Assembly: GCA_965208835.1 (NCBI GenBank)
Contig: OZ242358.1
Span: 4,128,001 to 4,192,000, forward strand
Source: Candidatus Latescibacterota bacterium
GTDB lineage: Bacteria; Latescibacterota; UBA2968; GCA-2709665
Direction of reading: 5' to 3'
DNA length: 64,000 bases
Below are positions 1 through 64,000 of the stretch, piece by piece. The notes under the pieces were generated by a model. The model searched no databases and was not told the origin of the DNA. It saw only the letters and a list, made by a program, of their open reading frames with translations. A program made the position numbers and the translations under genes. Positions within the stretch are counted from its first letter, which is position 1. The number at the start of each line of letters is the position of its first letter.

Positions 1-9
1 TACAGGATC

Positions 10-1698
10 TCAGAAAAAATTCAGGTCCAGTTTCATTCGCCATTCGTTCGTTCCTCCGTCCCCGCGTTTGCCGCCACGAATGGATACATTGCGCTCACGC
101 GTCAGCCGATAGGTTGCGGAAAAAACGAGGTCGGAGCACGGCTCGAAAACCAGGTCCGCGCCAATTTGCGTCCGCCTTTCCACCGTGCCGCTCAGGAATT
201 CCCGAATCGCAGGATCCTCCGGCCGCCGTCCCCGCCGCGCATCTCCTCCGACATTCGTCAGCGTACCGTCAGATCTATCGATATTCTCTCCCAGACGCGT
301 CCTTTCGAAGCCAAGGGCCGCAGAAACCGAGGGAGAGAGCCGGTGCGTCAGCCTGGCCCAGACCCGGTCCGAATTCGGTCCGGTCGGATAACCCAGGAGC
401 GCGTCGAAATGCGTAAACGCGTTTATATTGAACCTGTGAGAGTACACAAACGGTTCGATGTGCACGAACTCGGCTCGAAAATCCGTATCCGGCAACCCGA
501 ACGCATCCACCCAGAACACGCCCGCCTGTGCCGCGAGCTTGTTTGAGAAGTCGCCAGGGCTGAACTTCCTCAAGTCATCCATAAATAACGCGAGATAGGT
601 CTGTATCCGTTTGACCGGCCGAAGAGAAATATCCAGCCCCACAGCCAGGTTGTCCTTGTCCCCCACCGCCATCTGAGCAGCGGTGAGTACCGAAGCGGGA
701 GATGCATAAAGAAACTCGAAATCACGGTCTCCGTATATCACCGCCTCCTGGAATCCCAGACGTACGCGCGGAGAAACATCGACCTCCACCCGGTGGGCGG
801 CAATCGCCTTGGAACGAAGAAACGTGCGGCGGTGACCGTTGTCAAAACCCGTGCGGGACGGGTCCACAAGACCCGAATCGGCTTCCAGGAACCCGAGGAT
901 GTGGATGAAACGCACCCGCCTGTACGCCGTCCGGAACCGAGCCATCCCGAACGTCGGCGCGAAAGGCGCCAGCAGCAGGTTGCCGCTCCTGCCCGGGCCC
1001 CAGTCCAGGCTGCCCTTTGCGGCATCCGCGTCGAACCAGCGCGTCGCCCACACCAGCTGATAGGTGGCTTCGCGAAAGTCCACCGCCTTTCCCTTGAATT
1101 GAACCAGTTCGATCGGCCGCGCCAGTACGTCCGCCCGGGTCAGGCGGGGCAGGGTACTCCACTCCCTGGCTTCGAAGTGCCGCGCGCGAAAACCGAGACG
1201 GTCTCCAAGCGTGCCGCGGACAATCGCGCCGATATGCGTTTGCGAAACCGTTTCCTTCTCTCTGACCTCGCCCCGAACCAGAATCAGTTGCTGGCGGAAG
1301 AGCGCTTCGACTGCGACAGATGCAGACGTATCCCGCCGTGAAAAGAGTGCGCCCGCCAGCCGCTCGAGCGCGCCGGTACCGGCTTCGGGCGCGGCATAGC
1401 CCAACCGCGCGGCCTCCGTGCGAAAAGAGGCCAGATGTCTCTGGAGTATCCCCCGCTCTGTGCCGGACATGGCGGCCTTCGCATCGCGATTCCGCAGGAC
1501 GTGAATCAATAGCCCGGCGACTTTCAGACGTGTGTATGGCCTGGTCTGCGACGCGGCCGAGTCCAGCCAGCCATGGGCATCGTACCGGTCCAGTGTCCGA
1601 TAGACCCTATGGGTAAGCGGGACGTCCGGAGTATTGTCGCCCGCGTGGACAATCCCGCACAGGGAAAGAACAGCCAGCATGAGGAATGCGGATCTCAC
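10..1698 (-). CDS. Capsule assembly Wzi-family outer-membrane beta-barrel protein
   Basis: 562 aa; signal peptide; N-terminal VYRTLDR...RPYTR segment; WGPG..G.LLL, HR.E and DN motifs typical of Wzi-like proteins; ends in Phe (LDLNFF). Confidence 0.7.
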   Translation of the reverse strand: MRSAFLMLAVLSLCGIVHAGDNTPDVPLTHRVYRTLDRYDAHGWLDSAASQTRPYTRLKVAGLLIHVLRNRDAKAAMSGTERGILQRHLASFRTEAARLGYAAPEAGTGALERLAGALFSRRDTSASVAVEALFRQQLILVRGEVREKETVSQTHIGAIVRGTLGDRLGFRARHFEAREWSTLPRLTRADVLARPIELVQFKGKAVDFREATYQLVWATRWFDADAAKGSLDWGPGRSGNLLLAPFAPTFGMARFRTAYRRVRFIHILGFLEADSGLVDPSRTGFDNGHRRTFLRSKAIAAHRVEVDVSPRVRLGFQEAVIYGDRDFEFLYASPASVLTAAQMAVGDKDNLAVGLDISLRPVKRIQTYLALFMDDLRKFSPGDFSNKLAAQAGVFWVDAFGLPDTDFRAEFVHIEPFVYSHRFNINAFTHFDALLGYPTGPNSDRVWARLTHRLSPSVSAALGFERTRLGENIDRSDGTLTNVGGDARRGRRPEDPAIREFLSGTVERRTQIGADLVFEPCSDLVFSATYRLTRERNVSIRGGKRGDGGTNEWRMKLDLNFF

Positions 1699-1856
1699 GA
1701 CGCCTTTTCCGGAGGAAACGGGACTCCGTGGAAAACTGACTTTCCGGTACCGTCACGACGGCCTCGGCCATGCCTGCAGACACGCCGTCCGAAGTGCCCG
1801 AACTGAAGAATAAACACCAGCTTCCCGATTCTCCAGGCCGGACGACAGTCCGCCCA

Positions 1857-1884
1857 ATTATACCATAACCCCGCGAATTGTCAA
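1857..1884 (-). promoter_or_regulatory. Sigma70-type promoter for the Wzi-like gene
   Basis: Minus strand reads TTGACA-N16-TATAAT, with an extended -10 TG. Confidence 0.7.
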
Positions 1885-1932
1885 GCGAACGGCCTCCGAA
1901 GTTCAAGCGGCTGTACTTTCCCCCGAAATCCC

Positions 1933-1961
1933 TTGACTTTGCATGGTCAACCTGCTATTAT
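1933..1961 (+). promoter_or_regulatory. Sigma70-type promoter for the BMC locus, overlapped by a TTGAC-N8-GTCAA palindrome
   Basis: TTGACT-N17-TATTAT; divergent from the minus-strand promoter. Confidence 0.6.
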
Positions 1962-2089
1962 TCGCATCCTGAATTCGGATTCACACCTGATTTCGGTCCA
2001 GCAAACGCCCAATTCGCATCCTGTTCCGGAAACGAGGCGCCGTTCGGCTGTCCGCGTCGGGGCAGAACACGTATGGGCGCCGCGTCCCG

Positions 2090-2806
2090 ATGGTACAGAC
2101 ATTCAAACCTGCTTCTGAATGCGCGGACTGCAAGCTTTGCGAACGAGGGCGGACGGTCGCGCCCGGCAATGGGTCGCCGGATATCGCCCGCGTCGTCCGG
2201 GAAGTCGTCGGGAGGATTCGGAGCGGAAAAGACGGCCTCATCGAAGTTCCGGTGGGTGTCTCCGCAAGGCACTGTCACCTGAACCGTGAAGCCATGGATA
2301 TTCTCTTCGGGGCGGGGTCGGAACTCACGCCTTACAGAGAGCTCTTTCAGCCCGGCGCGTATGCGGCGGAAGAATGCGTCTCCGTGATCGGGCCCCGGCT
2401 GCGCGCCATCGAGCGCGTGCGGATTCTGGGACCCGCCCGGGACTATAACCAGGTCGAATTGGCCCGTACGGACGCCATCTTTCTAGGTCTCGATCCCCCA
2501 GTGCGGGACTCGGGCGACCTGCAGGGCGCCCAGCGGGTCACTTTTGTGGGCCCGAAGGGGTCCCTTACCGTGCCCGCCGCCATCCGCGCCGTGCGGCACC
2601 TACATCTCCGACCCATGGACGTTGCGGATATGGGGCTCGCCGGGCGCAGCGCCGTTCGCGCTCACATCGGCGGCGACAAGGGACTCACCTTTGAGAATGT
2701 CAGGCTGAAAATCGATCCCGACTATCTGCCCGAACTTCATCTGGACACCGACGACGCCAACGCGGCCGACCTAGTTTGCGGAGGCAAGGCATTCGTCGAA
2801 TCCTGA
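2090..2806 (+). CDS. pduL: PduL-type phosphotransacylase with N-terminal CxxCxxC and encapsulation peptide
   Basis: VPVGVSARHCHL, RHLH and ELHLDTDDANA motifs; amphipathic DIARVVREVVGRI. Confidence 0.92.
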   Translation: MVQTFKPASECADCKLCERGRTVAPGNGSPDIARVVREVVGRIRSGKDGLIEVPVGVSARHCHLNREAMDILFGAGSELTPYRELFQPGAYAAEECVSVIGPRLRAIERVRILGPARDYNQVELARTDAIFLGLDPPVRDSGDLQGAQRVTFVGPKGSLTVPAAIRAVRHLHLRPMDVADMGLAGRSAVRAHIGGDKGLTFENVRLKIDPDYLPELHLDTDDANAADLVCGGKAFVES

Positions 2807-2835
2807 GAAGCCGCTTTCCGGGGGTCCGGGCAAAG

Positions 2836-2934
2836 CAGCCCGTTGAAAAAGTCCATCCGGGCTACGGCCGGCCCTTGCGGTCGAAATACTGCGTTGCGCG
2901 CCCTCGCCTGCAGAGCGACTTTATCAACGGACTG
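2836..2934. mobile_element. MITE family C, internally deleted copy
   Basis: Inverted ends CAGCCCGTTGAAAAAG / CTTTATCAACGGACTG; near-identical to 21664-21809 apart from a central deletion. Confidence 0.75.
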
Positions 2935-2942
2935 ATAACTCA

Positions 2943-4400
2943 TTGGCGTCTTTGTGGACTAAAAAGGCTATCAGAGCTGTACCGAATCGTCTGACCAGCG
3001 CGCGAATCTTCATCCTGGTGGTGTTGCTGACGCCTCCGGCTGTCGCATGTTATCACCGGGTGCAGATGGACGATCCCTATATCACGTACCGCTATGCGCG
3101 AAACCTCGCTGAAGGACGAGGCTTTGTCTATAACGAAGGCGAACGGGTGCTCGGTACCACGGCGCCGCTTTACGCTGTGCTCCTCTCGGTTCCCGGCCGG
3201 ATCGCCGGAAATTTTCCGCTGATCAGCACCCTTTTCAGCGGCGCGGTGCTGGGAGCGCTTGGATGGCTGATTGCGCGCATCCTGGCAGACTTCAATGAAA
3301 ACAGGGGCGGTTTCGTTGCCGCGTTTCTCGTGGTTCTGAATCCGTATCTTGGCGACGTACTGGGATTTGAACTGATTCTGTTCCAGGCGCTGATATTCGG
3401 CGCCTACGCGGCCTATTTTTCGGACCGCCCGAATCTCGCGGCTGTGCTGCTGGCGCTTGGCACGCTTACCCGCGGTGACGGGCTCGTACCAGCGGGACTG
3501 ATCCTGGGCCACTACCTGTGGATTCACAGGGGAGAGGCCTGGCGGCCGCTCCTTGTCTTCGCCGTTATTGTCGGCGGGTGGTCGATCTACGCGGCGTGGA
3601 CCTTCGGTTCGCCCTTTCCCAATACGCTCGAGGCAAAGCGGGCGATGGGCGCGAGCGGGCTCTGGCGGTCGTTATGGCACGGCGTCCTCTACACCGGCTG
3701 GCGTTACCTTGAGTCGTCGCCTTTTTTCGTCTGGTTTGCGCTGCCGGCGCTCCTTGGCGTCATCAGGATATTTCGTCTGGACAGGCGCATTCTGCTCATC
3801 GCGAGCTGGCCGTTACTCATCTTTCTCGGGTACTGGGCGATGGGCGTGCCGGCGGCCTATAACTATTATGCCGGACTGGTACCGCTCCTGATGATCCTGA
3901 CCGCTCTGGGCACGGCCTCGCTGGCCGGCCGGCTCGCGCGCGAGTGGTCCGGCTGGCGGCGCCATGAAATCCGGATATGCGCGCTGCTGTGTATCCCGCT
4001 GCTGATTGCCGTACTGACCCCAACCGTCAATCTTTTGGGCCGGGAGCCCCAACCGCGTTACCGCATCTACAGGACGGCCGGTGAGTGGCTCGCAGAAAAT
4101 ACACCGGCGAATGCTACCGTCGGAATGGTCGAAATTGGCATCGTGGGCTTTTACAGCGACCGCTATATTGTGGACGTCTGCGGTCTGATCACCCCCACGG
4201 TCGGACCCCACATAGCGGCCGGCGACGTTTCCTGGCCCATTCGGACGTACAGGCCGGATTTCATGCTCTTGCACGATCCGCTCTGGGCTTCTCTCGAAAG
4301 CCCGATCGCGTCCGCACCGTGGTTCCGGGAATCCTACGAATGTATCAGGACCTTCGACGGCCCACGTCCCTACAGGCTGGTCGTCTACAGGAAAAAATAG
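2943..4400 (+). CDS. Polytopic membrane GT-C-fold glycosyltransferase-like protein
   Basis: DDPYITYRYARNLAEGRGFVYNEGERVLGTT motif after the first TM; many TM helices; C-terminal EIGIVGFYS...DVCGLI; start uncertain. Confidence 0.7.
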   Translation: MASLWTKKAIRAVPNRLTSARIFILVVLLTPPAVACYHRVQMDDPYITYRYARNLAEGRGFVYNEGERVLGTTAPLYAVLLSVPGRIAGNFPLISTLFSGAVLGALGWLIARILADFNENRGGFVAAFLVVLNPYLGDVLGFELILFQALIFGAYAAYFSDRPNLAAVLLALGTLTRGDGLVPAGLILGHYLWIHRGEAWRPLLVFAVIVGGWSIYAAWTFGSPFPNTLEAKRAMGASGLWRSLWHGVLYTGWRYLESSPFFVWFALPALLGVIRIFRLDRRILLIASWPLLIFLGYWAMGVPAAYNYYAGLVPLLMILTALGTASLAGRLAREWSGWRRHEIRICALLCIPLLIAVLTPTVNLLGREPQPRYRIYRTAGEWLAENTPANATVGMVEIGIVGFYSDRYIVDVCGLITPTVGPHIAAGDVSWPIRTYRPDFMLLHDPLWASLESPIASAPWFRESYECIRTFDGPRPYRLVVYRKK

Positions 4401-4457
4401 GTGGGCGCTATACCCGCCTGGATTGGGTCGAACACTCTCAACAGGAGGAATCGCGAC

Positions 4458-4739
4458 ATGGGTGAAGCCCTTGGCTTGATCGAAACCAAAGGTCTGGTGG
4501 CGATGATTGAAGCGACCGACGCCATGGTGAAAGCGGCCAACGTAAAGCTAGTAAACTGGGAAAAAATCGGCGCCGGCTACGTGACTGCCGTTGTCCGGGG
4601 CGACGTGGCCGCCGTTAAAGCCGCTACCGAGGCTGGCGCCGCCGCCGCCGGCAAGATTGGCGAGCTGGTTTCCGTGCATGTGATTCCGCGGCCCCATGGC
4701 AGCCTCGAAGATGTGCTGCCCATTGGAAAATCGTCCTGA
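4458..4739 (+). CDS. eutM: BMC hexameric shell protein (EutM/PduA/CcmK family)
   Basis: [33 protein letters not shown]; AGGAGG SD upstream of the ATG at 4458. Confidence 0.93.
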
Positions 4740-4940
4740 GAAGCTGTTAAAAAACTCCCAGCGGTCTTCGCGCGGCTGCAAAAGCGCCGGCCGGCGTTGT
4801 GCAAAGCCACCCGTCTTACGAGGTCGAGGCTGCGTTTGCTCGCATCTCATAGCCGGCTTCACCCGTCGGTGCTGCGCGCCTCATAGCCGCCACTTTTTCG
4901 CTCGCGCTCGGGAACTCACCGGTGTCTTCTAAACAGCTTC
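4740..4940. mobile_element. MITE family A, copy 1 (IS5/IS1031-like ends, 3-bp TGA target duplication)
   Basis: TIR GAAGCTGTT.../...AACAGCTTC; TGA on both sides, the left one being the shell-gene stop; body matches 8498-8731 and 14096-14305. Confidence 0.85.
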
Positions 4941-4960
4941 TGAAACGCTGAGCGTCTACA

Positions 4961-5257
4961 ATGATACTGTGTAAAGTGGTGGGGACGGTTGTCGCCACCC
5001 AGAAAGACAAGGGGCTCGAGGGGTTCAAACTCCAGGTCGTTCAGACCCTGGACATTCAGACCCTGAAGCCGGGAAGCCGTTTCCTGGTCGCCGTCGACGC
5101 CGTCGGCGCCGGTACCAATGAAGTCGTCCTGTGTACAAGCGGAAGTTCCGCGCGTATGACCGGCTCGACCGAAGACCGTCCGGTCGACGCGGTCGTCGTC
5201 GCCATCGTCGATTCTGTCGAGATGGAGGGCGAATCGACCTACCGGAAACACCCATAA
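4961..5257 (+). CDS. eutN: BMC pentameric vertex protein (EutN/CcmL)
   Basis: KVVGTVVATQK, VAVDAVGAG, GSSAR, PVDAVVVAIVD. Confidence 0.93.
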   Translation: MILCKVVGTVVATQKDKGLEGFKLQVVQTLDIQTLKPGSRFLVAVDAVGAGTNEVVLCTSGSSARMTGSTEDRPVDAVVVAIVDSVEMEGESTYRKHP

Positions 5258-5348
5258 ATGAACCTTGACACATAATTGTTCACGGACCTGAATGTCGAAT
5301 AAATACAGAAGAGCGAAGATGAATGGACGTCGAAATTTCAGGATGCCT

Positions 5349-5478
5349 GGTGAGACGTAAGACGTAAGACGGTAGAGATTACCTGCCCGGTGAGAATTCC
5401 TTTTATGCCAAAGGCTCAGGAGGAAAACATACCTGGCGGGTGCTTCTTCTCCCGTCTCACCTCTACCTTCTCCCCGCA
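5349..5478. repeat. Element D, copy 1: inverted heptamer arrays around a conserved ~75-nt core
   Basis: GAGACGT/AAGACGT/AAGACGG on the left, TCTCCCG/TCTCACC/TCTACCT on the right; core resembles that in 47843-48040. Confidence 0.6.
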
Positions 5479-5506
5479 TTCAGGCTTTTTGTGGTCAATT
5501 TGACTG

Positions 5507-6943
5507 ATGAACTTCAGCGAAGCACAAATCAGATCCGTCGTTGAGGAAGTCGTCCGAACCCTCGCGCCGGAAGGGCAGGCTCCCGCGGTCGTCTCGCCTC
5601 CCGTCCGGACGCCCGGAAACGGGGACGATGGCATATTCGAACGTCTGGACAGTGCGATCGAAGCGTCTGCTCGTGCCCAGCGCGAACTGGAGGCCCTGTC
5701 GCTGGAGGCCAGGCGCGGAATTATCGAGGCCATTCGAAATGCGGCGCTGGACCATGCCAAGGGCCTCGCGCAGATGACCATCGACGAGACCGGAATGGGC
5801 AGAATTGCCCACAAGATCCGGAAGTTCGACGTGGTTGCCCGTCTCACCCCCGGCGTCGAGGACCTGGAACCGGTGGCCTGGACCGGAGACCGAGGACTGA
5901 CCGTCGTGGAACTGGCGCCCTTCGGCGTCGTTGCCGCCGTCACACCCTCCACACATCCGGTTCCCACGACCGTGAACAACGCCATCAGCCTGATCTCCGC
6001 GGGAAACAGTGCAGTAATTGCGCCTCATCCTGCCGCGAAAAAGGTCTCCCAGCTGGGCATTCAAATCCTCAACCGGGCGATTGTCGACGCGGGAGGACCT
6101 CCAAACCTGTTGACCGCTGTCCATGACCCCAGTATTCAGACCGCCCAGGAACTCTTCGTACATCCGAAGATCGACCTGGTGCTGGTGACTGGCGGGGGTG
6201 GCGTGGTCAAGGCCGCAATGCAGGCGCCGAAGAGAGTCATCGCCGCGGGTCCCGGGAATCCCCCGGTGGTGGTCGACGAAACCGCTGACCTTGACACGGC
6301 GGCGGCGGGCATCGTGGAAGGCGGCGCATTCGACAACAATATCCTCTGCATCGGCGAAAAGGAAATCTTCGTCGTCGAATCCGTCGCCGACGAACTCAAG
6401 CGTTCACTCCTTTCAAGGGGATGCGTGGAACTGGACCGCGGCCAGATCGACAGCCTGACCGGGTGCGCATTCACCGCAGATGATGGCGGCGAACATATCG
6501 TCAACCGGGAATTCGTGGGACGAAACCCGCACGTCCTCGCCGAGAGCATTGGCCTGAACGTACCGCCCGAAACCGAGTTGCTGATCGGCGAGGTTGAAGC
6601 CCGGCATCCCTTCACGCAGAACGAACAGATGATGCCGTTCATCCCAATTGTCCGGGTTCCCGACGTCAACACCGGGATCGAAAGGGCCGTGGAGGCCGAA
6701 CACGGCTATCACCACACAGCGGTGATGCACTCAAAGAACGTCGAAAACATGACCAACATGGCGAGGGCCTGCCGCTGCAGTCTCTTTATCAAGAATGGTC
6801 CGTCCACCGCCGGCGTGGGGGCCGGCGGCGAAGGATACACCTCATTTTCCATCGCAACGCCCACCGGCGAGGGCTGCACGTCGGCCAGAACCTTCACGCG
6901 CCAGCGACGCTGCACGCTGGTCGACTATTTCAGAATCGTCTGA
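5507..6943 (+). CDS. CoA-acylating aldehyde dehydrogenase (EutE/PduP family) with N-terminal encapsulation peptide
   Basis: PFGVVAAVTPSTHP, TGGGGVV, AGPGNPP, FDNNILC (catalytic Cys), TGEG...FTRQRR. Confidence 0.93.
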   Translation: MNFSEAQIRSVVEEVVRTLAPEGQAPAVVSPPVRTPGNGDDGIFERLDSAIEASARAQRELEALSLEARRGIIEAIRNAALDHAKGLAQMTIDETGMGRIAHKIRKFDVVARLTPGVEDLEPVAWTGDRGLTVVELAPFGVVAAVTPSTHPVPTTVNNAISLISAGNSAVIAPHPAAKKVSQLGIQILNRAIVDAGGPPNLLTAVHDPSIQTAQELFVHPKIDLVLVTGGGGVVKAAMQAPKRVIAAGPGNPPVVVDETADLDTAAAGIVEGGAFDNNILCIGEKEIFVVESVADELKRSLLSRGCVELDRGQIDSLTGCAFTADDGGEHIVNREFVGRNPHVLAESIGLNVPPETELLIGEVEARHPFTQNEQMMPFIPIVRVPDVNTGIERAVEAEHGYHHTAVMHSKNVENMTNMARACRCSLFIKNGPSTAGVGAGGEGYTSFSIATPTGEGCTSARTFTRQRRCTLVDYFRIV

Positions 6944-6992
6944 AATCCGGCGAGGACCATTCCCGGTTTCCACTTTCAACGCCCAGGTGCCC

Positions 6993-7265
6993 ATGCAACT
7001 CGGCCGCGTCTCAGGAAAAATCATAGCCACAAGGAAAGACCCTTCGCTCACCGGCATCCGGATGCTCGTAATCCAACCTTTGGACCACCGCCGAAACGAT
7101 TTCGGAGATGCGATCGTGGCTGTCGACGTCGTTAGCGCGGGACAGGGCGAGACCGTCTACTGGGTCAGCGCGAGGGAAGCGCCCAATGCCCTGCCCGGGA
7201 AATACGGGCCGGTGGACGCCGCCATCGTCGGCATCGCCGACCGGATCGATATCCGGAACGAATAA
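6993..7265 (+). CDS. eutN: BMC pentameric vertex protein (EutN/CcmL)
   Basis: MQLGRVSGKIIATRK...VAVD...PVDAAIVGIAD. Confidence 0.9.
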   Translation: MQLGRVSGKIIATRKDPSLTGIRMLVIQPLDHRRNDFGDAIVAVDVVSAGQGETVYWVSAREAPNALPGKYGPVDAAIVGIADRIDIRNE

Positions 7266-7314
7266 TGCCTGAGCCGTGCGCAGTTCTCCGGCCTTACCCA
7301 GATCTCCGGTTCCC

Positions 7315-7593
7315 ATGATTCTTGCACGAGTCATCGGCAGCGTTGTTTCCACCCTGAAACATCCGGCCTACGAAGCCACAAAACTAATGGTGGTACAACC
7401 TGTCCAACCGGACGGCGCCGACGCGGATGACACCCTGCTTGCCGTCGACGCGGCCGGTGCGGGCGCGGGCGAAACCGTACTCGTCCTCCGCCAGGGCATT
7501 GCGGCCGCGCAGGTCCTGGGGGTGGACCGGCCGCCCATCCGCTCCGTAATCGTCGGGATTGTGGATCGGGTCGACTGTGAGCCGCAGAGGTAG
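7315..7593 (+). CDS. eutN: BMC pentameric vertex protein (EutN/CcmL)
   Basis: MILARVIGSVVSTLK...LAVDAAGAG...PIRSVIVGIVD. Confidence 0.9.
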   Translation: MILARVIGSVVSTLKHPAYEATKLMVVQPVQPDGADADDTLLAVDAAGAGAGETVLVLRQGIAAAQVLGVDRPPIRSVIVGIVDRVDCEPQR

Positions 7594-7639
7594 ATGAACC
7601 GCAGCCGTCGACGACCTGCGCAACTTAGAAGGTCATATC

Positions 7640-8470
7640 GTGATGACACTCCATCAGGCGAAACTGGATATCCTGGAAGCAGGGCGCAGACTCTACGACA
7701 GAAGTTACATCGTCTCGAGCGACGGCAATATCTCCGCCCGCTTCGACGAAGGCCGCCTGATTGTAACACCCAGCGGGCTGTGCAAAGGGAATCTCTCCGT
7801 AGAGGATTTGTGCGTCTGCGATATGGAAGGCAGGAAGATCAGCGGCCAGCGCAGCCCTTCCTCGGAAATCGGCATGCATCTCTTCCTCTACAGGGAAAGG
7901 CCCGACATCAAGGCGGTCGTCCACGCGCATCCGCCTACGGCTACGGGATTCTCAGTTGCCGGAATGCCGCTCACCGATTGCGTTCTGCCCGAGGTCGTGA
8001 TCACGCTCGGCTCGATACCCACGGCGAAGTACGGCACGCCCGGGGGTCCGGAGATCTCCGAACCGATTCGAAAATTCGTCAAGGACTACGACGCCTATCT
8101 GCTCGAGAATCATGGCGCTACCACCGTGGGTTCCGACGTGATGAACGCCTATTTCAAAATGGAAACACTGGAACATTTCGCGCGAATCCTCTTCGTGGCG
8201 CGCCAGCTGGGCGGCGCCAACGTCCTGAACCAGGAACAGGTCGACAAACTCCTCCGGATCCGCGAACGCCTGGGTATCCGGGGCCCGGATCCCGCGTGCG
8301 CCGTCGGCGATGCGCCGTCCGGGCCTGACACGTCAGAATCGGAAATCCCTACCCGTCGCACACGCAGCGCCTCGAACCCTGCAGGCGATCCTCCTCCGCC
8401 GGAAGACGACCTCATCACCGAAATCACCCGCCAGGTGACGCACGAGCTCCGCACCAGGATCCAGCGATAA
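7640..8470 (+). CDS. Class II aldolase (fuculose/rhamnulose-1-phosphate aldolase-like) with C-terminal encapsulation peptide
   Basis: DGNISAR, TPSG, PSSEIGMH, VVHAHPP, LENHGA; Pro/Ser linker then DLITEITRQVTHELRTRI. Confidence 0.9.
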   Translation: MMTLHQAKLDILEAGRRLYDRSYIVSSDGNISARFDEGRLIVTPSGLCKGNLSVEDLCVCDMEGRKISGQRSPSSEIGMHLFLYRERPDIKAVVHAHPPTATGFSVAGMPLTDCVLPEVVITLGSIPTAKYGTPGGPEISEPIRKFVKDYDAYLLENHGATTVGSDVMNAYFKMETLEHFARILFVARQLGGANVLNQEQVDKLLRIRERLGIRGPDPACAVGDAPSGPDTSESEIPTRRTRSASNPAGDPPPPEDDLITEITRQVTHELRTRIQR

Positions 8471-8497
8471 TCTGAAACACCTCAAGCAGCCGCTGAT

Positions 8498-8731
8498 GAA
8501 GCTGTCTTAGAATTCCCAGCGGTCTTCGCGCGGCTGCAAAAGCGCCGGTCAGCGTTGGTCAAACCCACCCGTCTTACGAGATCGAGGCTGCGCTTGCTCG
8601 CCTCTCATAGCCGGATTCTCCCGCCGGCGCTGCGCGCCCCTCGTGCCTCGGCACTGCGCGCCCCTCGTGCCTCATAACCGCCACTTTTTCGCTCACGCTC
8701 GGGGCCTCACCGGTAATTTTAAGACAACTTC
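8498..8731. mobile_element. MITE family A, copy 2 (internal ~24-bp tandem duplication)
   Basis: GAAGCTGTCTTA...TAAGACAACTTC ends; CTGCGCGCCCCTCGTGCCTC occurs twice; ends 1 nt before the ackA ATG. Confidence 0.85.
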
Positions 8732-8732
8732 C

Positions 8733-9920
8733 ATGAAAATCCTCGTCGCCAACGTTGGCAGTACGTCATTCAAGTACAAACTATTCGAGATGACGGACGA
8801 GACAGTGCTCGCAGAGGGGCGCCTCGAGCGTATCGGCGACGAGCGATGTCCCGTTCAGCATCGCATCGGCCGCTCGGAAACCCAATCCACCTGCGCGCTT
8901 CCCGATTATCCTTCTGCGATCCGTAACGTAATGGAAGCTCTCGGCAGCGTGGTTGGCAGCCGGGGGGCCTCCGACCTGGACGCCGTGGGATTCAAGACCG
9001 TCCACCTGCGTGGAGAACCCGGGACGTACCTGCTGGACGACGGAATTCTCGAGCGCATGGCCGACTACAACGATCTCGCGCCCGCCCACAACCCGCCGTA
9101 CATACAGGCTGTCCGGATCTTTCACGCGCTCTACCCCAACCTGCCGCTGGTCGGGCTGTTCGAACCGGCCTTCCACACCACCATTCCCGATTACGCGTAC
9201 ACCTACAGTGTTCCCTTTGCCTGGTACGAGACTCACGGTGTGCGCAAATACGGCTTCCACGGCGCCTCACACCGCTACGTCTCGGAACGGGTGCCAGTGC
9301 TCCTCGCACGACCGGTCGAAGGGCTGAACCTGATTTCCTGCCACCTGGGCGGAAGTGCGTCTCTGTGCGCGGTCAAAGACGGAAGGTCTATCGACACCAC
9401 GATGGGATTCTCCGCCCAGGACGGTATCATCCACGGCAAACGAAACGGCGCTATCGACCCCTTCATCATTCCGTTCATAATGGATCGCGAAGGCCTCTCT
9501 ACGGACGAAGTCCGACGCATTCTCACCACGGAAAGCGGCCTGGCCGGCATTTCCGGCCTCAGCGGTGACGTCCGCGACCTCGAATCGGCCGCCGACGCCG
9601 GCAACCGTCGGGCCAGACTGGCCATCGAGACGTTCTGCTACGGCGTGAAGACTTCCATCGGCGCGATGGCTGCCGCGCTTGGCGGTGTCGACGCGCTGGC
9701 CTTTGCGGGAGGCATCGGCGAACGCGGCGTTAACGTTCGGCGGCGCATCTGCCGTGGTCTGAAATTTCTGGGAATTGAGCTGGACCCGGAAAGGAACCGC
9801 TCAGGGCCTCCTGAGCGGCTGGTCTCCGCTTCCGAAAGCGCCGTAAAAATCGCGATTGTGACCACCAACGAAGAAATCATCGTGGCCCGGGAGACCGCGG
9901 CCTTCCTGACAGCTGAATAA
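8733..9920 (+). CDS. ackA: Acetate/propionate family kinase (BMC-associated variant)
   Basis: ILVANVGSTSFK, LAPAHNP, YGFHGASH, HLGGSAS, AFAGGIGE, TNEE. Confidence 0.9.
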   Translation: MKILVANVGSTSFKYKLFEMTDETVLAEGRLERIGDERCPVQHRIGRSETQSTCALPDYPSAIRNVMEALGSVVGSRGASDLDAVGFKTVHLRGEPGTYLLDDGILERMADYNDLAPAHNPPYIQAVRIFHALYPNLPLVGLFEPAFHTTIPDYAYTYSVPFAWYETHGVRKYGFHGASHRYVSERVPVLLARPVEGLNLISCHLGGSASLCAVKDGRSIDTTMGFSAQDGIIHGKRNGAIDPFIIPFIMDREGLSTDEVRRILTTESGLAGISGLSGDVRDLESAADAGNRRARLAIETFCYGVKTSIGAMAAALGGVDALAFAGGIGERGVNVRRRICRGLKFLGIELDPERNRSGPPERLVSASESAVKIAIVTTNEEIIVARETAAFLTAE

Positions 9921-10000
9921 AAAAGCCCATCCGGGCTGCGGCCGGCCCCTGCGGCCGCAATGCTATGTTACCTGCCTGCTGAGCCAATTCTTCTACGGAC
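9910..10000. mobile_element. Degenerate MITE family C copy overlapping the ackA stop
   Basis: AAAAAGCCCATCCGGGCTGCGGCCGGCCCCTGCGG...TTCTACGGAC matches family C. Confidence 0.55.
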
Positions 10001-10039
10001 GACGATGCCGTCCGTGGCAGCGTACGGATCCTCGAACCC

Positions 10040-11464
10040 ATGAATTTCCTTTTCATCGCGCTATTTCTCCTGCTCGCGAACCCGCTGCCCGGGTTCGATC
10101 GGGAACTCTGGACCGCCTTCCCCAATATGAACTCGGTTACAGCCCTGGCCGAGGGCAGCCAGTACATCTACGTGGGTACCGAGCAGGGCATCCGGCGTTA
10201 CGACATCTACGGCGAACGCTGGCACAGGCCGCTGACAGTCCTTGACGGCCTGCCGGACAATCGCATTCGCGCCATTGCCTACGACGCCAGTACCGGCGAA
10301 CTCTGGATGGACACGCCGTCGGGTGCGGCCCGCTGGCTCACACGGCTGGAAACCGTTTCCTATTTCGGCGATGACCCGCCCCCGCGCCGTCCGCCGGCGC
10401 CGATTCCGCCTGTCTATATGCCCTTCGGCTTCTTCATTGAGGGCGGATGGATCCGGGGTCCGCGAAGGAGCTATCCCATCACGGCGACGCTGATGGACAC
10501 CTGGCACACGCTGTGGATCGGCACCGGCGGACTGGGAATCGCCAAGGCAAAAATGACGGACCGGCAAGTCGAATTCCACGCTTTCGGGCCTCTCGACGAG
10601 AATATCACTGCCATGGCGAGAGACGGAGACAGCATCTGGTTCGGAGGCAGAGGCCTCTACGGCATAAGGGAACAGGCAATAACGCGGTACCATCTCTCAA
10701 CACAACTGTGGGAATACTTCGAGCCGGAGCACATCATGGGTCTCGATGAGGCACGTATTTCCGCCATTCTTCCCGATAGCGCCACGGTCTGGTTCGGCGC
10801 CTGGAACGGCCTCATCCGATACGTGCGACACTCCGGTCAGTGGATAACCTATCGTTTGACCGGCCGGCGCGAGGTCACCGCCCTGGCCAGAGCGGGATCC
10901 CGGGTCTGGATCGGCACCCAGGCCGGACTGGCCGTGTTTGATACACAGGCGGACACGATCCGCTGGGTCGGCGGCAGCGAAAGCTTCACCATTCATGCCA
11001 TGGCCGCCGGCGCCGGCTACATCTGGGCAGGCACACATCTGGGTCTGTTTCGCTGTCCCGTTGACGACGTGAACTGGACGCCCGTCCGGAGCCCCGGAGG
11101 ACTCACGTCCCGTCCCATCAACGGGCTGGCCACCTGCAGGAACCACGTGTGGGCAACGGTTGAGTCGCCGTCAGCGCTCATTCATCTGGCCGCGCCAGAC
11201 TCGGCATGGCGACGATTCGCTCTCGCCGAGATACACGGCGACCGTCACGTGTCGATTGCGGCCGATACCAGCCACGTCTGGCTTGCCACCGACCTTGGCG
11301 CGTTCCGCTTCGATATTTCCACGAAACTCTGGAAGCGCTACACGCAGTCCAGCGGCCTGATCGATGACCGTACGCAGGCCGTGCTGCTTCAGGACGACTA
11401 CGTCTGGTTCGGCACGGAAAAAGGCGCGAGCCGTTACGATTGGTCGCAGGACTTTTTTCGATAA
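10040..11464 (+). CDS. Secreted beta-propeller protein (two-component-regulator-propeller-like repeats)
   Basis: Signal peptide; repeated (I/L/V)W(I/F)GT..GL blades; GLPDNRIRAI. Confidence 0.75.
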   Translation: MNFLFIALFLLLANPLPGFDRELWTAFPNMNSVTALAEGSQYIYVGTEQGIRRYDIYGERWHRPLTVLDGLPDNRIRAIAYDASTGELWMDTPSGAARWLTRLETVSYFGDDPPPRRPPAPIPPVYMPFGFFIEGGWIRGPRRSYPITATLMDTWHTLWIGTGGLGIAKAKMTDRQVEFHAFGPLDENITAMARDGDSIWFGGRGLYGIREQAITRYHLSTQLWEYFEPEHIMGLDEARISAILPDSATVWFGAWNGLIRYVRHSGQWITYRLTGRREVTALARAGSRVWIGTQAGLAVFDTQADTIRWVGGSESFTIHAMAAGAGYIWAGTHLGLFRCPVDDVNWTPVRSPGGLTSRPINGLATCRNHVWATVESPSALIHLAAPDSAWRRFALAEIHGDRHVSIAADTSHVWLATDLGAFRFDISTKLWKRYTQSSGLIDDRTQAVLLQDDYVWFGTEKGASRYDWSQDFFR

Positions 11465-11581
11465 CGTATTGTTTTCCATTTATTAAGTGTCAACTTCCCT
11501 TGGTCGCGAACGAAAAAAAACGTGACACAAACCGACATTTTCCTTATCTTTAGGTTTGGCACATTACGTTACTTAGCGGCA

Positions 11582-11745
11582 GTGTTCTGTCCCAGAAATA
11601 GGTTGCCTTTAATTCGGCAGTCGAGTCGCCCGGTTCGCAAGGCGCCAGCGCGCAGGCGACCTGTGTAAGGTCGGCGAGCGAAGGTAACGCCGCGAGACGG
11701 GTTGAATCGGTGGCCGAATGGTGAGATATTTATGGGACAGAACAC
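11582..11745. mobile_element. MITE family B, copy 1 (IS630-like ends)
   Basis: TIR GTGTTCTGTCCC / GGGACAGAACAC; body matches 24683-24845 and 28995-29180. Confidence 0.85.
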
Positions 11746-11801
11746 CGATACGTAATCGAATGGTCCTGATGATCTTTCCCCTATTTCATCTGCTAAGTTG
11801 A

Positions 11802-11858
11802 ACGACAGCGGCCACTCCGGGCGCCACCGTGCGCCCGGAGTGGCCGCTGTCGTGTTTT
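11802..11858 (+). terminator. Perfect 23-bp hairpin with a short T tract, just upstream of the BMC gene
   Basis: ACGACAGCGGCCACTCCGGGCGC-caccgt-GCGCCCGGAGTGGCCGCTGTCGT-GTTTT. Confidence 0.55.
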
Positions 11859-11883
11859 CGCATTTCCCGCTCCGGATCCCGAT

Positions 11884-12333
11884 ATGGCCAAAAGCGCGTT
11901 AGGTCTTATTGAAACTCGTGGATTTACCGGCGTCGTTGAAGCGGCAGACGCGGCCGTGAAGGCAGCCGCGGTCGAACTTGCGGCTGTCGAAAAGATAGAT
12001 GGAGGCCTCGTTTCCATTCGAATCCTGGGAGACGTTGGGGCCGTACAGGCCGCTGTCCAGGCGGCCGCCGAGGCTGCAGAACGGGTCGGCCAGCTGGTAT
12101 CCCGACACGTGATTCCGAATCCCCATGACGATCTGGTGGACGTGTTCGAACTGAACGGTCCCCAGACCCCATCTCCGGAAAATCCGGATGTCAGCGGTCT
12201 CTCGGTCTTACAGCTCCGACGGCTGGCAAGACAGACACCCGGTCTGCCCATAAAGGGTCGCGAGATCTCTCGCGCCACCCGCCAACAATTGATCCAGGCG
12301 CTCCTCAGCGCGGATGCCAACATCGACACCTAA
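11884..12333 (+). CDS. BMC-H shell protein with a C-terminal helix-extension-helix (Rho-N-like) domain
   Basis: ALGLIETRG, DAAVKAA, GDVGAV, HVIPNPH; tail SVLQLRRLARQ...REISRATRQQLIQAL. Confidence 0.88.
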   Translation: MAKSALGLIETRGFTGVVEAADAAVKAAAVELAAVEKIDGGLVSIRILGDVGAVQAAVQAAAEAAERVGQLVSRHVIPNPHDDLVDVFELNGPQTPSPENPDVSGLSVLQLRRLARQTPGLPIKGREISRATRQQLIQALLSADANIDT

Positions 12334-12350
12334 TGTCGAAGGAGTCCCGG

Positions 12351-12695
12351 ATGGATAAAGACACGCTTTGGGAACGCATCAAGAGAGGGATCATCGACAG
12401 TGCCGCAACAGCGGCCCACAAGGCCGAACACCTGGGGAAAATCGGACGCGCCAGGCTTGATATTGCGGGAACCCGCCATGCCATACACGAAGCATTCGCG
12501 GAGTTGGGCGGTACGGTCTACACGCACCTGTCCGAGGGCGGCGAAAGTGACGTTTCCCAGGCAGTCGACGTACAGGATCTGGTGCGGAGAATCAACGAAC
12601 TTGAGAATCTTCTGCAAGAACGGGAAGCACTTCTGAAGAATCTGAAAGCCGGCAACAACCAGGAAGAGGAGAAGACCGCAGAGACGGAGACATAG
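12351..12695 (+). CDS. Hypothetical coiled-coil protein
   Basis: AAGGAG SD before the ATG at 12351 (alternative start 12333); helical; lies in the operon between the BMC gene and degP. Confidence 0.7.
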   Translation: MDKDTLWERIKRGIIDSAATAAHKAEHLGKIGRARLDIAGTRHAIHEAFAELGGTVYTHLSEGGESDVSQAVDVQDLVRRINELENLLQEREALLKNLKAGNNQEEEKTAETET

Positions 12696-12702
12696 TTTCG
12701 GC

Positions 12703-14085
12703 ATGACACCCCAACCCGCGCGGGTTTGCCAGATTGTCTTCTTTGCAGTCCTCTTCCTGTTGCGGTTCCAGACCGCATGGGCCGACAGTCCCGTACGGTC
12801 GTTCGCAAACGTCGTCAGGCTGGTAAGGCCGGCCGTTGTCAGCATTTCGGCCAACAGTTCCTACGGCCGTGAGTTCTTTCGGTCGGGGATGCGCCGGGGT
12901 CCGTCAGCGTTGCGTTACGGATCGGGTTTTGTCCTGGACGCGACCGGACATGTCCTGACCAGCAACCACGTGATAGAAGGCGCAATCGGAATTCAGGTCG
13001 GGTTTTCCGACGGTACAGAATATGCCGCTGAAATCGTCGGGCAGGATCCCGACACCGACCTGGCGCTTTTGCGCCTTCATTCAAGAGTTCCGATCGATCG
13101 TTCGCGCATAGCCCGTCTGGGCAATTCAGATTCAGTACAGGTCGGTGACTGGGTGATGGCCGTAGGCAGTCCTTTCGGCTTTCATCATACTGTCAGCGTC
13201 GGTGTGATCAGCGGCAAGGGACGGCATCTGGAGCGAATTCAGGGCGACATTTCTACGCCGCCTTTTCAGGATTTTCTGCAGACGGACGCGTCCATCAATC
13301 CCGGCAACAGCGGCGGGCCCCTGGTCAATAGCGCCGGGCGGGTCGTGGGCGTGAACACCGCTTACAATCCCGTGGGATCCGGCATCGGGTTCGCCATTCC
13401 GATCGACGTTGCCGGAAGGGTTGCGGCGGAACTCCGAAAACATGGGGAGGTTGTCCGCGGTTACCTCGGTATCCGTCCCCAGGACCTGACTCCCGATCTT
13501 GCGGTCGCGCTGGATCTGCAGTCGACTTCGGGCATACTGATCGGGGAAGTTCAGGCGGACAGCCCGGCGGGGCGCGGCGGCCTCAAGCGTGGCGACGTCA
13601 TCAGGACGCTTGACGCCAGCCCTATCACGAATGCCCAGAATTTTCTCAACCGGATTACACGGTACCGTCCGGGGGAATCCATTGCGCTTGTTGTCCTTCG
13701 GGACGGGAGACCGCTCAGGATCTCCTGCACGCTAGGCCGGAGGCAGAAACAGTCTCGGCCCCCGAACGGAGTCAGATCCAACAGTTCGAATTGGCCCGGG
13801 CTTGAGGTCAAGAATCGCTCAGATTGGGAAAGCGGCCGCCTGCAGGTTTCCAGATTCGGACCCGGAGTCGTGGTACATTACGTCGCGCCCGGAAGTCCGG
13901 CGGAAAAAAAACAAATCGAACGCGGCGATGCGATCCTTGAAATCGACGGCGTTGCCATCTCAAACGTCCGGGACTATCACAAGATGGTTGAAGAGATCAA
14001 GAGGGCTGTAAGGCCCGGTTTGTTCCTGATCCTGAAAAAGGACGACGGCAACACGCGATTCGTTGCCCTCCGACCGGGGCGCTGA
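12703..14085 (+). CDS. degP: HtrA/DegP (Do family) serine protease with two PDZ domains
   Basis: TSNHV, DTDLA and GNSGGP catalytic-triad motifs; signal peptide; two PDZ-like segments. Confidence 0.9.
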   Translation: MTPQPARVCQIVFFAVLFLLRFQTAWADSPVRSFANVVRLVRPAVVSISANSSYGREFFRSGMRRGPSALRYGSGFVLDATGHVLTSNHVIEGAIGIQVGFSDGTEYAAEIVGQDPDTDLALLRLHSRVPIDRSRIARLGNSDSVQVGDWVMAVGSPFGFHHTVSVGVISGKGRHLERIQGDISTPPFQDFLQTDASINPGNSGGPLVNSAGRVVGVNTAYNPVGSGIGFAIPIDVAGRVAAELRKHGEVVRGYLGIRPQDLTPDLAVALDLQSTSGILIGEVQADSPAGRGGLKRGDVIRTLDASPITNAQNFLNRITRYRPGESIALVVLRDGRPLRISCTLGRRQKQSRPPNGVRSNSSNWPGLEVKNRSDWESGRLQVSRFGPGVVVHYVAPGSPAEKKQIERGDAILEIDGVAISNVRDYHKMVEEIKRAVRPGLFLILKKDDGNTRFVALRPGR

Positions 14086-14095
14086 ACCCTCTTCA

Positions 14096-14305
14096 GAAGG
14101 TGTCATAAAATTCCCTGCGGTCTTCGCGCGGCTGCAACAGCGCCGGTCAGCGTTGGTCAAACCCACCCGTCTTACGAGATCGAGGCTGCGCTTGCTCGCC
14201 TCTCATAGGCGGTTTTTCCCGTCGGCGCTACGCGCCCCTCGCGCCCCATAACCGCAACTTTTTCGCTCGCGCTCGGGAACTCACCGGTAATTTTAAAACA
14301 CCTTC
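14096..14305. mobile_element. MITE family A, copy 3 (TCA target duplication)
   Basis: GAAGGTGTCATAAAATT...AATTTTAAAACACCTTC with TCA on both sides. Confidence 0.85.
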
Positions 14306-14340
14306 TCAGTCATCTGCTGAAGAACGTCCGACAGTCTGAA

Positions 14341-14359
14341 AGGAGGCAATCTTATGTAG
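14341..14359 (+). promoter_or_regulatory. Strong SD followed by a start-stop mini-ORF (ATG TAG) upstream of rpoD
   Basis: AGGAGG-caatctt-ATG-TAG. Confidence 0.5.
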
Positions 14360-14532
14360 CGCTCACCTGTCTACAGGACCGACATCAGCATCAGCAAGGT
14401 TCACTACGACAGTCTTAATCCCCTTCGAGAAGCTCAGTCGTTTCTCCCGAACTGATCTTCTCGGCTCACAGTCCGGCTCCGAAACCCCGGCCAACTGAAC
14501 CGACCTTCCCCGGTGCAAAGAAAGGCTGACGA

Positions 14533-15390
14533 GTGTCTAAGCTAGCTAAAAGGCCGTACGCGCGCGAAGATGAATCCCTGGATCAGTACCTTCAAGAGAT
14601 CGGAGAAGTCGACCTTCTCACGGCAGATGAAGAGATCGCCCTCGCCAAGCGAATCAAGAAGGGCGACCAGGATGCCCTCGAGAAGCTGACCAAAGCAAAC
14701 CTGAGATTCGTAGTAAGCGTGGCCAAACAATACCAGAACCAGGGTCTCTCGATGGGAGACCTGATCAACGAAGGAAATCTGGGACTTATAAAGGCGGCCA
14801 AACGCTTCGACGAGACAAAGGGCTTCAAGTTTATTTCCTATGCTGTATGGTGGATCAGGCAGGCCATCCTTCAAGCCCTTGCCGAACAGTCCAGAATCGT
14901 ACGGCTGCCCCTGAACAGGGTGGGCGCCCTGCACAAAATCGGCAAGGCATCCAGCGGGCTGGAGCAGGAATTCGGGCGGGAGCCCAGCCCCAGCGAAATT
15001 GCCGATGAACTTGAAATGAGCGACTATGAGGTGATGGATACACTCAAGATCTCGAGCCGGCACCTTTCGCTTGACGCCCCGTTCAGCGAAAGCGAAGACA
15101 ACAGTCTGCTGGACATTCTCGAAGATCAACTGCAACCACCTCCCGATGAATCGCTCATAGACGACTCGCTTCACCGCGAAGTCGAGAAGGCGCTGGCAAC
15201 CCTCACGCCACGGGAAGCCGAAGTGATCAGTCTCTACTTCGGCATCAACAGGGAACACCCGCTTACACTGGAAGAAATCGGCGAACGATTCGGATTGACC
15301 CGGGAGCGGGTACGCCAGATCAAGGAAAAGGCCATCCACAGGCTGCGCCACAACTCCCGAAGCCGCCCGCTCAAGGCATATCTTCATTGA
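14533..15390 (+). CDS. rpoD: RNA polymerase sigma factor RpoD/SigA, short FCB type lacking region 1.1
   Basis: [37 protein letters not shown]...TRERVRQI. Confidence 0.92.
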
Positions 15391-15406
15391 AGACGACATG
15401 CCTCCG

Positions 15407-15446
15407 AAGCCACAGCCAGCACCGCGCGCTGGCTGTGGCTTTTTTT
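15407..15446 (+). terminator. Rho-independent terminator of rpoD
   Basis: AAGCCACAGCCAGC-loop-GCTGGCTGTGGC followed by a T run. Confidence 0.85.
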
Positions 15447-15479
15447 CTCTGCGGCCGACCCGGTCTCGCCTGCTCTCGC

Positions 15480-15508
15480 TTGACGGAATCACGTGAAACA
15501 TATAGATT
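15480..15508 (+). promoter_or_regulatory. Putative sigma70 promoter
   Basis: TTGACG-N17-TAGATT upstream of the ORF at 15571. Confidence 0.45.
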
Positions 15509-15570
15509 GGTGGAACTTACAGCCCTCCTCGACCGTTCAACGTCCACATTCACCGAAAGGATTCACCCCC

Positions 15571-15822
15571 ATGTCGAACAGTAAATCCCTGAAGTCGCTG
15601 CTGGCTGTCGTCGCGTTCCTGCTGATTGCCAACCTGGTCCGGCCGCTGTGGTCTCCCGGCACGGCCCATGCACAGAGTGAGGAGGCGGGCTCCAGTGTTG
15701 CCATCACCGGCGCGGGTCAGAGCGCCTGGATACTGAAGGACGGCAACGTCTACTACGCTATCTACGAAAAGCAGTACGAGTCCATCCGCATCTACGGTCC
15801 CGAAGAACTGCCCGAAGAGTGA
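15571..15822 (+). CDS. Small secreted hypothetical protein
   Basis: AAAGGA SD; signal peptide ending AHA; 83 aa. Confidence 0.65.
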   Translation: MSNSKSLKSLLAVVAFLLIANLVRPLWSPGTAHAQSEEAGSSVAITGAGQSAWILKDGNVYYAIYEKQYESIRIYGPEELPEE

Positions 15823-15910
15823 TCGCCACCATGGGTCGTCATTCGGTATTACCGAAGAGCCGGTATTCTCGCCCGCGAATCTCCGCCGGTCTGCATAGCC
15901 TGAGGCATCC

Positions 15911-18376
15911 ATGAGTACGTTCCGGGAACAGAACCGGCTCATCGGCGCCCTGGTTTTTCTGATCACGTGTTTCGTATATATCCGAACCGTTGCGCCAACG
16001 GTAACCTTCTGGGACACCGGCGAATTTATCGCGGCCTCGTACATCCTCGGTATTCCACATCCTCCCGGCGCGCCCTTTCATACCCTCCTGGGCCGAATTT
16101 TCACGCTTTTCGCGGATCCCGATAGCGTTGCATTCAGCGTCAACCTGATTTCTGTTCTATCGGGGGCCGCCACAGCGCTCCTGCTCTTCCTTTGCAGCGT
16201 TCGTCTGCTCTCGCGGTGGCTCAGACCCGACCGTATATCCGACCGCATTGCCATCCTGACCGGGGGCGCGGTTGCAGCGCTTTCCACGGCGTTCTCCACG
16301 TCCTTCTGGGCAAATGCCACCGAGGCCGAAGTCTATGCGCTGTCTATGCTGTTCACCGTCCTGGCGTTTTACATTGCCCTGCGCTGGGACGGCGCGCCCG
16401 AAGACAGGTATCGCGACCGCCTGCTCATCTTCATCGTCTTTCTCTTCTTCCTGGGCGCGGGCGTGCATCTGCAATGCCTGCTCACCGTGCCTGGAATCCT
16501 CATCCTGGTCTTCTCCGATCTGCTCAAGGGTCGGTCCACTTCCGTACAGGCATCCGTCGTAATCGGGCTTACGGTATTTCCCTTTTTGTGCATCCTCTTT
16601 CCAATTGAAGTCACCGGCGTCCTGGTACTGGCCGTACTCGCCTCTCTCCTGATGTTGCGCCCGGCGTGGCGTCATCCCGCGTTCTGGCTGTGCGCCATCG
16701 GTATGATCGCCCTCGGATATTCCACGTACGCCATGCTCTACATCCGTTCGGGCCTGAATCCGTTCATCGATATGAACAATCCGGAGACCTACGAGAATTT
16801 CAAGGCCTTCCTCACCCGCCAGCAATACGGCGTCCACTCCATTTTTCCACGCCGCGGTGACTTCTGGGACTTTCAGTTCAACATCCACGTCAAATATTTC
16901 CTCCAGCAATTCCCGTTTTACGATCAGGGGCTCGTCGGCCGCTTCTTTTCGGAAACACTGCCCGGGTTCACAGGACGTTTTTCCGTCGGCGAAATGCTGG
17001 CGGGCACGTTCCGCAGGGCCGTGGCCTCGATGGACGGAAACCGGGAAAACATCGCGTATTCGGTCGTGCCCATTCTCCTGGGTATCGCCGGCGCGGTCAG
17101 TCACTTCCGCAGAGACTGGAAGCGATTTGCCAGCGTATTCGCCATGTTTCTGCTCATGGGGCTCGGGCTCGTCTTGTATCTGAATATGCCCGACCCCGAA
17201 CCCCGCGAACGGGAGTATATTTTCGTTGGCGCGTACGCATTCTTCGGCCTCTGGATCGGCGGCGGCGCCGCTGCCCTCATCGTCGCCGTTACGCGAGGTC
17301 ACGCCGCGGTTCCCGCAGCCGCGCTGGCCGCGGTCGTGTGCCTGATCGTGCCGATCGGCCTGCTGCAGAACAGCTACTTCGAACGCGACCGCAGCGGGGA
17401 CCTGGTCGCTCGCGACTATGCCCGGAACATCCTCAGTTCCTGCGAGCCCGACGCCATCCTCTTCACCAATGGAGACAACGACACCTACCCGTTGTGGTTT
17501 CTCCAGTATGTCGAGGGGTTTCGCCCGGATGTCCGGGTGGTCAACCTCAGCCTGCTGAAAACCCCCTGGTACGTCAAACAGCTGCGCGACCTGGATCCCA
17601 TGCTTCCCATTCCGATGACGGATGCAACCATTGATCAGCAGGTCATTGCCCGCCCCTGGCGGACACAATTCGACATCCCGCTCGCTGACAGCACGATTAT
17701 CGTCAAAGCCGAAGACATCCCCCTCACCGAATTCCCGGTGGGCAACCAGCGCATGGATGTCCTGGAATCCCACACCTTCATGATCTGGTACCTGGTTGAC
17801 CGGAACAACTGGCAGCGTCCGCTATATTTCGCGGTTACGGTTCCCGAGCGAAACATGGGCGGCCTGCGGTCCCATCTGTCCATGGAAGGCATGGTCTACC
17901 AGCTCGTCAGACAACGCGCCCCCGGGCAATTCGACGCGGGATTGACCTCCCGGCACCTGCTTGAGAATTACCGTTACACCGGAATTGCGGACGCCAACGT
18001 CTACAAGGACCCGGTCGCCCGGCGCCTCATCAGCAATTACCTGGTTATCTTCGAAGGCCTCGTACGTACGCTGCATCTCCAGAACCGTCCGTCAGAGGCC
18101 CTGCAAGTCATCAGGGTTGCGGAGAGCACCATCCCACCCGAATCAGTAGGCCGGGAGGTGTGGTACTCGCTGATGCACGAGAGTTACCGGAATCTTGCCG
18201 TGAGCTTTCTCCGTGCCGGGAAAAGAGACAGTGCGAGCCTCTGCCTGGAGGAACTGATTCGAATCAGTCCTCACGAGGAGAAAAAAGAGCAACTTCGTGA
18301 GAATCTTCGGTTCCTTGTTCCAACCCTTAAGAACGGTTCCGAACGTGAAGCGGGGGACGAAGCGAAGGACGAATAG
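15911..18376 (+). CDS. DUF2723 / TMEM260-like membrane glycosyltransferase with C-terminal TPR-like helices
   Basis: APTVTFWDTGEFI, HPPG.P, EAEVYA, RERE, FTNGDNDTYPLW. Confidence 0.88.
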   Translation: MSTFREQNRLIGALVFLITCFVYIRTVAPTVTFWDTGEFIAASYILGIPHPPGAPFHTLLGRIFTLFADPDSVAFSVNLISVLSGAATALLLFLCSVRLLSRWLRPDRISDRIAILTGGAVAALSTAFSTSFWANATEAEVYALSMLFTVLAFYIALRWDGAPEDRYRDRLLIFIVFLFFLGAGVHLQCLLTVPGILILVFSDLLKGRSTSVQASVVIGLTVFPFLCILFPIEVTGVLVLAVLASLLMLRPAWRHPAFWLCAIGMIALGYSTYAMLYIRSGLNPFIDMNNPETYENFKAFLTRQQYGVHSIFPRRGDFWDFQFNIHVKYFLQQFPFYDQGLVGRFFSETLPGFTGRFSVGEMLAGTFRRAVASMDGNRENIAYSVVPILLGIAGAVSHFRRDWKRFASVFAMFLLMGLGLVLYLNMPDPEPREREYIFVGAYAFFGLWIGGGAAALIVAVTRGHAAVPAAALAAVVCLIVPIGLLQNSYFERDRSGDLVARDYARNILSSCEPDAILFTNGDNDTYPLWFLQYVEGFRPDVRVVNLSLLKTPWYVKQLRDLDPMLPIPMTDATIDQQVIARPWRTQFDIPLADSTIIVKAEDIPLTEFPVGNQRMDVLESHTFMIWYLVDRNNWQRPLYFAVTVPERNMGGLRSHLSMEGMVYQLVRQRAPGQFDAGLTSRHLLENYRYTGIADANVYKDPVARRLISNYLVIFEGLVRTLHLQNRPSEALQVIRVAESTIPPESVGREVWYSLMHESYRNLAVSFLRAGKRDSASLCLEELIRISPHEEKKEQLRENLRFLVPTLKNGSEREAGDEAKDE

Positions 18377-18394
18377 CCGAGAACAATCACACCG

Positions 18395-18441
18395 CACAGA
18401 AGACGGGCCGCCTGTTTGCTACAGGCGGCCCGTCTTCTGTG
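18395..18441. terminator. 21-bp hairpin between convergent genes
   Basis: CACAGAAGACGGGCCGCCTGT-ttgct-ACAGGCGGCCCGTCTTCTGTG. Confidence 0.7.
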
Positions 18442-18480
18442 ACGATTCCCGATTCGGCGATCAATTTCCGGGACAGAACG

Positions 18481-19161
18481 CTACACCCGCTTGAATCGAC
18501 GGGCGCTGCGACGCATAAACAGGTAACCCGCGATAAAACCGCCGATGTGCGCATACCACGCCACGCCGCCGCCCACCCCGCCCGAATCGGCCGATGCATT
18601 CACCAGTTGGATGACAAACCAGACGCCAAGCACAAGCAGCGCCGGCACGCGGACGATCTGGATAAAGAACAGCAGAAAAACGAAGACATGCACCCGGGCG
18701 CCCGGAAAGCGCGCGAGGTATGCCCCGAGAATACCCGCAATCGCCCCGCTGGCCCCCACCATGGGGATTGTGGAGTCGGGATCCGAGAGAACATGGCCCA
18801 GTGCGGCCGCCACGCCGCAAAAGACGTAAAACAGCAGAAACCGTAACCTGCCCAGCGTATCTTCCACGTTGTTCCCGAAAATCCACAGATAGAGCATGTT
18901 GCCGCCCAGGTGCATCCAACCGCCGTGCATGAACATGGCCGTCAGGAACGTAAGATAAAGCGGAATCGGCGTTGGCGAGATGGCATCCACGCCATGGGTG
19001 ACTTCAAACGGAATCAGACCCATCCGCAGCGTGAATACGTCGAAACCGATCGATCCGAGGGAAAGGGAATATATGAAAACCCCCACATTCAGCAGCAGGA
19101 TGCTCACCGTGAATACGGGGGTGCGGCTTGTGGGATTGTCATCTTTAATGGGCAGTATCAT
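18481..19161 (-). CDS. Rhomboid family intramembrane serine protease
   Basis: MFMHGGWMHLGGNM, catalytic GASG, AHIGG. Confidence 0.92.
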   Translation of the reverse strand: MILPIKDDNPTSRTPVFTVSILLLNVGVFIYSLSLGSIGFDVFTLRMGLIPFEVTHGVDAISPTPIPLYLTFLTAMFMHGGWMHLGGNMLYLWIFGNNVEDTLGRLRFLLFYVFCGVAAALGHVLSDPDSTIPMVGASGAIAGILGAYLARFPGARVHVFVFLLFFIQIVRVPALLVLGVWFVIQLVNASADSGGVGGGVAWYAHIGGFIAGYLFMRRSARRFKRV

Positions 19162-19165
19162 CTGC

Positions 19166-21445
19166 CTATCGTACCGTGAACGAACGCACCGCCCTGCCCC
19201 GGTTGCCGCAGGCATCGGATACGACGACCTCCAGCTTGTGGATTCCGGCCGGTAGCGGCTGCCTTGGCCGGGCCTTCACCTGGCCCGCTTCGGGATCGTA
19301 CTCCGCGATCAACCGTTTTCCATCCAGATGCATGAGAATATCTTCCTCCCGCCGGATGCCCGATTCTCTGTCGCCGATCGTGGCGATAAGTACCGGCCGT
19401 CTATCGGAAACCTTCGCGCGTGGTTCCGGTCGCCGGATTCTCACGCGCGGAGGGGTCTCGTCCAGCAAGAGCGCATAGGTGGAAAAACTCGAGACCTGAG
19501 CAGCCACGGCATGGCGGCCCCTGACCGGACGGTTGCCGACAAAGACCCAGGCTCCGCCCCTGGTCAACCGATAGATTCCCAATCGCTCCGGCCGGCTGAA
19601 GTCCGCAGGGTATCGGAGGACAACCTCCACCTTGCGCCGGAATGGCACATCCTCCGGCCCGAACCGGTAACGCGTTCCAACCATCGTCAGACGTTTCGCC
19701 CCTTTCCCGGGAGCGACGGCGATCCGACCAAAGAAAGGCCGGTAAACGTCATCGGCGTCGAAGCGGGCCTCCGCCTTGCCGTCGGGAGACCGCAAGACCC
19801 CGCCGCTCCGGCGCACCGGCGTCTGGGCGAGGTGTACCACGCTGCGCCCCGTACTGCCATTCCGATCGACCGCGGAAATGACTGCCGCAACGTCGCCCTG
19901 CACGTCCGGATTGAATCGCAGAACGGTTTCATAGCCGTATAGACTCCGCTGAATCACCTCAGGTGCCGTCTCGCTGTTCGCAAGCCAATTCACGGTTACC
20001 GCGGGAGGGGCCGACAGCAGCCGTTTCGACACGATCTTCAATACGGCGAAGTCGGGATAGTTGCGAACGTCGCATTCCAGGAGGCCTGGCTTCGCGTCGC
20101 TGTGCGGCGGCGGTGCAGGCGCGCAGACTTGAAAACCCTCAGACTCGAAACGGTCCCGGGCGCGAACCCTGTAGACCGCTTCCGGGACGTGCAAGAATGC
20201 CGCACGGACACGGCCGTACGCATCCAACCCGACCGGGCTTACGGGACGCCAGGAACGTCCGCCGTTCGAAGACCGCTCCACAACGATATGCTTTGGATTT
20301 TCGTCCCGCACCCGTGCCCGCACCATCACGGAATCGCCTTTCAATTCGGCTCTGGCGTCAACGACGCGAGGAACCGAATTCACAATCACCTCGAGATCCG
20401 CACGGGAACGGTTCCCGGCCACGTCTTCAACCACCACCCGGATACGATTTCTGCCGGGATTCAGCGCCGCACCGCGACCCGGGGACGGTATTCCCGCATG
20501 CAGAATACCGTCTCCAACCTTGTACTCACCGTACATTGGAAGCTGATTCCCTGCAGACCGGTACAAGTTGTGATAGAGACCTGCGCCACGCCGCTTCAAA
20601 ACGAAATTCCGGTCCAGCTCGACCTGGTTGACCTGACTGTACGCGAAGACCGTGTACGTGGTCTCGAAGACCTCACGGTCGTTTACGTATAACCGCAAGC
20701 GGTACGGCGCGAAGCGGTTGCTCAGCACGGATGCATCGGCCCCGTCGTACGTCTTGACGCTCACGCCGATGCGCCCGGCTATCATGGGTACGCTGCGCGC
20801 GACGTAGCGCTTCTGCTTGGGGCGCCAATTCACGCCAATCGTCGCCGGATCCGTCTTGTCGGAAACACGGGACTCGGCGTCCATTGGAATCAGAGCCAGG
20901 GACTGAACAGTTGGCGCTACGGTGTCTTTCACCTCGAAGCCGTGAAGCAACCCGTTGAGGGGCCGTTGATTCCTGTCACGAATTTCGAAATGCAGATGCG
21001 GCACCCCACTGCCGGTACTGCCGGAATAGCCGAGAGTTTCACCGCGTTTCACCTTGATCTGGTTCGGCTTGAAGAAGAGATTCACGCTGTAAAAACCCCG
21101 TCGCTCCTGTTCCGCCTCGACAACGGCCTTTACCTCTGCCGCAAAGCCCGAGAGGTGCGCGTAAACCGCGGTCCGGCCGTCTTTCAACCTGATGTAGACC
21201 ACTTTTCCATAACCCCAGGGCGAGGTCCTGACCCGCCAGACGTACCCGTTCTCCACGGCCAGCACGGGGTACCCTTCATTTCCCCACGTCTTGAAGTCGA
21301 GCCCGGCGTGGAAACGCCGCGGCCGGTATTCGCCGAAGGAAGAGGTGAGCGCGGGCGGGGCCGCCATCGGCCAATGGTAATCGCGGGATTCAGCGATGCC
21401 TGAATCCGCAAGGCAGAGAACCCAAATCAGCAGGATCGCACGCAT
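19166..21445 (-). CDS. M23 family metallopeptidase, large FCB type
   Basis: HAGLD (HxxxD) and PHLHFE (HxH); signal peptide from MRAILL; start uncertain. Confidence 0.85.
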   Translation of the reverse strand: MRAILLIWVLCLADSGIAESRDYHWPMAAPPALTSSFGEYRPRRFHAGLDFKTWGNEGYPVLAVENGYVWRVRTSPWGYGKVVYIRLKDGRTAVYAHLSGFAAEVKAVVEAEQERRGFYSVNLFFKPNQIKVKRGETLGYSGSTGSGVPHLHFEIRDRNQRPLNGLLHGFEVKDTVAPTVQSLALIPMDAESRVSDKTDPATIGVNWRPKQKRYVARSVPMIAGRIGVSVKTYDGADASVLSNRFAPYRLRLYVNDREVFETTYTVFAYSQVNQVELDRNFVLKRRGAGLYHNLYRSAGNQLPMYGEYKVGDGILHAGIPSPGRGAALNPGRNRIRVVVEDVAGNRSRADLEVIVNSVPRVVDARAELKGDSVMVRARVRDENPKHIVVERSSNGGRSWRPVSPVGLDAYGRVRAAFLHVPEAVYRVRARDRFESEGFQVCAPAPPPHSDAKPGLLECDVRNYPDFAVLKIVSKRLLSAPPAVTVNWLANSETAPEVIQRSLYGYETVLRFNPDVQGDVAAVISAVDRNGSTGRSVVHLAQTPVRRSGGVLRSPDGKAEARFDADDVYRPFFGRIAVAPGKGAKRLTMVGTRYRFGPEDVPFRRKVEVVLRYPADFSRPERLGIYRLTRGGAWVFVGNRPVRGRHAVAAQVSSFSTYALLLDETPPRVRIRRPEPRAKVSDRRPVLIATIGDRESGIRREEDILMHLDGKRLIAEYDPEAGQVKARPRQPLPAGIHKLEVVVSDACGNRGRAVRSFTVR

Positions 21446-21508
21446 CGTTGTCAGACTTCCCCTTACCATAAGGTGGGCGGAAATTCCTTCCCGGATCATG
21501 CGCGACAC

Positions 21509-21537
21509 ATTATAGGTATTTTGACGTCCGGGGTCAA
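21509..21537 (-). promoter_or_regulatory. Sigma70 promoter for the M23-rhomboid operon
   Basis: Minus strand TTGACC-N17-TATAAT. Confidence 0.6.
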
Positions 21538-21663
21538 GCGGGCACCGGCTCTTTTCCGACGGACAAAAAAAACTTGCCTGCAAATCCGCCTTCCTATAAT
21601 TTATCGTGTTGTCAAGTAGTTATTCGAATCGTTCAAGGCCGGATATTTCACATCCGGTCTTAG

Positions 21664-21809
21664 CAGTCCGTTGAAAAAGCCCATCCGGTCTACGGCCGGC
21701 CCTTGCGGTCGAAATACGGCGTTGCGCTCCCACGCCGAATCGATGGATGGGACTGGGTCGCGCGCCTTGTCTTCGACCTCGCCTGCAGAGCGGCTTTATC
21801 AACGGACTG
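21664..21809. mobile_element. MITE family C, longest copy
   Basis: TIR CAGTCCGTTGAAAAAG / CTTTATCAACGGACTG. Confidence 0.8.
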
Positions 21810-21876
21810 ATAGACCTCGGGCGGTCGCCGCACTTGACCGCTGCCTTCTTTCCGCTCACCGGAGGGTGTTAATCGC

Positions 21877-23697
21877 ATGCTCAAAAACCTGCGCAATGTG
21901 GTCCTGATCAAAGCCATGATGTGGATCGTGGCTATTTCCTTCGTGGCGCTGATGGTCTTCGACTGGGGCGCCGGCGGAATGACCTGCGCCGGGCCCGGCG
22001 ATACCGTCGGTGTCATCAACGGCCAGAAGATCAGCCACCAGCAGTTCGTCGAAGCCCTCCGTGACGCGTCCCGCCAGTCCAAGGCCGGGAACAACCCCGA
22101 ACCGGAGGAGAGCCAGCTCATCCGCCAGATCTGGGACCAGATGGTGGCACAGATCCTTTACGCCCAGCAGATAGAAGAGCACGATATCGCGGTCTCCGAT
22201 GCCGAGGTCAACTTCATCAACAGGAATCAACCCGTTGAATGGGTACAGAACCAGGAAGCCTTTCAAACCGACGGCAGATTCGATCCCGAGAAATACGGCA
22301 GGTTTCTGGACGACCCCGGTACCTACTCAAGCCCTGAAAGAAAGCAGTTTGTAATCAGCGCCGAATACGCCGTCAGACAGGCTGTGCTTATCAGAAAGCT
22401 GCAGGAAATGGTTGCCGGCGGGGTGAGGGTGACGTCCTCGGAGGTCAGGGAAGCTTACGAGCGGCAGAAAGAGAAAGTCCGTGTCGCCTACGCGGGCCTC
22501 GAGGCCTATTCCATCGCCGATTCGCTGGTTTCCGTTTCGGACGATCAGATTCGTGCCTATTATAACGACCATCTTGACGAGTTTCAGCGGGAAGCGGCCG
22601 TCAATGCCTCCTATGTCGCCTTTGAGAAGAAACCTTCCGCGAAAGACGAAGCCGATGCAGAAGCCGAAATCCACGACCTGCTTGCTGAAATCCGCGCCGG
22701 TGGAGACTTCGCGGCGCTGGCCGAAAACAACTCGGATGATCCCGGCAGCGCCGAAAGAGGCGGAGATCTCGGGTTCTTCGGGCGCGGAAGGATGGTAAAG
22801 GCCTTTGAGGACGCAGCCTTTGCCCTCAACCCGGGCGATGTCTCAAAACCCGTACGGACCCAGTTCGGATGGCACGTTCTCAAGGTCGAGGAACGCAAAG
22901 GCGAGGGTGACGAGCTCCAGGTCCGGGCCAGGCACATCCTGCTGAAAATCCGTCCGGGCAGGGACACGCTGGACAGCCTCCGTCTCGAGGCGGAGCGCTT
23001 CCAGGAGCGGGCGGAAGAATCGGACTTCCTGACGGCGGTGGCCGATCAGAACCTGCAGGCAAAGGACACGGGTTTCATCACCGCCGGCGGCTTTTTCCCG
23101 CTGTTGGGAAACAGGACGTCCGGGCTGGTCAATTCCTTCCTCACCGCTTCGCCGGGGAGGATCTCTCCAGTTTACGAGACCGAACAGGGCATCTATGTCT
23201 TCGCCCTCGTGGCGAGACGTGAAGCCGGCCCGCAACCACTGGACGAAGTCAACAGTCGCATTTCAACCAAACTCAAGACTGCCGAGAAAGTCAAGATTGC
23301 ATCTGCACGCATTGAACCGCTGCTAAAGGACATTCGCTCCGGACAAAGCCTTGCCGATGCGGCGCGCAATCGCAACGCCCGTTTCGCCGAGTCCAAACAC
23401 TTCGGCCGAGACGACTTCGTTCAGGGCGTCGGCCGCAGGAACGCGTTTACCGGCACGGCATTCCGGCTTGAAGAAGGAACCACCAGCGACGTGGTCACCA
23501 CGGACCGGGGCGCGTACGTGCTGCAGGTGCTTGAGAGAAAACCGATCGACGAGACTGAATTCGAGGCGGCAGGCCCTGAACTGGTCCAGCGCCTTCGGTC
23601 TGAGAAACAGAACGAAGTCCTGGCCGCCTGGTTCAGCGACCTCAAAGAGCAGGCGGAAATCATCGACAATCGGCATCTCTTCTATTCGAATTTTTAG
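21877..23697 (+). CDS. ppiD: PpiD/SurA-like periplasmic chaperone and peptidyl-prolyl isomerase
   Basis: N-terminal TM, SurA-N region, parvulin motif SDDPGSAERGGDLG...FEDAAF...TQFGWH. Confidence 0.85.
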   Translation: MLKNLRNVVLIKAMMWIVAISFVALMVFDWGAGGMTCAGPGDTVGVINGQKISHQQFVEALRDASRQSKAGNNPEPEESQLIRQIWDQMVAQILYAQQIEEHDIAVSDAEVNFINRNQPVEWVQNQEAFQTDGRFDPEKYGRFLDDPGTYSSPERKQFVISAEYAVRQAVLIRKLQEMVAGGVRVTSSEVREAYERQKEKVRVAYAGLEAYSIADSLVSVSDDQIRAYYNDHLDEFQREAAVNASYVAFEKKPSAKDEADAEAEIHDLLAEIRAGGDFAALAENNSDDPGSAERGGDLGFFGRGRMVKAFEDAAFALNPGDVSKPVRTQFGWHVLKVEERKGEGDELQVRARHILLKIRPGRDTLDSLRLEAERFQERAEESDFLTAVADQNLQAKDTGFITAGGFFPLLGNRTSGLVNSFLTASPGRISPVYETEQGIYVFALVARREAGPQPLDEVNSRISTKLKTAEKVKIASARIEPLLKDIRSGQSLADAARNRNARFAESKHFGRDDFVQGVGRRNAFTGTAFRLEEGTTSDVVTTDRGAYVLQVLERKPIDETEFEAAGPELVQRLRSEKQNEVLAAWFSDLKEQAEIIDNRHLFYSNF

Positions 23698-23729
23698 ATG
23701 CTGTTTTAGAATTCCCGGTGAGTTCCCGA
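23697..23729 (-). mobile_element. Solo right end of MITE family A (inverted)
   Basis: Reverse complement TCGGGAACTCACCGGGAATTCTAAAACAGCATC matches the family A right end. Confidence 0.65.
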
Positions 23730-23750
23730 TCCGTAACCCGACCGCACAGG

Positions 23751-24458
23751 ATGACTCGCGTGGCCGTCATTACCGTCTCACGCCAGCTCGGCAGCGTTGG
23801 CGATCTGGTAGCACGCCGGGCGTCGGAAGTACTCAGCTACGACTTCGTTGACAAGAACCTCATCACGGAAGTGGCGAGAGAAGCCAATGTGCCCGAATCC
23901 GAAGTCGAAAAATTCGACGAACAGGCGCATAGTGCGGTAAAACGATTCATCCACAGTCTGATCGTGCCGTCCCGGTCCGTACCGACGCCCCCGGCGATGC
24001 TCTGGGGGCTGGAATTTCCATATGAAGTATCGGCGACGCTTCTGGCCGGCGACGCGACAGCCAACGAGGAAATGCACCTTCTGGACCAGCGGGACTACCT
24101 CAGATTTCTTCAGGCCACGGTCCATCGCCTTCGGAAACGGGACAGTGTAATCATCGTCGGCCGGGGAGGCCAGGCGATCCTTCGGGACGACCCCGATACG
24201 CTCCACGTCCGAACCGTGGCTCCTCTGGAAGACCGCATCCAGGTCGTCGTGGAACGACAAAACCTGCGAACACAAAGAGAGGCCAGGGAACTGATTCAAA
24301 AAAGCGACAGACGCCGGGCCGCCTACCTCAGAGACAACTACCAGATCGACTGGGACGATCCAGCCCTGTATCACGTTGTCGTGAATACGGGCCGGACCTG
24401 CCTCGAATCCGCCGCACGCATCATCCAGCACTCCGTCTACGCCCTCGGTCGTGCCTGA
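23751..24458 (+). CDS. Cytidylate kinase-like family protein
   Basis: ITVSRQLGS, VIIVGRGG, SDRRRAAY, YHVVVNT. Confidence 0.85.
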   Translation: MTRVAVITVSRQLGSVGDLVARRASEVLSYDFVDKNLITEVAREANVPESEVEKFDEQAHSAVKRFIHSLIVPSRSVPTPPAMLWGLEFPYEVSATLLAGDATANEEMHLLDQRDYLRFLQATVHRLRKRDSVIIVGRGGQAILRDDPDTLHVRTVAPLEDRIQVVVERQNLRTQREARELIQKSDRRRAAYLRDNYQIDWDDPALYHVVVNTGRTCLESAARIIQHSVYALGRA

Positions 24459-24682
24459 ATGCAAGCGTAGACGCCCCCGTTCCCCGCTCCGCATAGCAAT
24501 GAACAGGCCGGACGGCACCGCAACTCAACGACACTTCCCGCAACCTGGCGGGAGCCCGGTATCCTACCGTCAGTCCACAGAATTGCCCGCGCATTGTCCT
24601 TGACTTGCCCGGGCCGACCGTACATTCCTACCGCCAGCGTTTTCCAACTCCACTATCAGGATAACCGTTGACGTCGTGTCTA

Positions 24683-24845
24683 GTGTTCTGTCCCGGAAAT
24701 AAGTTGCCTGAATTCGGCCGCCGAGTCGCCCGTCTCGCAAGGCGCCGGAGCGCAGGCGACCTGCGTAAGGTCGGCGAGCGAGGGGAACGTAGCGAGACGG
24801 GATGAATCGCCGGTCGAATGGTGAGGAATTTTCGGGACAGGACAC
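24683..24845. mobile_element. MITE family B, copy 2
   Basis: CTA-GTGTTCTGTCCC...GGGACAGGACAC-CAG. Confidence 0.85.
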
Positions 24846-24875
24846 CAGGACGTCGATGGCGCGAGGTTTCGAACC

Positions 24876-26984
24876 ATGCCCCCGGACATCAGCCGCTCAA
24901 GAATGCGTTCCATCTCCAACAAGGACCTCTTCGCCGCGCTCGACCTGAAGGGGGCGGACATGAAGCCCATCCGAAAAGCGGTGAAGGCTGGAAAGTGGAA
25001 GAAGGCGGCCGAGGCCTGGGGCGACTACTTTTCCGCGCGTAAAGAACCCCTGAATATGGTCGCGCCAACCGGCGACAAGCCGGATCCGGACCGCATCAGG
25101 GAGGCCGAACGAGTCGTCGCGCACGAGATACAGGGGTGGCACGACCTGACATACAAGTTCGGAAAGAAAGTCGACTTCAATGCAAATTGGGGACGCTCGG
25201 GCGTTTACGGTACCCACTACTGGGGATGGTCCGATTGCCTTCGGGTCGCGTTCGGACAGACCGGCGACCCCCGCTACGTGGAGTGTTTCGACGATCTGTT
25301 CAACCAGTGGTACGAGCAGCGCAACAACATAGACAACCCCGCCAGATACGACGTCATTTTCTACGAACTCGGGCTGGGAGGGCGAACACCGCGGTTCATC
25401 GATCACTATTTCGCGTACCGGTCCACCGGCATCCTGAGACCCGTCACCCATCGACGCATGTTGAAATCGATTCTGGGCGCGGGGCGCTGGCTCTATCTCC
25501 TTGAAAAGGACGATGGCTATCGCAGCGGCAACTGGCAGATGTGCGGCTCGTGGGCGCTCGTCTACGCGGGCGGCCTCTTCCCGGAATTCAGGGAGGCGCG
25601 ACACTGGGTTGGTATCGGCGTAAAACGACTTCTCGAACACGTCGACAGGGACTTTTACGCGGACGGCTGCCACCACGAACGCGCCTCCGGCTATGGCGCG
25701 TGGTGCACCCGCATCAGCGAGGATCTCCTTACTTTCTCGGACAGGATCCCGTATATCAAGATGGAAACCGACCTGCGCGCACGCATCGTACAGATGTACG
25801 ACTGGTTCCTGTCCACCACGTCTCCGCTGGGTGAGTCCCAGGGATTCAACGACGGAGGTATCGGACCCCAGGACGCCATATTGCGGCGTGCTACCGAAAT
25901 TTCCGGAGACGGCCGATATCTCTGGCCCGTGCGCGCCAGGATCGAATCCGTTTCCCGAATCCGGCCGAAGAAACCCGACTATACGTCTATAGACACACGG
26001 CCGTCGGGATTTGCCGTCATGCGTTCGGACTGGAACAAGGATGCCCGATATCTGATCGTCAACTATGGACCATGGGGCGGAGGCCATACCCATAACGACC
26101 TGCTCGATTTCGAACTCTACGCCCATGGAGAACCGCTGGCCGTAGAGGCCACCCGCTGGGGGCCCTACGACAATCCGCTCGATCAGTATTTTCGTTCTCC
26201 GCAGGCCCACAACCAGCTTGTGGTCAACGATGCGCCAATGGACCGAGAGCATCACCGCGGCGAGGACGTCGCCTGGGCGACCGGAGAGAGGATGGACTAT
26301 TTTTCCGCAACCCACCGGGCTTACGTAGCGCAATACGGCACCCTCGTCGAGCGGCGCATCACGTTTCTGAAACCCGGCTACTTCCTTGTGTCCGACGCCG
26401 TTTTCGAAGGTCCCCAGCACCATGCCTACACATGGTACCTCCACGCGCCCTCCCGTTGGAAAGGCTGCGGAAGCCGTATGCTCACCACAGGACAGCCGGG
26501 GCTGCAGGTCGTCCCCGCAGAGCCCTCGGAGATTCATTATGTCCGTCGCGGGACGTCTTATGAGGCACGGGATGGCACGCCCGGCAGGTACCCCAGCCGC
26601 TACTGGATCGGCTTGCAGAAATGGGTCCGGGGCGAAGGCGCGAATGCCGTCGTGTACGATGTCGCGCTCGTCCCGTTCAAGTCGGAACCGGAGGACGTCA
26701 ACGTGTCCAGACGCGCGGCCAGCATCGACGGGAACACCTGCCGCCCGGAAGTCGCGCGTGGCGTCCGGATCCGAGGCGGCGACCGGGACGATCTGGTGGT
26801 CTACGGCAGGGAAGGCGAAGCCGTTGCATGCGACGGGCTGTCCTTCAGCGGAAGGGTCTGTGTTCTCTCATTACGGGACGAGCGACCGGTCCGCGTCGCG
26901 GTACTGGACGGCGGCGAGGTATCCTACAACGGTCTGCCGCTGATTCGCACGAACCGCGCCGGTCTCACCGAAGGCGAATTGTAG
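24876..26984 (+). CDS. Heparinase II/III-like polysaccharide lyase
   Basis: GNW, DGCHHERASGY, GFAVMRSDW, GHTHNDLL.FEL, AHNQLVVN. Confidence 0.85.
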   Translation: MPPDISRSRMRSISNKDLFAALDLKGADMKPIRKAVKAGKWKKAAEAWGDYFSARKEPLNMVAPTGDKPDPDRIREAERVVAHEIQGWHDLTYKFGKKVDFNANWGRSGVYGTHYWGWSDCLRVAFGQTGDPRYVECFDDLFNQWYEQRNNIDNPARYDVIFYELGLGGRTPRFIDHYFAYRSTGILRPVTHRRMLKSILGAGRWLYLLEKDDGYRSGNWQMCGSWALVYAGGLFPEFREARHWVGIGVKRLLEHVDRDFYADGCHHERASGYGAWCTRISEDLLTFSDRIPYIKMETDLRARIVQMYDWFLSTTSPLGESQGFNDGGIGPQDAILRRATEISGDGRYLWPVRARIESVSRIRPKKPDYTSIDTRPSGFAVMRSDWNKDARYLIVNYGPWGGGHTHNDLLDFELYAHGEPLAVEATRWGPYDNPLDQYFRSPQAHNQLVVNDAPMDREHHRGEDVAWATGERMDYFSATHRAYVAQYGTLVERRITFLKPGYFLVSDAVFEGPQHHAYTWYLHAPSRWKGCGSRMLTTGQPGLQVVPAEPSEIHYVRRGTSYEARDGTPGRYPSRYWIGLQKWVRGEGANAVVYDVALVPFKSEPEDVNVSRRAASIDGNTCRPEVARGVRIRGGDRDDLVVYGREGEAVACDGLSFSGRVCVLSLRDERPVRVAVLDGGEVSYNGLPLIRTNRAGLTEGEL

Positions 26985-27046
26985 ACACTAACGGAAGATG
27001 GCGTGCAACGCCGGAACGGATGGCGCCGGACGTGCCATTCACGGTA

Positions 27047-28063
27047 ATGCTCATGTTCAGATTGGTACAGCTGATTCATCCCCGTGAGGGGCGGCGCATT
27101 GCCGTTGTCGAACGCGACGGCTGCCGGCTGATCGACACGTACACATCGGTCCACGGCCTGGCGAGCTTCGTTTTACGGTCCGACGCCACCCTGTGTACGG
27201 AAATTGAATCAAAGCTCGGAAGGAACTTTCACGATTACGACGCTGTCTACCACGGCAGGTCCGAGTGGAAGCTGCTCCCCGCGTACGATCACCCCGGCGA
27301 GCCTTCCCGCTGTCTGGTGGCGGGCACCGGGCTGACCCACAGGGCGAGCGTTGACAACCGGCAGGCCATGCACGACCAGAACACGGTCGGCGAAACACAG
27401 GTCACCGACAGCATGCGAATGTATCAATGGGGTCTGCAGGGCGGCAGACCCGAGCCCGGCATCGTTGGCGTCCCGCCCGAATGGTTCTACAAGGGGACCG
27501 GAACCATTCTGCGCGCGCACGGCGAGCCCCTGGACGTGCCGGCCTTCGCGGGCGACGGCGGCGAGGAGCCTGAAGTCGCCGGGGCGTACATTATCGATTC
27601 GGCAGGAAAACCCAGGCGCATCGGCCTCGCCATCGGCAACGAATTCTCAGACCACGTCACCGAGAAGAAAAACTACCTGTATCTGGCGCCCTCAAAGCTC
27701 CGGACCTGCTCCATCGGTCCCGAACTTATACTCGATCCCGATTTTGAGAGCGTCGACGGAGAAGTCTCGATCGAACGAAACGGTATCGCCGTCTGGTCCA
27801 AGACGATCGCGACGGGTGAGGCCTGCATGGCGCATAGCCTGGCCAACCTCGAGCACCACCATTTCAAGTACCCCCAGCATCGCCGGACGGACGACGCTCA
27901 CATCTTCTTCTTCGGCGCGGACGCCTTCAGTTTCGGCGCTGATGTCGAACTGGAGGACGGAGACGTCATGGCCATCTCATGGAACGGCTTTGGAAGGCCG
28001 TTGAGGAATCCCCTCCGGATCGAAACTGATGAAGAAACCCTGGTCCGGGTCGATCCGCTGTGA
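27047..28063 (+). CDS. AraD1/GguC family (fumarylacetoacetate-hydrolase-like) protein
   Basis: GTGLTH, TDSMRM, PEWFYKG, GEEPEVAG, NEFSDH, MAHSLANLEHHHFKY; start 27047 or 27053. Confidence 0.88.
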   Translation: MLMFRLVQLIHPREGRRIAVVERDGCRLIDTYTSVHGLASFVLRSDATLCTEIESKLGRNFHDYDAVYHGRSEWKLLPAYDHPGEPSRCLVAGTGLTHRASVDNRQAMHDQNTVGETQVTDSMRMYQWGLQGGRPEPGIVGVPPEWFYKGTGTILRAHGEPLDVPAFAGDGGEEPEVAGAYIIDSAGKPRRIGLAIGNEFSDHVTEKKNYLYLAPSKLRTCSIGPELILDPDFESVDGEVSIERNGIAVWSKTIATGEACMAHSLANLEHHHFKYPQHRRTDDAHIFFFGADAFSFGADVELEDGDVMAISWNGFGRPLRNPLRIETDEETLVRVDPL

Positions 28064-28149
28064 ATGGCGCCGGTCTGGCGCGCGTCGGGGAAGCCACCTG
28101 GTTCGCGGGTAAGATCCCGCTGGCGCTTCCAGCTTGAAGGACGAAAACG

Positions 28150-28995
28150 ATGATCATTGACGTACACGCCCACGTCTTCCGATATCCTCAACACTTCACC
28201 GAAGCGTTCCGGCGGCAGGCCGCCCGCGCCAGAGGCGACGTGGAAGTCGACCTCTCGACCAGCCCTGACGACTACCGGCGGCACGCGGGTGAACCGGTTC
28301 GCACGATCGTCTTCGGCGGAAAGGCCAGACTGAGCGGTGTCTGGGTAGAGGATCGCTTTGTGGCCGAAACGGTAGCCCGGAGCCCGGATGCGCTCATCGG
28401 CTTCCTGTCGGTCGATCCGACGCAGGAGGGCTGGCAGGACGAGTTGAGAGAGGGACATCAGGACCTCGGCCTCCAGGGAATAAAGCTACTCTCCATGTAC
28501 GCCGGCTTCAGGCCCGACGACCCGTCCGTTGAGCCGCTCTGGCGGTACGCCCGTGAACACGAACTGCCCGTACTCCTCCATACCGGAACCACCTTTGTGT
28601 CGCAGGCGCCCCTGGAATGTACGCTTCCCCGCCACCTGGATCCGGTCGCCATTCGCTTCCCCGACGTAAAGATCATCCTGGCGCATCTGGGGCATCCCTA
28701 CGAAGGCGAATGCGTTGCGGTTATCCGAAAACACCCCAACGTCTACGCCGACCTCAGCGCCCTGCACTACCGCCCGTTTCAGCTCTACCACAGCCTGATG
28801 CTCGTCCAGGAATACGGCGTCTGGGACAAGCTGCTCTTCGGCACGGACTATCCTTTTACCACCGTCGACGCATCGCTTGCCGGCCTCCGCAGCCTGAACA
28901 ATATGCTCGAAGGCACCGCGCTGCCCCGCCTCGACGCCGACGAAATCGAATCGGTAATCTATCGGGACAGTCTCTCCATCCTGGACCTTTCCTAG
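28150..28995 (+). CDS. Amidohydrolase_2 family protein
   Basis: IIDVHAH, LLHTG, AHLG, LFGTDYP. Confidence 0.88.
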   Translation: MIIDVHAHVFRYPQHFTEAFRRQAARARGDVEVDLSTSPDDYRRHAGEPVRTIVFGGKARLSGVWVEDRFVAETVARSPDALIGFLSVDPTQEGWQDELREGHQDLGLQGIKLLSMYAGFRPDDPSVEPLWRYAREHELPVLLHTGTTFVSQAPLECTLPRHLDPVAIRFPDVKIILAHLGHPYEGECVAVIRKHPNVYADLSALHYRPFQLYHSLMLVQEYGVWDKLLFGTDYPFTTVDASLAGLRSLNNMLEGTALPRLDADEIESVIYRDSLSILDLS

Positions 28996-29180
28996 TGTTC
29001 TGTCCCAGAAATAAGTTGCCTGAATTCGACCGTCGAGTCGCCTGGCTCGCAAGGCGCCAGAGCGCAGGCGACTAGCGTAAGGTCTGCGAGCGAGGGCACT
29101 TCGACAAGCTCAGCACAAGCAACGTAGCGAGACGGGATGAATCGCCGGTCGAATGGTGAGGAATTTTTGGGCCAGGACAC
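28995..29180. mobile_element. MITE family B, copy 3, with a 23-nt CGTC-type repeat insertion
   Basis: Left end overlaps the TAG stop (CTAG); extra ACTTCGACAAGCTCAGCACAAGC relative to copies 1 and 2. Confidence 0.85.
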
Positions 29181-29187
29181 GAGCTCG

Positions 29188-30072
29188 ATGCGCATCGACG
29201 CACACATGCACGTCAACTACCAGGGCATGGATGCCGGGAGCCTCATTTCCGAGATGGATGCCTATGGCATCGACGTCACGTGGCTGCTGACGTGGTACCT
29301 TCCTCCCGGACAGGGCGCGCCGGGATTCGGCGCCGGATTCAGCCCGCTCAACTACCGGCCGGACGGCACACACGCCGGCGCAACCCTCGATCACATTCTC
29401 GCGGCATGCGACAGGTATCGGGGTCGCTTCATCGCCGGGTACTGCCCGTGTCCCTACGAGGGCTCCGCCGCCGATCTCTTTGAGAGTGCCTGGCGGATGC
29501 ATGGGGTGAGGATTTGCGGCGAATGGAGCTATCGCCTTCTGCTTGACGACCCTCGAAGCATCCAGCTGTTCCGCCGTGCCGGTCAACTCGGCGCCCCCGT
29601 TGTACTCCACATGGACGTGCCCTATCTGCCGGACAATAAAGGAAACCCAACGTATCAGAACAATTGGTACGGCGGCGACATCCGAAACCTGGAACGCGCG
29701 CTGCAGGCCTGTCCCGACACGATCTTCATCGGGCACGCGCCCGGCTTCTGGCGGTACATCAGCGGCGATGCAGTAACTTCACCCGAATCCTATCCGTCCG
29801 GTCCGGTCACCCCCGGCGGGGAACTCCATAGCCTCCTCGACAACTATCCCAACCTTTACGCGGATCTTTCCTCCGGGTCCGGCCTCAACGCGCTAAGCCG
29901 CGACCCCCAACACGCCCGGGACTTCCTTATCCGCCGGGCGGACCGCCTGCTTTACGGCCGCGACGGGAAGGGCAACGACCTGCAGGAATTCCTCCCGACC
30001 CTCGACCTGCCCGCGGACGTCCTGGCGAAGATCTACTACGAGAACGCGATCAGACTCGTGCCGGTGGATTGA
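29188..30072 (+). CDS. Amidohydrolase family protein
   Basis: IDAHMH, VLHMD, FIGHAPGFW, YADLS, LLYGRD. Confidence 0.85.
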   Translation: MRIDAHMHVNYQGMDAGSLISEMDAYGIDVTWLLTWYLPPGQGAPGFGAGFSPLNYRPDGTHAGATLDHILAACDRYRGRFIAGYCPCPYEGSAADLFESAWRMHGVRICGEWSYRLLLDDPRSIQLFRRAGQLGAPVVLHMDVPYLPDNKGNPTYQNNWYGGDIRNLERALQACPDTIFIGHAPGFWRYISGDAVTSPESYPSGPVTPGGELHSLLDNYPNLYADLSSGSGLNALSRDPQHARDFLIRRADRLLYGRDGKGNDLQEFLPTLDLPADVLAKIYYENAIRLVPVD

Positions 30073-30185
30073 CGGAAACCAAAACGGCCACCCTGAAACA
30101 GGGCGGCCGACACGCTGCCATTCGAATCTGGTGATTTGCCTTTCGGCGGATATTCCTCAACTGAACGTGGCCGGTCGCGCCTCCC

Positions 30186-31106
30186 TCAAGTCCAGGCCCC
30201 ACGTCCCCTTGTGTCCAGGTCCAGCTGCAGGCCGCGTTCGGGAAGGGGAACCGCCGCCCGATAGGTTTCGGCGATCTCCGCCGATGTCGCCGGGACCAGA
30301 GCGCAGCCCAGCTTTTCGCATATTTCCCTCGCCGCCGCCACCACGCCCTGCATCGTCTCCCTACGGAAGTCCCGCGCATCGCCGTAATCGAAGATATTGT
30401 GCGTCAGCGCTTTCAGGTACTTCACCGGTATGTCGCTTCCGTTGTCGATCTGTCGTTTCACATTCTTTTGAATGGTATACCAGTGGTTCTTGGCGTCCAC
30501 CAGTTCAATGCGCAGATCCTGCGGGTGCGCCCCGCCCCACATCCGCGAGTCGACGTCCACAGTGGTCGGTATATCCACGAAATTCACGTCACCCGTCAGG
30601 GATCGATTGTACCGGTGCGGGTAGTGGATGTCCAGCGGCGAACCGCCCCATACACAGGCGCAATGAGGAAGGTTTCGCGTTGGCATCGACACCGTGCCGT
30701 GCGTGAACCCCAGCGCCTCCAGCGCGGGAAAGGTATGGTCGTTGGCCGAAAAATAGCCGGGGGTGAATACCGAGGGCGGCCGGCCCATCGAATCGGCGAA
30801 CTGGTCCGCAGCCTCCTTCAGAATCGCCACCTGTTCCTCGAACCCGTACACACCCAGGAACTCTTCGTACCCCTGTTCCGCCGGATGCACGTGAAGGCCC
30901 ACCTCGTGGCCTTCGGATTCGAGTTCGCGATACACGCCCGCGTGTACCTTCATGTCCGACGGGATCACGACAAACGTCCCCTTCGTGCCGGTCCGCGAGA
31001 AGATTTCGCCCAATCCCCGAATCGACCGTTCGCCCAGCGCCGGGTCGCCGATACTTCGCTGCGTGGCCTCACAATCCACCTGAATGTTGAAGAAGACTTC
31101 CGTCAT
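30186..31106 (-). CDS. Polysaccharide deacetylase (NodB/CE4-like) protein
   Basis: VDCE, GTFVV, GHEVGLHVH, FTPG motifs. Confidence 0.7.
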   Translation of the reverse strand: MTEVFFNIQVDCEATQRSIGDPALGERSIRGLGEIFSRTGTKGTFVVIPSDMKVHAGVYRELESEGHEVGLHVHPAEQGYEEFLGVYGFEEQVAILKEAADQFADSMGRPPSVFTPGYFSANDHTFPALEALGFTHGTVSMPTRNLPHCACVWGGSPLDIHYPHRYNRSLTGDVNFVDIPTTVDVDSRMWGGAHPQDLRIELVDAKNHWYTIQKNVKRQIDNGSDIPVKYLKALTHNIFDYGDARDFRRETMQGVVAAAREICEKLGCALVPATSAEIAETYRAAVPLPERGLQLDLDTRGRGAWT

Positions 31107-31145
31107 GTATTTCCGACTCCGGTATTGAGACGGGTTCCCTGTACT

Positions 31146-32882
31146 TTACCCGGCCACCGCTCGTCCATCGAATGCATCGACATCGGCGTATTCGCGCACA
31201 ACGGCGTCACCTTCGTTTCGGAACACCGAAATACGCAACGGCACCGACGTTCTGCCTGCCAGCGTATACCGCGCCGCCTCTCCGTCCGTTGATACCTGCT
31301 CGAACCGGACCCCGTCTTTTCCCTGCAGATAGTGGCCGATTTCATCGTGGCTGGCGTAGACCTTCTCGTAGCCGGCCGTCATCGTACGCGTGCGGGCCAG
31401 AATGCGGTCCCATTCTTCCATGGTAACGGCGTCGAACTTCTGCTCATGGGTCACGATCTCCGCGTAGAACCCGGCACGCAGCCCGTGGCGGATCTGCAGG
31501 GCCGCATTGCCGGCGGCCTTTTCGACGTCCGTTCTTTCGTTCTCCCGCAGATAGGGCGTGCATCCCGTCAGGAAATCCTCCTGATGACGGGCAAGCATGG
31601 CCGCGAAGGCGAAGAAGCCGTGGTCGTCGGGGAGATAATCGTAATAACACGTCTGCAGGCCGTAAGGCCAGAACCCGTCCTGCATGCACATATCGGCCTT
31701 GTGCAGCCCCGTCTGCAGGGCCGGGCAGAAAAACCGGTGTCCGCGCTCCTTCAGGAAGGGAAGCGCCCGAACGCCGTACTCACCCCAGTGGAATCGCAGC
31801 GTCGCACCGGGATTGGCCCCCACCTGATTCCAGAACGCGTCCGCAAAGGCGAAGTTGGATTGCAGTTCCGCCTGCGAACACTCGCCCTTTCCGAAGTTGT
31901 AGATCAGCAACCGATAATAGTCCAGCGCGTGGCTGTTGTAGTGGATTTCCCCGCTCTGCATTCCCGCCCTGATTTTGGGAAACAGACGTTCCGGTACGTT
32001 CGCGATGAACAGGGACGGCATCGGTTTGAACCCGTAGCTGTTCGCGATATCGGCGAATGCGAAATCGTGCCGACCCTCGCAATCGTCCCAAGACATGGTG
32101 ACGAAGGGTGGAATCATATTGGCGGCGAACGGCTTGCGCGCGGTCCACACGATCGAACGCCAGAACAGATCGTCCATCCCGCGGGCATGGCCGTAGAACG
32201 CATTCCGCCACACTCTGGAGTTCAACGTGAACTGCACCGCCCGCCCGTTCCCCCATTCCGTTGCGAATACCAGGGGATAGTTGCGCGGTTCGAACGCGCT
32301 CCAGGGCGCGAGGTGCCGGATATAGATCAGCTGCTCCTTTCCCAGAATTCCGTCCGCGAGCGGAACCACGGAATCGCCCCATTTTTCGGCGGCGATTGCC
32401 GTCACCATCCGGTCGAACGTGTGGAATTCTCCGGGCGACTGCAATTCCGTGATATAGTGATCCCGTTCCTGCATCCGCACGGTATCGGTCGCGTATGGAT
32501 GCGGGTTGATCCGGTCGAAACCGAATATCTCCAGGAGGGGGCCCTTATATCCTCTCAGGTCGTAGTCGAAATTGACGAGCCCCGCGCCACTACGAACCGC
32601 GTCCGCAATCAGACCCCCCTCGGAACGGGTCAACGACGCGCCCAGGCCGTTCTGCGCCAGCAGGATGCCGGCGCATTGGCCCAGAGACTCCGGCGTTGGC
32701 CGTTCCCCGGCCAGATCCAGCAGGCGAAACGGCATACCGAAATGCGCCAGCGCCGCCAGGACCGTCTCATCCACAATCATCCGCTCCCAGTACGGCCCGT
32801 CGCTGTCGATCACGACCAGCAACGCGCCGTTACCGGCACTGGTATGTTGTTCCCGCTGCACCCGTCCGCTGCCCGATGCCAT
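31146..32882 (-). CDS. Hypothetical protein, GATase-like N-domain plus deacetylase-like domain
   Basis: 578 aa; VTMSWDD, NSH, VTHE; operonic spacing. Confidence 0.6.
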   Translation of the reverse strand: MASGSGRVQREQHTSAGNGALLVVIDSDGPYWERMIVDETVLAALAHFGMPFRLLDLAGERPTPESLGQCAGILLAQNGLGASLTRSEGGLIADAVRSGAGLVNFDYDLRGYKGPLLEIFGFDRINPHPYATDTVRMQERDHYITELQSPGEFHTFDRMVTAIAAEKWGDSVVPLADGILGKEQLIYIRHLAPWSAFEPRNYPLVFATEWGNGRAVQFTLNSRVWRNAFYGHARGMDDLFWRSIVWTARKPFAANMIPPFVTMSWDDCEGRHDFAFADIANSYGFKPMPSLFIANVPERLFPKIRAGMQSGEIHYNSHALDYYRLLIYNFGKGECSQAELQSNFAFADAFWNQVGANPGATLRFHWGEYGVRALPFLKERGHRFFCPALQTGLHKADMCMQDGFWPYGLQTCYYDYLPDDHGFFAFAAMLARHQEDFLTGCTPYLRENERTDVEKAAGNAALQIRHGLRAGFYAEIVTHEQKFDAVTMEEWDRILARTRTMTAGYEKVYASHDEIGHYLQGKDGVRFEQVSTDGEAARYTLAGRTSVPLRISVFRNEGDAVVREYADVDAFDGRAVAG

Positions 32883-32883
32883 G

Positions 32884-33261
32884 TCACTCTCCTTCTTCCG
32901 GTTCCGACTCTGACGTTTGAAGTATATGACTCAAGTGCAACGTACACTCGCTGCGCAGAACCGGAACATCCCGCTCAATGATCGCCCAGACGATGGCGTC
33001 ATCCACGTTTGGATACTGATGTGTCAGTTGATTGCGAAAGTCCACGATTCGTCTAGCCCGTGTTATGCTGCCGAAGATCTCCTTCGACATCCTGTTGAGA
33101 GCTGCGAGAGCCTCCCCGATAATGATGAATTCACGCTCTACCGAGGATCGGACCAACCGGTTGCCCTCGTAATCTTGAAGATCGAGGCCCTGGACTGCGT
33201 TTATGATCGCATCACAGGCCTCGACTACGTCCGACAGGTAGGCTCGCGCGTCACGCGGCAT
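32884..33261 (-). CDS. hepT: HepT-like HEPN ribonuclease toxin (DUF86)
   Basis: RNQLTHQY (Rx4HxY), IIGEA, IVW. Confidence 0.88.
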   Translation of the reverse strand: MPRDARAYLSDVVEACDAIINAVQGLDLQDYEGNRLVRSSVEREFIIIGEALAALNRMSKEIFGSITRARRIVDFRNQLTHQYPNVDDAIVWAIIERDVPVLRSECTLHLSHILQTSESEPEEGE

Positions 33262-33559
33262 ATAACAGCTCCTTGGTACGCGCAATCTCGCGTGCGATAT
33301 AGGGGTTCTTCACGGCGCCTGAAATGACCAGATCGACCTGCTCACCCAGGATGGCCCTCAGATCTTCAAGCAGGCCGAAATAGGCATCGACTCGAGCATA
33401 GGGTTCCATCGAGCCAAGTTCGACCAAGAGATCCACGTCGCTCCTGCCGGGCTGGAACTCGTCTCGAAGAGCCGATCCAAACGCATCCAACCGGATCACG
33501 CCGTGGCGTTCGCAGGCCTCCGTGATGGCGTCCAGCTTGTTTCGCAAAATCCCTGTCAT
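33251..33559 (-). CDS. mntA: MNT minimal nucleotidyltransferase antitoxin
   Basis: FGSALRDEFQPGRSDVD (GSx10DxD); overlaps the hepT start. Confidence 0.88.
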   Translation of the reverse strand: MTGILRNKLDAITEACERHGVIRLDAFGSALRDEFQPGRSDVDLLVELGSMEPYARVDAYFGLLEDLRAILGEQVDLVISGAVKNPYIAREIARTKELLYAA

Positions 33560-33800
33560 CGGTACCTCCAATGCACTCGCCCCGCTCAGGCAAAGACCGG
33601 TCGGACGAACCCAAATGCAGAATATCTCACGACTGAACAAGCTCTCGACATTACAACACGGAGAACCGTTCAGTTAAGTCACTCATACAGGTACCAGCAG
33701 CTCAATTGGTGCGATGAGCTTCAGAAGCGAGATGCGACGTTTTCAGCACGACCCAGCGATTCTACTCGCGAGTACGTTGTACGATTTCTCAAGGTTGTCC

Positions 33801-33826
33801 CTTGTGTCTTTGTGTCTTTGTGTGAG
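33801..33826. repeat. Short octamer tandem repeat (TTGTGTCT)x~3
   Basis: cttgtgtctttgtgtctttgtgtg. Confidence 0.6.
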
Positions 33827-33841
33827 AACAGGTTGTTCCAT

Positions 33842-34984
33842 CTAAACCTTGATCTCCCAGAGATATCCACTGCGGTAGGGACTGTCGTTTTCGCCCGCGT
33901 AGATCGTCCCGTCGGGAGTGACGGCTACGTCGTGCACCTGCCAGCAATCGGCGTCTCCGTCCGAAACCGGTCCCAGCAGGTCCCATGACTCCGAGTCAGC
34001 GTCGAACCGGATCACCTCACACTTCCCGTCCCGCCCGGTTACGCCGTAAGCCGCCCCGTCGGGGCCCGGCTGCATGGTTGTCAGCCGGCTGCGGCGGTCC
34101 GCAACGGGCGTGCCGAGATACGTGCCCATCCCGGTCTCCGTATCGATCCGGTATATCGACCCGTTCGCGCCGCTGGCGTACATCCGGCCCCCGCCCAAGT
34201 TGAAAATACCCTCCACACGCTCGTATCCGTAGCTGCCGTCCGGCTTGGGCAGACCGGCGTCGAAATACGCGATCCTGTCCGTTTCGGGGTCGAACTTGCA
34301 CAGCCGGTTGCGGTCCACGCCTGCGAAATTCTGCCACGCCCGCGTCACGCTCCAGCCGCACCACACACACCCTTCGTCGTCCAGCTCGACGTTCTCGCCC
34401 TGGGCCATCTCCATCCCGCTGCTGATCGGCCCCAGGTCGTCCGAGCGGCCGTCCGCGAGGTTGAACCGGAACATGCGTTCCGGCGTGAACGTCATGCCGT
34501 AGATCACGCCGCGCTCCTGGTCCAGGCAGATCGACTGGATGTACATATGCGGCATGGGAATCCCGACTTTCCTGATTTCTCCGGTCACGGGGTCGTATTT
34601 GACGATGGCCCCGCCTGGCGCCTCCCAGTACCGGTCGATATCGTGCAGGAGCGCGATTGCGCCGTAAAGACAGCCGTCTTTCTCCCACCTCACCAGCGAC
34701 CTGTGAAACTTGGCATCGAACGGATCGGCCACCTTCCCGTACCCCAGATCCTCGAACTCGCCGGTTGCGCGATCGTAGGCGCGGAATATATCGGCGTTGA
34801 AGGATGTAATCCCAAGGTAGATTCGGTCATCGTCCGCGTTGTGATACACGCTGTCCATGCTGATCCAGCCCTCGCGCCAGGACGAATCCGCCCTGAAGTC
34901 GTTATATTCCCAGCGGTCCTCGATCTCGTCGTCCCACTGGTTGCCGTAGTCCACGTCCTGCAATTTGAGCGCCCTGACCTGCAT
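33842..34984 (-). CDS. Hypothetical beta-propeller protein
   Basis: 380 aa; repeated DG.LYG / D.G.IY blades; AGGAG SD. Confidence 0.7.
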   Translation of the reverse strand: MQVRALKLQDVDYGNQWDDEIEDRWEYNDFRADSSWREGWISMDSVYHNADDDRIYLGITSFNADIFRAYDRATGEFEDLGYGKVADPFDAKFHRSLVRWEKDGCLYGAIALLHDIDRYWEAPGGAIVKYDPVTGEIRKVGIPMPHMYIQSICLDQERGVIYGMTFTPERMFRFNLADGRSDDLGPISSGMEMAQGENVELDDEGCVWCGWSVTRAWQNFAGVDRNRLCKFDPETDRIAYFDAGLPKPDGSYGYERVEGIFNLGGGRMYASGANGSIYRIDTETGMGTYLGTPVADRRSRLTTMQPGPDGAAYGVTGRDGKCEVIRFDADSESWDLLGPVSDGDADCWQVHDVAVTPDGTIYAGENDSPYRSGYLWEIKV

Positions 34985-35046
34985 CTGACTCTCCTTTCAT
35001 TTTCACGGCGGCGGCATCACAGAACTCCGCCTCCCGCTGACAGCGC

Positions 35047-36291
35047 CTATACCGCCTCGCTGATCTTGTTCAACGCCCGGAAAAATTCGTCGAATACCTC
35101 CACAATGTCTGCCGCGATCTCGTGCTCCGTGCCCGCTTCCCACTCGTCCGGCGTCAACCGGGCGAACGCCTTCGTGCCCTCCACCTCCGACGGAGACAGG
35201 AGATCTCCCTTCAGTTCGTCCAGAATCGTTACAGGATCGTCCACCGTCTCACCCGTCCTGATCTTCCAGAACGTCCGGAACGGCATCCGGAAGAAGCTGT
35301 TGCCAATCCTCCCCAGCTCGTTCTGAATCAGCCAGGTGGTATCGAAATGCGCCGGTGCGTGGCCGTAAAAGTGGAGGCGACCCTTCATCAGTCGCGAGAA
35401 CTTGGCGTTGTCGAAAATCACCAGCGCGGGGTCCAAAGGCACCTCCTGAAGCGCCGCTCTCCACGCGCCGATATCCGCGCCCGCCTCACCGGGGATCAGC
35501 GTCACTGCGTCCCTCAACCGTACCAGGATTTCCGCCAACGCCTCTTCCAGCGCGTCCTCCAGCGTGGTAAGGTGCGGCTCCTCGTACCACCTGGGTATCT
35601 CGTAGTGGGCGTGCAGAATCTCCCTGATCAGGTCCCAGCATCGCAGCCCGGGGAAATGCCGTTCCGCGATCTCGAACGCATCCAGCTTGCCGCAGATATT
35701 CTGTTTCTCGAGAACGCAGACGGCCGAGTGGACCGGCGGATTGAAATAGTGCATGATCCGGCTGTGCAGGGGATATTTGTTCTCGTGAACTCCCAGGTTG
35801 ATGGCGGGATCGATCGTGCGGTTGTATCGCCCGAAATACAGGCAGAACTTTTTCAGATGAAAATACTCGTCCTTCTCGTCCCAGGGTCTCCGGGCGAGGG
35901 TGTCCAGGGCCTCGCCGAGTCTCTTCTTGTCCTCGGTCAGATAGTACGTCCACTGGTGGTATTCCGGATAGTAGTTCCGCTCCGACGTGAGTTCGGACCA
36001 GGTCAGATTCACCCCGGGCAGGTGCTCGAAGTTCCGCGCCCAGCAGGGATATTTCTCGCACAGCCGCAGATGCGTCTCGCCCATGGTCGTGGACAACTCG
36101 CACCAGTCGTCCACCGTCATGCCGTCGTTCACGATAAAGCGGGTGTCGAAATCGCTCATGCCCGGCAGCAGGTCCCGGAACATCCACTTGCCCGCGATCG
36201 CCTCGATCTTGTCGCAGTGATACCGGCACGCCTCGTAGTACGTCCGGATATAATCCTCAAAGTCGTTCTCCGGCCTGGGTGCGAATTTCAT
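35047..36291 (-). CDS. Hypothetical protein with a Pol-beta-like nucleotidyltransferase motif
   Basis: AIAGKWMFRDLLPGMSDFDTRFIV; AGGAGG SD. Confidence 0.6.
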   Translation of the reverse strand: MKFAPRPENDFEDYIRTYYEACRYHCDKIEAIAGKWMFRDLLPGMSDFDTRFIVNDGMTVDDWCELSTTMGETHLRLCEKYPCWARNFEHLPGVNLTWSELTSERNYYPEYHQWTYYLTEDKKRLGEALDTLARRPWDEKDEYFHLKKFCLYFGRYNRTIDPAINLGVHENKYPLHSRIMHYFNPPVHSAVCVLEKQNICGKLDAFEIAERHFPGLRCWDLIREILHAHYEIPRWYEEPHLTTLEDALEEALAEILVRLRDAVTLIPGEAGADIGAWRAALQEVPLDPALVIFDNAKFSRLMKGRLHFYGHAPAHFDTTWLIQNELGRIGNSFFRMPFRTFWKIRTGETVDDPVTILDELKGDLLSPSEVEGTKAFARLTPDEWEAGTEHEIAADIVEVFDEFFRALNKISEAV

Positions 36292-36309
36292 CGCTCCTCC
36301 TTCTCGGTG

Positions 36310-38139
36310 TCAGGCCACCATTGCCAATTCGGCTTCCTGGTTCCGGTCAAGGGAAATCACGACCGCCGAACACCGGCGCCCCTCAACTTCGAGCGTCACG
36401 GGGGACTGCTCACGGCCGTCCAAAAGCACGCGCGAGACCTCCCCGCCTCGCTCCGCGATGATCGTCAGGCCCTCGATCGCCTCAATTGCCGTCAGCCTGG
36501 CAACCGCCCGTTCCGGGCAGGAACTCAGCAGTTCAACCCGCAACGCGTCCCGCGCCTGGACGAAGCGGGACCACTCCTGCAGGCTGCCGGTTTCGATGCC
36601 CATCGCCGCCAGGGACGCGTACACGATATTGGCCGCCTCGAACGTGCGTCGCAGGTCTCCTTTGGGCCGGATCAGATAACACGGGTGGAAGGTCCCGATG
36701 TGCGGCACGTGCCAGCGGTCGCGGGACTCCACGACCCAGCGGACTGCCGCCTCCGCGTACTCCACCTGGCTCAGTCCCAGCGTGCCGACGCCTGGCTCGG
36801 TGATGCTCTGCGAATCGTCGAAGGTGCAGGGCTGGAGAAACAGGTCCAGCAGCCCTTCGTCCGGGTCGAAGTAGCGCATGGGCATGGCCGACGCCAGCGA
36901 AAACGGTCCGAAGTCGTACCTGTTCATCCGCGGGTCGTGGCCGCAGAAGTGAAACGGCATTCGCCATCCGTGGTCCGTCAATATCTTCGCGGTCCCGGCC
37001 CCCGTCCACTGGCAACCGTGGATCACGATGTCGGTCACCGGTAGACCCACTTCGTCGGTAAATCGACGCGCCTGGACTTCCATTTCCGTGCGAATGCGTT
37101 CGTGGACCCCGTCGTCGAGTTCTTTCAATAGGCGGTTGTACGTAAGCGGAAATATATCCACTTCGATCGACATGAAGTGGCCCCGGTCCTGCCACTCGCG
37201 GATCAACTTCCCCTCGTACCGGCTCACCGGCGCCCTGAAGAAATTGTGCTTGTGCCCGTACTGCTCCGCCAGGTCCATCCCCACCGGAGCGCCCTCCTCC
37301 CCGCACCCGTCCGACTTGAAGAAGACGGCCACGCGCCGCGCATCGGGCATGTGCCAGACGCGTGGCACGATGCCGCCGCCGTGCAGGTCCAGCAGCAATT
37401 CCCGGAACAGGTCCTGGTGAATATCCGCCAGCGGATGCTGCCGGGAGTTCCGCTCCGCGATCCCGATCAGCCCGAAGATATGCCTCGGCCCTCGCAGCGG
37501 CAGCATTTGTGCCTGTTGATCCAGCGCCCAGGTTCCGTGTCTCAACCGCAGCACCGCCCCGACCACGTCGTAAGCCAGCACAAACGCCCTGCCCCGCTCG
37601 ATGCGTTTCCGGACAATGGCAGGACCGCTCCGCTTACCCAGGTTGTCGACCAACGCGGCCAGTTCCTCGCCGTCGCACGAGACACTGAGCCCGGTTTCCC
37701 GCGGGCAGTACAACGGCTCAGGCGGTACCGTAAGTCCGGCGGCGGGGTGAACGACAACCCGACCGTCCAAAACCGCCTGGTGCTCGTTTGCCAAAGGCTC
37801 GGAGGCCGTTTCCTTGTTCGGATCCACTTTCTGGGTCGACACCACAACCCGGCGCTTCACGCCCAGCCTTGCCGCCAGGTCGCCGCCCGACATCACCGCG
37901 AGCAGCCGCCCTCCGCCGCGCAGGTAGTCTAAGAGAATCCCGGAGGCCCGCCGTCCGAACGCCCCACGAAGCGTCAACACCACGGTCGCATTCTTCAGGC
38001 GAGTCGGATCCAACTCCTTCTGCGAGAGGACGTTAAAATGAAACAGCCCCTCGGCCTTCAGGATCTCCGTCGCGAAGTCGTGCTCGAGGTTCTCATCCGG
38101 CTTGACGATCAGAATCGACTTCATTGATTTCATCACCAA
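36310..38139 (-). CDS. Hypothetical protein, GATase-like N-domain plus deacetylase-like domain
   Basis: 609 aa; YLRGGGRLL, PRVWHMP...FKSDG, VIHG, GTFHP. Confidence 0.6.
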   Translation of the reverse strand: MVMKSMKSILIVKPDENLEHDFATEILKAEGLFHFNVLSQKELDPTRLKNATVVLTLRGAFGRRASGILLDYLRGGGRLLAVMSGGDLAARLGVKRRVVVSTQKVDPNKETASEPLANEHQAVLDGRVVVHPAAGLTVPPEPLYCPRETGLSVSCDGEELAALVDNLGKRSGPAIVRKRIERGRAFVLAYDVVGAVLRLRHGTWALDQQAQMLPLRGPRHIFGLIGIAERNSRQHPLADIHQDLFRELLLDLHGGGIVPRVWHMPDARRVAVFFKSDGCGEEGAPVGMDLAEQYGHKHNFFRAPVSRYEGKLIREWQDRGHFMSIEVDIFPLTYNRLLKELDDGVHERIRTEMEVQARRFTDEVGLPVTDIVIHGCQWTGAGTAKILTDHGWRMPFHFCGHDPRMNRYDFGPFSLASAMPMRYFDPDEGLLDLFLQPCTFDDSQSITEPGVGTLGLSQVEYAEAAVRWVVESRDRWHVPHIGTFHPCYLIRPKGDLRRTFEAANIVYASLAAMGIETGSLQEWSRFVQARDALRVELLSSCPERAVARLTAIEAIEGLTIIAERGGEVSRVLLDGREQSPVTLEVEGRRCSAVVISLDRNQEAELAMVA

Positions 38140-38195
38140 GTAATTGGTGGAACGGATACCGGTTCAAGGTTATACGGTGCGCTCGTGGAATAATC

Positions 38196-38440
38196 GCCCC
38201 CCCACCGCATCAGCCGTCGCCGGCCCTTCGACACCCTTCGACAGGCTCAGGGCGAGTGCTCAGGGGACGGCTCGGCTTCTGCGACTCCCCCTCAAGGGGG
38301 GAGTAATGTTGATGGGCATTGCTTGAATGTATTTTACAAAACAACATTAAATGTAGCCTCCCTGGCATCCTCGGCGCAGCCGAGAATCGCTGATAGAAGC
38401 GTGGTCATTGAGCATGCCTGCATTGAGCTTGTCGAAATGC
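38196..38440. repeat. Composite intergenic repeat cluster: nested CGTC-type CTTCGACAGGCTCAG units and an ACTCCCCC-TCAA-GGGGGGAGT hairpin
   Basis: cccttcgaca[cccttcgacaggctcagggcgagt]gctcaggggacg at 38224-38269; hairpin 38284-38304; reverse unit ttgagcttgtcgaaat near 38423-38438. Confidence 0.7.
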
Positions 38441-38499
38441 CCGCGCTTCCCAGTCCTTCGCGGATCTGTGAATGTAGCAGGGTGAGAAACACGGCGACG

Positions 38500-39495
38500 T
38501 CAACCCAACACGACCTCGCGATTCTCCGTCGCGGAGCGATAGATCGCATCCAGCAGCGCATTGGTCTTCGCCGCTTCGCCGAACGGGCAGACCGGCTGGC
38601 GTCCATCCCGAACCGCATCGACGAAATCCTTCACGACCGGGCCGTGTACGTTGTCGTCGGGTGTCAGATCCAGCGTATCCACCTGCCGACCCACCGTTTT
38701 GACGACCTCGCCCGAATCGTAGGGATGCCAGTACACCTTCGCCTCGGACCCGACGATCTCAAACTCGTGCCGCCAGGTCTGCGAACTCCAGCTGAATGAC
38801 GCCGTGACCAATGCGCCGTTATCAAGTTTCATGACGATGCTCGCACAGTCCTCCACGTCCCACTTCTGCACCAGGTTCTCGCACCGGGCGTACACCGAAA
38901 CCGGCATCCCCAGGAGCCCGATCATCACATCGAACATGTGCGTGCCCATATCGCTGATAGGGCCGCCTCCGGACCGCTCCCGGAAGACGCGCCAGCGTTT
39001 CGGATCGTCATCCGCGGGGCTGAACCAGGAAAAGTAGACGATGCGTACGAGGAGGACCTGGCCGAATTCGCCGTTCCGGATCATCTCCTGCGCCTGGAGA
39101 TACGCCGGGAAAAGCCGCCGAAAATAGGAACACCCGGCCAGCCTGTCGCTGCGCCCGGCCGCCTCGATGGCGCTTGCACATTCCTCACCGGTCACGCCCA
39201 GGGGTTTTTCCACGAGCACGTGCTTGTCCGCTTCGAGGGCCTGAACCGCGTGGGGCACGTGCAGCCACACGGGCGTTGCGACGTAGACCGCGTCCGCCGA
39301 CGTCTTCTCCAGGGCCTCATCCAGATCGGCGTAGACCTCGGACAGGTCGTATTCGGAGGCCAGCGCCCGGGCGTTATCCTGTACCATATCGCATACCGCC
39401 ACCAGTTCCGAATTCGCGGCGCCCGCGAGGGCGGCGGCCACCCGCTTTCGGGCGATATCCCCGGCGCCAACCAGAAGCCACCTCACGTTGTCCAT
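38500..39495 (-). CDS. Gfo/Idh/MocA family oxidoreductase
   Basis: VGAGDIA, HVLVEKP, GGGPISDMGTHMFD. Confidence 0.92.
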   Translation of the reverse strand: MDNVRWLLVGAGDIARKRVAAALAGAANSELVAVCDMVQDNARALASEYDLSEVYADLDEALEKTSADAVYVATPVWLHVPHAVQALEADKHVLVEKPLGVTGEECASAIEAAGRSDRLAGCSYFRRLFPAYLQAQEMIRNGEFGQVLLVRIVYFSWFSPADDDPKRWRVFRERSGGGPISDMGTHMFDVMIGLLGMPVSVYARCENLVQKWDVEDCASIVMKLDNGALVTASFSWSSQTWRHEFEIVGSEAKVYWHPYDSGEVVKTVGRQVDTLDLTPDDNVHGPVVKDFVDAVRDGRQPVCPFGEAAKTNALLDAIYRSATENREVVLG

Positions 39496-39518
39496 CTGCC
39501 CTCCCAGGCATTTATTAT

Positions 39519-39622
39519 GGGCGCCCACGAGGGACGCCCCTACAATACGAAAAATTCACGAATTGAACTCTCTTGGTTCCGCGCCGACGTTGCATTTGCA
39601 GGGGCAATCTTTGTGGTTGCCC
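39519..39622. repeat. Inverted pair of GTAG-family REP sequences
   Basis: Minus strand GTAGGGGCGTCCCTCGTGGGCGCCC (39519-39543); plus strand GCAGGGGCAATCTTTGTGGTTGCCC (39598-39622). Confidence 0.65.
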
Positions 39623-39682
39623 AGATAATTGCGCTGACAAACGTGACCTGATTTCGCCTGGCCGTATCGTAAACCGGTTTTA

Positions 39683-39717
39683 GCTGACTGCTGATGGCTG
39701 AGAGCTGAAAGCTGTAA
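39683..39717. repeat. Heptamer tandem repeat (GCTGnnn)x5
   Basis: gctgact gctgatg gctgaga gctgaaa gctgtaa. Confidence 0.65.
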
Positions 39718-39739
39718 TTCCGGTTTCTGGTAAAGAACG

Positions 39740-40909
39740 CTAACCCAGATCCGAAATCGTCTGCTTGATTGCCCACGCGATATATTCCAGGTCTTCCCCG
39801 GTCGTGCCCGGGAACACCGGCGTACTGACGACCTGTTCGCAGACCCTGGCCGCGACCGGACAGCCGTCGCCGTTGTACCCAAGCTCCTGAAGGGCGTCCC
39901 ATGTCCACAGCGGCGGGTAGTGCTTTGCGGTCCCCACCTGATATCGATCCTTCAGGTGAGCGACGAACGCGTCCGTGCTGAACCCCACGGCATCGGTATC
40001 CAGCCGGATCACGTGCAGATGGCTTCCGTGGTCGGGGCCGTGTCCGGCGGGTAGAATGACCTCGTCGACGCCGGCCAGCAGCGCATTGAGACGGACCATC
40101 CGTTCGCGGCGATCCTGGATCACGCGGTCTATCTTGGCCAACTGGGTAAGCCCGACCGCGTATTGGGGTTTGGTCATCCGGTAGTTGAATCCGACCCGCA
40201 CCACCCGTGTCCCGCTTCCCCCGTAAACGTACCCGAATGTTTTCAATTGCCGGACCTGTTCGGCGAAGTCCTCGTCGTCAGTCGTAACCGCGCCTCCCTC
40301 CCCCAGACACGTCATATTCTTGTTGCTCTGAAAACTGTAACACGAGGCCTTTCCCCGTCCGCCGACGGGTTCCCCCCGGAATCTGGTACCGACCGCGTGC
40401 GCCGCATCGTAAATCACCGGAACGCCCGTCTTCCCGGAAATCTGGTCGAATGCGTCCACGTCGCAGGCGAGGCCGGCAAAGTGCACCGGAATGATCGCCC
40501 GGGTGCGCTCCGTGATCTTCTCCCTTACCGTCCGGGGGTCCAGATTCAGACTCACCGGATCGATGTCGGCAAGCACCACCCGCGCGCCCCTGGCAATCGC
40601 GGTACCGGCCGTGCAGACAAAGGTGAGCGGGGTCGTGATCACCTCGTCGCCCGGGCCGACGTCCAGCGCCATCATGCAGCAGTCCAGGCCCGTTCCGCAG
40701 GAGTTGACCGCTATCGCCTTTCGGGCGCCCTCGTGCGCGGCGAACGCATTCTGAAAGTCGTTCTCTTCGGGGAGCGGAAAGAACGTGCCTTCCGACTCAG
40801 CAACGCCTGTAAGCATTCCGCTGACAGCATCGACGTCGTCCTGCTCATAGACCCCTCCCATGGATCCGAAGGGCACCTCTCGAATTTCCATGAAACCGGG
40901 CGCAAACAC
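39740..40909 (-). CDS. DegT/DnrJ/EryC1/StrS family PLP aminotransferase
   Basis: NSCGTGL, PVHFAG, YDAAHA, SFQSNKNMT.LGEGG (PLP Lys), GFNYRM. Confidence 0.92.
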   Translation of the reverse strand: MFAPGFMEIREVPFGSMGGVYEQDDVDAVSGMLTGVAESEGTFFPLPEENDFQNAFAAHEGARKAIAVNSCGTGLDCCMMALDVGPGDEVITTPLTFVCTAGTAIARGARVVLADIDPVSLNLDPRTVREKITERTRAIIPVHFAGLACDVDAFDQISGKTGVPVIYDAAHAVGTRFRGEPVGGRGKASCYSFQSNKNMTCLGEGGAVTTDDEDFAEQVRQLKTFGYVYGGSGTRVVRVGFNYRMTKPQYAVGLTQLAKIDRVIQDRRERMVRLNALLAGVDEVILPAGHGPDHGSHLHVIRLDTDAVGFSTDAFVAHLKDRYQVGTAKHYPPLWTWDALQELGYNGDGCPVAARVCEQVVSTPVFPGTTGEDLEYIAWAIKQTISDLG

Positions 40910-41118
40910 CCCCTCTTTACGCGGGAGAAAAACGCGCCCTTCCTCCTTTCCGAATCGTCAATAACTCAAGCATTTCCCGTGCTTCATCGGTGTCCTTACT
41001 CGTTCTTCAAGTTAATATCCGGTCACCTCCTGTCAAGCGCAAAGACGTGAGACGACCGCTTCGGGAATGGGCCTATGTCAGCCCATCGAAAAAACCATCC
41101 GGGTTGCTATTCAGGGAA

Positions 41119-43098
41119 TCAATACCACTTGTGAACGACGTGCCCCCGATTCGGAAACCATATTGCGTCCACGACCATCCCCGCCGTCACGGCGAGGATG
41201 TATCCGACGAGCATCCCCAGGAAAAACGGCATCGACCGCCGGTAGAACGCCACCCCGCCCGTCTTCAGCATGATCAGCTTCACCAGCCACGCCACCAGGA
41301 GCGTGGACCCCATGCGGCGCGCCGCCGGGATGCCGGACAGCGCAAACCCGATCGGGTGTAACGGCCACCTGGCGAACCGGTAGCGCATCAGATTCACAAG
41401 GACCATCGCCACGGCGCCGATCAGCAGAAACCAGTAATCGATCGCCTGCATCCTCGCCGGGTTCAGGATCTCGTTTACGGTCATCCCGTACTGCCATTCG
41501 CCTTCGTGGATGATCAGCCAGTTGGGTCGGAAATTGTAGGCGCCCACGTGGTATCCCAGCCAGATCGTGTACAACGTCGAGCTGATCACACCCACGACAA
41601 ATGCCGCGAACACACCCCAGAATAGCCGGCGTTTGTCCGTTCCGACGAAATCGCCCAGGCGGTTGATCTGCGCGACCAGCGGCATGATGAAGCTCCTGGG
41701 ATGGCTGACGGTGAATGACAGCATGCCGAAGGTCGCGCGCGTGGACGCATTCAGGGCTCCCGCGCCGCCAACCAGCGCGCCCGAGAGTTCCCATGCGGAC
41801 GCGGGCGGCTGGATATAGATGATTCCCGAATCGGCCACGACCTTGGCCACGAAGAGATAGGCGATGAACATCGTCGGAATCAGCAGGGCGATCATCCCGG
41901 CCTCCACCCCTATCCGCCCCAGAAACGCCGCGATGTAAACGCAACTGCCCAGAAGGCCGATCAGCGCTGCCCGATAGGAGAGTAATTCCCGGCCGACGCC
42001 GGGCGAAGACCCGCGCGCGTGAAGCGCACCCCGGACGACTTCGCGCAGGTGGTGCCGGGAGATCCAGATCCACCAGAAAACCAGCGACACGAACGCTCCG
42101 GCCGCCTGCCACTTGTAGGTCGTGGTGGTATAGGGCCCGGCGCCGTAGTGCGGCGAGGTGGCGACGATTCCTATGCGATTCAACGCGCCCGCTTCGATCA
42201 TGTACACGAAGTCGAAGAACCAGATGCTGAAGAGCACGTCGAGGCTCGCGAAATAGGAAAAGCAGATGACGGGCGTGCTGAGAAAGATGAAAAACGGAGG
42301 ATATTCTTTGGGAAGGAGGTCCCAGATGAAGCGACCGGTTGCCGTGGGGAAGCTGGGTACCATCGGGTAGAACCAGGCGATCATGTTCCACCAGAAGACG
42401 ATCGACGTCAGCGCGAATCCGGCCCAGAACACCTTGCCCTTCATGAACTCCGGCAGCCACCTCTCTCCGGACCCGGCCCGCGATGCCATCTCCAGAACCG
42501 GAGCAAGCGCCGGGTACACCAGCTTTTCATGGTCGGCCCACTGGCGGTGCAGGAGAACGGAAATACAGATACATGTAAAGCCCAGTACAAAAACAAAAGA
42601 GAGCCACCAGATCAGCGGAAGCCCCCAGACGTCCCAGGGAATCGACGCTCGACCCGGCAGCCCTTCATAGAACCAGGACATCGCCCGGCTATCGTTTGTC
42701 GGGATCAGCCATCCAGGCAGGTGCGGGTGGAGGTACTCGGTCCACCGGTTCTCCGGCGTCGCGAAATAGTGCGGGGACGCCATCATGCCCACCAGGTAAC
42801 CGCTGACCCCGTAGTTGGGCCCGATGGCGCTGATGACTCCCATGCTGAAGACCGTGATCCATTCAGACGGCGACAGGACGAAAGCGGTCCCGAACCTTCT
42901 GGCGAGCAAGGCGCAGCCCAGAATCGACACAAGGCACAGCAGCAGCACGCCCATCGGAATCTGGGCGACCATCATGTACGACCCCTTCTGGATGTAGCGG
43001 GCCGTACAGGCCAGCACGCTCATGGCCATCGCAATGCACAGACCGATTACGATCGACCGAAGCGTCACACGCGCTTCCGGCTGTTTCTCGCCTCTCAC
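41119..43098 (-). CDS. DUF6785/DUF6784 polytopic membrane protein (putative OPT-related transporter), copy 1
   Basis: YFATPENRW, RQWADHEKLVYP, WPLHPIG, PFFLG; many TM helices. Confidence 0.75.
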   Translation of the reverse strand: MRGEKQPEARVTLRSIVIGLCIAMAMSVLACTARYIQKGSYMMVAQIPMGVLLLCLVSILGCALLARRFGTAFVLSPSEWITVFSMGVISAIGPNYGVSGYLVGMMASPHYFATPENRWTEYLHPHLPGWLIPTNDSRAMSWFYEGLPGRASIPWDVWGLPLIWWLSFVFVLGFTCICISVLLHRQWADHEKLVYPALAPVLEMASRAGSGERWLPEFMKGKVFWAGFALTSIVFWWNMIAWFYPMVPSFPTATGRFIWDLLPKEYPPFFIFLSTPVICFSYFASLDVLFSIWFFDFVYMIEAGALNRIGIVATSPHYGAGPYTTTTYKWQAAGAFVSLVFWWIWISRHHLREVVRGALHARGSSPGVGRELLSYRAALIGLLGSCVYIAAFLGRIGVEAGMIALLIPTMFIAYLFVAKVVADSGIIYIQPPASAWELSGALVGGAGALNASTRATFGMLSFTVSHPRSFIMPLVAQINRLGDFVGTDKRRLFWGVFAAFVVGVISSTLYTIWLGYHVGAYNFRPNWLIIHEGEWQYGMTVNEILNPARMQAIDYWFLLIGAVAMVLVNLMRYRFARWPLHPIGFALSGIPAARRMGSTLLVAWLVKLIMLKTGGVAFYRRSMPFFLGMLVGYILAVTAGMVVDAIWFPNRGHVVHKWY

Positions 43099-43104
43099 GA
43101 TACC

Positions 43105-44445
43105 TTACTCATGGTCTTCCTTTGCGGCCGCCAACGGATTGATCCAGACGACGGCCCTGGTCCCCCAATCCGTGGACATGACATCGTCGTAACCGTCACC
43201 GTCCAAATCCGCGAGACGGACGATATTCGGCCAGTTGAGGCCCGCGCCGTCGCCGAGACGCGTCGCCTCCCACATGGTTCCATCTCCCCTGACGTTCCGG
43301 AACACGTAGACCCCGTCTCCCCCGTCGGAGGGCACCACGATATCCAATCGCCCGTCCCTGTCCACGTCTCCGAGGTCGAAGGAATAGGCGTGGCCGAGGC
43401 CACCGGCAATCCTATGGAATTTCCACTCCATCCCGGGTCCCAGGCGCTCCCGCCATGCCAGATACCCGTTTCTGAGACTGGTCTCGACACAGTCCAGGTC
43501 CCCGTCCCCGTCGAGGTCCGCAAATCGCGCATGGACCTGGGAAAGGGGTTTGTCGGAAAAGCCTGCGACCCATCGCCGCACCGAATCGGGCGATTCCACG
43601 CGGATGGAATCCCGCTTCCACCCGGTCCCCTTTCCATCGGTATTGATCAGGAGAAACGGCCGGGACGCGTGTTCGGAGGCGCACACAAGGTCCAAATCCC
43701 CGTCCAGGTCCACGTCGCCCGCGTCCACGCCGATGATGGGAGGCAGGTCCACGCGAATCGGCATTTCTTCCCAGGGCTCCGATTCGCTGCTGTTCTGACG
43801 AAACCACCCCACTTTGTGGCCCGACTCCGAGATGGAGGTGACCACAACGTCGTCGAGGTCGTCTCCGTCGACGTCCGCAACCACGGCCCTGACCGGAAGC
43901 TCGAGCGCTTTCGACCTGAGACTGAGTTTTCTCCAACTCTCCCCATCGGAAGTCTCGTATATCACGGTCTCGCCCGACAGATAGCAGGGGACCACAACGG
44001 CCGCGTTCCCTCCGGCAGTGCGGCGTACGACAACGGCGTCTTTCGGCGTGACCTGCCGGTCGTCCAGTGGACGAATACGAAACGCCAATCCTGAATCCGG
44101 CGGAGGCGCTAGGTTCTCCAGCCAGTAGACCATGCCGTACTCACGGTCCTCGTCCGGGATCTTTTCCCCGCCCGATTGAAAGGCCACGACGAGGTCCAGG
44201 TCGCCGTCCCGGTCGAAATCGGCCGCGTTTATGCCGTAGGAATTGGTCCCCGCGAGCGTTCCGCCCTCGCCGTCACGCAGATCGACGGACTTCCATTTCG
44301 CGGCCGCGTCGGCGCCGAATCCCCTGATATCGGGGCTGAGGGCCAGAATCTCGCGAGGGACCTGGGCGGCGGCGGAAACGGCGACGGCGCAGGCAACGGC
44401 CGCGACGATTCCCGGCCACAACGCCCGGAAGTCGAAACGCGCCAT
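43105..44445 (-). CDS. Secreted FG-GAP/VCBS repeat protein
   Basis: Signal peptide; six DxDxDGxxD-type repeats; TGATG coupling to the upstream gene. Confidence 0.82.
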   Translation of the reverse strand: MARFDFRALWPGIVAAVACAVAVSAAAQVPREILALSPDIRGFGADAAAKWKSVDLRDGEGGTLAGTNSYGINAADFDRDGDLDLVVAFQSGGEKIPDEDREYGMVYWLENLAPPPDSGLAFRIRPLDDRQVTPKDAVVVRRTAGGNAAVVVPCYLSGETVIYETSDGESWRKLSLRSKALELPVRAVVADVDGDDLDDVVVTSISESGHKVGWFRQNSSESEPWEEMPIRVDLPPIIGVDAGDVDLDGDLDLVCASEHASRPFLLINTDGKGTGWKRDSIRVESPDSVRRWVAGFSDKPLSQVHARFADLDGDGDLDCVETSLRNGYLAWRERLGPGMEWKFHRIAGGLGHAYSFDLGDVDRDGRLDIVVPSDGGDGVYVFRNVRGDGTMWEATRLGDGAGLNWPNIVRLADLDGDGYDDVMSTDWGTRAVVWINPLAAAKEDHE

Positions 44446-45665
44446 CACGGCCTCCCCGGCATCTTCGTCGTGTGGATGCGCCCCCCGATCCCGCCCAAGT
44501 CCGCCGGCATCTTTCCTGAAGGACGATCCGCTCCGGGCCGGAAGTCCGGGACCCTGACGACCCTGGACCCTTCCTCGATCGAATCCACGGCCAGCACCGC
44601 CGGAGCCATCGAGTCCATCACCCGGTACACGTCGTACTCGAGCGCCTCTCCCTTGAGGATGGCGTCTCTGAAATACATGTGCACGTAGTAGTCGGCGTCG
44701 CCGTGGCCGCTTCCCCGCGCCTCCGGGGGCGCGTCGGTCCGCCGGTACTGCCAGTCGACCTCCATCCAGTCGTTCATCTGCGTGTCCGCCAGCCACAGTT
44801 TCGGCTTTTCCTTTCCGGACCGCCGCCACTCCACGCTTCCCTTCGTGCCGATCATCTGCCACCAGTGGTGGTCGCCGTGCGGCCTGGGCTGGTTGAACCC
44901 GTTCAGCATCCGGATCAGCGTGTCGTTCTCCGTCTTCATCAGCGCCACCTGAATATCCGCGTTGAGCATCTCCGGCGTCGTATAACTGGGCGGCCTGGTG
45001 CTCATCGACGTTACCTCGATCACGCGGTCCTCCAGGATCTTCAGCAGTATGCTCAGATCGTACGAAGCGGAGATGATGTACGGCAGGTATTGCGGACTGG
45101 CGGGCTCGGCCTCAGGGTGGTCGGCAAGCGCCTCAACCGGGTAATTCTTGCCGGTATTGTAATCCTGGAACCACTGATGGGTGCCGTAGTAACCCAGGTA
45201 CTGACCTTCGGCATAGGTGATTTTTCCCAGCATTCCGTCGTCCACCAGCTTCTTCCACCCGTCCACGAACCCCCAGAACCTCGTCTGCTCCGCCAGGCTG
45301 TACACCAGCCCCGTCCGCTCCACGTTCGTGACGATACGCCAGCATTCCTCCATCGTATATGCCGCGGGCACCTCGGCGTTGACGTGCTTGCCCGCCTCAA
45401 GCGCCTCGGCGGCCATGGTTCCCTGCTCCAGCTGCCTCACCACCAGACCCACAGCGTCTATACCCTCGTACGCCAGAAAATCGTAGTAGTTGCTGAATAC
45501 CTTTACGTCGTCGCGATAGGCAATTTCTGCCAGCGCCCGCTCCTGGAGCGGCTCGATCCAGTCGTAGATGGCCGTGATCCGGTAACCCGGGGCGCTCTGA
45601 AGCAGCCGGATCCAGTGCAGCCCGCGGTGGCCCAGCCCGGCAACGCCTATTCTGATCTCATCCAT
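44445..45665 (-). CDS. Gfo/Idh/MocA oxidoreductase, GH109-like, copy 1
   Basis: GVAGLGHRG, GKHVNAEVPAAYTMEECW, SGHGDAD. Confidence 0.85.
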   Translation of the reverse strand: MDEIRIGVAGLGHRGLHWIRLLQSAPGYRITAIYDWIEPLQERALAEIAYRDDVKVFSNYYDFLAYEGIDAVGLVVRQLEQGTMAAEALEAGKHVNAEVPAAYTMEECWRIVTNVERTGLVYSLAEQTRFWGFVDGWKKLVDDGMLGKITYAEGQYLGYYGTHQWFQDYNTGKNYPVEALADHPEAEPASPQYLPYIISASYDLSILLKILEDRVIEVTSMSTRPPSYTTPEMLNADIQVALMKTENDTLIRMLNGFNQPRPHGDHHWWQMIGTKGSVEWRRSGKEKPKLWLADTQMNDWMEVDWQYRRTDAPPEARGSGHGDADYYVHMYFRDAILKGEALEYDVYRVMDSMAPAVLAVDSIEEGSRVVRVPDFRPGADRPSGKMPADLGGIGGRIHTTKMPGRP

Positions 45666-45839
45666 CGATGCCTCCATTCAAGTTGGCGATTTCGCCCGTT
45701 GAAGCCTAGAACGTCGAATTCCTGCAGACGCGCGCCGCCAGCCAACGCTTCGTGCAGGATAACTGATGCCCGGGATCGTTCCGGATTGCACCGGCGTACC
45801 ATTGGTACTCCGGTCGCGTACACATGATCCGCCTGCTGG

Positions 45840-46757
45840 TCACACGGGATTGCGCTCGCAGCCCAGCGCCTGCGCTATCGCCCGGATGTGCGAGGGGCCC
45901 GCGCCGCAGCACGCGCCGATGAAGTTGATGCCCTCGGCCCTGGCCTTCAACGCGTATTGGGCCATCTCGCTGCCCGAGACGATCATCGACTCGCGAATGA
46001 CTGAATTGTTGGGGCCTGCATTGCGATACCCCTGCGGCTGATATGCGATGGGGATGTCCACGGCTTCCCGCATCGCCAGGACCCCCGGCCACATGGTCAT
46101 TGAATCGCCGGAGCAGACGAGGCCGACGATATCCGCACCTTCGTCCGCCAGGACCTTCGCGCACTCCGCCGGCGTGGCGCCGTCGTGCGTCCGGCTGCTC
46201 GAGCCCATCAGTACCATCGCGGGCACGTCGGTTTTCTTACAGCGCGACAGGCACAGCCGGGCTTCGTCCAGCCGGGCGAACGTCTCCGGCACGAGCAGGC
46301 CGGCGCCCGCGTCCACCATCCAGGAAATGTGCTCGTCCCACTCCGCGCATGCCCGCTCGCGCGCCTGCGCATTGTCCGGCCGGTATATGTGCGGCCCCGT
46401 CCAGGACCCCGCGGCTGTCTGGTTCAGGCAGCCGGCGACCAGGGCTTCGCCGCCGGACGCCTCGATGGCCAGCCGGATTGCCGTGCGGGAAATCTCCTCC
46501 AGACGCGCGGCCTCCCCGCTCGGGCCGGCGCCCTGTTCGTAGCGGCGTTCGAGTTGCGACCGGCTGGTCCACCAGGTCTGCGCCTGCAGCACATGGGATC
46601 CGGCCCGAAAGAAATCCTGGTGGATCTGGCGCAGCGCGTCAGGATCTTCAAGGATCATGGCCGGGGTATCGTAACCCCGCCACCTCGCCTCGATGATCAT
46701 TCCGCCGTCGCTCAGAACGACGCCCTCCTCCAGCATCTTCAATATGTCCATGCCCAT
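45840..46757 (-). CDS. Homocysteine S-methyltransferase (BHMT-like), zinc ligands intact
   Basis: VLSDGG, IHQDFFRAG, PETF, GLVC, IGACCG; start 46757 or 46751. Confidence 0.88.
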   Translation of the reverse strand: MGMDILKMLEEGVVLSDGGMIIEARWRGYDTPAMILEDPDALRQIHQDFFRAGSHVLQAQTWWTSRSQLERRYEQGAGPSGEAARLEEISRTAIRLAIEASGGEALVAGCLNQTAAGSWTGPHIYRPDNAQARERACAEWDEHISWMVDAGAGLLVPETFARLDEARLCLSRCKKTDVPAMVLMGSSSRTHDGATPAECAKVLADEGADIVGLVCSGDSMTMWPGVLAMREAVDIPIAYQPQGYRNAGPNNSVIRESMIVSGSEMAQYALKARAEGINFIGACCGAGPSHIRAIAQALGCERNPV

Positions 46758-46836
46758 CCTGGCCCTCCTACAAAAATCATGTCCGAGTTCCAATATAGAG
46801 TTCGGCGACTGCTGGCCTCAACCCCCTCGTTTCTCG

Positions 46837-47772
46837 TTATCGCGGACGGAGTTCGATGTGTTTCCGCTCGCAGTCCAGCGCCTGCGCCATTGAGCGCAGG
46901 AGCCGGATCACCACCCCGTCCGATCCACCCACGAAGCGGATATCGTGGGCGACCGCCTTCAACGCATACTGCCCCATTTCAATCCCGTAGACGTGCATGG
47001 CTTCCCGCATGGTCTTCCAGTGGCCCCGGCACGTGCGGTACCCATTCGGCAGAAAGGCGATCGGCGCGTCCACCGCGTCACGCATTTCCAGCACCACGGG
47101 CCACAGGTCCTCCGGTTCCCGCATGCCGCCCGCACCCACGACGTCCGCGCCGTCGCCTGCCAGAACGCGCGCGCACTCGGCAGGCGCGGCGCCGTCGGCG
47201 GTCATTTCATCCTCGCCAAGCGCCGGTTTGTTCAATCTTCCCTCGGGCAATGCGATGTCCACCGTCACCACAACCGGCAACCCGCTGCCCTTGCAGCACG
47301 CCAGCGCCAGTTGCGCCTCGTCGAGCCGGCCGAATGACTCGCAGACGAGCAGATCCACGCCCGCGTCCGCCAATATGCCGGCCTGTTCCTCCCACTCCGT
47401 CCGGGCGCGGTCCGCGGAACCCGCGTCATCAGCCTGAAAGGCCCCCGTTGGCGCCAGTGTTCCAGCCACGAGCGCCTCCCCTCCTGCCGCACCCTTCGCC
47501 AGCGCAACGGCCGTCCGGTTCATTTCGTCGATCCGGTCGGCCGCATTTCCGTTCTCCCCTGCGCCGAGCCCGGTTCGGGTGCACCGACCCGTCAGGGCTC
47601 TGATAACGCCGGCCCCGGCCCTGAAAAAATCCTGGTGAACCAGGCGCGCGGCATCCGGGAAGTGCTCGAGCGCCGACCGCGCCGAATATCCCCGGAGGCG
47701 CAACTCCTCCACGTTTCCCCCGTCGGCCAGCACGAATCCTTTCTCAAGCTCCTTAAGAATGGACTCCGGCAT
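46837..47772 (-). CDS. Homocysteine S-methyltransferase-fold protein lacking the zinc-binding cysteines
   Basis: VLADGG, VHQDFFRAG, CESF; GAGG replaces GxxC and GGSDG replaces GGCCG. Confidence 0.8.
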   Translation of the reverse strand: MPESILKELEKGFVLADGGNVEELRLRGYSARSALEHFPDAARLVHQDFFRAGAGVIRALTGRCTRTGLGAGENGNAADRIDEMNRTAVALAKGAAGGEALVAGTLAPTGAFQADDAGSADRARTEWEEQAGILADAGVDLLVCESFGRLDEAQLALACCKGSGLPVVVTVDIALPEGRLNKPALGEDEMTADGAAPAECARVLAGDGADVVGAGGMREPEDLWPVVLEMRDAVDAPIAFLPNGYRTCRGHWKTMREAMHVYGIEMGQYALKAVAHDIRFVGGSDGVVIRLLRSMAQALDCERKHIELRPR

Positions 47773-47842
47773 AAAATGACTCCTTTCCTGATATAATCTC
47801 GCGGCAATCTGCACAGATGGTTAATTTGCAGTCTCTAAATTC

Positions 47843-48040
47843 GGTGAGAGGGGAGACGGTAGACGGGAGAAGAAATGCGGGTAGAGGTAAGACGGTAGAG
47901 GGTAGAGATTTCCTGCCTTGTGAAGCTTCTCTTCCTGCCGAAGGCAAGGAGGGATAAATTAGCCGGCGAGGATATCTTCTACCGTCTTACGTCTCCCGTC
48001 TACCCGGTTTTCTCCCCCTCTCCCGGCTTACGTCTTACCG
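47843..48040. repeat. Element D, copy 2
   Basis: GACGGTA/GACGGGA/GAGGGTA arrays on the left, TCTACCG/TCTTACG/TCTCCCG on the right; core with TGCCGAAGGCA hairpin similar to copy 1. Confidence 0.6.
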
Positions 48041-48041
48041 C

Positions 48042-50045
48042 TTAGTGCCAGCTGTGTACCCTGTGACCCGAATGCGGGAACCAGATGGCGTCCACGACCG
48101 TGCCTGCGATCACCGCAATGATATATGCCGTCAGAATCCCGATGAAAAAGGGCAGCGAACGCCGGTAAAACGCCGTGCCGCCGATCCTGAGCATGAGGAA
48201 CTTGATCAGCCACGCGACCAGAAGCGTAAGGCTTTCCAGCCTGGCGAATATCGTACCCGAAAGTGCGAACCCTACCGGGTGCAGGCGCCACCTGGGCAGC
48301 CGGTACCGCATGACGTTCAGGGCAGTCATGATAACGACTCCCGCGAGAAACAGCCAGTATTCCACCGCCAGGATCGGCCGGGGGTTGCGCAACGCGTCCA
48401 CCGCCAGGCCGTAGTTCCATTCACCCTCGTGAAGAATCAGCCAGTTCGGCTGAAAATTGTACCCGCCCATGGTGTAGGCCAGCCAGACCGTATGGAGCGT
48501 CGAAACCACCGTACCGACCATGAACGCCCCGAAGATTCCCCAGAAAAAGCGCCGCTTGCCTTCGGGTATGAAGTCTCCCAGACGGTTCACCTGCGCGATC
48601 ATAGGCAACGCGAAACTCCTGGGGTGGTTGACCGTGAACGGCAGCAGGCTGGAGGCGGCGTTCGTCGACGGGTTCAGCCTGTGCGCACCGCCCAGCGCAA
48701 ACAGCGCATAGTCCCAGGCCACCGCAGGAGGATCGACGTACACCAGCCCCGAGTCGGCGACCACCTTCGCCACGCCCACGTACGCGATGAACATGGCCGG
48801 CGTCAGAACCAGGATCATTCCCGGTTCGATGCCTATCCGCGATAGCCAGGCCACAATGTAGACGATGCAGACGACCAGCCCGAGAACGGCCGTACGATAG
48901 GATATCCACTCCCTGCTGTCATCCAGGGCGGAACCACCGGGGCGGAATGCCTTCCGGAAGACCTCGCGCAGGTGCCCGCGGGAGATCCAGAGCCACCAGA
49001 CAACCAGCGCCGCGAAGGCGCCCGCCGTCTGGAACTTGTAGCTCGTGAGGTTGTACGGGCCGGAACCGTAGTGCGGGGACGTCGCCACCACGCCGAGTCG
49101 ATTCAGAAGGCCGGCTTCAATCATATAGAGGACGTCGAAGAACCAGATGCTGAAGAGTACTTCCAGGTTGGCGAAATAGGAAAAACAGATGACGAAGACG
49201 CTCAGATAGATGCAGAACGGGGGATACTGTTTGGGCAGGAGATCCCAGATATAGCTCATGCGGGTGTTCATCACCTTCGGAAAGGTGGGATAGAACCAGT
49301 GCACCATATTCAGCCAGAAGACCGCCGACGTGAGTCCGAATCCCGCCCAGAACGCCTTTCCCTTCATGAATTCCGGAAGGACGCGCGCCCCGGTCCCGCT
49401 CCGGTTCGCCATCTCCAGGACGGGCGTCAGCGCGGGATAGACCAGTTTTTCGTGGTCCGCCCACTGGCGATGCAGAATCACCGACACGCAGACACAGGCG
49501 AACCCCAGAACGGCGATAAAGACGAACCACCAGAGCAGCGGCCCCCACCAGTCGTGCCAGGGAATGGACATCCCGTTCGGGAGCCCTTCGAAGAACATGG
49601 TGATGGACCGTTGTTCGTCCGTCGAGATCAGCCAGCCGGGAAGGTGCGGGTGCAGAAACTCCGACCACCGGTTCTCGGGCGTGGCGAAGTAGTACGGAGC
49701 CACCATCTGGCTCACCAGATACCCGCTGATCCCATAGGTGGGGCCCATCGCGCTGATCAGGCCCATACCGAAAATCGTGATCCATTCCGCGGGCGCCAGC
49801 ACGAAACGGCCGCCGAACCACCGGGCAAGCGCCGCGAAGATCAGGATGGAAACCAGAAAGAGGAGAAGGTCGCCCATCGGGATCAGGCTGATGGCCATGT
49901 ACGACCCGTGCTGGACGTAACGCATCGTATTGGCGAGAAGATTGACGGCTACGGACAGCCCGAGCCCGAATATGACAGCGCGGGTCGTTACGCCCTGGCG
50001 CACGGGATGCTGTTTCCGCGTTTCCGCCGTGCTGGCGATGGCCAT
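48042..50045 (-). CDS. DUF6785/DUF6784 polytopic membrane protein, copy 2
   Basis: Full-length paralogue of 41119-43098 (YFATPENRW, RQWADHEKLVYP, YNFQPNWL). Confidence 0.75.
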   Translation of the reverse strand: MAIASTAETRKQHPVRQGVTTRAVIFGLGLSVAVNLLANTMRYVQHGSYMAISLIPMGDLLLFLVSILIFAALARWFGGRFVLAPAEWITIFGMGLISAMGPTYGISGYLVSQMVAPYYFATPENRWSEFLHPHLPGWLISTDEQRSITMFFEGLPNGMSIPWHDWWGPLLWWFVFIAVLGFACVCVSVILHRQWADHEKLVYPALTPVLEMANRSGTGARVLPEFMKGKAFWAGFGLTSAVFWLNMVHWFYPTFPKVMNTRMSYIWDLLPKQYPPFCIYLSVFVICFSYFANLEVLFSIWFFDVLYMIEAGLLNRLGVVATSPHYGSGPYNLTSYKFQTAGAFAALVVWWLWISRGHLREVFRKAFRPGGSALDDSREWISYRTAVLGLVVCIVYIVAWLSRIGIEPGMILVLTPAMFIAYVGVAKVVADSGLVYVDPPAVAWDYALFALGGAHRLNPSTNAASSLLPFTVNHPRSFALPMIAQVNRLGDFIPEGKRRFFWGIFGAFMVGTVVSTLHTVWLAYTMGGYNFQPNWLILHEGEWNYGLAVDALRNPRPILAVEYWLFLAGVVIMTALNVMRYRLPRWRLHPVGFALSGTIFARLESLTLLVAWLIKFLMLRIGGTAFYRRSLPFFIGILTAYIIAVIAGTVVDAIWFPHSGHRVHSWH

Positions 50046-50049
50046 GGGT

Positions 50050-51246
50050 CTACTCTCCGCGCAACCCCACGCCGCCCGGGTCCGCCGGAAGCTCGCCTTC
50101 CGCCCGGTCCCGGTTCGGGCGAAAGTCGGGAACCCGCATCAGCCGGCTTCCCTCCTCGATCGAGTCTATGGCCCGTACTGCCGCGGCAACCGTATCCATG
50201 GCCCGGTACACGTCGAATTCCAGCGGCTTCCCCTCGAGAACCGCGTCGCGAAAGTGCATGTGCACATAGGAATCCGCGTCGCCGTGGCCGCTGCCGCGCG
50301 CCTCAGGCGGCGCGTCGGTACGTTCGAATCCCCAATCCACCTCCGTCCAGTCGTTCATCTGCGCGTCCGCGAACCAGACTTTCGGCATCTCACGGCGTGA
50401 CCGCCGCCACTCCAGGCTGCCCTTTGTGCCAATCATCTGCCACCAGTGGTGGTCTCCGTGCGGGCGCGGCTGCGTGTGGCCGTCCAGCATGCGAATCAAT
50501 GTATCCTTTTCGGTCTTCATCAGCGCCACCTGTACATCCGGCTTTTGAATTTGAGGATGCGCATAGCTTGGTCTCTTCGTGCTCATCGCCGTCACTTCCG
50601 TCACCCGGTCGTCGAGGATCTTCAGCAGGATGCTCAGATCGTAGGAGGAAGCGATAATCGGCGGGGTATCGTGGGGAAACGTGGGTCTGGCCTCGGGATG
50701 GTCCGGCAACTCCTCTATCGCATATTGTTCCCCTGTACTGTAGTCCTGAAAGAACTGGTGCGTACCGTAATACCCCACGTACTGACCCTCGGCATAGGTG
50801 ATCCTGCCCAGGCGCCCATCGTCCACAAGGCGTTTCCACCCGTCCACGAACCCCCAGAACCGCGTCTGCTCCGCCAGGCTGTAGACCAGCCCGGTCCGTT
50901 CCACGTTCGTAACGATGCGCCAGCACTCCTCCATCCTGTACGCCCCCGGCACCTCGCTGTTCACGTGCATGCCCGCTTCCAGCGCTTCCGCCGCCATCCG
51001 CCCGACCTCACGCTGCCTCACCACGAGGCCCACCGCGTCCATTCCGCCGTATGAAAGGAAATCCCCGTAGTCGGCGAATGCCGCCACGTCGTCGCGATAC
51101 GAAATTTCGGCGAGGGCCCGTTCCTGAAGCGGTTCGATCCAGTCGTAGACGGCCGTAATGCGGAAGCCCGGGATACTCTGCAGCAGCCGGATCCAGTGAA
51201 GGCCGCGGTTGCCGAGTCCCGCGATCCCAATGCGAATTTCGTCCAT
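50050..51246 (-). CDS. Gfo/Idh/MocA oxidoreductase, GH109-like, copy 2
   Basis: Close paralogue of 44445-45665; HVNSEVP, SGHGDAD. Confidence 0.85.
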   Translation of the reverse strand: MDEIRIGIAGLGNRGLHWIRLLQSIPGFRITAVYDWIEPLQERALAEISYRDDVAAFADYGDFLSYGGMDAVGLVVRQREVGRMAAEALEAGMHVNSEVPGAYRMEECWRIVTNVERTGLVYSLAEQTRFWGFVDGWKRLVDDGRLGRITYAEGQYVGYYGTHQFFQDYSTGEQYAIEELPDHPEARPTFPHDTPPIIASSYDLSILLKILDDRVTEVTAMSTKRPSYAHPQIQKPDVQVALMKTEKDTLIRMLDGHTQPRPHGDHHWWQMIGTKGSLEWRRSRREMPKVWFADAQMNDWTEVDWGFERTDAPPEARGSGHGDADSYVHMHFRDAVLEGKPLEFDVYRAMDTVAAAVRAIDSIEEGSRLMRVPDFRPNRDRAEGELPADPGGVGLRGE

Positions 51247-51276
51247 GCACGCCCCTCCGGTATTGATGTGCAGACT

Positions 51277-51987
51277 TCAGTCGAGTTGAAAACGAATGTA
51301 GATGAACATCCGCACTTCAACGGCCTCCTGGTTCTGGTACCCGGGGAGATACCGGAAACCCGAGAGGGCGTCCAGCGATGCACGGTGAAACAACTCGTGC
51401 CCCTTGAGGACAACGCTGTCTTTGACCCGGCCGTCCCTTCCAACGGTAAATTCCATCAGGACGACGCCCTCCAGGCCGGCCTGCCGCGCTTCGTCCGGGT
51501 ACGCAGGTTCCACCTGTTCGAGGAGCCGCGGCTTCCGTTCCACAAGGCGGGCGGGGAGGACGACTTCGCCATCCACCTCCTCGTCCGTGCCGGGTGCCGA
51601 AAAGAGCGTATCCGACGGCACTGAGAGACGTATGGACACCGCGTCGAATTCGAGTTCGGCGGTCGCGTCAACGGATATCTCCTCGGGCAGCAGGTCGCGG
51701 CTATCCGTTTCGAGGGGCACGGTCGGCCGTACCGGAATCGGCAGCTTTATGCCCTGTCTGGTCTCCGGCACCTCTGTTAACTGGATGAGAATCGGATGTC
51801 TTGCGGAAGTTTGGGTGCGGAGCCTGAAGGACGGGAAAGTGAACGCAACGGCCGCGTGCAGGGCGAGCGAGATCCCGATGCACAGGGGGAAGACCTTCCG
51901 GTACTGCGCCTTCAAGTCCGCTTCGGGACGCCTGGTCCGGATTATTTTTCCGGTAATCCAGGGTCTGGGAGGCAGCCGTTGTGGCAT
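51277..51987 (-). CDS. tonB: TonB family energy transducer
   Basis: TM segment with SLALH; C-terminal YPDEARQAGLEGVV.MEFTV..DGRV; start uncertain. Confidence 0.85.
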   Translation of the reverse strand: MPQRLPPRPWITGKIIRTRRPEADLKAQYRKVFPLCIGISLALHAAVAFTFPSFRLRTQTSARHPILIQLTEVPETRQGIKLPIPVRPTVPLETDSRDLLPEEISVDATAELEFDAVSIRLSVPSDTLFSAPGTDEEVDGEVVLPARLVERKPRLLEQVEPAYPDEARQAGLEGVVLMEFTVGRDGRVKDSVVLKGHELFHRASLDALSGFRYLPGYQNQEAVEVRMFIYIRFQLD

Positions 51988-52093
51988 CGTACACTCCACG
52001 CTGCCTGCAAGGCCGGCGTGCATGGGATCAACACGCGTTCATGGCGCGCGGCGACCATCCGTCAACGATAGGAGACCATTCCGAAAAACCGGC

Positions 52094-52969
52094 TCAAACG
52101 GCATCGGGCGCGCGTCCCAATGCCCGCGCCATCGCCCTGATCGTGTTCGGGCCCGCCCCGCAGCATGCGCCGATGAGATTGATCCCCTCCGCCTTCGCCT
52201 TTACCGCGAAGCCGGCCATCACGTCCAGGGATACACGCGTATCCTTTCCGCCCGGTCCGAATCCGTTAGGCTGCCAGGCAACGGGCACATCCACCGCATG
52301 ACGCATCTCGGTGACGAGATTCAACATCCCCTCTGGCGTCCCGTTGCATACCAGACCCACCACATCGGCCCCCTCTCCCGCGAGAACGCGGGCGCACTCG
52401 CCAGCCGTGGCGCCGTCCTCCGTCGTCCGGCTTATCCCCATGAATACCATGGTCGGAACGCTCGTTTTCTTGCAGCACTCGAGGCAGACAAGCACCTCGT
52501 CGAGGCGATGAAACGTCTCCGGAATGAGGAAATCCGCACCGGCGTCCACCAGAACGGCGATCTGTTCGTTCCATTCCGCCTTCGCCCGGTCCCTGGAAGA
52601 GGGGTCTTCCGGATCGAATATCGGATCGCCCTCCCACGACCCGGTCCGCGTGGAGACCAGGCATCCGCCCACCGGCGCCGTCCCGGAAGACGCTTCTTTC
52701 GCAAGCTGCACGCCAATCCGGTTCACTTCGTCCAGCCGGCCGCCCCATCCGAAATGACGATCCAGCTGGGATCGCGACGTAAACCAGGTCACCGCTTCGA
52801 GTACCTGTGAACCGGCGTTCAGGAAATCCCGATGGATCTGCCGGATGGCGTCTGGATGTTCCAAAATCGCCGCCGGCGTGTCGTATCCGCGCCACCTGGC
52901 TTCCAGAATCATGCCGCCGTCGCACAAGACGACGTCCTCGCCGAACATTTTCATCACGTCTTCCGCCAT
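52094..52969 (-). CDS. Homocysteine S-methyltransferase (BHMT-like), zinc ligands intact
   Basis: VLCDGG, IHRDFLNAG, PETF, GLVC, IGACCG. Confidence 0.88.
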   Translation of the reverse strand: MAEDVMKMFGEDVVLCDGGMILEARWRGYDTPAAILEHPDAIRQIHRDFLNAGSQVLEAVTWFTSRSQLDRHFGWGGRLDEVNRIGVQLAKEASSGTAPVGGCLVSTRTGSWEGDPIFDPEDPSSRDRAKAEWNEQIAVLVDAGADFLIPETFHRLDEVLVCLECCKKTSVPTMVFMGISRTTEDGATAGECARVLAGEGADVVGLVCNGTPEGMLNLVTEMRHAVDVPVAWQPNGFGPGGKDTRVSLDVMAGFAVKAKAEGINLIGACCGAGPNTIRAMARALGRAPDAV

Positions 52970-53025
52970 CTCGCCGTCTTCCTACGTTGTGTCCTGTCAT
53001 TCGGTTACTTCGGACGTTTTTTTAT

Positions 53026-55800
53026 TTACTGCGTTGCTTCCCTGACCCAGAAGCGGCCTTCCTTGGTTGCCCGCTGCCCGCTGTTCATGTCCTTTACGGT
53101 CATCCTGACCCTGCGGCGCCCGGCGGCGGTCTCTCCGATGTCCAGCGCCACGTAGTCTGAGACCGACGCCTCGGTTCCGGTCTGTTCGTAGCGTACGGTC
53201 ACCGCCGATTCCGACCGCCCCAGAACTCTTGTCGAGAGTCGCGAGAGGCTGGTGCCGCTCTCGTCGGTGCTGTAGACCTCATAAACCACCTCGTAGCGCG
53301 TCGCCCCGAATTCGTCCGGCGTGAGATTGTAGATTTCGAAGAAGACGAACACGTGCTGCCCCGCGTCGAAAACATGCGAGGGCAGCGGCGTGACGTTCCA
53401 TTTGCCGCGGACGAACTTCGGGTCGGACCCGGGCATCACGGCCGTCACCTGCCGCGCCACGAACAGATCGCTCAGCTTCAGATCCTCTCCGGAGTAATCT
53501 TCCACGGAGAGCTTCTGCGAATACGCCTGCAGCCGTTTCGTGTTGTGCCGCTGCACCTGCAGTGCCAGTTCGTAGTCCCCCGGCAGCACATCCAGGAGAT
53601 CCACCCGATCCAGAAGCGCCCTGTCGCGCCGCCGCCCCGAAACCGGCACCTCCAGGTCCTGCTGCAGCGCCAGCACCTTCGTGTACCGGACGTCCATCAG
53701 CGCGACGCGCCGATTCACCATCACGTCGTCTTCCGAATCCCCGGGCAGTGCGACGTGCTCAATGGGGATGCCCACGTTGACCTGGATCTCCGTTCCGCCG
53801 TTTTTTCCCCGGAAAGTGACCACGTCGTAGCTGAAATCGAGCGCCTCGAAACCCGACACGCTGTAGTACTCCGGCTCTTCCCGCGACACGGACGCAACAC
53901 GGGTTGAAGGCGCCAGTTCCGTCAGCCGCTGCATGAGCCGCACATAGGCCATCTGTCCCACGTGGGGGTCTTCATCCAGGTTCTTGAGATCCTGGCTGCT
54001 TACGCCGGGGACCGGCGCATAGTCGTATACGCCGGAGTTCTGTTCATCCGTGAAGGCGACTTCCAGCCCCTTTCCCACGCCCGCATAGACCCAGACCTCC
54101 CAGGGCACCGACGCCCAGTTGTGCCCCGTCGTTACCGGCTTCCATCCGCTCAGCCCGATCGCGAATTCGGGGTCCAGGTCGATTCCGGCCTCTATGGGAG
54201 AGTCTTCGAGATCGATCAGTTGCTGCGGTGACGCGGCGGGATTGCCCTCGGCGCCCGGTTCGGCCTGATCGGGCGCAAACACGGCCAGATCGAGCTCCTC
54301 GATTACAGCAGCCTGCAGGTCGCGCCGAATGTCCTCGCTGGGCTCCAGAAAGGAACCCAGATCGGTTCGGATGGGAAAGACAGGCCCCACGAAGCTGATG
54401 CCCAGCCCCTGCGCGCCGTACAGCTGGTAGGCGATATTGTCCTGTACGCGTTCGACCGCCGGAGGCACCTTCGGATTCGGCTGGATCGAGGAGGAGCGGT
54501 AGTCCGGCGCGCCGTAGCGGATATAAACCTCGCCGCGTCGGTCCCAGGGCCACTTCAACGTTCCATACTTCGTTCGGGCGTACCAGACCCGCCGGTGGTG
54601 CTCGGCGCGACGCATGGCGCCACGGGAGGCTTTGAACGGGTCGTGACGGAGCCAGAACCGCTGCAGGAACGCCGCACGCTTCTCCGGAGGGGTGGCGCGC
54701 CAGGCTTCGATCTCATGAGGCAGCCCGACCAGCGACACGTCCCGGTAAAGCGCCTGCTCTTCGGGGTCCAGGCTTTCGATATAGATCTTGAACGCACGAA
54801 GCGCTCCCTCGAAGTCGCCCCGCGCCATCAGCGCCTGCGCCAGCAGCGGCAGCGCGAGGTCGTTGGTCATCAGTGTGGTAAGGGTCTCGACTTCCTCGAA
54901 TTTCTCTTCTTCCAGCAACTCATTGGCAAATGCCAGCGCCGCCGCCTGGTCCGCCGGCTTCAGTTCCAGGTATTTTTCGAAGTAGACCATCGCGCCATGA
55001 AGGTTGCCCTCCTCGCGGTGCAATTCAGCCAGCAGCAGGTGGGCGGGCGCGATCCGTGAGTCGAACTCGAGCGCCCGGTCCGCAGCCTGCCTTACACCGG
55101 GGCGCCCGGTTTCCTGGTAGGCCCTGGCAAGCAGATAGTGCGATTCGGCATGGGTCGAATCGGCGCCAATTGCGGCTTCCAGATGCGTCAGCGCCCGTGC
55201 CGGGTCTGCCTCATGTTCGAGCGCCAGCCTCCCCAGTCCGGAATGCGCATCAGTCAGATTCGGATTGAATTCAATTGCGCGAACGAATGCAGAGCGCGCA
55301 CTGTCCACGGCGCCGACCGTCAGACGCCGGCGCCCGACCTGGGCAAGAGCCCGCGCCAGGTACGTGTGCGTCCAGGTATACGTGGAATCGGCCCTCAACG
55401 CCGCTTCCAGATGCGGCAGCGCGCCCGCCGCGTCCCCTTCGAGTTCGAGAGCCACCCTTCCCAGCCCGCAGTGCGCCGTGGCCAGCGCGGGATCGAATCC
55501 CACAGCGCGCTCAAATGCCGACCGCGCGTCGCGAGCCCTTCCCACCCGCAGATACAGCATGCCCACCCGGTTCAGGACGAGTCCGGCATGGTCGGGATGA
55601 TCGTCGACCGATCGCGCCAACATTTTTGCCGCCGCAACGACCGTCGGAACGTCGCCGGCTTTCAAGCCGCGTGCGTAAACGGCATCCAGCTCCGACAACG
55701 TCATTCCGGCAGCCGGCGCGTGATCCGGCCAGAAACCGGCGGCGGCGATCAGCACGCCAACCGGCAGTGCGCGCATACGCGACCACCGAGGACGTTCCAT
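53026..55800 (-). CDS. TPR-repeat GWxTD-domain protein
   Basis: Signal peptide; multiple TPRs; FW...DP...EHHRRVWYA...WDRRGEVYIRYGAPD. Confidence 0.82.
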   Translation of the reverse strand: MERPRWSRMRALPVGVLIAAAGFWPDHAPAAGMTLSELDAVYARGLKAGDVPTVVAAAKMLARSVDDHPDHAGLVLNRVGMLYLRVGRARDARSAFERAVGFDPALATAHCGLGRVALELEGDAAGALPHLEAALRADSTYTWTHTYLARALAQVGRRRLTVGAVDSARSAFVRAIEFNPNLTDAHSGLGRLALEHEADPARALTHLEAAIGADSTHAESHYLLARAYQETGRPGVRQAADRALEFDSRIAPAHLLLAELHREEGNLHGAMVYFEKYLELKPADQAAALAFANELLEEEKFEEVETLTTLMTNDLALPLLAQALMARGDFEGALRAFKIYIESLDPEEQALYRDVSLVGLPHEIEAWRATPPEKRAAFLQRFWLRHDPFKASRGAMRRAEHHRRVWYARTKYGTLKWPWDRRGEVYIRYGAPDYRSSSIQPNPKVPPAVERVQDNIAYQLYGAQGLGISFVGPVFPIRTDLGSFLEPSEDIRRDLQAAVIEELDLAVFAPDQAEPGAEGNPAASPQQLIDLEDSPIEAGIDLDPEFAIGLSGWKPVTTGHNWASVPWEVWVYAGVGKGLEVAFTDEQNSGVYDYAPVPGVSSQDLKNLDEDPHVGQMAYVRLMQRLTELAPSTRVASVSREEPEYYSVSGFEALDFSYDVVTFRGKNGGTEIQVNVGIPIEHVALPGDSEDDVMVNRRVALMDVRYTKVLALQQDLEVPVSGRRRDRALLDRVDLLDVLPGDYELALQVQRHNTKRLQAYSQKLSVEDYSGEDLKLSDLFVARQVTAVMPGSDPKFVRGKWNVTPLPSHVFDAGQHVFVFFEIYNLTPDEFGATRYEVVYEVYSTDESGTSLSRLSTRVLGRSESAVTVRYEQTGTEASVSDYVALDIGETAAGRRRVRMTVKDMNSGQRATKEGRFWVREATQ

Positions 55801-55824
55801 CTGCCGACATCTCCCGCATAAACA

Positions 55825-55860
55825 GATAGGCGGCCCTCTCGCTTTCAGAAGCCGCCTATC
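55825..55860 (-). terminator. Intergenic stem-loop downstream of the PorV-like gene
   Basis: GATAGGCGGC...GCCGCCTATC. Confidence 0.45.
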
Positions 55861-55889
55861 GGGTTCACTTCAGTTGCGCTTCCCCGCGA

Positions 55890-56864
55890 TCAGAACGATC
55901 CGGTCACCGAGAACCGCAGGGTCCCGCCGTTGTCGGGGAAATTGTCGAACTTCACGTAGGCGATATCCGCCTGCACGTGATGAATGCCGCGCTGAATCCG
56001 GACGCCCGCCCCGGCGGTAACGTCCTGCGCGTCGTAACCCAGCTTGTAACCGGCCCGAAGCGCGACGATGTTCCGCAGCCAGAGTTCGGCGCCCACGTGC
56101 ATCCGCCGTTCGACGCTGACGCTGTAGAGCGCCTCGACCGCGCCGGTCAGCGAGACGTCTTCCCCGCGTTCCCCGTAGACCTCAGCCGCGGTTGCCATGC
56201 TGAAGAAAACCGGCATCTTGCCCTTGATGGCTTCGTCCGTGAGGAGTACGAGGTCCTTCCCGAAGTTGCGCAGCGACATGCCGATGCGCAGGCTCCGGTA
56301 TCCGGTATGGTAGAACGTGCCGACCGCCAGGTCGAAAACGCGGTAATCGTAACCCGTGTCGAGCTTTTCCTCGATCACCCGCGCCTGGAATCCCACCGAG
56401 AAGCGCTCGGTAAACTGCCTGGCATAGACCCCGCCCACCGCCCAGCTTCCGGTGTCCAGGATCCGGCCGGTTCCCTCCGGATTGAAAATGGTGGTTTCTT
56501 CGATATCGCCCGTATTGAACGCCACCAGACTCAGGGCGAGGGCGCCGTAGTCCGTATTGACGCCGATCGCCGCGGAGTTCAACTGGGACTCCAGGAGCCA
56601 CCTGGTGTTCGTGAATGCGAACTGGAGCCGATTCGGCGTCATGGCCGTGAGCCCTGCGGGATTCCAGAACACGGAATTGATGTCGTCCGCCACGGCCACG
56701 TACGCGTCGCCCATCCCGGCGGCGCGCGCGCTCTGGGAAATTTCCAGGAAGGCCGCGTAGGTCTCGCCCACCGGGGTCTGGTTGGAGATGTCGGCCAACG
56801 CCGGGGCGCCCAGCAAGAGGACGCCGACAAGTGCCGCAAAGCCGATCCGATATATGCGCCTCAT
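55890..56864 (-). CDS. PorV/PorQ family outer-membrane protein
   Basis: FLEI..SARAAGMG, FWNPAGL, LRAGYK; terminal Phe. Confidence 0.85.
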   Translation of the reverse strand: MRRIYRIGFAALVGVLLLGAPALADISNQTPVGETYAAFLEISQSARAAGMGDAYVAVADDINSVFWNPAGLTAMTPNRLQFAFTNTRWLLESQLNSAAIGVNTDYGALALSLVAFNTGDIEETTIFNPEGTGRILDTGSWAVGGVYARQFTERFSVGFQARVIEEKLDTGYDYRVFDLAVGTFYHTGYRSLRIGMSLRNFGKDLVLLTDEAIKGKMPVFFSMATAAEVYGERGEDVSLTGAVEALYSVSVERRMHVGAELWLRNIVALRAGYKLGYDAQDVTAGAGVRIQRGIHHVQADIAYVKFDNFPDNGGTLRFSVTGSF

Positions 56865-56874
56865 GGCGACCTCC

Positions 56875-59403
56875 TTAGCGAATGATGACCAGCTTGGCGC
56901 CCTTCACCTGTCCCTGGGATTCCGACACCAGGGACTCGACGGTGACGAAGTACACGCCGAAGGTCAACTGCGTGATGTGCGTTCTGTTGAACTGGAAGAA
57001 GGCTGCTTCGCCCTCTGTCTGCGAATCGTGGTCGACTTCGCCCACCAGGTCGCCGGCTACCGAGAAGATCCTGATCTTGGCCTTCCTGGGGACATTCAGG
57101 ATGCGGATCTTGGTTGAGCCCTCGTAGGTGTGCGGCGACTCGGGGATGTACGGATTCGGCACAATGAGGATATCCTTTTCCAGCCGGTCCGCGCTGGCCG
57201 TGGGCACCTGCACGGGGCTGTCGGGCGCCGCTCCCGAGGGGGGCAGATAGTACGTGGAAACGTCTCCGATTCCGGATTCGTAGGCCCGGACACCGCCCTC
57301 CACCGTGGCGCCCGTAACCCGGCTGGCGAATCCGGAATTGGCGCTGCCCTGGTAGGAGCGCACGGCATAGTAATACTGGAATCCCGCGAGCGACTCCGTG
57401 TCTTCGTACGCGTATTCCGCGGAGCCGTTCGCCGGTACGTCCTGGATCATCTTCCAGAGGCCCGGCTGGGTCTCGGACTGGTAGACGCGGTAGCCCGCCA
57501 CGTCGGATTGCCCGGTATCCGGATTGATCGACTTCTCCGGGTCGCCCTTCCAGGTAATCAGGTTGCGGGCGTTCTCGGACGAGGACACCGTCGCGTCCAC
57601 GTCGGGAGGCTGGTTGGGCAGGTCGTAACCCAGCGCATAGGCCTCCTTGGCTTTATTGAGGTGGTTGAGCAGATTGGTGAACGCGGCGCCGTTCTCTTCC
57701 TTCTTGAGTTCGCTGGTGTCTCCCGACTTCTGGTAAGCCCGGAAGTTCTCCGTAACCGGTGCGGCCGCCACGTAGGCAAACACGAACTTCACCTTCTGGC
57801 CGGGCACCAGGTCATAGGGGCCGTATGTCTCCAACGGGGTGTAGCCCGCGGCGATGCCGTGCCGCCCCTCCCACTCCCAGGTGGGGATGGGCATATACGG
57901 CATTGGACCTGACGGAACCGCCGGAATCGGGAGCAGCGGCACGCCCAGGTTGGGATTTCCCGAACCCCTGCTCGGGCGTTCCAGAAGCGGTTCGTTGAAA
58001 TAGGACGGTTCCGGCGTGCTGATCAGCATCTGGTAGAGCGTCTCGTGGTTCATCTCATTCGGGTTCGGTTCGTCCGTGAGTAACCCGACGGCGGCCGCCG
58101 CGCTGGACGGATACCGGTACAGAAAATGGAAGAAGTTGTACGAGAACGGCTGCTCAGGAACCTTCGGCGCCTCGTAGGTCTCCGGATCGCCCACGAACCC
58201 GTCCGTGGGATCCACGTCGATCGGGGCCTTGCCGATCCATGCCGGGGACGTGATGTCCCCGACGCCGATAAGACTTGGGAACGTGCACTGCGCGCACCTG
58301 TGTTCGGAGCGGTACGGATCGCCGATATCGTCCGCCAGCGGCCCTGTCAGGCAGAAGTTGTCCCAGTCGTACTGGTACGTCAGCCGGAGGCCGCGCGCGG
58401 ATGCCGGACCGTCGTAATTGGGCGCCTCCGTATACTTGATCTTGTCGTCCTGGGAATTGTCCAGGGGTCCGAAATTGCTGCTGCACCCGTCTCCCGTGCC
58501 GTAGTCGGAATAGTACGCCCTGTAACTGACCCGGGAGACGCCCGCGGATGACGGCAGGAACCGGTGATGGAAGGAAAAATAGACGTTCGTGAGATTGTGC
58601 CCGCCGCCGGCGAGGTCGGCCGCGCGATCGCCGTCGGTATCCCCGGTGTTCTCGAATACCCACTCGGTGATCACGAAATCGTCGTAGTCCGGGTGGTTCC
58701 ACGCAAAGGCCGCCTTCTCACCCGTAATGCCCAGCCCGGTGGTCCACTTGCTCAGAACGATGTCTTCAGGAAAATTGTCGGTGGAAACGTCGTTGTACTG
58801 GCCGATGCGGTAATTCAGGATTTCCCTGGGTTCCAGCGCATCCAACTCCACCCCGGTGCCGGGCCACCAGTTGGCCATCGATCGCCCCGAATTGGGGCTG
58901 ACCACGTCGCTGCCCAGCCCCGCGTACTTGCCCCTGAAGTCCACGCTGGGATCCACCGCCATCGCCACGACGTCTTCGCTTTCTTCCATCGCCGATATGA
59001 GGGGGTTGGCCCAGCTCACCGCGGCCTCGCCGTTCACTCTGGTGGCGATCCACCATCCGTGGCCGCGGCCGTTGTGCGACGTCAGATCCACGTGCATGCT
59101 CCCGGCGCTGCGCTGTTCCCCGTAGTAGGCGGAAAAGTCGTTCGTTCCGCCGCCGCCCCAGCTGATCAGCGCGAACCCCGGATAGGCCAGATCCAGATAG
59201 AGGCCGGCATAGTTCCCTTCCACCGGCCGAGCCCCTTCGGCGCCCGTGCTGAGAAAGCTGTGCCAGAGGGTGCCGCGCGCGAGGTGCCGGGGCGTTAGCG
59301 ATTCACCGGCCAGGTTGGAGATGGTCGCCCGCTGGGCCTCGGCCGGACGCCAGAACGCGCCTGCGATCAGGAGTGCGCCTGTAATGATGGTTATGCGTCT
59401 CAT
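56875..59403 (-). CDS. Secreted protein with an FN3-like domain and a T9SS-type C-terminal sorting domain
   Basis: Signal peptide MRRITII...AEA; VAGYRVY...YYYAVRSY; VPNPY...IRIFSVAGDLV...GVYF...KLVIIR. Confidence 0.75.
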   Translation of the reverse strand: MRRITIITGALLIAGAFWRPAEAQRATISNLAGESLTPRHLARGTLWHSFLSTGAEGARPVEGNYAGLYLDLAYPGFALISWGGGGTNDFSAYYGEQRSAGSMHVDLTSHNGRGHGWWIATRVNGEAAVSWANPLISAMEESEDVVAMAVDPSVDFRGKYAGLGSDVVSPNSGRSMANWWPGTGVELDALEPREILNYRIGQYNDVSTDNFPEDIVLSKWTTGLGITGEKAAFAWNHPDYDDFVITEWVFENTGDTDGDRAADLAGGGHNLTNVYFSFHHRFLPSSAGVSRVSYRAYYSDYGTGDGCSSNFGPLDNSQDDKIKYTEAPNYDGPASARGLRLTYQYDWDNFCLTGPLADDIGDPYRSEHRCAQCTFPSLIGVGDITSPAWIGKAPIDVDPTDGFVGDPETYEAPKVPEQPFSYNFFHFLYRYPSSAAAAVGLLTDEPNPNEMNHETLYQMLISTPEPSYFNEPLLERPSRGSGNPNLGVPLLPIPAVPSGPMPYMPIPTWEWEGRHGIAAGYTPLETYGPYDLVPGQKVKFVFAYVAAAPVTENFRAYQKSGDTSELKKEENGAAFTNLLNHLNKAKEAYALGYDLPNQPPDVDATVSSSENARNLITWKGDPEKSINPDTGQSDVAGYRVYQSETQPGLWKMIQDVPANGSAEYAYEDTESLAGFQYYYAVRSYQGSANSGFASRVTGATVEGGVRAYESGIGDVSTYYLPPSGAAPDSPVQVPTASADRLEKDILIVPNPYIPESPHTYEGSTKIRILNVPRKAKIRIFSVAGDLVGEVDHDSQTEGEAAFFQFNRTHITQLTFGVYFVTVESLVSESQGQVKGAKLVIIR

Positions 59404-59464
59404 TGATTTTCTCCCCGCCTGTTTGCGCCGGGGCAGCCGCGCCGCCCCGGCGTCAGATACATAC

Positions 59465-62400
59465 CTAGAAACCGATCCGCACGCCCGCATTCACGTACCT
59501 CGGCGTTCCGCCGCGCCTGAAATTCGAGTCGCCGTACTTCAGGTAATTGGTGTCGTTCGGCGTGGGCTTCTTCAGGCCCCAGCGCACATAGTTGGAGCCG
59601 GAGGAGCCGTCGTAGAAGGTATTGAACAGGTTGAACACCTCCGCGTACAACGTGGGGGTGGTTTCCCCGATCCTGAACGACTTCTGGAAGTTGAGGTCGG
59701 TCCGGACGAAAATCGGACGGTTGCGGACGGTCTGCACGCTCGTCCCGGGAAGCGTGATCTGGAACTGCCGCCCGTTGTCCAGCCGCCAGACCACGTTGGC
59801 CTGGATGCCGCCCAGGATTTTGGCGCCGCCGATTTCTTCGCCCGGCCCCCAGTCCATCGGCGTGGACCAGAGGAACTGGAAGGAGGCATTCGTGGTGGGC
59901 GGCTGCCCCCGGAACGCGTCCACCTGGCGCCAGACGTCCTCGAACCAGAGGTTCTGCATTTCCTGCTTCTCTGATTCGCTCAGGCCGGGATATTCGCTCC
60001 AGGGACGTATCGCATCGAGCCGGTTCGTGCCCCACCCCCCGACGAAAGTCGTCCCGTCCGCCTGTTTCTTGCGGATCGCCTCGTTCGCCCTGTGGCCGAT
60101 CGTCCGGATTTCATCGTCGGTCAGACGAACAATTTCGTCATTCGCATCGACCGTGAAGTATTTCGAACTGGCAATGAAGTTGGAGTCCGGAAACGTCGTA
60201 ACCTGAAGCTGTGAACCGCCCGACCAGTTGAAGAGCACCCAACTCACGTCCAGGCCCACCCGGAATGAGAAGTTGTTGGAAAATGCCTTCGTGAAACCCA
60301 TCTCGATACCCTTGGTTTCCAGGCGGGCGTTGGGACCGCGGTGACCCACGTAGGTCAGGGTCTGCACCGGATCCGAGAACCGATGCACCCCGCCCGAACC
60401 AACCCGTTCGGTCCGGCGGTAGTAGGTGGAAAGCTCCATCACGAAGTCGCTGACGAAGTTCCACTCCCCGGTCACCTCGAACTCGGCGGTACTCGGCAAC
60501 CCCCCCGGGTTCTGATAGCCGCCGTCGAGGCGCCACTGCCCGCCCCCGATCCAGTTCAGATCGAACCAGACGTCGTCCAGTTCGGGGTGGTTCTGGGCGT
60601 CGGACGTGGTCCAGGGCTCCAGCCACAGCAGGGAGAATTGCGGAGGTTTGTAGTACACGCCGTATGAGTACCGAACGGTGGACCGTTCGGTAATTGGATG
60701 TGACAGACCGATCCGCGGCGACAGGCTCGTCATCGGCCGCGTCTTCGCCAGCGGCACCCGCCCCGTGCGCCAGGCCTTGTAGGTCCTCCAGCCCGGCAGT
60801 GCCTTCATAAAGCCGGACAGAGTCCGCTCGGGCCCGCCCCAGAAGCTGTCGAAGCGAAGGCCTGCGTGCAGCACGAGGCCCTGGAACTCCAGCTTTTCGT
60901 CCACGTACGCGGCCAGCCGGTTCACCGTATACCGCTTGCCGGGCTCGCTGTTGCCGGCCATGATCTTGAGCGTGGCGTTGGTCGCGCTGGACCGGTTGTA
61001 GTCCCAGTTGAGATTGCTCATGTTCTGAAACACGAAACCGGCCTTGAAGAGATTCCGCCGGGTGAGCTGACCGGTGAAGTCGTACCGCAAGCTGTACCTG
61101 TTGTTGTCTTCCACGACGATGCGCCTTCGCTCCCGATCTATATTGAATTGGCCCAGCTTGTCTCTTCGCCATGAGGTTGTCGTGGCGTCCACGTCTTCAC
61201 CCGGGTCCGTCTTCGTACCGTAGTACCCCACCTGGAATTCGTGGAACATCCGGGGGTTGATGCTCTGGGTGCCCGTTACGTAGAAGATCCGGTTGACCCG
61301 GTTCTGCTGGTAACCGGTCGTGCCGTTGATGAGGAAGAGGTTGCCCCCCACCGAACGGTTGGCGTCGCCGAAGAACGTGGGCTCGTTGGACTGATTGAAG
61401 CCCACCTTGACCTTGAGGTTCGGCGACGGGGTGAAGCTGATTTTCCCGAAGATGCTGTGCTGCCGCAGCCCCGTCAGCGTGGGCGCGGGCAGATTGATCT
61501 TGGCGCGGCTGGTTTTGCCGCTCACCACGAACGTGGCGTTCTCGCCCAGAGGACCGCTGACCCATCCCTCCACGAAATGTCCGACCGAACTCTCGTAGTC
61601 CTGCTTGACGTGGATCTGCTGTCCGGTTTCCGGATCCTGTTCGTTCACCCATTCGGGGTTGTTCCACTGCAGCCTGTCGCGCCAGTACCCGTTCGCCCCG
61701 CCGCGCTGCCCCGGCGTGGCGTCGTATATGTTGGCGCCGCGGTGCCGCTTGCCGGGCAATTCCACCCGGAGGTCGAGGCCGCCGCGGTAAATCCGCGTAC
61801 CCTCCCTGCTGATGATGTTCACCACGCCAGCGGGCGACGAGGCCTGTGAGGCGTCCGCCCCGCCCCTGACCAGCCCCATCTCCCCGACGGCGGTTACCGG
61901 CAGGTTCGTGTATTGCCGGACACCCGTCTGCTGCGAGGTGTCCAGGTTCATCAACTCGATGCCGTCGAAGGTCCAGGTCTGCGCCGCGCGCATCGAATAA
62001 TAGCTCATATGCCGGATGCGCACGCCGTTGCCGGGACTGTCGTTCACGTTCGTACCCACGGCGTACTGAAGGTGCTCCCTGACGCCTCTGATGATGGGGA
62101 CCTGTTCGATCTCCTGCGAGGATATCTTCGCCTCGCTGGACGTCCGGTCCACCTCCACCAGGGGCCGCTCGGCCCTCACCACGATTTCCGCGGCCTCCAG
62201 CGCCGATTCCCGGAGCGTGAAATCGGACACCGTCGTCAGGCCCGCGGCCACCTTGACCCGTTCCCGAATCACCGCCTCGTAACCGACAATCGATGCCTTC
62301 AGGGTGTATAGCCCGGGCTCGACACCGATAATGACGTAATACCCTTCGCTGTCGGACGTCGCTCCGAAGCGCGTCCCTTCCACCACGACGTTGGCTCCGG

Positions 62401-62527
62401 GCAGGGTCTCGCCGTCCGCGTCGGTCACCTGTCCGGTAATCTTGCCGTAGAAGGTCTGGGACTGCGCCGGCTCCGCCAGCAGGCATAGCGCCGTAATGAT
62501 GCCCAAAACCAAAAATCCACGCCTCAT
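59465..62527 (-). CDS. TonB-dependent receptor with N-terminal carboxypeptidase-regulatory-like domain
   Basis: AAGGAG SD at MRRGFLV; GKITGQVTD...LPGANV; GVVNII plug; SPRIG; FNLFN; terminal Phe. Confidence 0.88.
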   Translation of the reverse strand: MRRGFLVLGIITALCLLAEPAQSQTFYGKITGQVTDADGETLPGANVVVEGTRFGATSDSEGYYVIIGVEPGLYTLKASIVGYEAVIRERVKVAAGLTTVSDFTLRESALEAAEIVVRAERPLVEVDRTSSEAKISSQEIEQVPIIRGVREHLQYAVGTNVNDSPGNGVRIRHMSYYSMRAAQTWTFDGIELMNLDTSQQTGVRQYTNLPVTAVGEMGLVRGGADASQASSPAGVVNIISREGTRIYRGGLDLRVELPGKRHRGANIYDATPGQRGGANGYWRDRLQWNNPEWVNEQDPETGQQIHVKQDYESSVGHFVEGWVSGPLGENATFVVSGKTSRAKINLPAPTLTGLRQHSIFGKISFTPSPNLKVKVGFNQSNEPTFFGDANRSVGGNLFLINGTTGYQQNRVNRIFYVTGTQSINPRMFHEFQVGYYGTKTDPGEDVDATTTSWRRDKLGQFNIDRERRRIVVEDNNRYSLRYDFTGQLTRRNLFKAGFVFQNMSNLNWDYNRSSATNATLKIMAGNSEPGKRYTVNRLAAYVDEKLEFQGLVLHAGLRFDSFWGGPERTLSGFMKALPGWRTYKAWRTGRVPLAKTRPMTSLSPRIGLSHPITERSTVRYSYGVYYKPPQFSLLWLEPWTTSDAQNHPELDDVWFDLNWIGGGQWRLDGGYQNPGGLPSTAEFEVTGEWNFVSDFVMELSTYYRRTERVGSGGVHRFSDPVQTLTYVGHRGPNARLETKGIEMGFTKAFSNNFSFRVGLDVSWVLFNWSGGSQLQVTTFPDSNFIASSKYFTVDANDEIVRLTDDEIRTIGHRANEAIRKKQADGTTFVGGWGTNRLDAIRPWSEYPGLSESEKQEMQNLWFEDVWRQVDAFRGQPPTTNASFQFLWSTPMDWGPGEEIGGAKILGGIQANVVWRLDNGRQFQITLPGTSVQTVRNRPIFVRTDLNFQKSFRIGETTPTLYAEVFNLFNTFYDGSSGSNYVRWGLKKPTPNDTNYLKYGDSNFRRGGTPRYVNAGVRIGF

Positions 62528-62673
62528 ACGCCAACTCCTTAGCTGATAGATCCGTGTAAGATCCGACCGTCGTACTCTCCTTGCCTTGCGATCCTCTCCA
62601 TAGGCGGTGCTCCCTGTTGACAAACCGGTTGAAGTGGATTCAAACAGTCTTAAGCGGAGCTCCGGAGAGGGGT

Positions 62674-63339
62674 TCATTCGCCCGCGCCGAAGTCCCCCGC
62701 GAAGCTGACAAAGTCCAGGAAGTTGATGGTGTCGTCTCCGTTCAGGTCGAAAACCGGATTGAATTCCGGGTCGCCCCGGCTCCTTCCGAATGCCGCTGCG
62801 AAACTCTCGAAGTCTGAATAGTCGACCTTCCCGTCCGCGTTGAAGTCCGACCGGTGACGCGAAGTCACGGGAATGCTGCTGAAGACTCCGGGATTGCTCA
62901 ACGACAGGATCCGTCCCGGCGCCGGGTCGCCGACCCGCCATGCGCCTGTCGGATCGCCGAGTTCCATGCCGTTCGTGAATCCGTCCCTGTCGGAGTCGAG
63001 CAACGCCAGGCTTGGCCCCCACACCACGTTTCCGGAATACCCGGCCTGGGACAGAAACCCGCTCTTTATCGTCACACCGAAGGCGTTCAGAGGGCCCCCG
63101 CCGCCCGTGTACGTGTGGCAACTGGCGCAGATCGCGTCGCCTTCGTCTACGGCTTCATGCGTCAACTCGGATAGCGGGATGTCCAGCCTTGTCGTTGTCC
63201 TGCCCCTGTCGACGTGGCAGGTGCGGCACCGGGCCGCGTTGGCGTTGGGGACCTGAAAAACCCTTTTGGGCCGCGCCTCGGTTTCCGGGCGGACCAGGAA
63301 TACGAGTATGAGCACAAACGCTGCGGTCCGGGCGCTCAT
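62674..63339 (-). CDS. Secreted protein: temptin-like domain with two CxxCH motifs plus a dockerin-like double EF-hand
   Basis: CRTCH, CASCH; GPLNAFG...DSDRDGFTNGMELGDP; DFNADGKVDYSDF...DLNGDDTINFLDF. Confidence 0.75.
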   Translation of the reverse strand: MSARTAAFVLILVFLVRPETEARPKRVFQVPNANAARCRTCHVDRGRTTTRLDIPLSELTHEAVDEGDAICASCHTYTGGGGPLNAFGVTIKSGFLSQAGYSGNVVWGPSLALLDSDRDGFTNGMELGDPTGAWRVGDPAPGRILSLSNPGVFSSIPVTSRHRSDFNADGKVDYSDFESFAAAFGRSRGDPEFNPVFDLNGDDTINFLDFVSFAGDFGAGE

Positions 63340-64000
63340 TTATCGCATGAAGTACTTGACGCCGACCATCAGGTTGAAACTGAAAATCGGAAACGTCTTC
63401 TTCAGTTCCCAGTCTTCGTAGGGCCTCAATTCGCCCATGGATACGTTCCAGCGGACCCTGAAATCCACGAGAAACTGATCGGACGTGCGCCGGTAGAAGC
63501 CCAGCCCGGTGTTGATGGACAGCGCAACGTCCTCGTCCACCGTGGTTTCCACCATGCCCTGTGCATCCGTCCGGATCTGTTCACCCACCTGCCCCGGCCA
63601 GATCAGACCCGATACCTCGTGGGTATACCTTAAAAACCCGATGCCGGCCGCAATGTACGGAACGCTCTGCCCGACTTGGTCGGGCTTGAGACTGCGCAAT
63701 CCGTTGACCACGATGCCGCCGATCCACATATTTGCCTCGGCGCCGGGACTCTTTATCCTGGATCCGTTCGCGGCCCCGAGACCGTTGTGCCAGGTGAACT
63801 GCCGGTCGGACAGACCGGCGTCCGTCAGCGGCGAGTATGTCAATTCCACTTCCGTCATCGTTCTGTCGGACACCTGGTACGTCAACTGCCCGACAAACGC
63901 CGGCGAAATATTGTACCAGCCCTTGAGCGGCCCGGCGGGCCTCAGCATGGATCCGTGGACGCCAAGCGCGTAGCGCATCTCCTGAGCATGCGTGGCGGAC
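63340..64000 (-). CDS. Outer-membrane beta-barrel protein (5' end outside the window)
   Basis: PYIAAGIG, VDFRVRW, VGVKYF; frame open to the window edge; stop abuts the next ATG. Confidence 0.75.
   Translation of the reverse strand, partial: SATHAQEMRYALGVHGSMLRPAGPLKGWYNISPAFVGQLTYQVSDRTMTEVELTYSPLTDAGLSDRQFTWHNGLGAANGSRIKSPGAEANMWIGGIVVNGLRSLKPDQVGQSVPYIAAGIGFLRYTHEVSGLIWPGQVGEQIRTDAQGMVETTVDEDVALSINTGLGFYRRTSDQFLVDFRVRWNVSMGELRPYEDWELKKTFPIFSFNLMVGVKYFMR

Follow-up and report, generated by a model that had tools for sequence, protein, structure and literature searches.

The window, the whole stretch of DNA that was analysed, comprises 64,000 nucleotides from the genome of an uncultured sponge/coral-type Latescibacterota bacterium. 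The locus described here spans positions 41119 to 64000. It contains 15 genes, all encoded on the minus strand, as are all features given below, and our own gene calls together with Pfam and NCBIfam recovered the domains named in the first-pass annotation. The limits given there hold for the 15 genes inside them but not for the ends, as the first gene extends to 64077 and the same-strand run continues down to 30186; this run (30186-64077, including 77 bp past the window) comprises 24 genes. The first locus gene is preceded by a gap of about 530 bp and then by a divergent TPR gene. The spacing is mostly tight, as had been noticed (80 bp or less at nine of the 14 junctions, 269 bp at the widest), while internal gaps of 162-269 bp in the block could permit separate transcription. 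Co-orientation by itself is not unusual; what departs from chance is that gene families are paired repeatedly. No paper on this locus was found in literature searches.

The locus consists of two parts, a copy of an outer-membrane cassette and a tandemly duplicated inner module of BHMT-like methyltransferase(s), a GH109-like NAD enzyme and a DUF6785 membrane protein. The first copy of the module contains HMT_a, GFO_a and DUF6785_a, with the tonB gene lying after HMT_a, and the second contains HMT_b and HMT_c, GFO_b, an FG-GAP protein and DUF6785_b. Between the copies GFO_a and GFO_b are 76% identical, DUF6785_a and DUF6785_b 62%, and HMT_a and HMT_c 59%. Signal peptides are absent from the methyltransferases and oxidoreductases and present on the FG-GAP protein.

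The cassette occurs in five genomic copies with a fixed order (small barrel, SusC-like TonB receptor, CTD-like secreted protein, PorV/PorQ-type barrel) and lacks SusD. A DUF6785 gene is located within about 6 kb of four of the five copies, and elsewhere in the genome varied catabolic enzymes adjoin them. The small outer-membrane barrel of 245 amino acids (63340..64000, gene to 64077) is the first cassette gene and carries a signal peptide and a weak OMP_myx_plus match (E 9e-4); it has five paralogs in the genome, each directly upstream of a receptor gene. It is followed by a temptin-like secreted protein (62674..63339; Temptin_C 42.3 bits, Dockerin_1 24.3 bits) with two CxxCH haem motifs, CRTCH and CASCH, and a dockerin/EF-hand-like tail. 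Barrel and receptor genes are directly adjacent, without any gene in between, in the three other cassette copies that were examined. Searched alone, the SusC-like TonB-dependent receptor (59465..62506, start uncertain, up to 63121) matches only CarboxypepD_reg (67 bits). The profile of its five-member family, however, matches the FepA/Cir plug domains (FepA E 2.6e-13), and Pfam Plug is found in three of the five members; the long barrel region itself was not detected as a barrel by sequence searches.

The receptor gene is followed by a gene for an 842-aa secreted protein (56875..59403), which has a signal peptide, gives no Pfam family match and is probably a surface binding partner. Its last approximately 100 residues weakly match the C-terminal end of PorZ in five of eight family members (best E 4.5e-4), and the end of Por_Secre_tail is weakly matched by one of the eight (E 0.0097). 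Its ESM look-alike clusters are unannotated, with few recorded members, from Gemmatimonadota, Bacteroidota and Ignavibacteriota, and an AF2 model (pLDDT 45) was too poor for use. Only 10 bp further lies the gene of a PorV/PorQ-family outer-membrane barrel (55890..56864; NCBIfam PorV_fam 177 bits, cut-off 90), a succession found in all five cassette copies. In the PorZ-PorQ and PorU-PorV pairs of the T9SS, a protein retaining its CTD is held by a barrel. The succession of a secreted protein with a weakly PorZ-like tail and a PorV/PorQ-family gene resembles these pairs; in contrast to them, it sits within a TonB-receptor cassette and the tail matches a CTD weakly. The genome contains a SprA-like gene. 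The remaining genes of this part encode a TPR and GWxTD protein with a signal peptide (53026..55800; GWxTD_dom 42.4 bits, cut-off 28, TPR families), relatives of which adjoin at least three of the five cassettes, and a TonB with an N-terminal membrane anchor and TonB_C (51277..52023; 60.9 bits).

This arrangement is reminiscent of the SusC/SusD PULs of Bacteroidota: the SusC-like TonB-dependent receptor has an N-terminal CarboxypepD_reg domain and is associated with one protein at the surface, another in the periplasm, an importer of the inner membrane and cytoplasmic enzymes, and this unit recurs in the genome with varying cargo. In contrast to these PULs, none of the 15 locus proteins matches the SusD family, the receptor is partnered by a CTD-like protein, which has a PorV-type barrel of its own, and by a small barrel, and the cargo includes no classical glycoside hydrolase or lyase.

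The three methyltransferases of the inner module, HMT_a (52094..52969), HMT_b (46837..47772) and HMT_c (45840..46757), match PF02574 with 145, 98 and 127 bits, respectively, and none reaches any NCBIfam equivalog cut-off. HMT_a and HMT_c are BHMT-like zinc methyltransferases, HMT_a being cytoplasmic and HMT_c a canonical core member. They share with BHMT (PDB 1umy, 1lt7, 4m3p) the PF02574 TIM barrel, and in the alignment they keep the zinc Cys triad and the DGG and ETF motifs of the homocysteine site. HMT_b was correctly described earlier as lacking cysteines: VGAGG and GGSDG stand at the sites of VGLVC and GACCG in its paralogs, so that none of the three zinc cysteines is left. It forms a separate lineage (100/99 support) and is under purifying selection despite the missing ligands (dN/dS 0.14-0.31; HMT_c 0.05-0.18).

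The first-pass annotation had also considered that these proteins might be ordinary N-terminal modules of MetH, which does not agree with our results. They are closer to BHMT (E 3e-26) than to MetH (E 1.6e-16), the best solved relative of HMT_a being rat BHMT (E 3.1e-26). The genome has a split MetH set of B12-binding, pterin-binding and HMT genes 2.9 Mb away, and no B12- or pterin-binding gene is found in the locus. Unlike BHMT, with chains of 406-407 aa, the locus HMTs are about 300 aa long and have no C-terminal arm, one paralog lacks the zinc ligands, and they are placed in an uptake locus. All three have lost the loop that bears Trp44 of BHMT and carry Phe in place of its Tyr77, a loop and residues which we take to be involved in betaine binding; glycine betaine is therefore a doubtful donor. 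More distant HMT relatives from other phyla (35-40% identity), surveyed with 47 neighbour proteins in 25 loci, adjoin flavin amine oxidases (five loci), DAO-type oxidases (five), amino-acid permeases (three), FMN/Pyr_redox dehydrogenases (two), a GCV_T protein and a Rieske oxygenase, the surroundings that would be expected for betaine-type demethylation.

GFO_a (50050..51246; PF01408 37 bits, no signal peptide) and GFO_b (44445..45677) are GH109-like NAD enzymes of the Gfo/Idh/MocA type. Both carry EVP at the position of EKP in classic family members, as first recognised. In GFO_a the motifs EVP, EGQY, GSGHGD and VPDF align with the GH109 structures 6t2b (AmGH109A) and 2ixa (NagA). EVP/EVS, the Tyr in E-x-x-Y, the His in the G-x-G-H-G loop and the C-terminal (V/I/F)PDF are common to the locus enzymes, the solved GH109 glycosidases and the related GH188 sulfoquinovosidases, which also have the same fold. 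The catalytic roles of the shared residues in AmGH109A are described in PMC10755693. Moreover, in the nearest ESM clusters of GFO_a 76-100% of the members contain GH109_C. In contrast to GH109 enzymes, however, the loop reads GSGHGD instead of GGHGG, a signal peptide is missing, and Pfam GH109_C stays below its cut-off (14-19 bits versus 27), for which reason the proteins may be plain dehydrogenases. By analogy, the shared motifs suggest that the locus oxidoreductases may be glycosidases, in line with the GH109 comparison drawn at first. Close paralogs of GFO_a without HMTs adjoin a PIG-L deacetylase or a nucleoside hydrolase, or are found in family f2.

DUF6785_a (48042..50045; PF20581 340 bits) and DUF6785_b (41119..43098; 323 bits), both with DUF6784, are polytopic membrane proteins with an OPT fold. 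The best Foldseek matches of the AF2 model of DUF6785_a (pLDDT 85.9, pTM 0.88) are 7wst and 7wsr, barley Yellow Stripe 1 of the OPT superfamily (E 1.6e-8, TM 0.62-0.69, about 690 aligned columns), all others having E values above 0.03. Sequence identity to Yellow Stripe 1 is 12%, and unlike it the protein belongs to a separate Pfam family, with 22 matches in this one genome. The neighbours of these 22 are varied catabolic enzymes, which would fit a family of general importers. The model supports the initial guess of an inner-membrane transporter, and DUF6785_a is probably an inner-membrane importer. The FG-GAP beta-propeller protein (43105..44448; FG-GAP_3 94.9 bits, match range 92-95 bits) is periplasmic or secreted. 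The stop of GFO_b overlaps its gene start by 4 bp, and its end lies 6 bp from DUF6785_b; FG-GAP/ASPIC proteins also adjoin importer genes in a second cluster (see below) and at C1:3597554.

The downstream same-strand block (30186..40909) is probably linked to the locus. It encodes, according to Pfam, a DegT aminotransferase, a classic EKP Gfo/Idh/MocA protein and a polysaccharide-deacetylase-like protein, as well as proteins of 604, 414 and 578 aa without significant Pfam match and a 380-aa protein with weak Kelch/propeller matches. DegT follows DUF6785_b in 11 and the classic GFO in five of the 17 stretches fetched, several of which stop before the block. Relatives of the 380-, 578- and 604-aa proteins adjoin HMT, GFO or DUF6785 genes in other loci.

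The first-pass annotation had made its reading depend on co-occurrence in other genomes, and this was found. The locus is syntenic in all 17 related genomes fetched around DUF6785_a. TonB, HMT_c and HMT_b (75-94% identity) are present in each of the 17, while HMT_a has an ortholog in eight and is missing from nine. In family f3 orthologs of HMT_b (54-56%, tblastn) always adjoin HMT_c. Another family of the phylum (G038) contains the set of DUF6785, EVP-type oxidoreductase, Cys-less HMT and canonical HMT in a different gene order, and in G042, where HMT and GFO genes alternate almost one to one, the set is greatly amplified; the pairing was also found in G039 and G060. In the present genome a second cluster 18 kb upstream encodes three HMTs, two related oxidoreductases and an FG-GAP/ASPIC protein, and an Opp-type ABC importer replaces receptor and DUF6785. 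Three of the six EVP/EVS-type oxidoreductases of the genome have a PF02574 gene within 5 kb, which none of 20000 shuffles of gene positions reached; the three are not independent, because two of them belong to one duplicated locus. The association is limited to two families of one phylum: among 65 loci with more distant HMT relatives a DUF6785 neighbour occurs in one, itself from Latescibacterota, and an EVP-type oxidoreductase in none.

We give an even chance to the reading that this is a PUL-like nutrient-utilisation locus with an unusual enzyme cargo, which would couple import with NAD-dependent cleavage and with the methylation of homocysteine. The compound would come from the host or from prey and would probably be a glycoside, or a molecule resembling a glycopeptide, that bears an amino sugar and a methyl group activated as in onium compounds. 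It would be bound at the surface and taken up through the receptor with energy from TonB. The FG-GAP propeller may trim or bind it in the periplasm, and the OPT-like DUF6785 proteins would carry it over the inner membrane. In the cytoplasm the GH109-like enzymes would cleave or oxidise the sugar part by an oxidation-elimination mechanism with bound NAD, and the BHMT-like zinc enzymes would move methyl groups to homocysteine, yielding methionine; the zinc-less HMT_b could be conserved as a partner of HMT_c that is altered or has no catalytic function. The import-and-demethylation system proposed at first is thus supported in part, namely by the OPT fold, the GH109 motifs and the conserved co-occurrence, whereas the imported compound as methyl donor, like the substrate and the reactions of the pathway, is inferred.

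It is unlikely that the HMTs instead harvest methyl groups for methionine from sponge betaines, DMSP or S-methylmethionine taken up via DUF6785, with the cassette and the oxidoreductases as mere neighbours serving another substrate. The amine and betaine contexts of the distant HMT relatives, the internal gaps of up to 269 bp and the dispensability of HMT_a would fit this, and OPT-family importers carry small amino-acid-derived compounds. However, the pairing of HMTs and EVP-type oxidoreductases outlasts changes of gene order and amplification in four other genomes and the importer swap in the second cluster, the betaine-binding loop is missing, and the housekeeping split MetH already exists.

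We likewise see little probability that the oxidoreductases are common dehydrogenases acting on sugars or cyclitols and that each HMT/GFO pair performs another two-step reaction, for example oxidation beside an O-methyl group and then transfer of the methyl to homocysteine. In this example methylated sugars or cyclitol-type compounds, for instance mycosporine-like amino acids, would be O-demethylated without oxygen or cobalamin. The gene alternation in G042, the low GH109_C scores and a weak NCBIfam similarity to inositol and sugar 3-dehydrogenases speak for it. Against it, the oxidoreductases have another residue in place of the EKP lysine typical of dehydrogenases, and they possess the Tyr and the GHG loop of the GH109 type; methyl ethers are poor methyl donors for a zinc thiolate, and no precedent was found.

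A link through homocysteine instead of the methyl group is very improbable. S-adenosylhomocysteine hydrolase works by oxidation and then elimination, and by analogy the NAD enzymes might split sugar conjugates that are linked through sulfur, so that homocysteine or a comparable thiol is set free for methylation by the HMTs. Such a common intermediate would explain the tight HMT/GFO pairing, and one GFO_a paralog adjoins a nucleoside hydrolase; however, the genome has a normal AdoHcyase gene, a candidate substrate is lacking, and a methyl donor would still be required. That the cluster makes or remodels a surface glycan is hardly credible in spite of the downstream DegT, classic Gfo/Idh/MocA and deacetylase-like genes and the surface-located secreted protein and PorV-type barrel, as no glycosyltransferase, flippase or polymerase family was matched among the 22 scanned proteins of the 24-gene run, TonB, its receptor and two importer-fold proteins point inward, and the cassette adjoins catabolic enzymes elsewhere.

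Under the preferred reading of a nutrient-utilisation locus, the conserved cluster points to an undescribed breakdown route for a nutrient in these Latescibacterota.

Codon-usage gene calls and an ORF list place 15 genes on the minus strand between positions 41119 and 64077 of the window, which corresponds to C1:4128001-4192000 of a single-contig genome of 5.18 Mb. A run of 15 co-oriented genes had been reported in the first-pass annotation, and the run itself was confirmed, however it ends neither at 64000 nor at 41119. The locus starts at 64077, preceded by a gap of ~530 bp and then a divergent TPR gene, and downstream the same-strand run extends to 30186, with 24 genes in total. Each of the domains named in that annotation was recovered with Pfam and NCBIfam. 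Promoter-like sites (3 found versus 4.1 expected) and terminator-like sites (12 versus 13.4) are no commoner than chance, and an Rfam scan of 28000-64000 revealed no RNA family at E <= 0.1, hence no SAM, SAH or B12 riboswitch.

Within the locus a PF02574 methyltransferase (HMT), a Gfo/Idh/MocA enzyme (GFO) and a polytopic DUF6785 membrane protein have been duplicated, the copies being 59%, 76% (GFO_a versus GFO_b) and 62% identical, respectively. A 604-aa protein (window 36310-38124, minus strand) belongs to no family and gives only a faint DUF4350 match; its relatives adjoin genes of the DUF6785 or GFO_a type at four sites of the same genome and in one genome of family f2. Just below the same-strand run two Amidohydro_2 proteins and a heparinase II/III-like protein are encoded (window 24876-26984 and 28150-30072, both plus strand), and heparinase-like genes also adjoin two other HMT genes of this genome.

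The linkage of the duplicated genes is conserved. The locus is syntenic in all 17 relatives that were fetched; all 17 carry GFO_a, HMT_b, HMT_c and TonB, 15 carry GFO_b and the FG-GAP protein, and eight carry HMT_a. Among the 168 genomes of the phylum survey, HMT_b orthologs with at least 75% identity are encoded in the genome itself and in 17 of the 21 other genomes of family f1. In G038 of family f3 the HMT_b match is 61% identical; there HMT_b and HMT_c form a contiguous but rearranged group with DUF6785, an EVP-type oxidoreductase and a protein related to the 380-aa propeller-like one. G039, also of f3, has an adjacent HMT_b-HMT_c pair (57%) on contig C66 with no GFO or DUF6785 match in the 12 kb examined, as well as GFO/HMT pairs on contigs C151 and C57. 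In another genome of the phylum (G042) a 38-kb stretch contains about ten HMT genes in alternation with about nine Gfo-type genes, all belonging to these families, and family f2 has a GFO_a relative without HMT. Of the six EVP/EVS oxidoreductases of the own genome, three have an HMT no more than 5 kb away, a number reached by none of 20000 gene-position shuffles, two of the three being in one locus. In a sister genus (G060, L142:12370-14451) a flavin amine oxidoreductase follows HMT_c where the own genome has GFO_b and FG-GAP; members of this oxidoreductase family also adjoin distant HMT relatives in Acidobacteriota.

A second HMT cluster (G000:C1:4199000-4215400, L005 and L041) is located about 18 kb upstream, 7 to 23 kb past the window end. 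It encodes three BHMT-like HMTs, two related oxidoreductases, an FG-GAP/ASPIC protein and cytoplasmic M14 and transglutaminase-like proteins; the receptor and DUF6785 are replaced by a complete Opp-type ABC importer. That like cargo is combined with a different importer speaks for a connection between cargo and import. Directly upstream of this second cluster lies a defence-type island with HEPN, DUF433, Schlafen/Fic-like, PIN and type I restriction-modification genes (G000:C1:4216000-4226000, L041:6194-15744).

HMT_a, HMT_b and HMT_c score 145.1, 98.3 and 126.9 bits against PF02574 (cut-off 22). Among solved structures rat and human BHMT are their closest relatives (E 3e-26 to 7e-24), followed by the homocysteine module of Thermotoga MetH (1.6e-16) and MmuM (6e-8). 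Unlike true BHMTs, these proteins of about 300 aa stay far below every NCBIfam equivalog cut-off, among them those of the BHMT equivalog PRK07534 (52.8-77.6 bits, cut-off 338) and the MmuM-type PRK09485 (47.8-64.7 bits, cut-off 215). The alignments also show that the five-residue loop carrying Trp44 of BHMT is absent from all three proteins and that the position of Tyr77 is occupied by Phe in HMT_a; Trp44 and Tyr77 are residues of the betaine site of BHMT. Judged from their sequences the HMTs of the locus are not canonical BHMTs, and the changes at the donor site speak against plain glycine betaine as donor.

Nor are they ordinary N-terminal modules of MetH, as no pterin- or B12-binding gene is linked to them in the locus; in the own genome such genes occur only at C1:1233078 and 1237658, with an HMT of their own, and at 2169463, 4275000, 1608873 and 4360312. 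A split methionine synthase set with separate B12-, pterin- and homocysteine-binding genes is found at G000:C1:1231000-1240000. A 582-aa fusion of PF02574 with a SAM-dependent methyltransferase (G000:C1:2636488-2638236, L043:9488-11236) adjoins formate-dehydrogenase-like genes, and 4 kb downstream of it a further HMT adjoins a dimethylformamidase-like protein, a TPP enzyme and a DAO oxidase. That the GFO enzymes fill a missing SAH-recycling route can be dismissed, since the genome, although it lacks LuxS, encodes an AdoHcyase and thus has no such gap.

The zinc-binding cysteines, a mid-barrel Cys and a CC pair, are kept in HMT_a and HMT_c (VGLVC and GACCG), as are the DGG and ETF motifs. HMT_b, already described as Cys-less, indeed lacks all three cysteines and reads VGAGG and GGSDG. 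The HMT tree comprises 35 rows, including 17 of the 21 chosen distant loci (L092, L101, L117 and L129 were dropped by the trimming rule) and one bad, very long row (L132). In this tree a single clade (96/95) unites HMT_a, HMT_b, HMT_c, two paralogs from the second cluster and the orthologs from two families of the phylum. Inside this clade the zinc-less lineage is separate (100/99) and holds members of f1 and f3. With dN/dS values of 0.14-0.31, versus 0.05-0.18 for HMT_c, HMT_b is by this measure a living gene under somewhat relaxed constraint. It is subject to purifying selection in both families examined, and from its sequence it looks like a pseudo-enzyme. A fusion of HMT_b and HMT_c, suspected from an open frame of 657 aa where G059 and G060 have their HMT_b ortholog, was rejected after inspection in G060, where the frame is an upstream one overlapping the DUF6785 gene and the HMT genes are separate.

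More distant HMT relatives (35-40% identity) are found in Acidobacteriota, Actinomycetota and other phyla. They are accompanied by amine oxidases, DAO-type oxidases, amino-acid permeases, FMN dehydrogenases, a GCV_T protein and a Rieske oxygenase, which is the setting expected for betaine-type demethylation. Only one of 65 such loci has a DUF6785 neighbour, and this one is itself from Latescibacterota.

The two oxidoreductases of the locus match PF01408 with 37-49 bits and were rightly called EVP-type, as both read EVP in place of the EKP usual in the family. In HMMER alignments this EVP aligns with EVP of the GH109 structure 6t2b and EVS of 2ixa, and Tyr156 aligns with a Tyr in both (EGQY in the locus, EAAY and TGGY in the structures). 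A C-terminal PDF motif is likewise common to the locus GFOs and the solved GH109 enzymes. The loop reads GSGHGD versus GGHGGMD and GAGHGGMD, so that the His is kept and the glycines only partly. Passages of PMC10755693 assign catalytic roles in AmGH109A to Tyr226, His259 and His404, and the title of a work cited there places the catalytic acid-base in the conserved GGHGG loop. The counterpart of His259 would be His183, placed only by the family alignment.

A dozen non-EKP paralogs in the own genome carry these motifs, including the sole gene that passes the Pfam GH109_C model. The locus GFOs themselves stay below the cut-off of 27 bits for Glyco_hydro_109_C (19.4 and 15.8 bits, about 14-19 overall), while that other gene reaches 56 bits. 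GFO_a and GFO_b also have no signal peptide, and both points count against GH109 membership. In the nearest ESM Atlas clusters, GH109_C is found in 76-100% of the members. GFO_a and GFO_b are read as GH109-like and would probably be NAD-dependent glycoside-cleaving enzymes. A TAT signal on g3049, an oxidoreductase of the second cluster, was ruled out, because its N-terminal extension has no hydrophobic stretch. Two close paralogs of GFO_a occur without HMTs (L141:7608-10143 and L140:4966-5865): one adjoins a PIG-L deacetylase, a relative of the 604-aa protein and an MFS transporter, the other an inosine-uridine nucleoside hydrolase and a beta-lactamase-like protein.

The own genome has 22 matches to PF20581 (DUF6785). 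Their neighbours include Gfo/Idh/MocA enzymes, xylose-isomerase-like TIM barrels, heparinase-like proteins, amidohydrolases, aminotransferases, gamma-glutamyltranspeptidase, PhyH dioxygenases, M14 peptidases and giant M28/FtsX proteins, and such a mixed neighbourhood is in line with a family of general importers. An AF2 model of DUF6785_a, built with 21 paralogs and orthologs, reached a pLDDT of 85.9 and a pTM of 0.88. Foldseek matched it to barley Yellow Stripe 1, a solved member of the OPT superfamily (7wst, E 1.6e-8; 7wsr, E 2.1e-8; TM 0.62-0.69); all other matches had E > 0.03 and TM near 0.1, the next one E 0.034 and TM 0.14. The predicted fold therefore supports the earlier suggestion that DUF6785 proteins serve as the inner-membrane transporters. 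No paper on DUF6785 was found in the literature search. Giant FtsX-domain proteins of 1511-1570 aa, one also with M28, directly adjoin DUF6785 genes at L045:11469-16181, L051:9214-13749 and L054:10922-15460. Close relatives of the DUF6785 gene come from MAGs titled Candidatus Latescibacterota, with a few titled Gemmatimonadota, and the isolate names suggest sponge or coral sources. Sequencing runs containing the stretch include sponge and marine metagenomes.

The outer-membrane cassette, in the order small barrel, receptor, secreted protein and PorV-type barrel, occurs five times in the own genome. Four of the five copies have a DUF6785 gene no more than about 6 kb away, and GWxTD/TPR relatives adjoin at least three. 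As a single sequence the receptor has no PDB match and only CarboxypepD_reg as Pfam match, and its NCBIfam SusC/RagA match covers only the N-terminal 111 positions. The profile of the five family members matches the FepA and Cir plug domains (E 2.6e-13), and three of the five match Pfam Plug. By family profile the receptor, called a TBDR in the first-pass annotation, is a SusC-like TonB-dependent transporter with CarboxypepD_reg and plug. The locus shares such a transporter with SusC/SusD loci, but differs in that no SusD-family lipoprotein is among the Pfam and NCBIfam matches of the 15 proteins.

For the 842-aa secreted protein the C-terminal sorting domain claimed earlier is only weakly reflected. 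The protein itself matches the PorZ tail alone (E 0.0027), the PorZ C-terminus is weakly matched in five of eight family members and Por_Secre_tail/TIGR04183 in one of eight (E 0.0097). Its AF2 model from the eight-sequence alignment was too poor for a fold search (mean pLDDT 45.3). A match similar to SprA of the T9SS translocon was found at G000:C1:2523181-2524545, inside a 2094-aa open frame. The temptin-like protein contains two CxxCH motifs.

These data establish the parts of the locus, the fold or family and the likely compartment of each, and the conservation of their linkage. In the proposed mechanism the substrate would be captured at the cell surface and pass the outer membrane driven by TonB, the FG-GAP protein would perform a periplasmic step, and OPT-type import would follow. 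The sugar part may then be cleaved or oxidised in an NAD-dependent manner and the methyl group transferred to homocysteine. Downstream DegT, deacetylase-like and classic oxidoreductase genes, together with the PIG-L gene beside the GFO_a paralog, hint at amino sugars. More speculatively, and at rather low confidence, the one-to-one combination of a BHMT-like zinc methyltransferase with a GH109-like NAD enzyme might constitute a new cytoplasmic step, a cobalamin- and oxygen-independent demethylation of imported compounds that bear sugars and are of host or algal origin. The cell would store the methyl groups as methionine, and the locus would then be a "methyl-harvesting" utilisation locus with the conserved zinc-less paralog as pseudo-enzyme partner.

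In literature searches, which mostly covered journals outside subscription, no description of this gene combination was found, and among the papers closest to the topic none joins homocysteine S-methyltransferase with polysaccharide utilization. A paper on Latescibacterota of sponges (PMC12993501) contains none of the terms looked for in it. Nothing was found on Latescibacter, sponge, homocysteine and betaine together.

Nutrient-uptake loci are usually interpreted via their hydrolases and lyases, and the BHMT-type methyltransferase family is familiar from betaine and methionine metabolism. Methyltransferases and redox-type sugar-cleaving enzymes are an unusual conserved cargo for an uptake locus. 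If both enzyme types act on one imported compound, this would be a catabolic step absent from textbooks, and the reactions known to break down glycans or glycopeptides would be extended by methyl transfer to homocysteine. The locus offers a testable role for DUF6785 and for a phylum-specific branch of the BHMT family, and would suggest a possible route by which sponge symbionts obtain carbon and methyl groups from host material.
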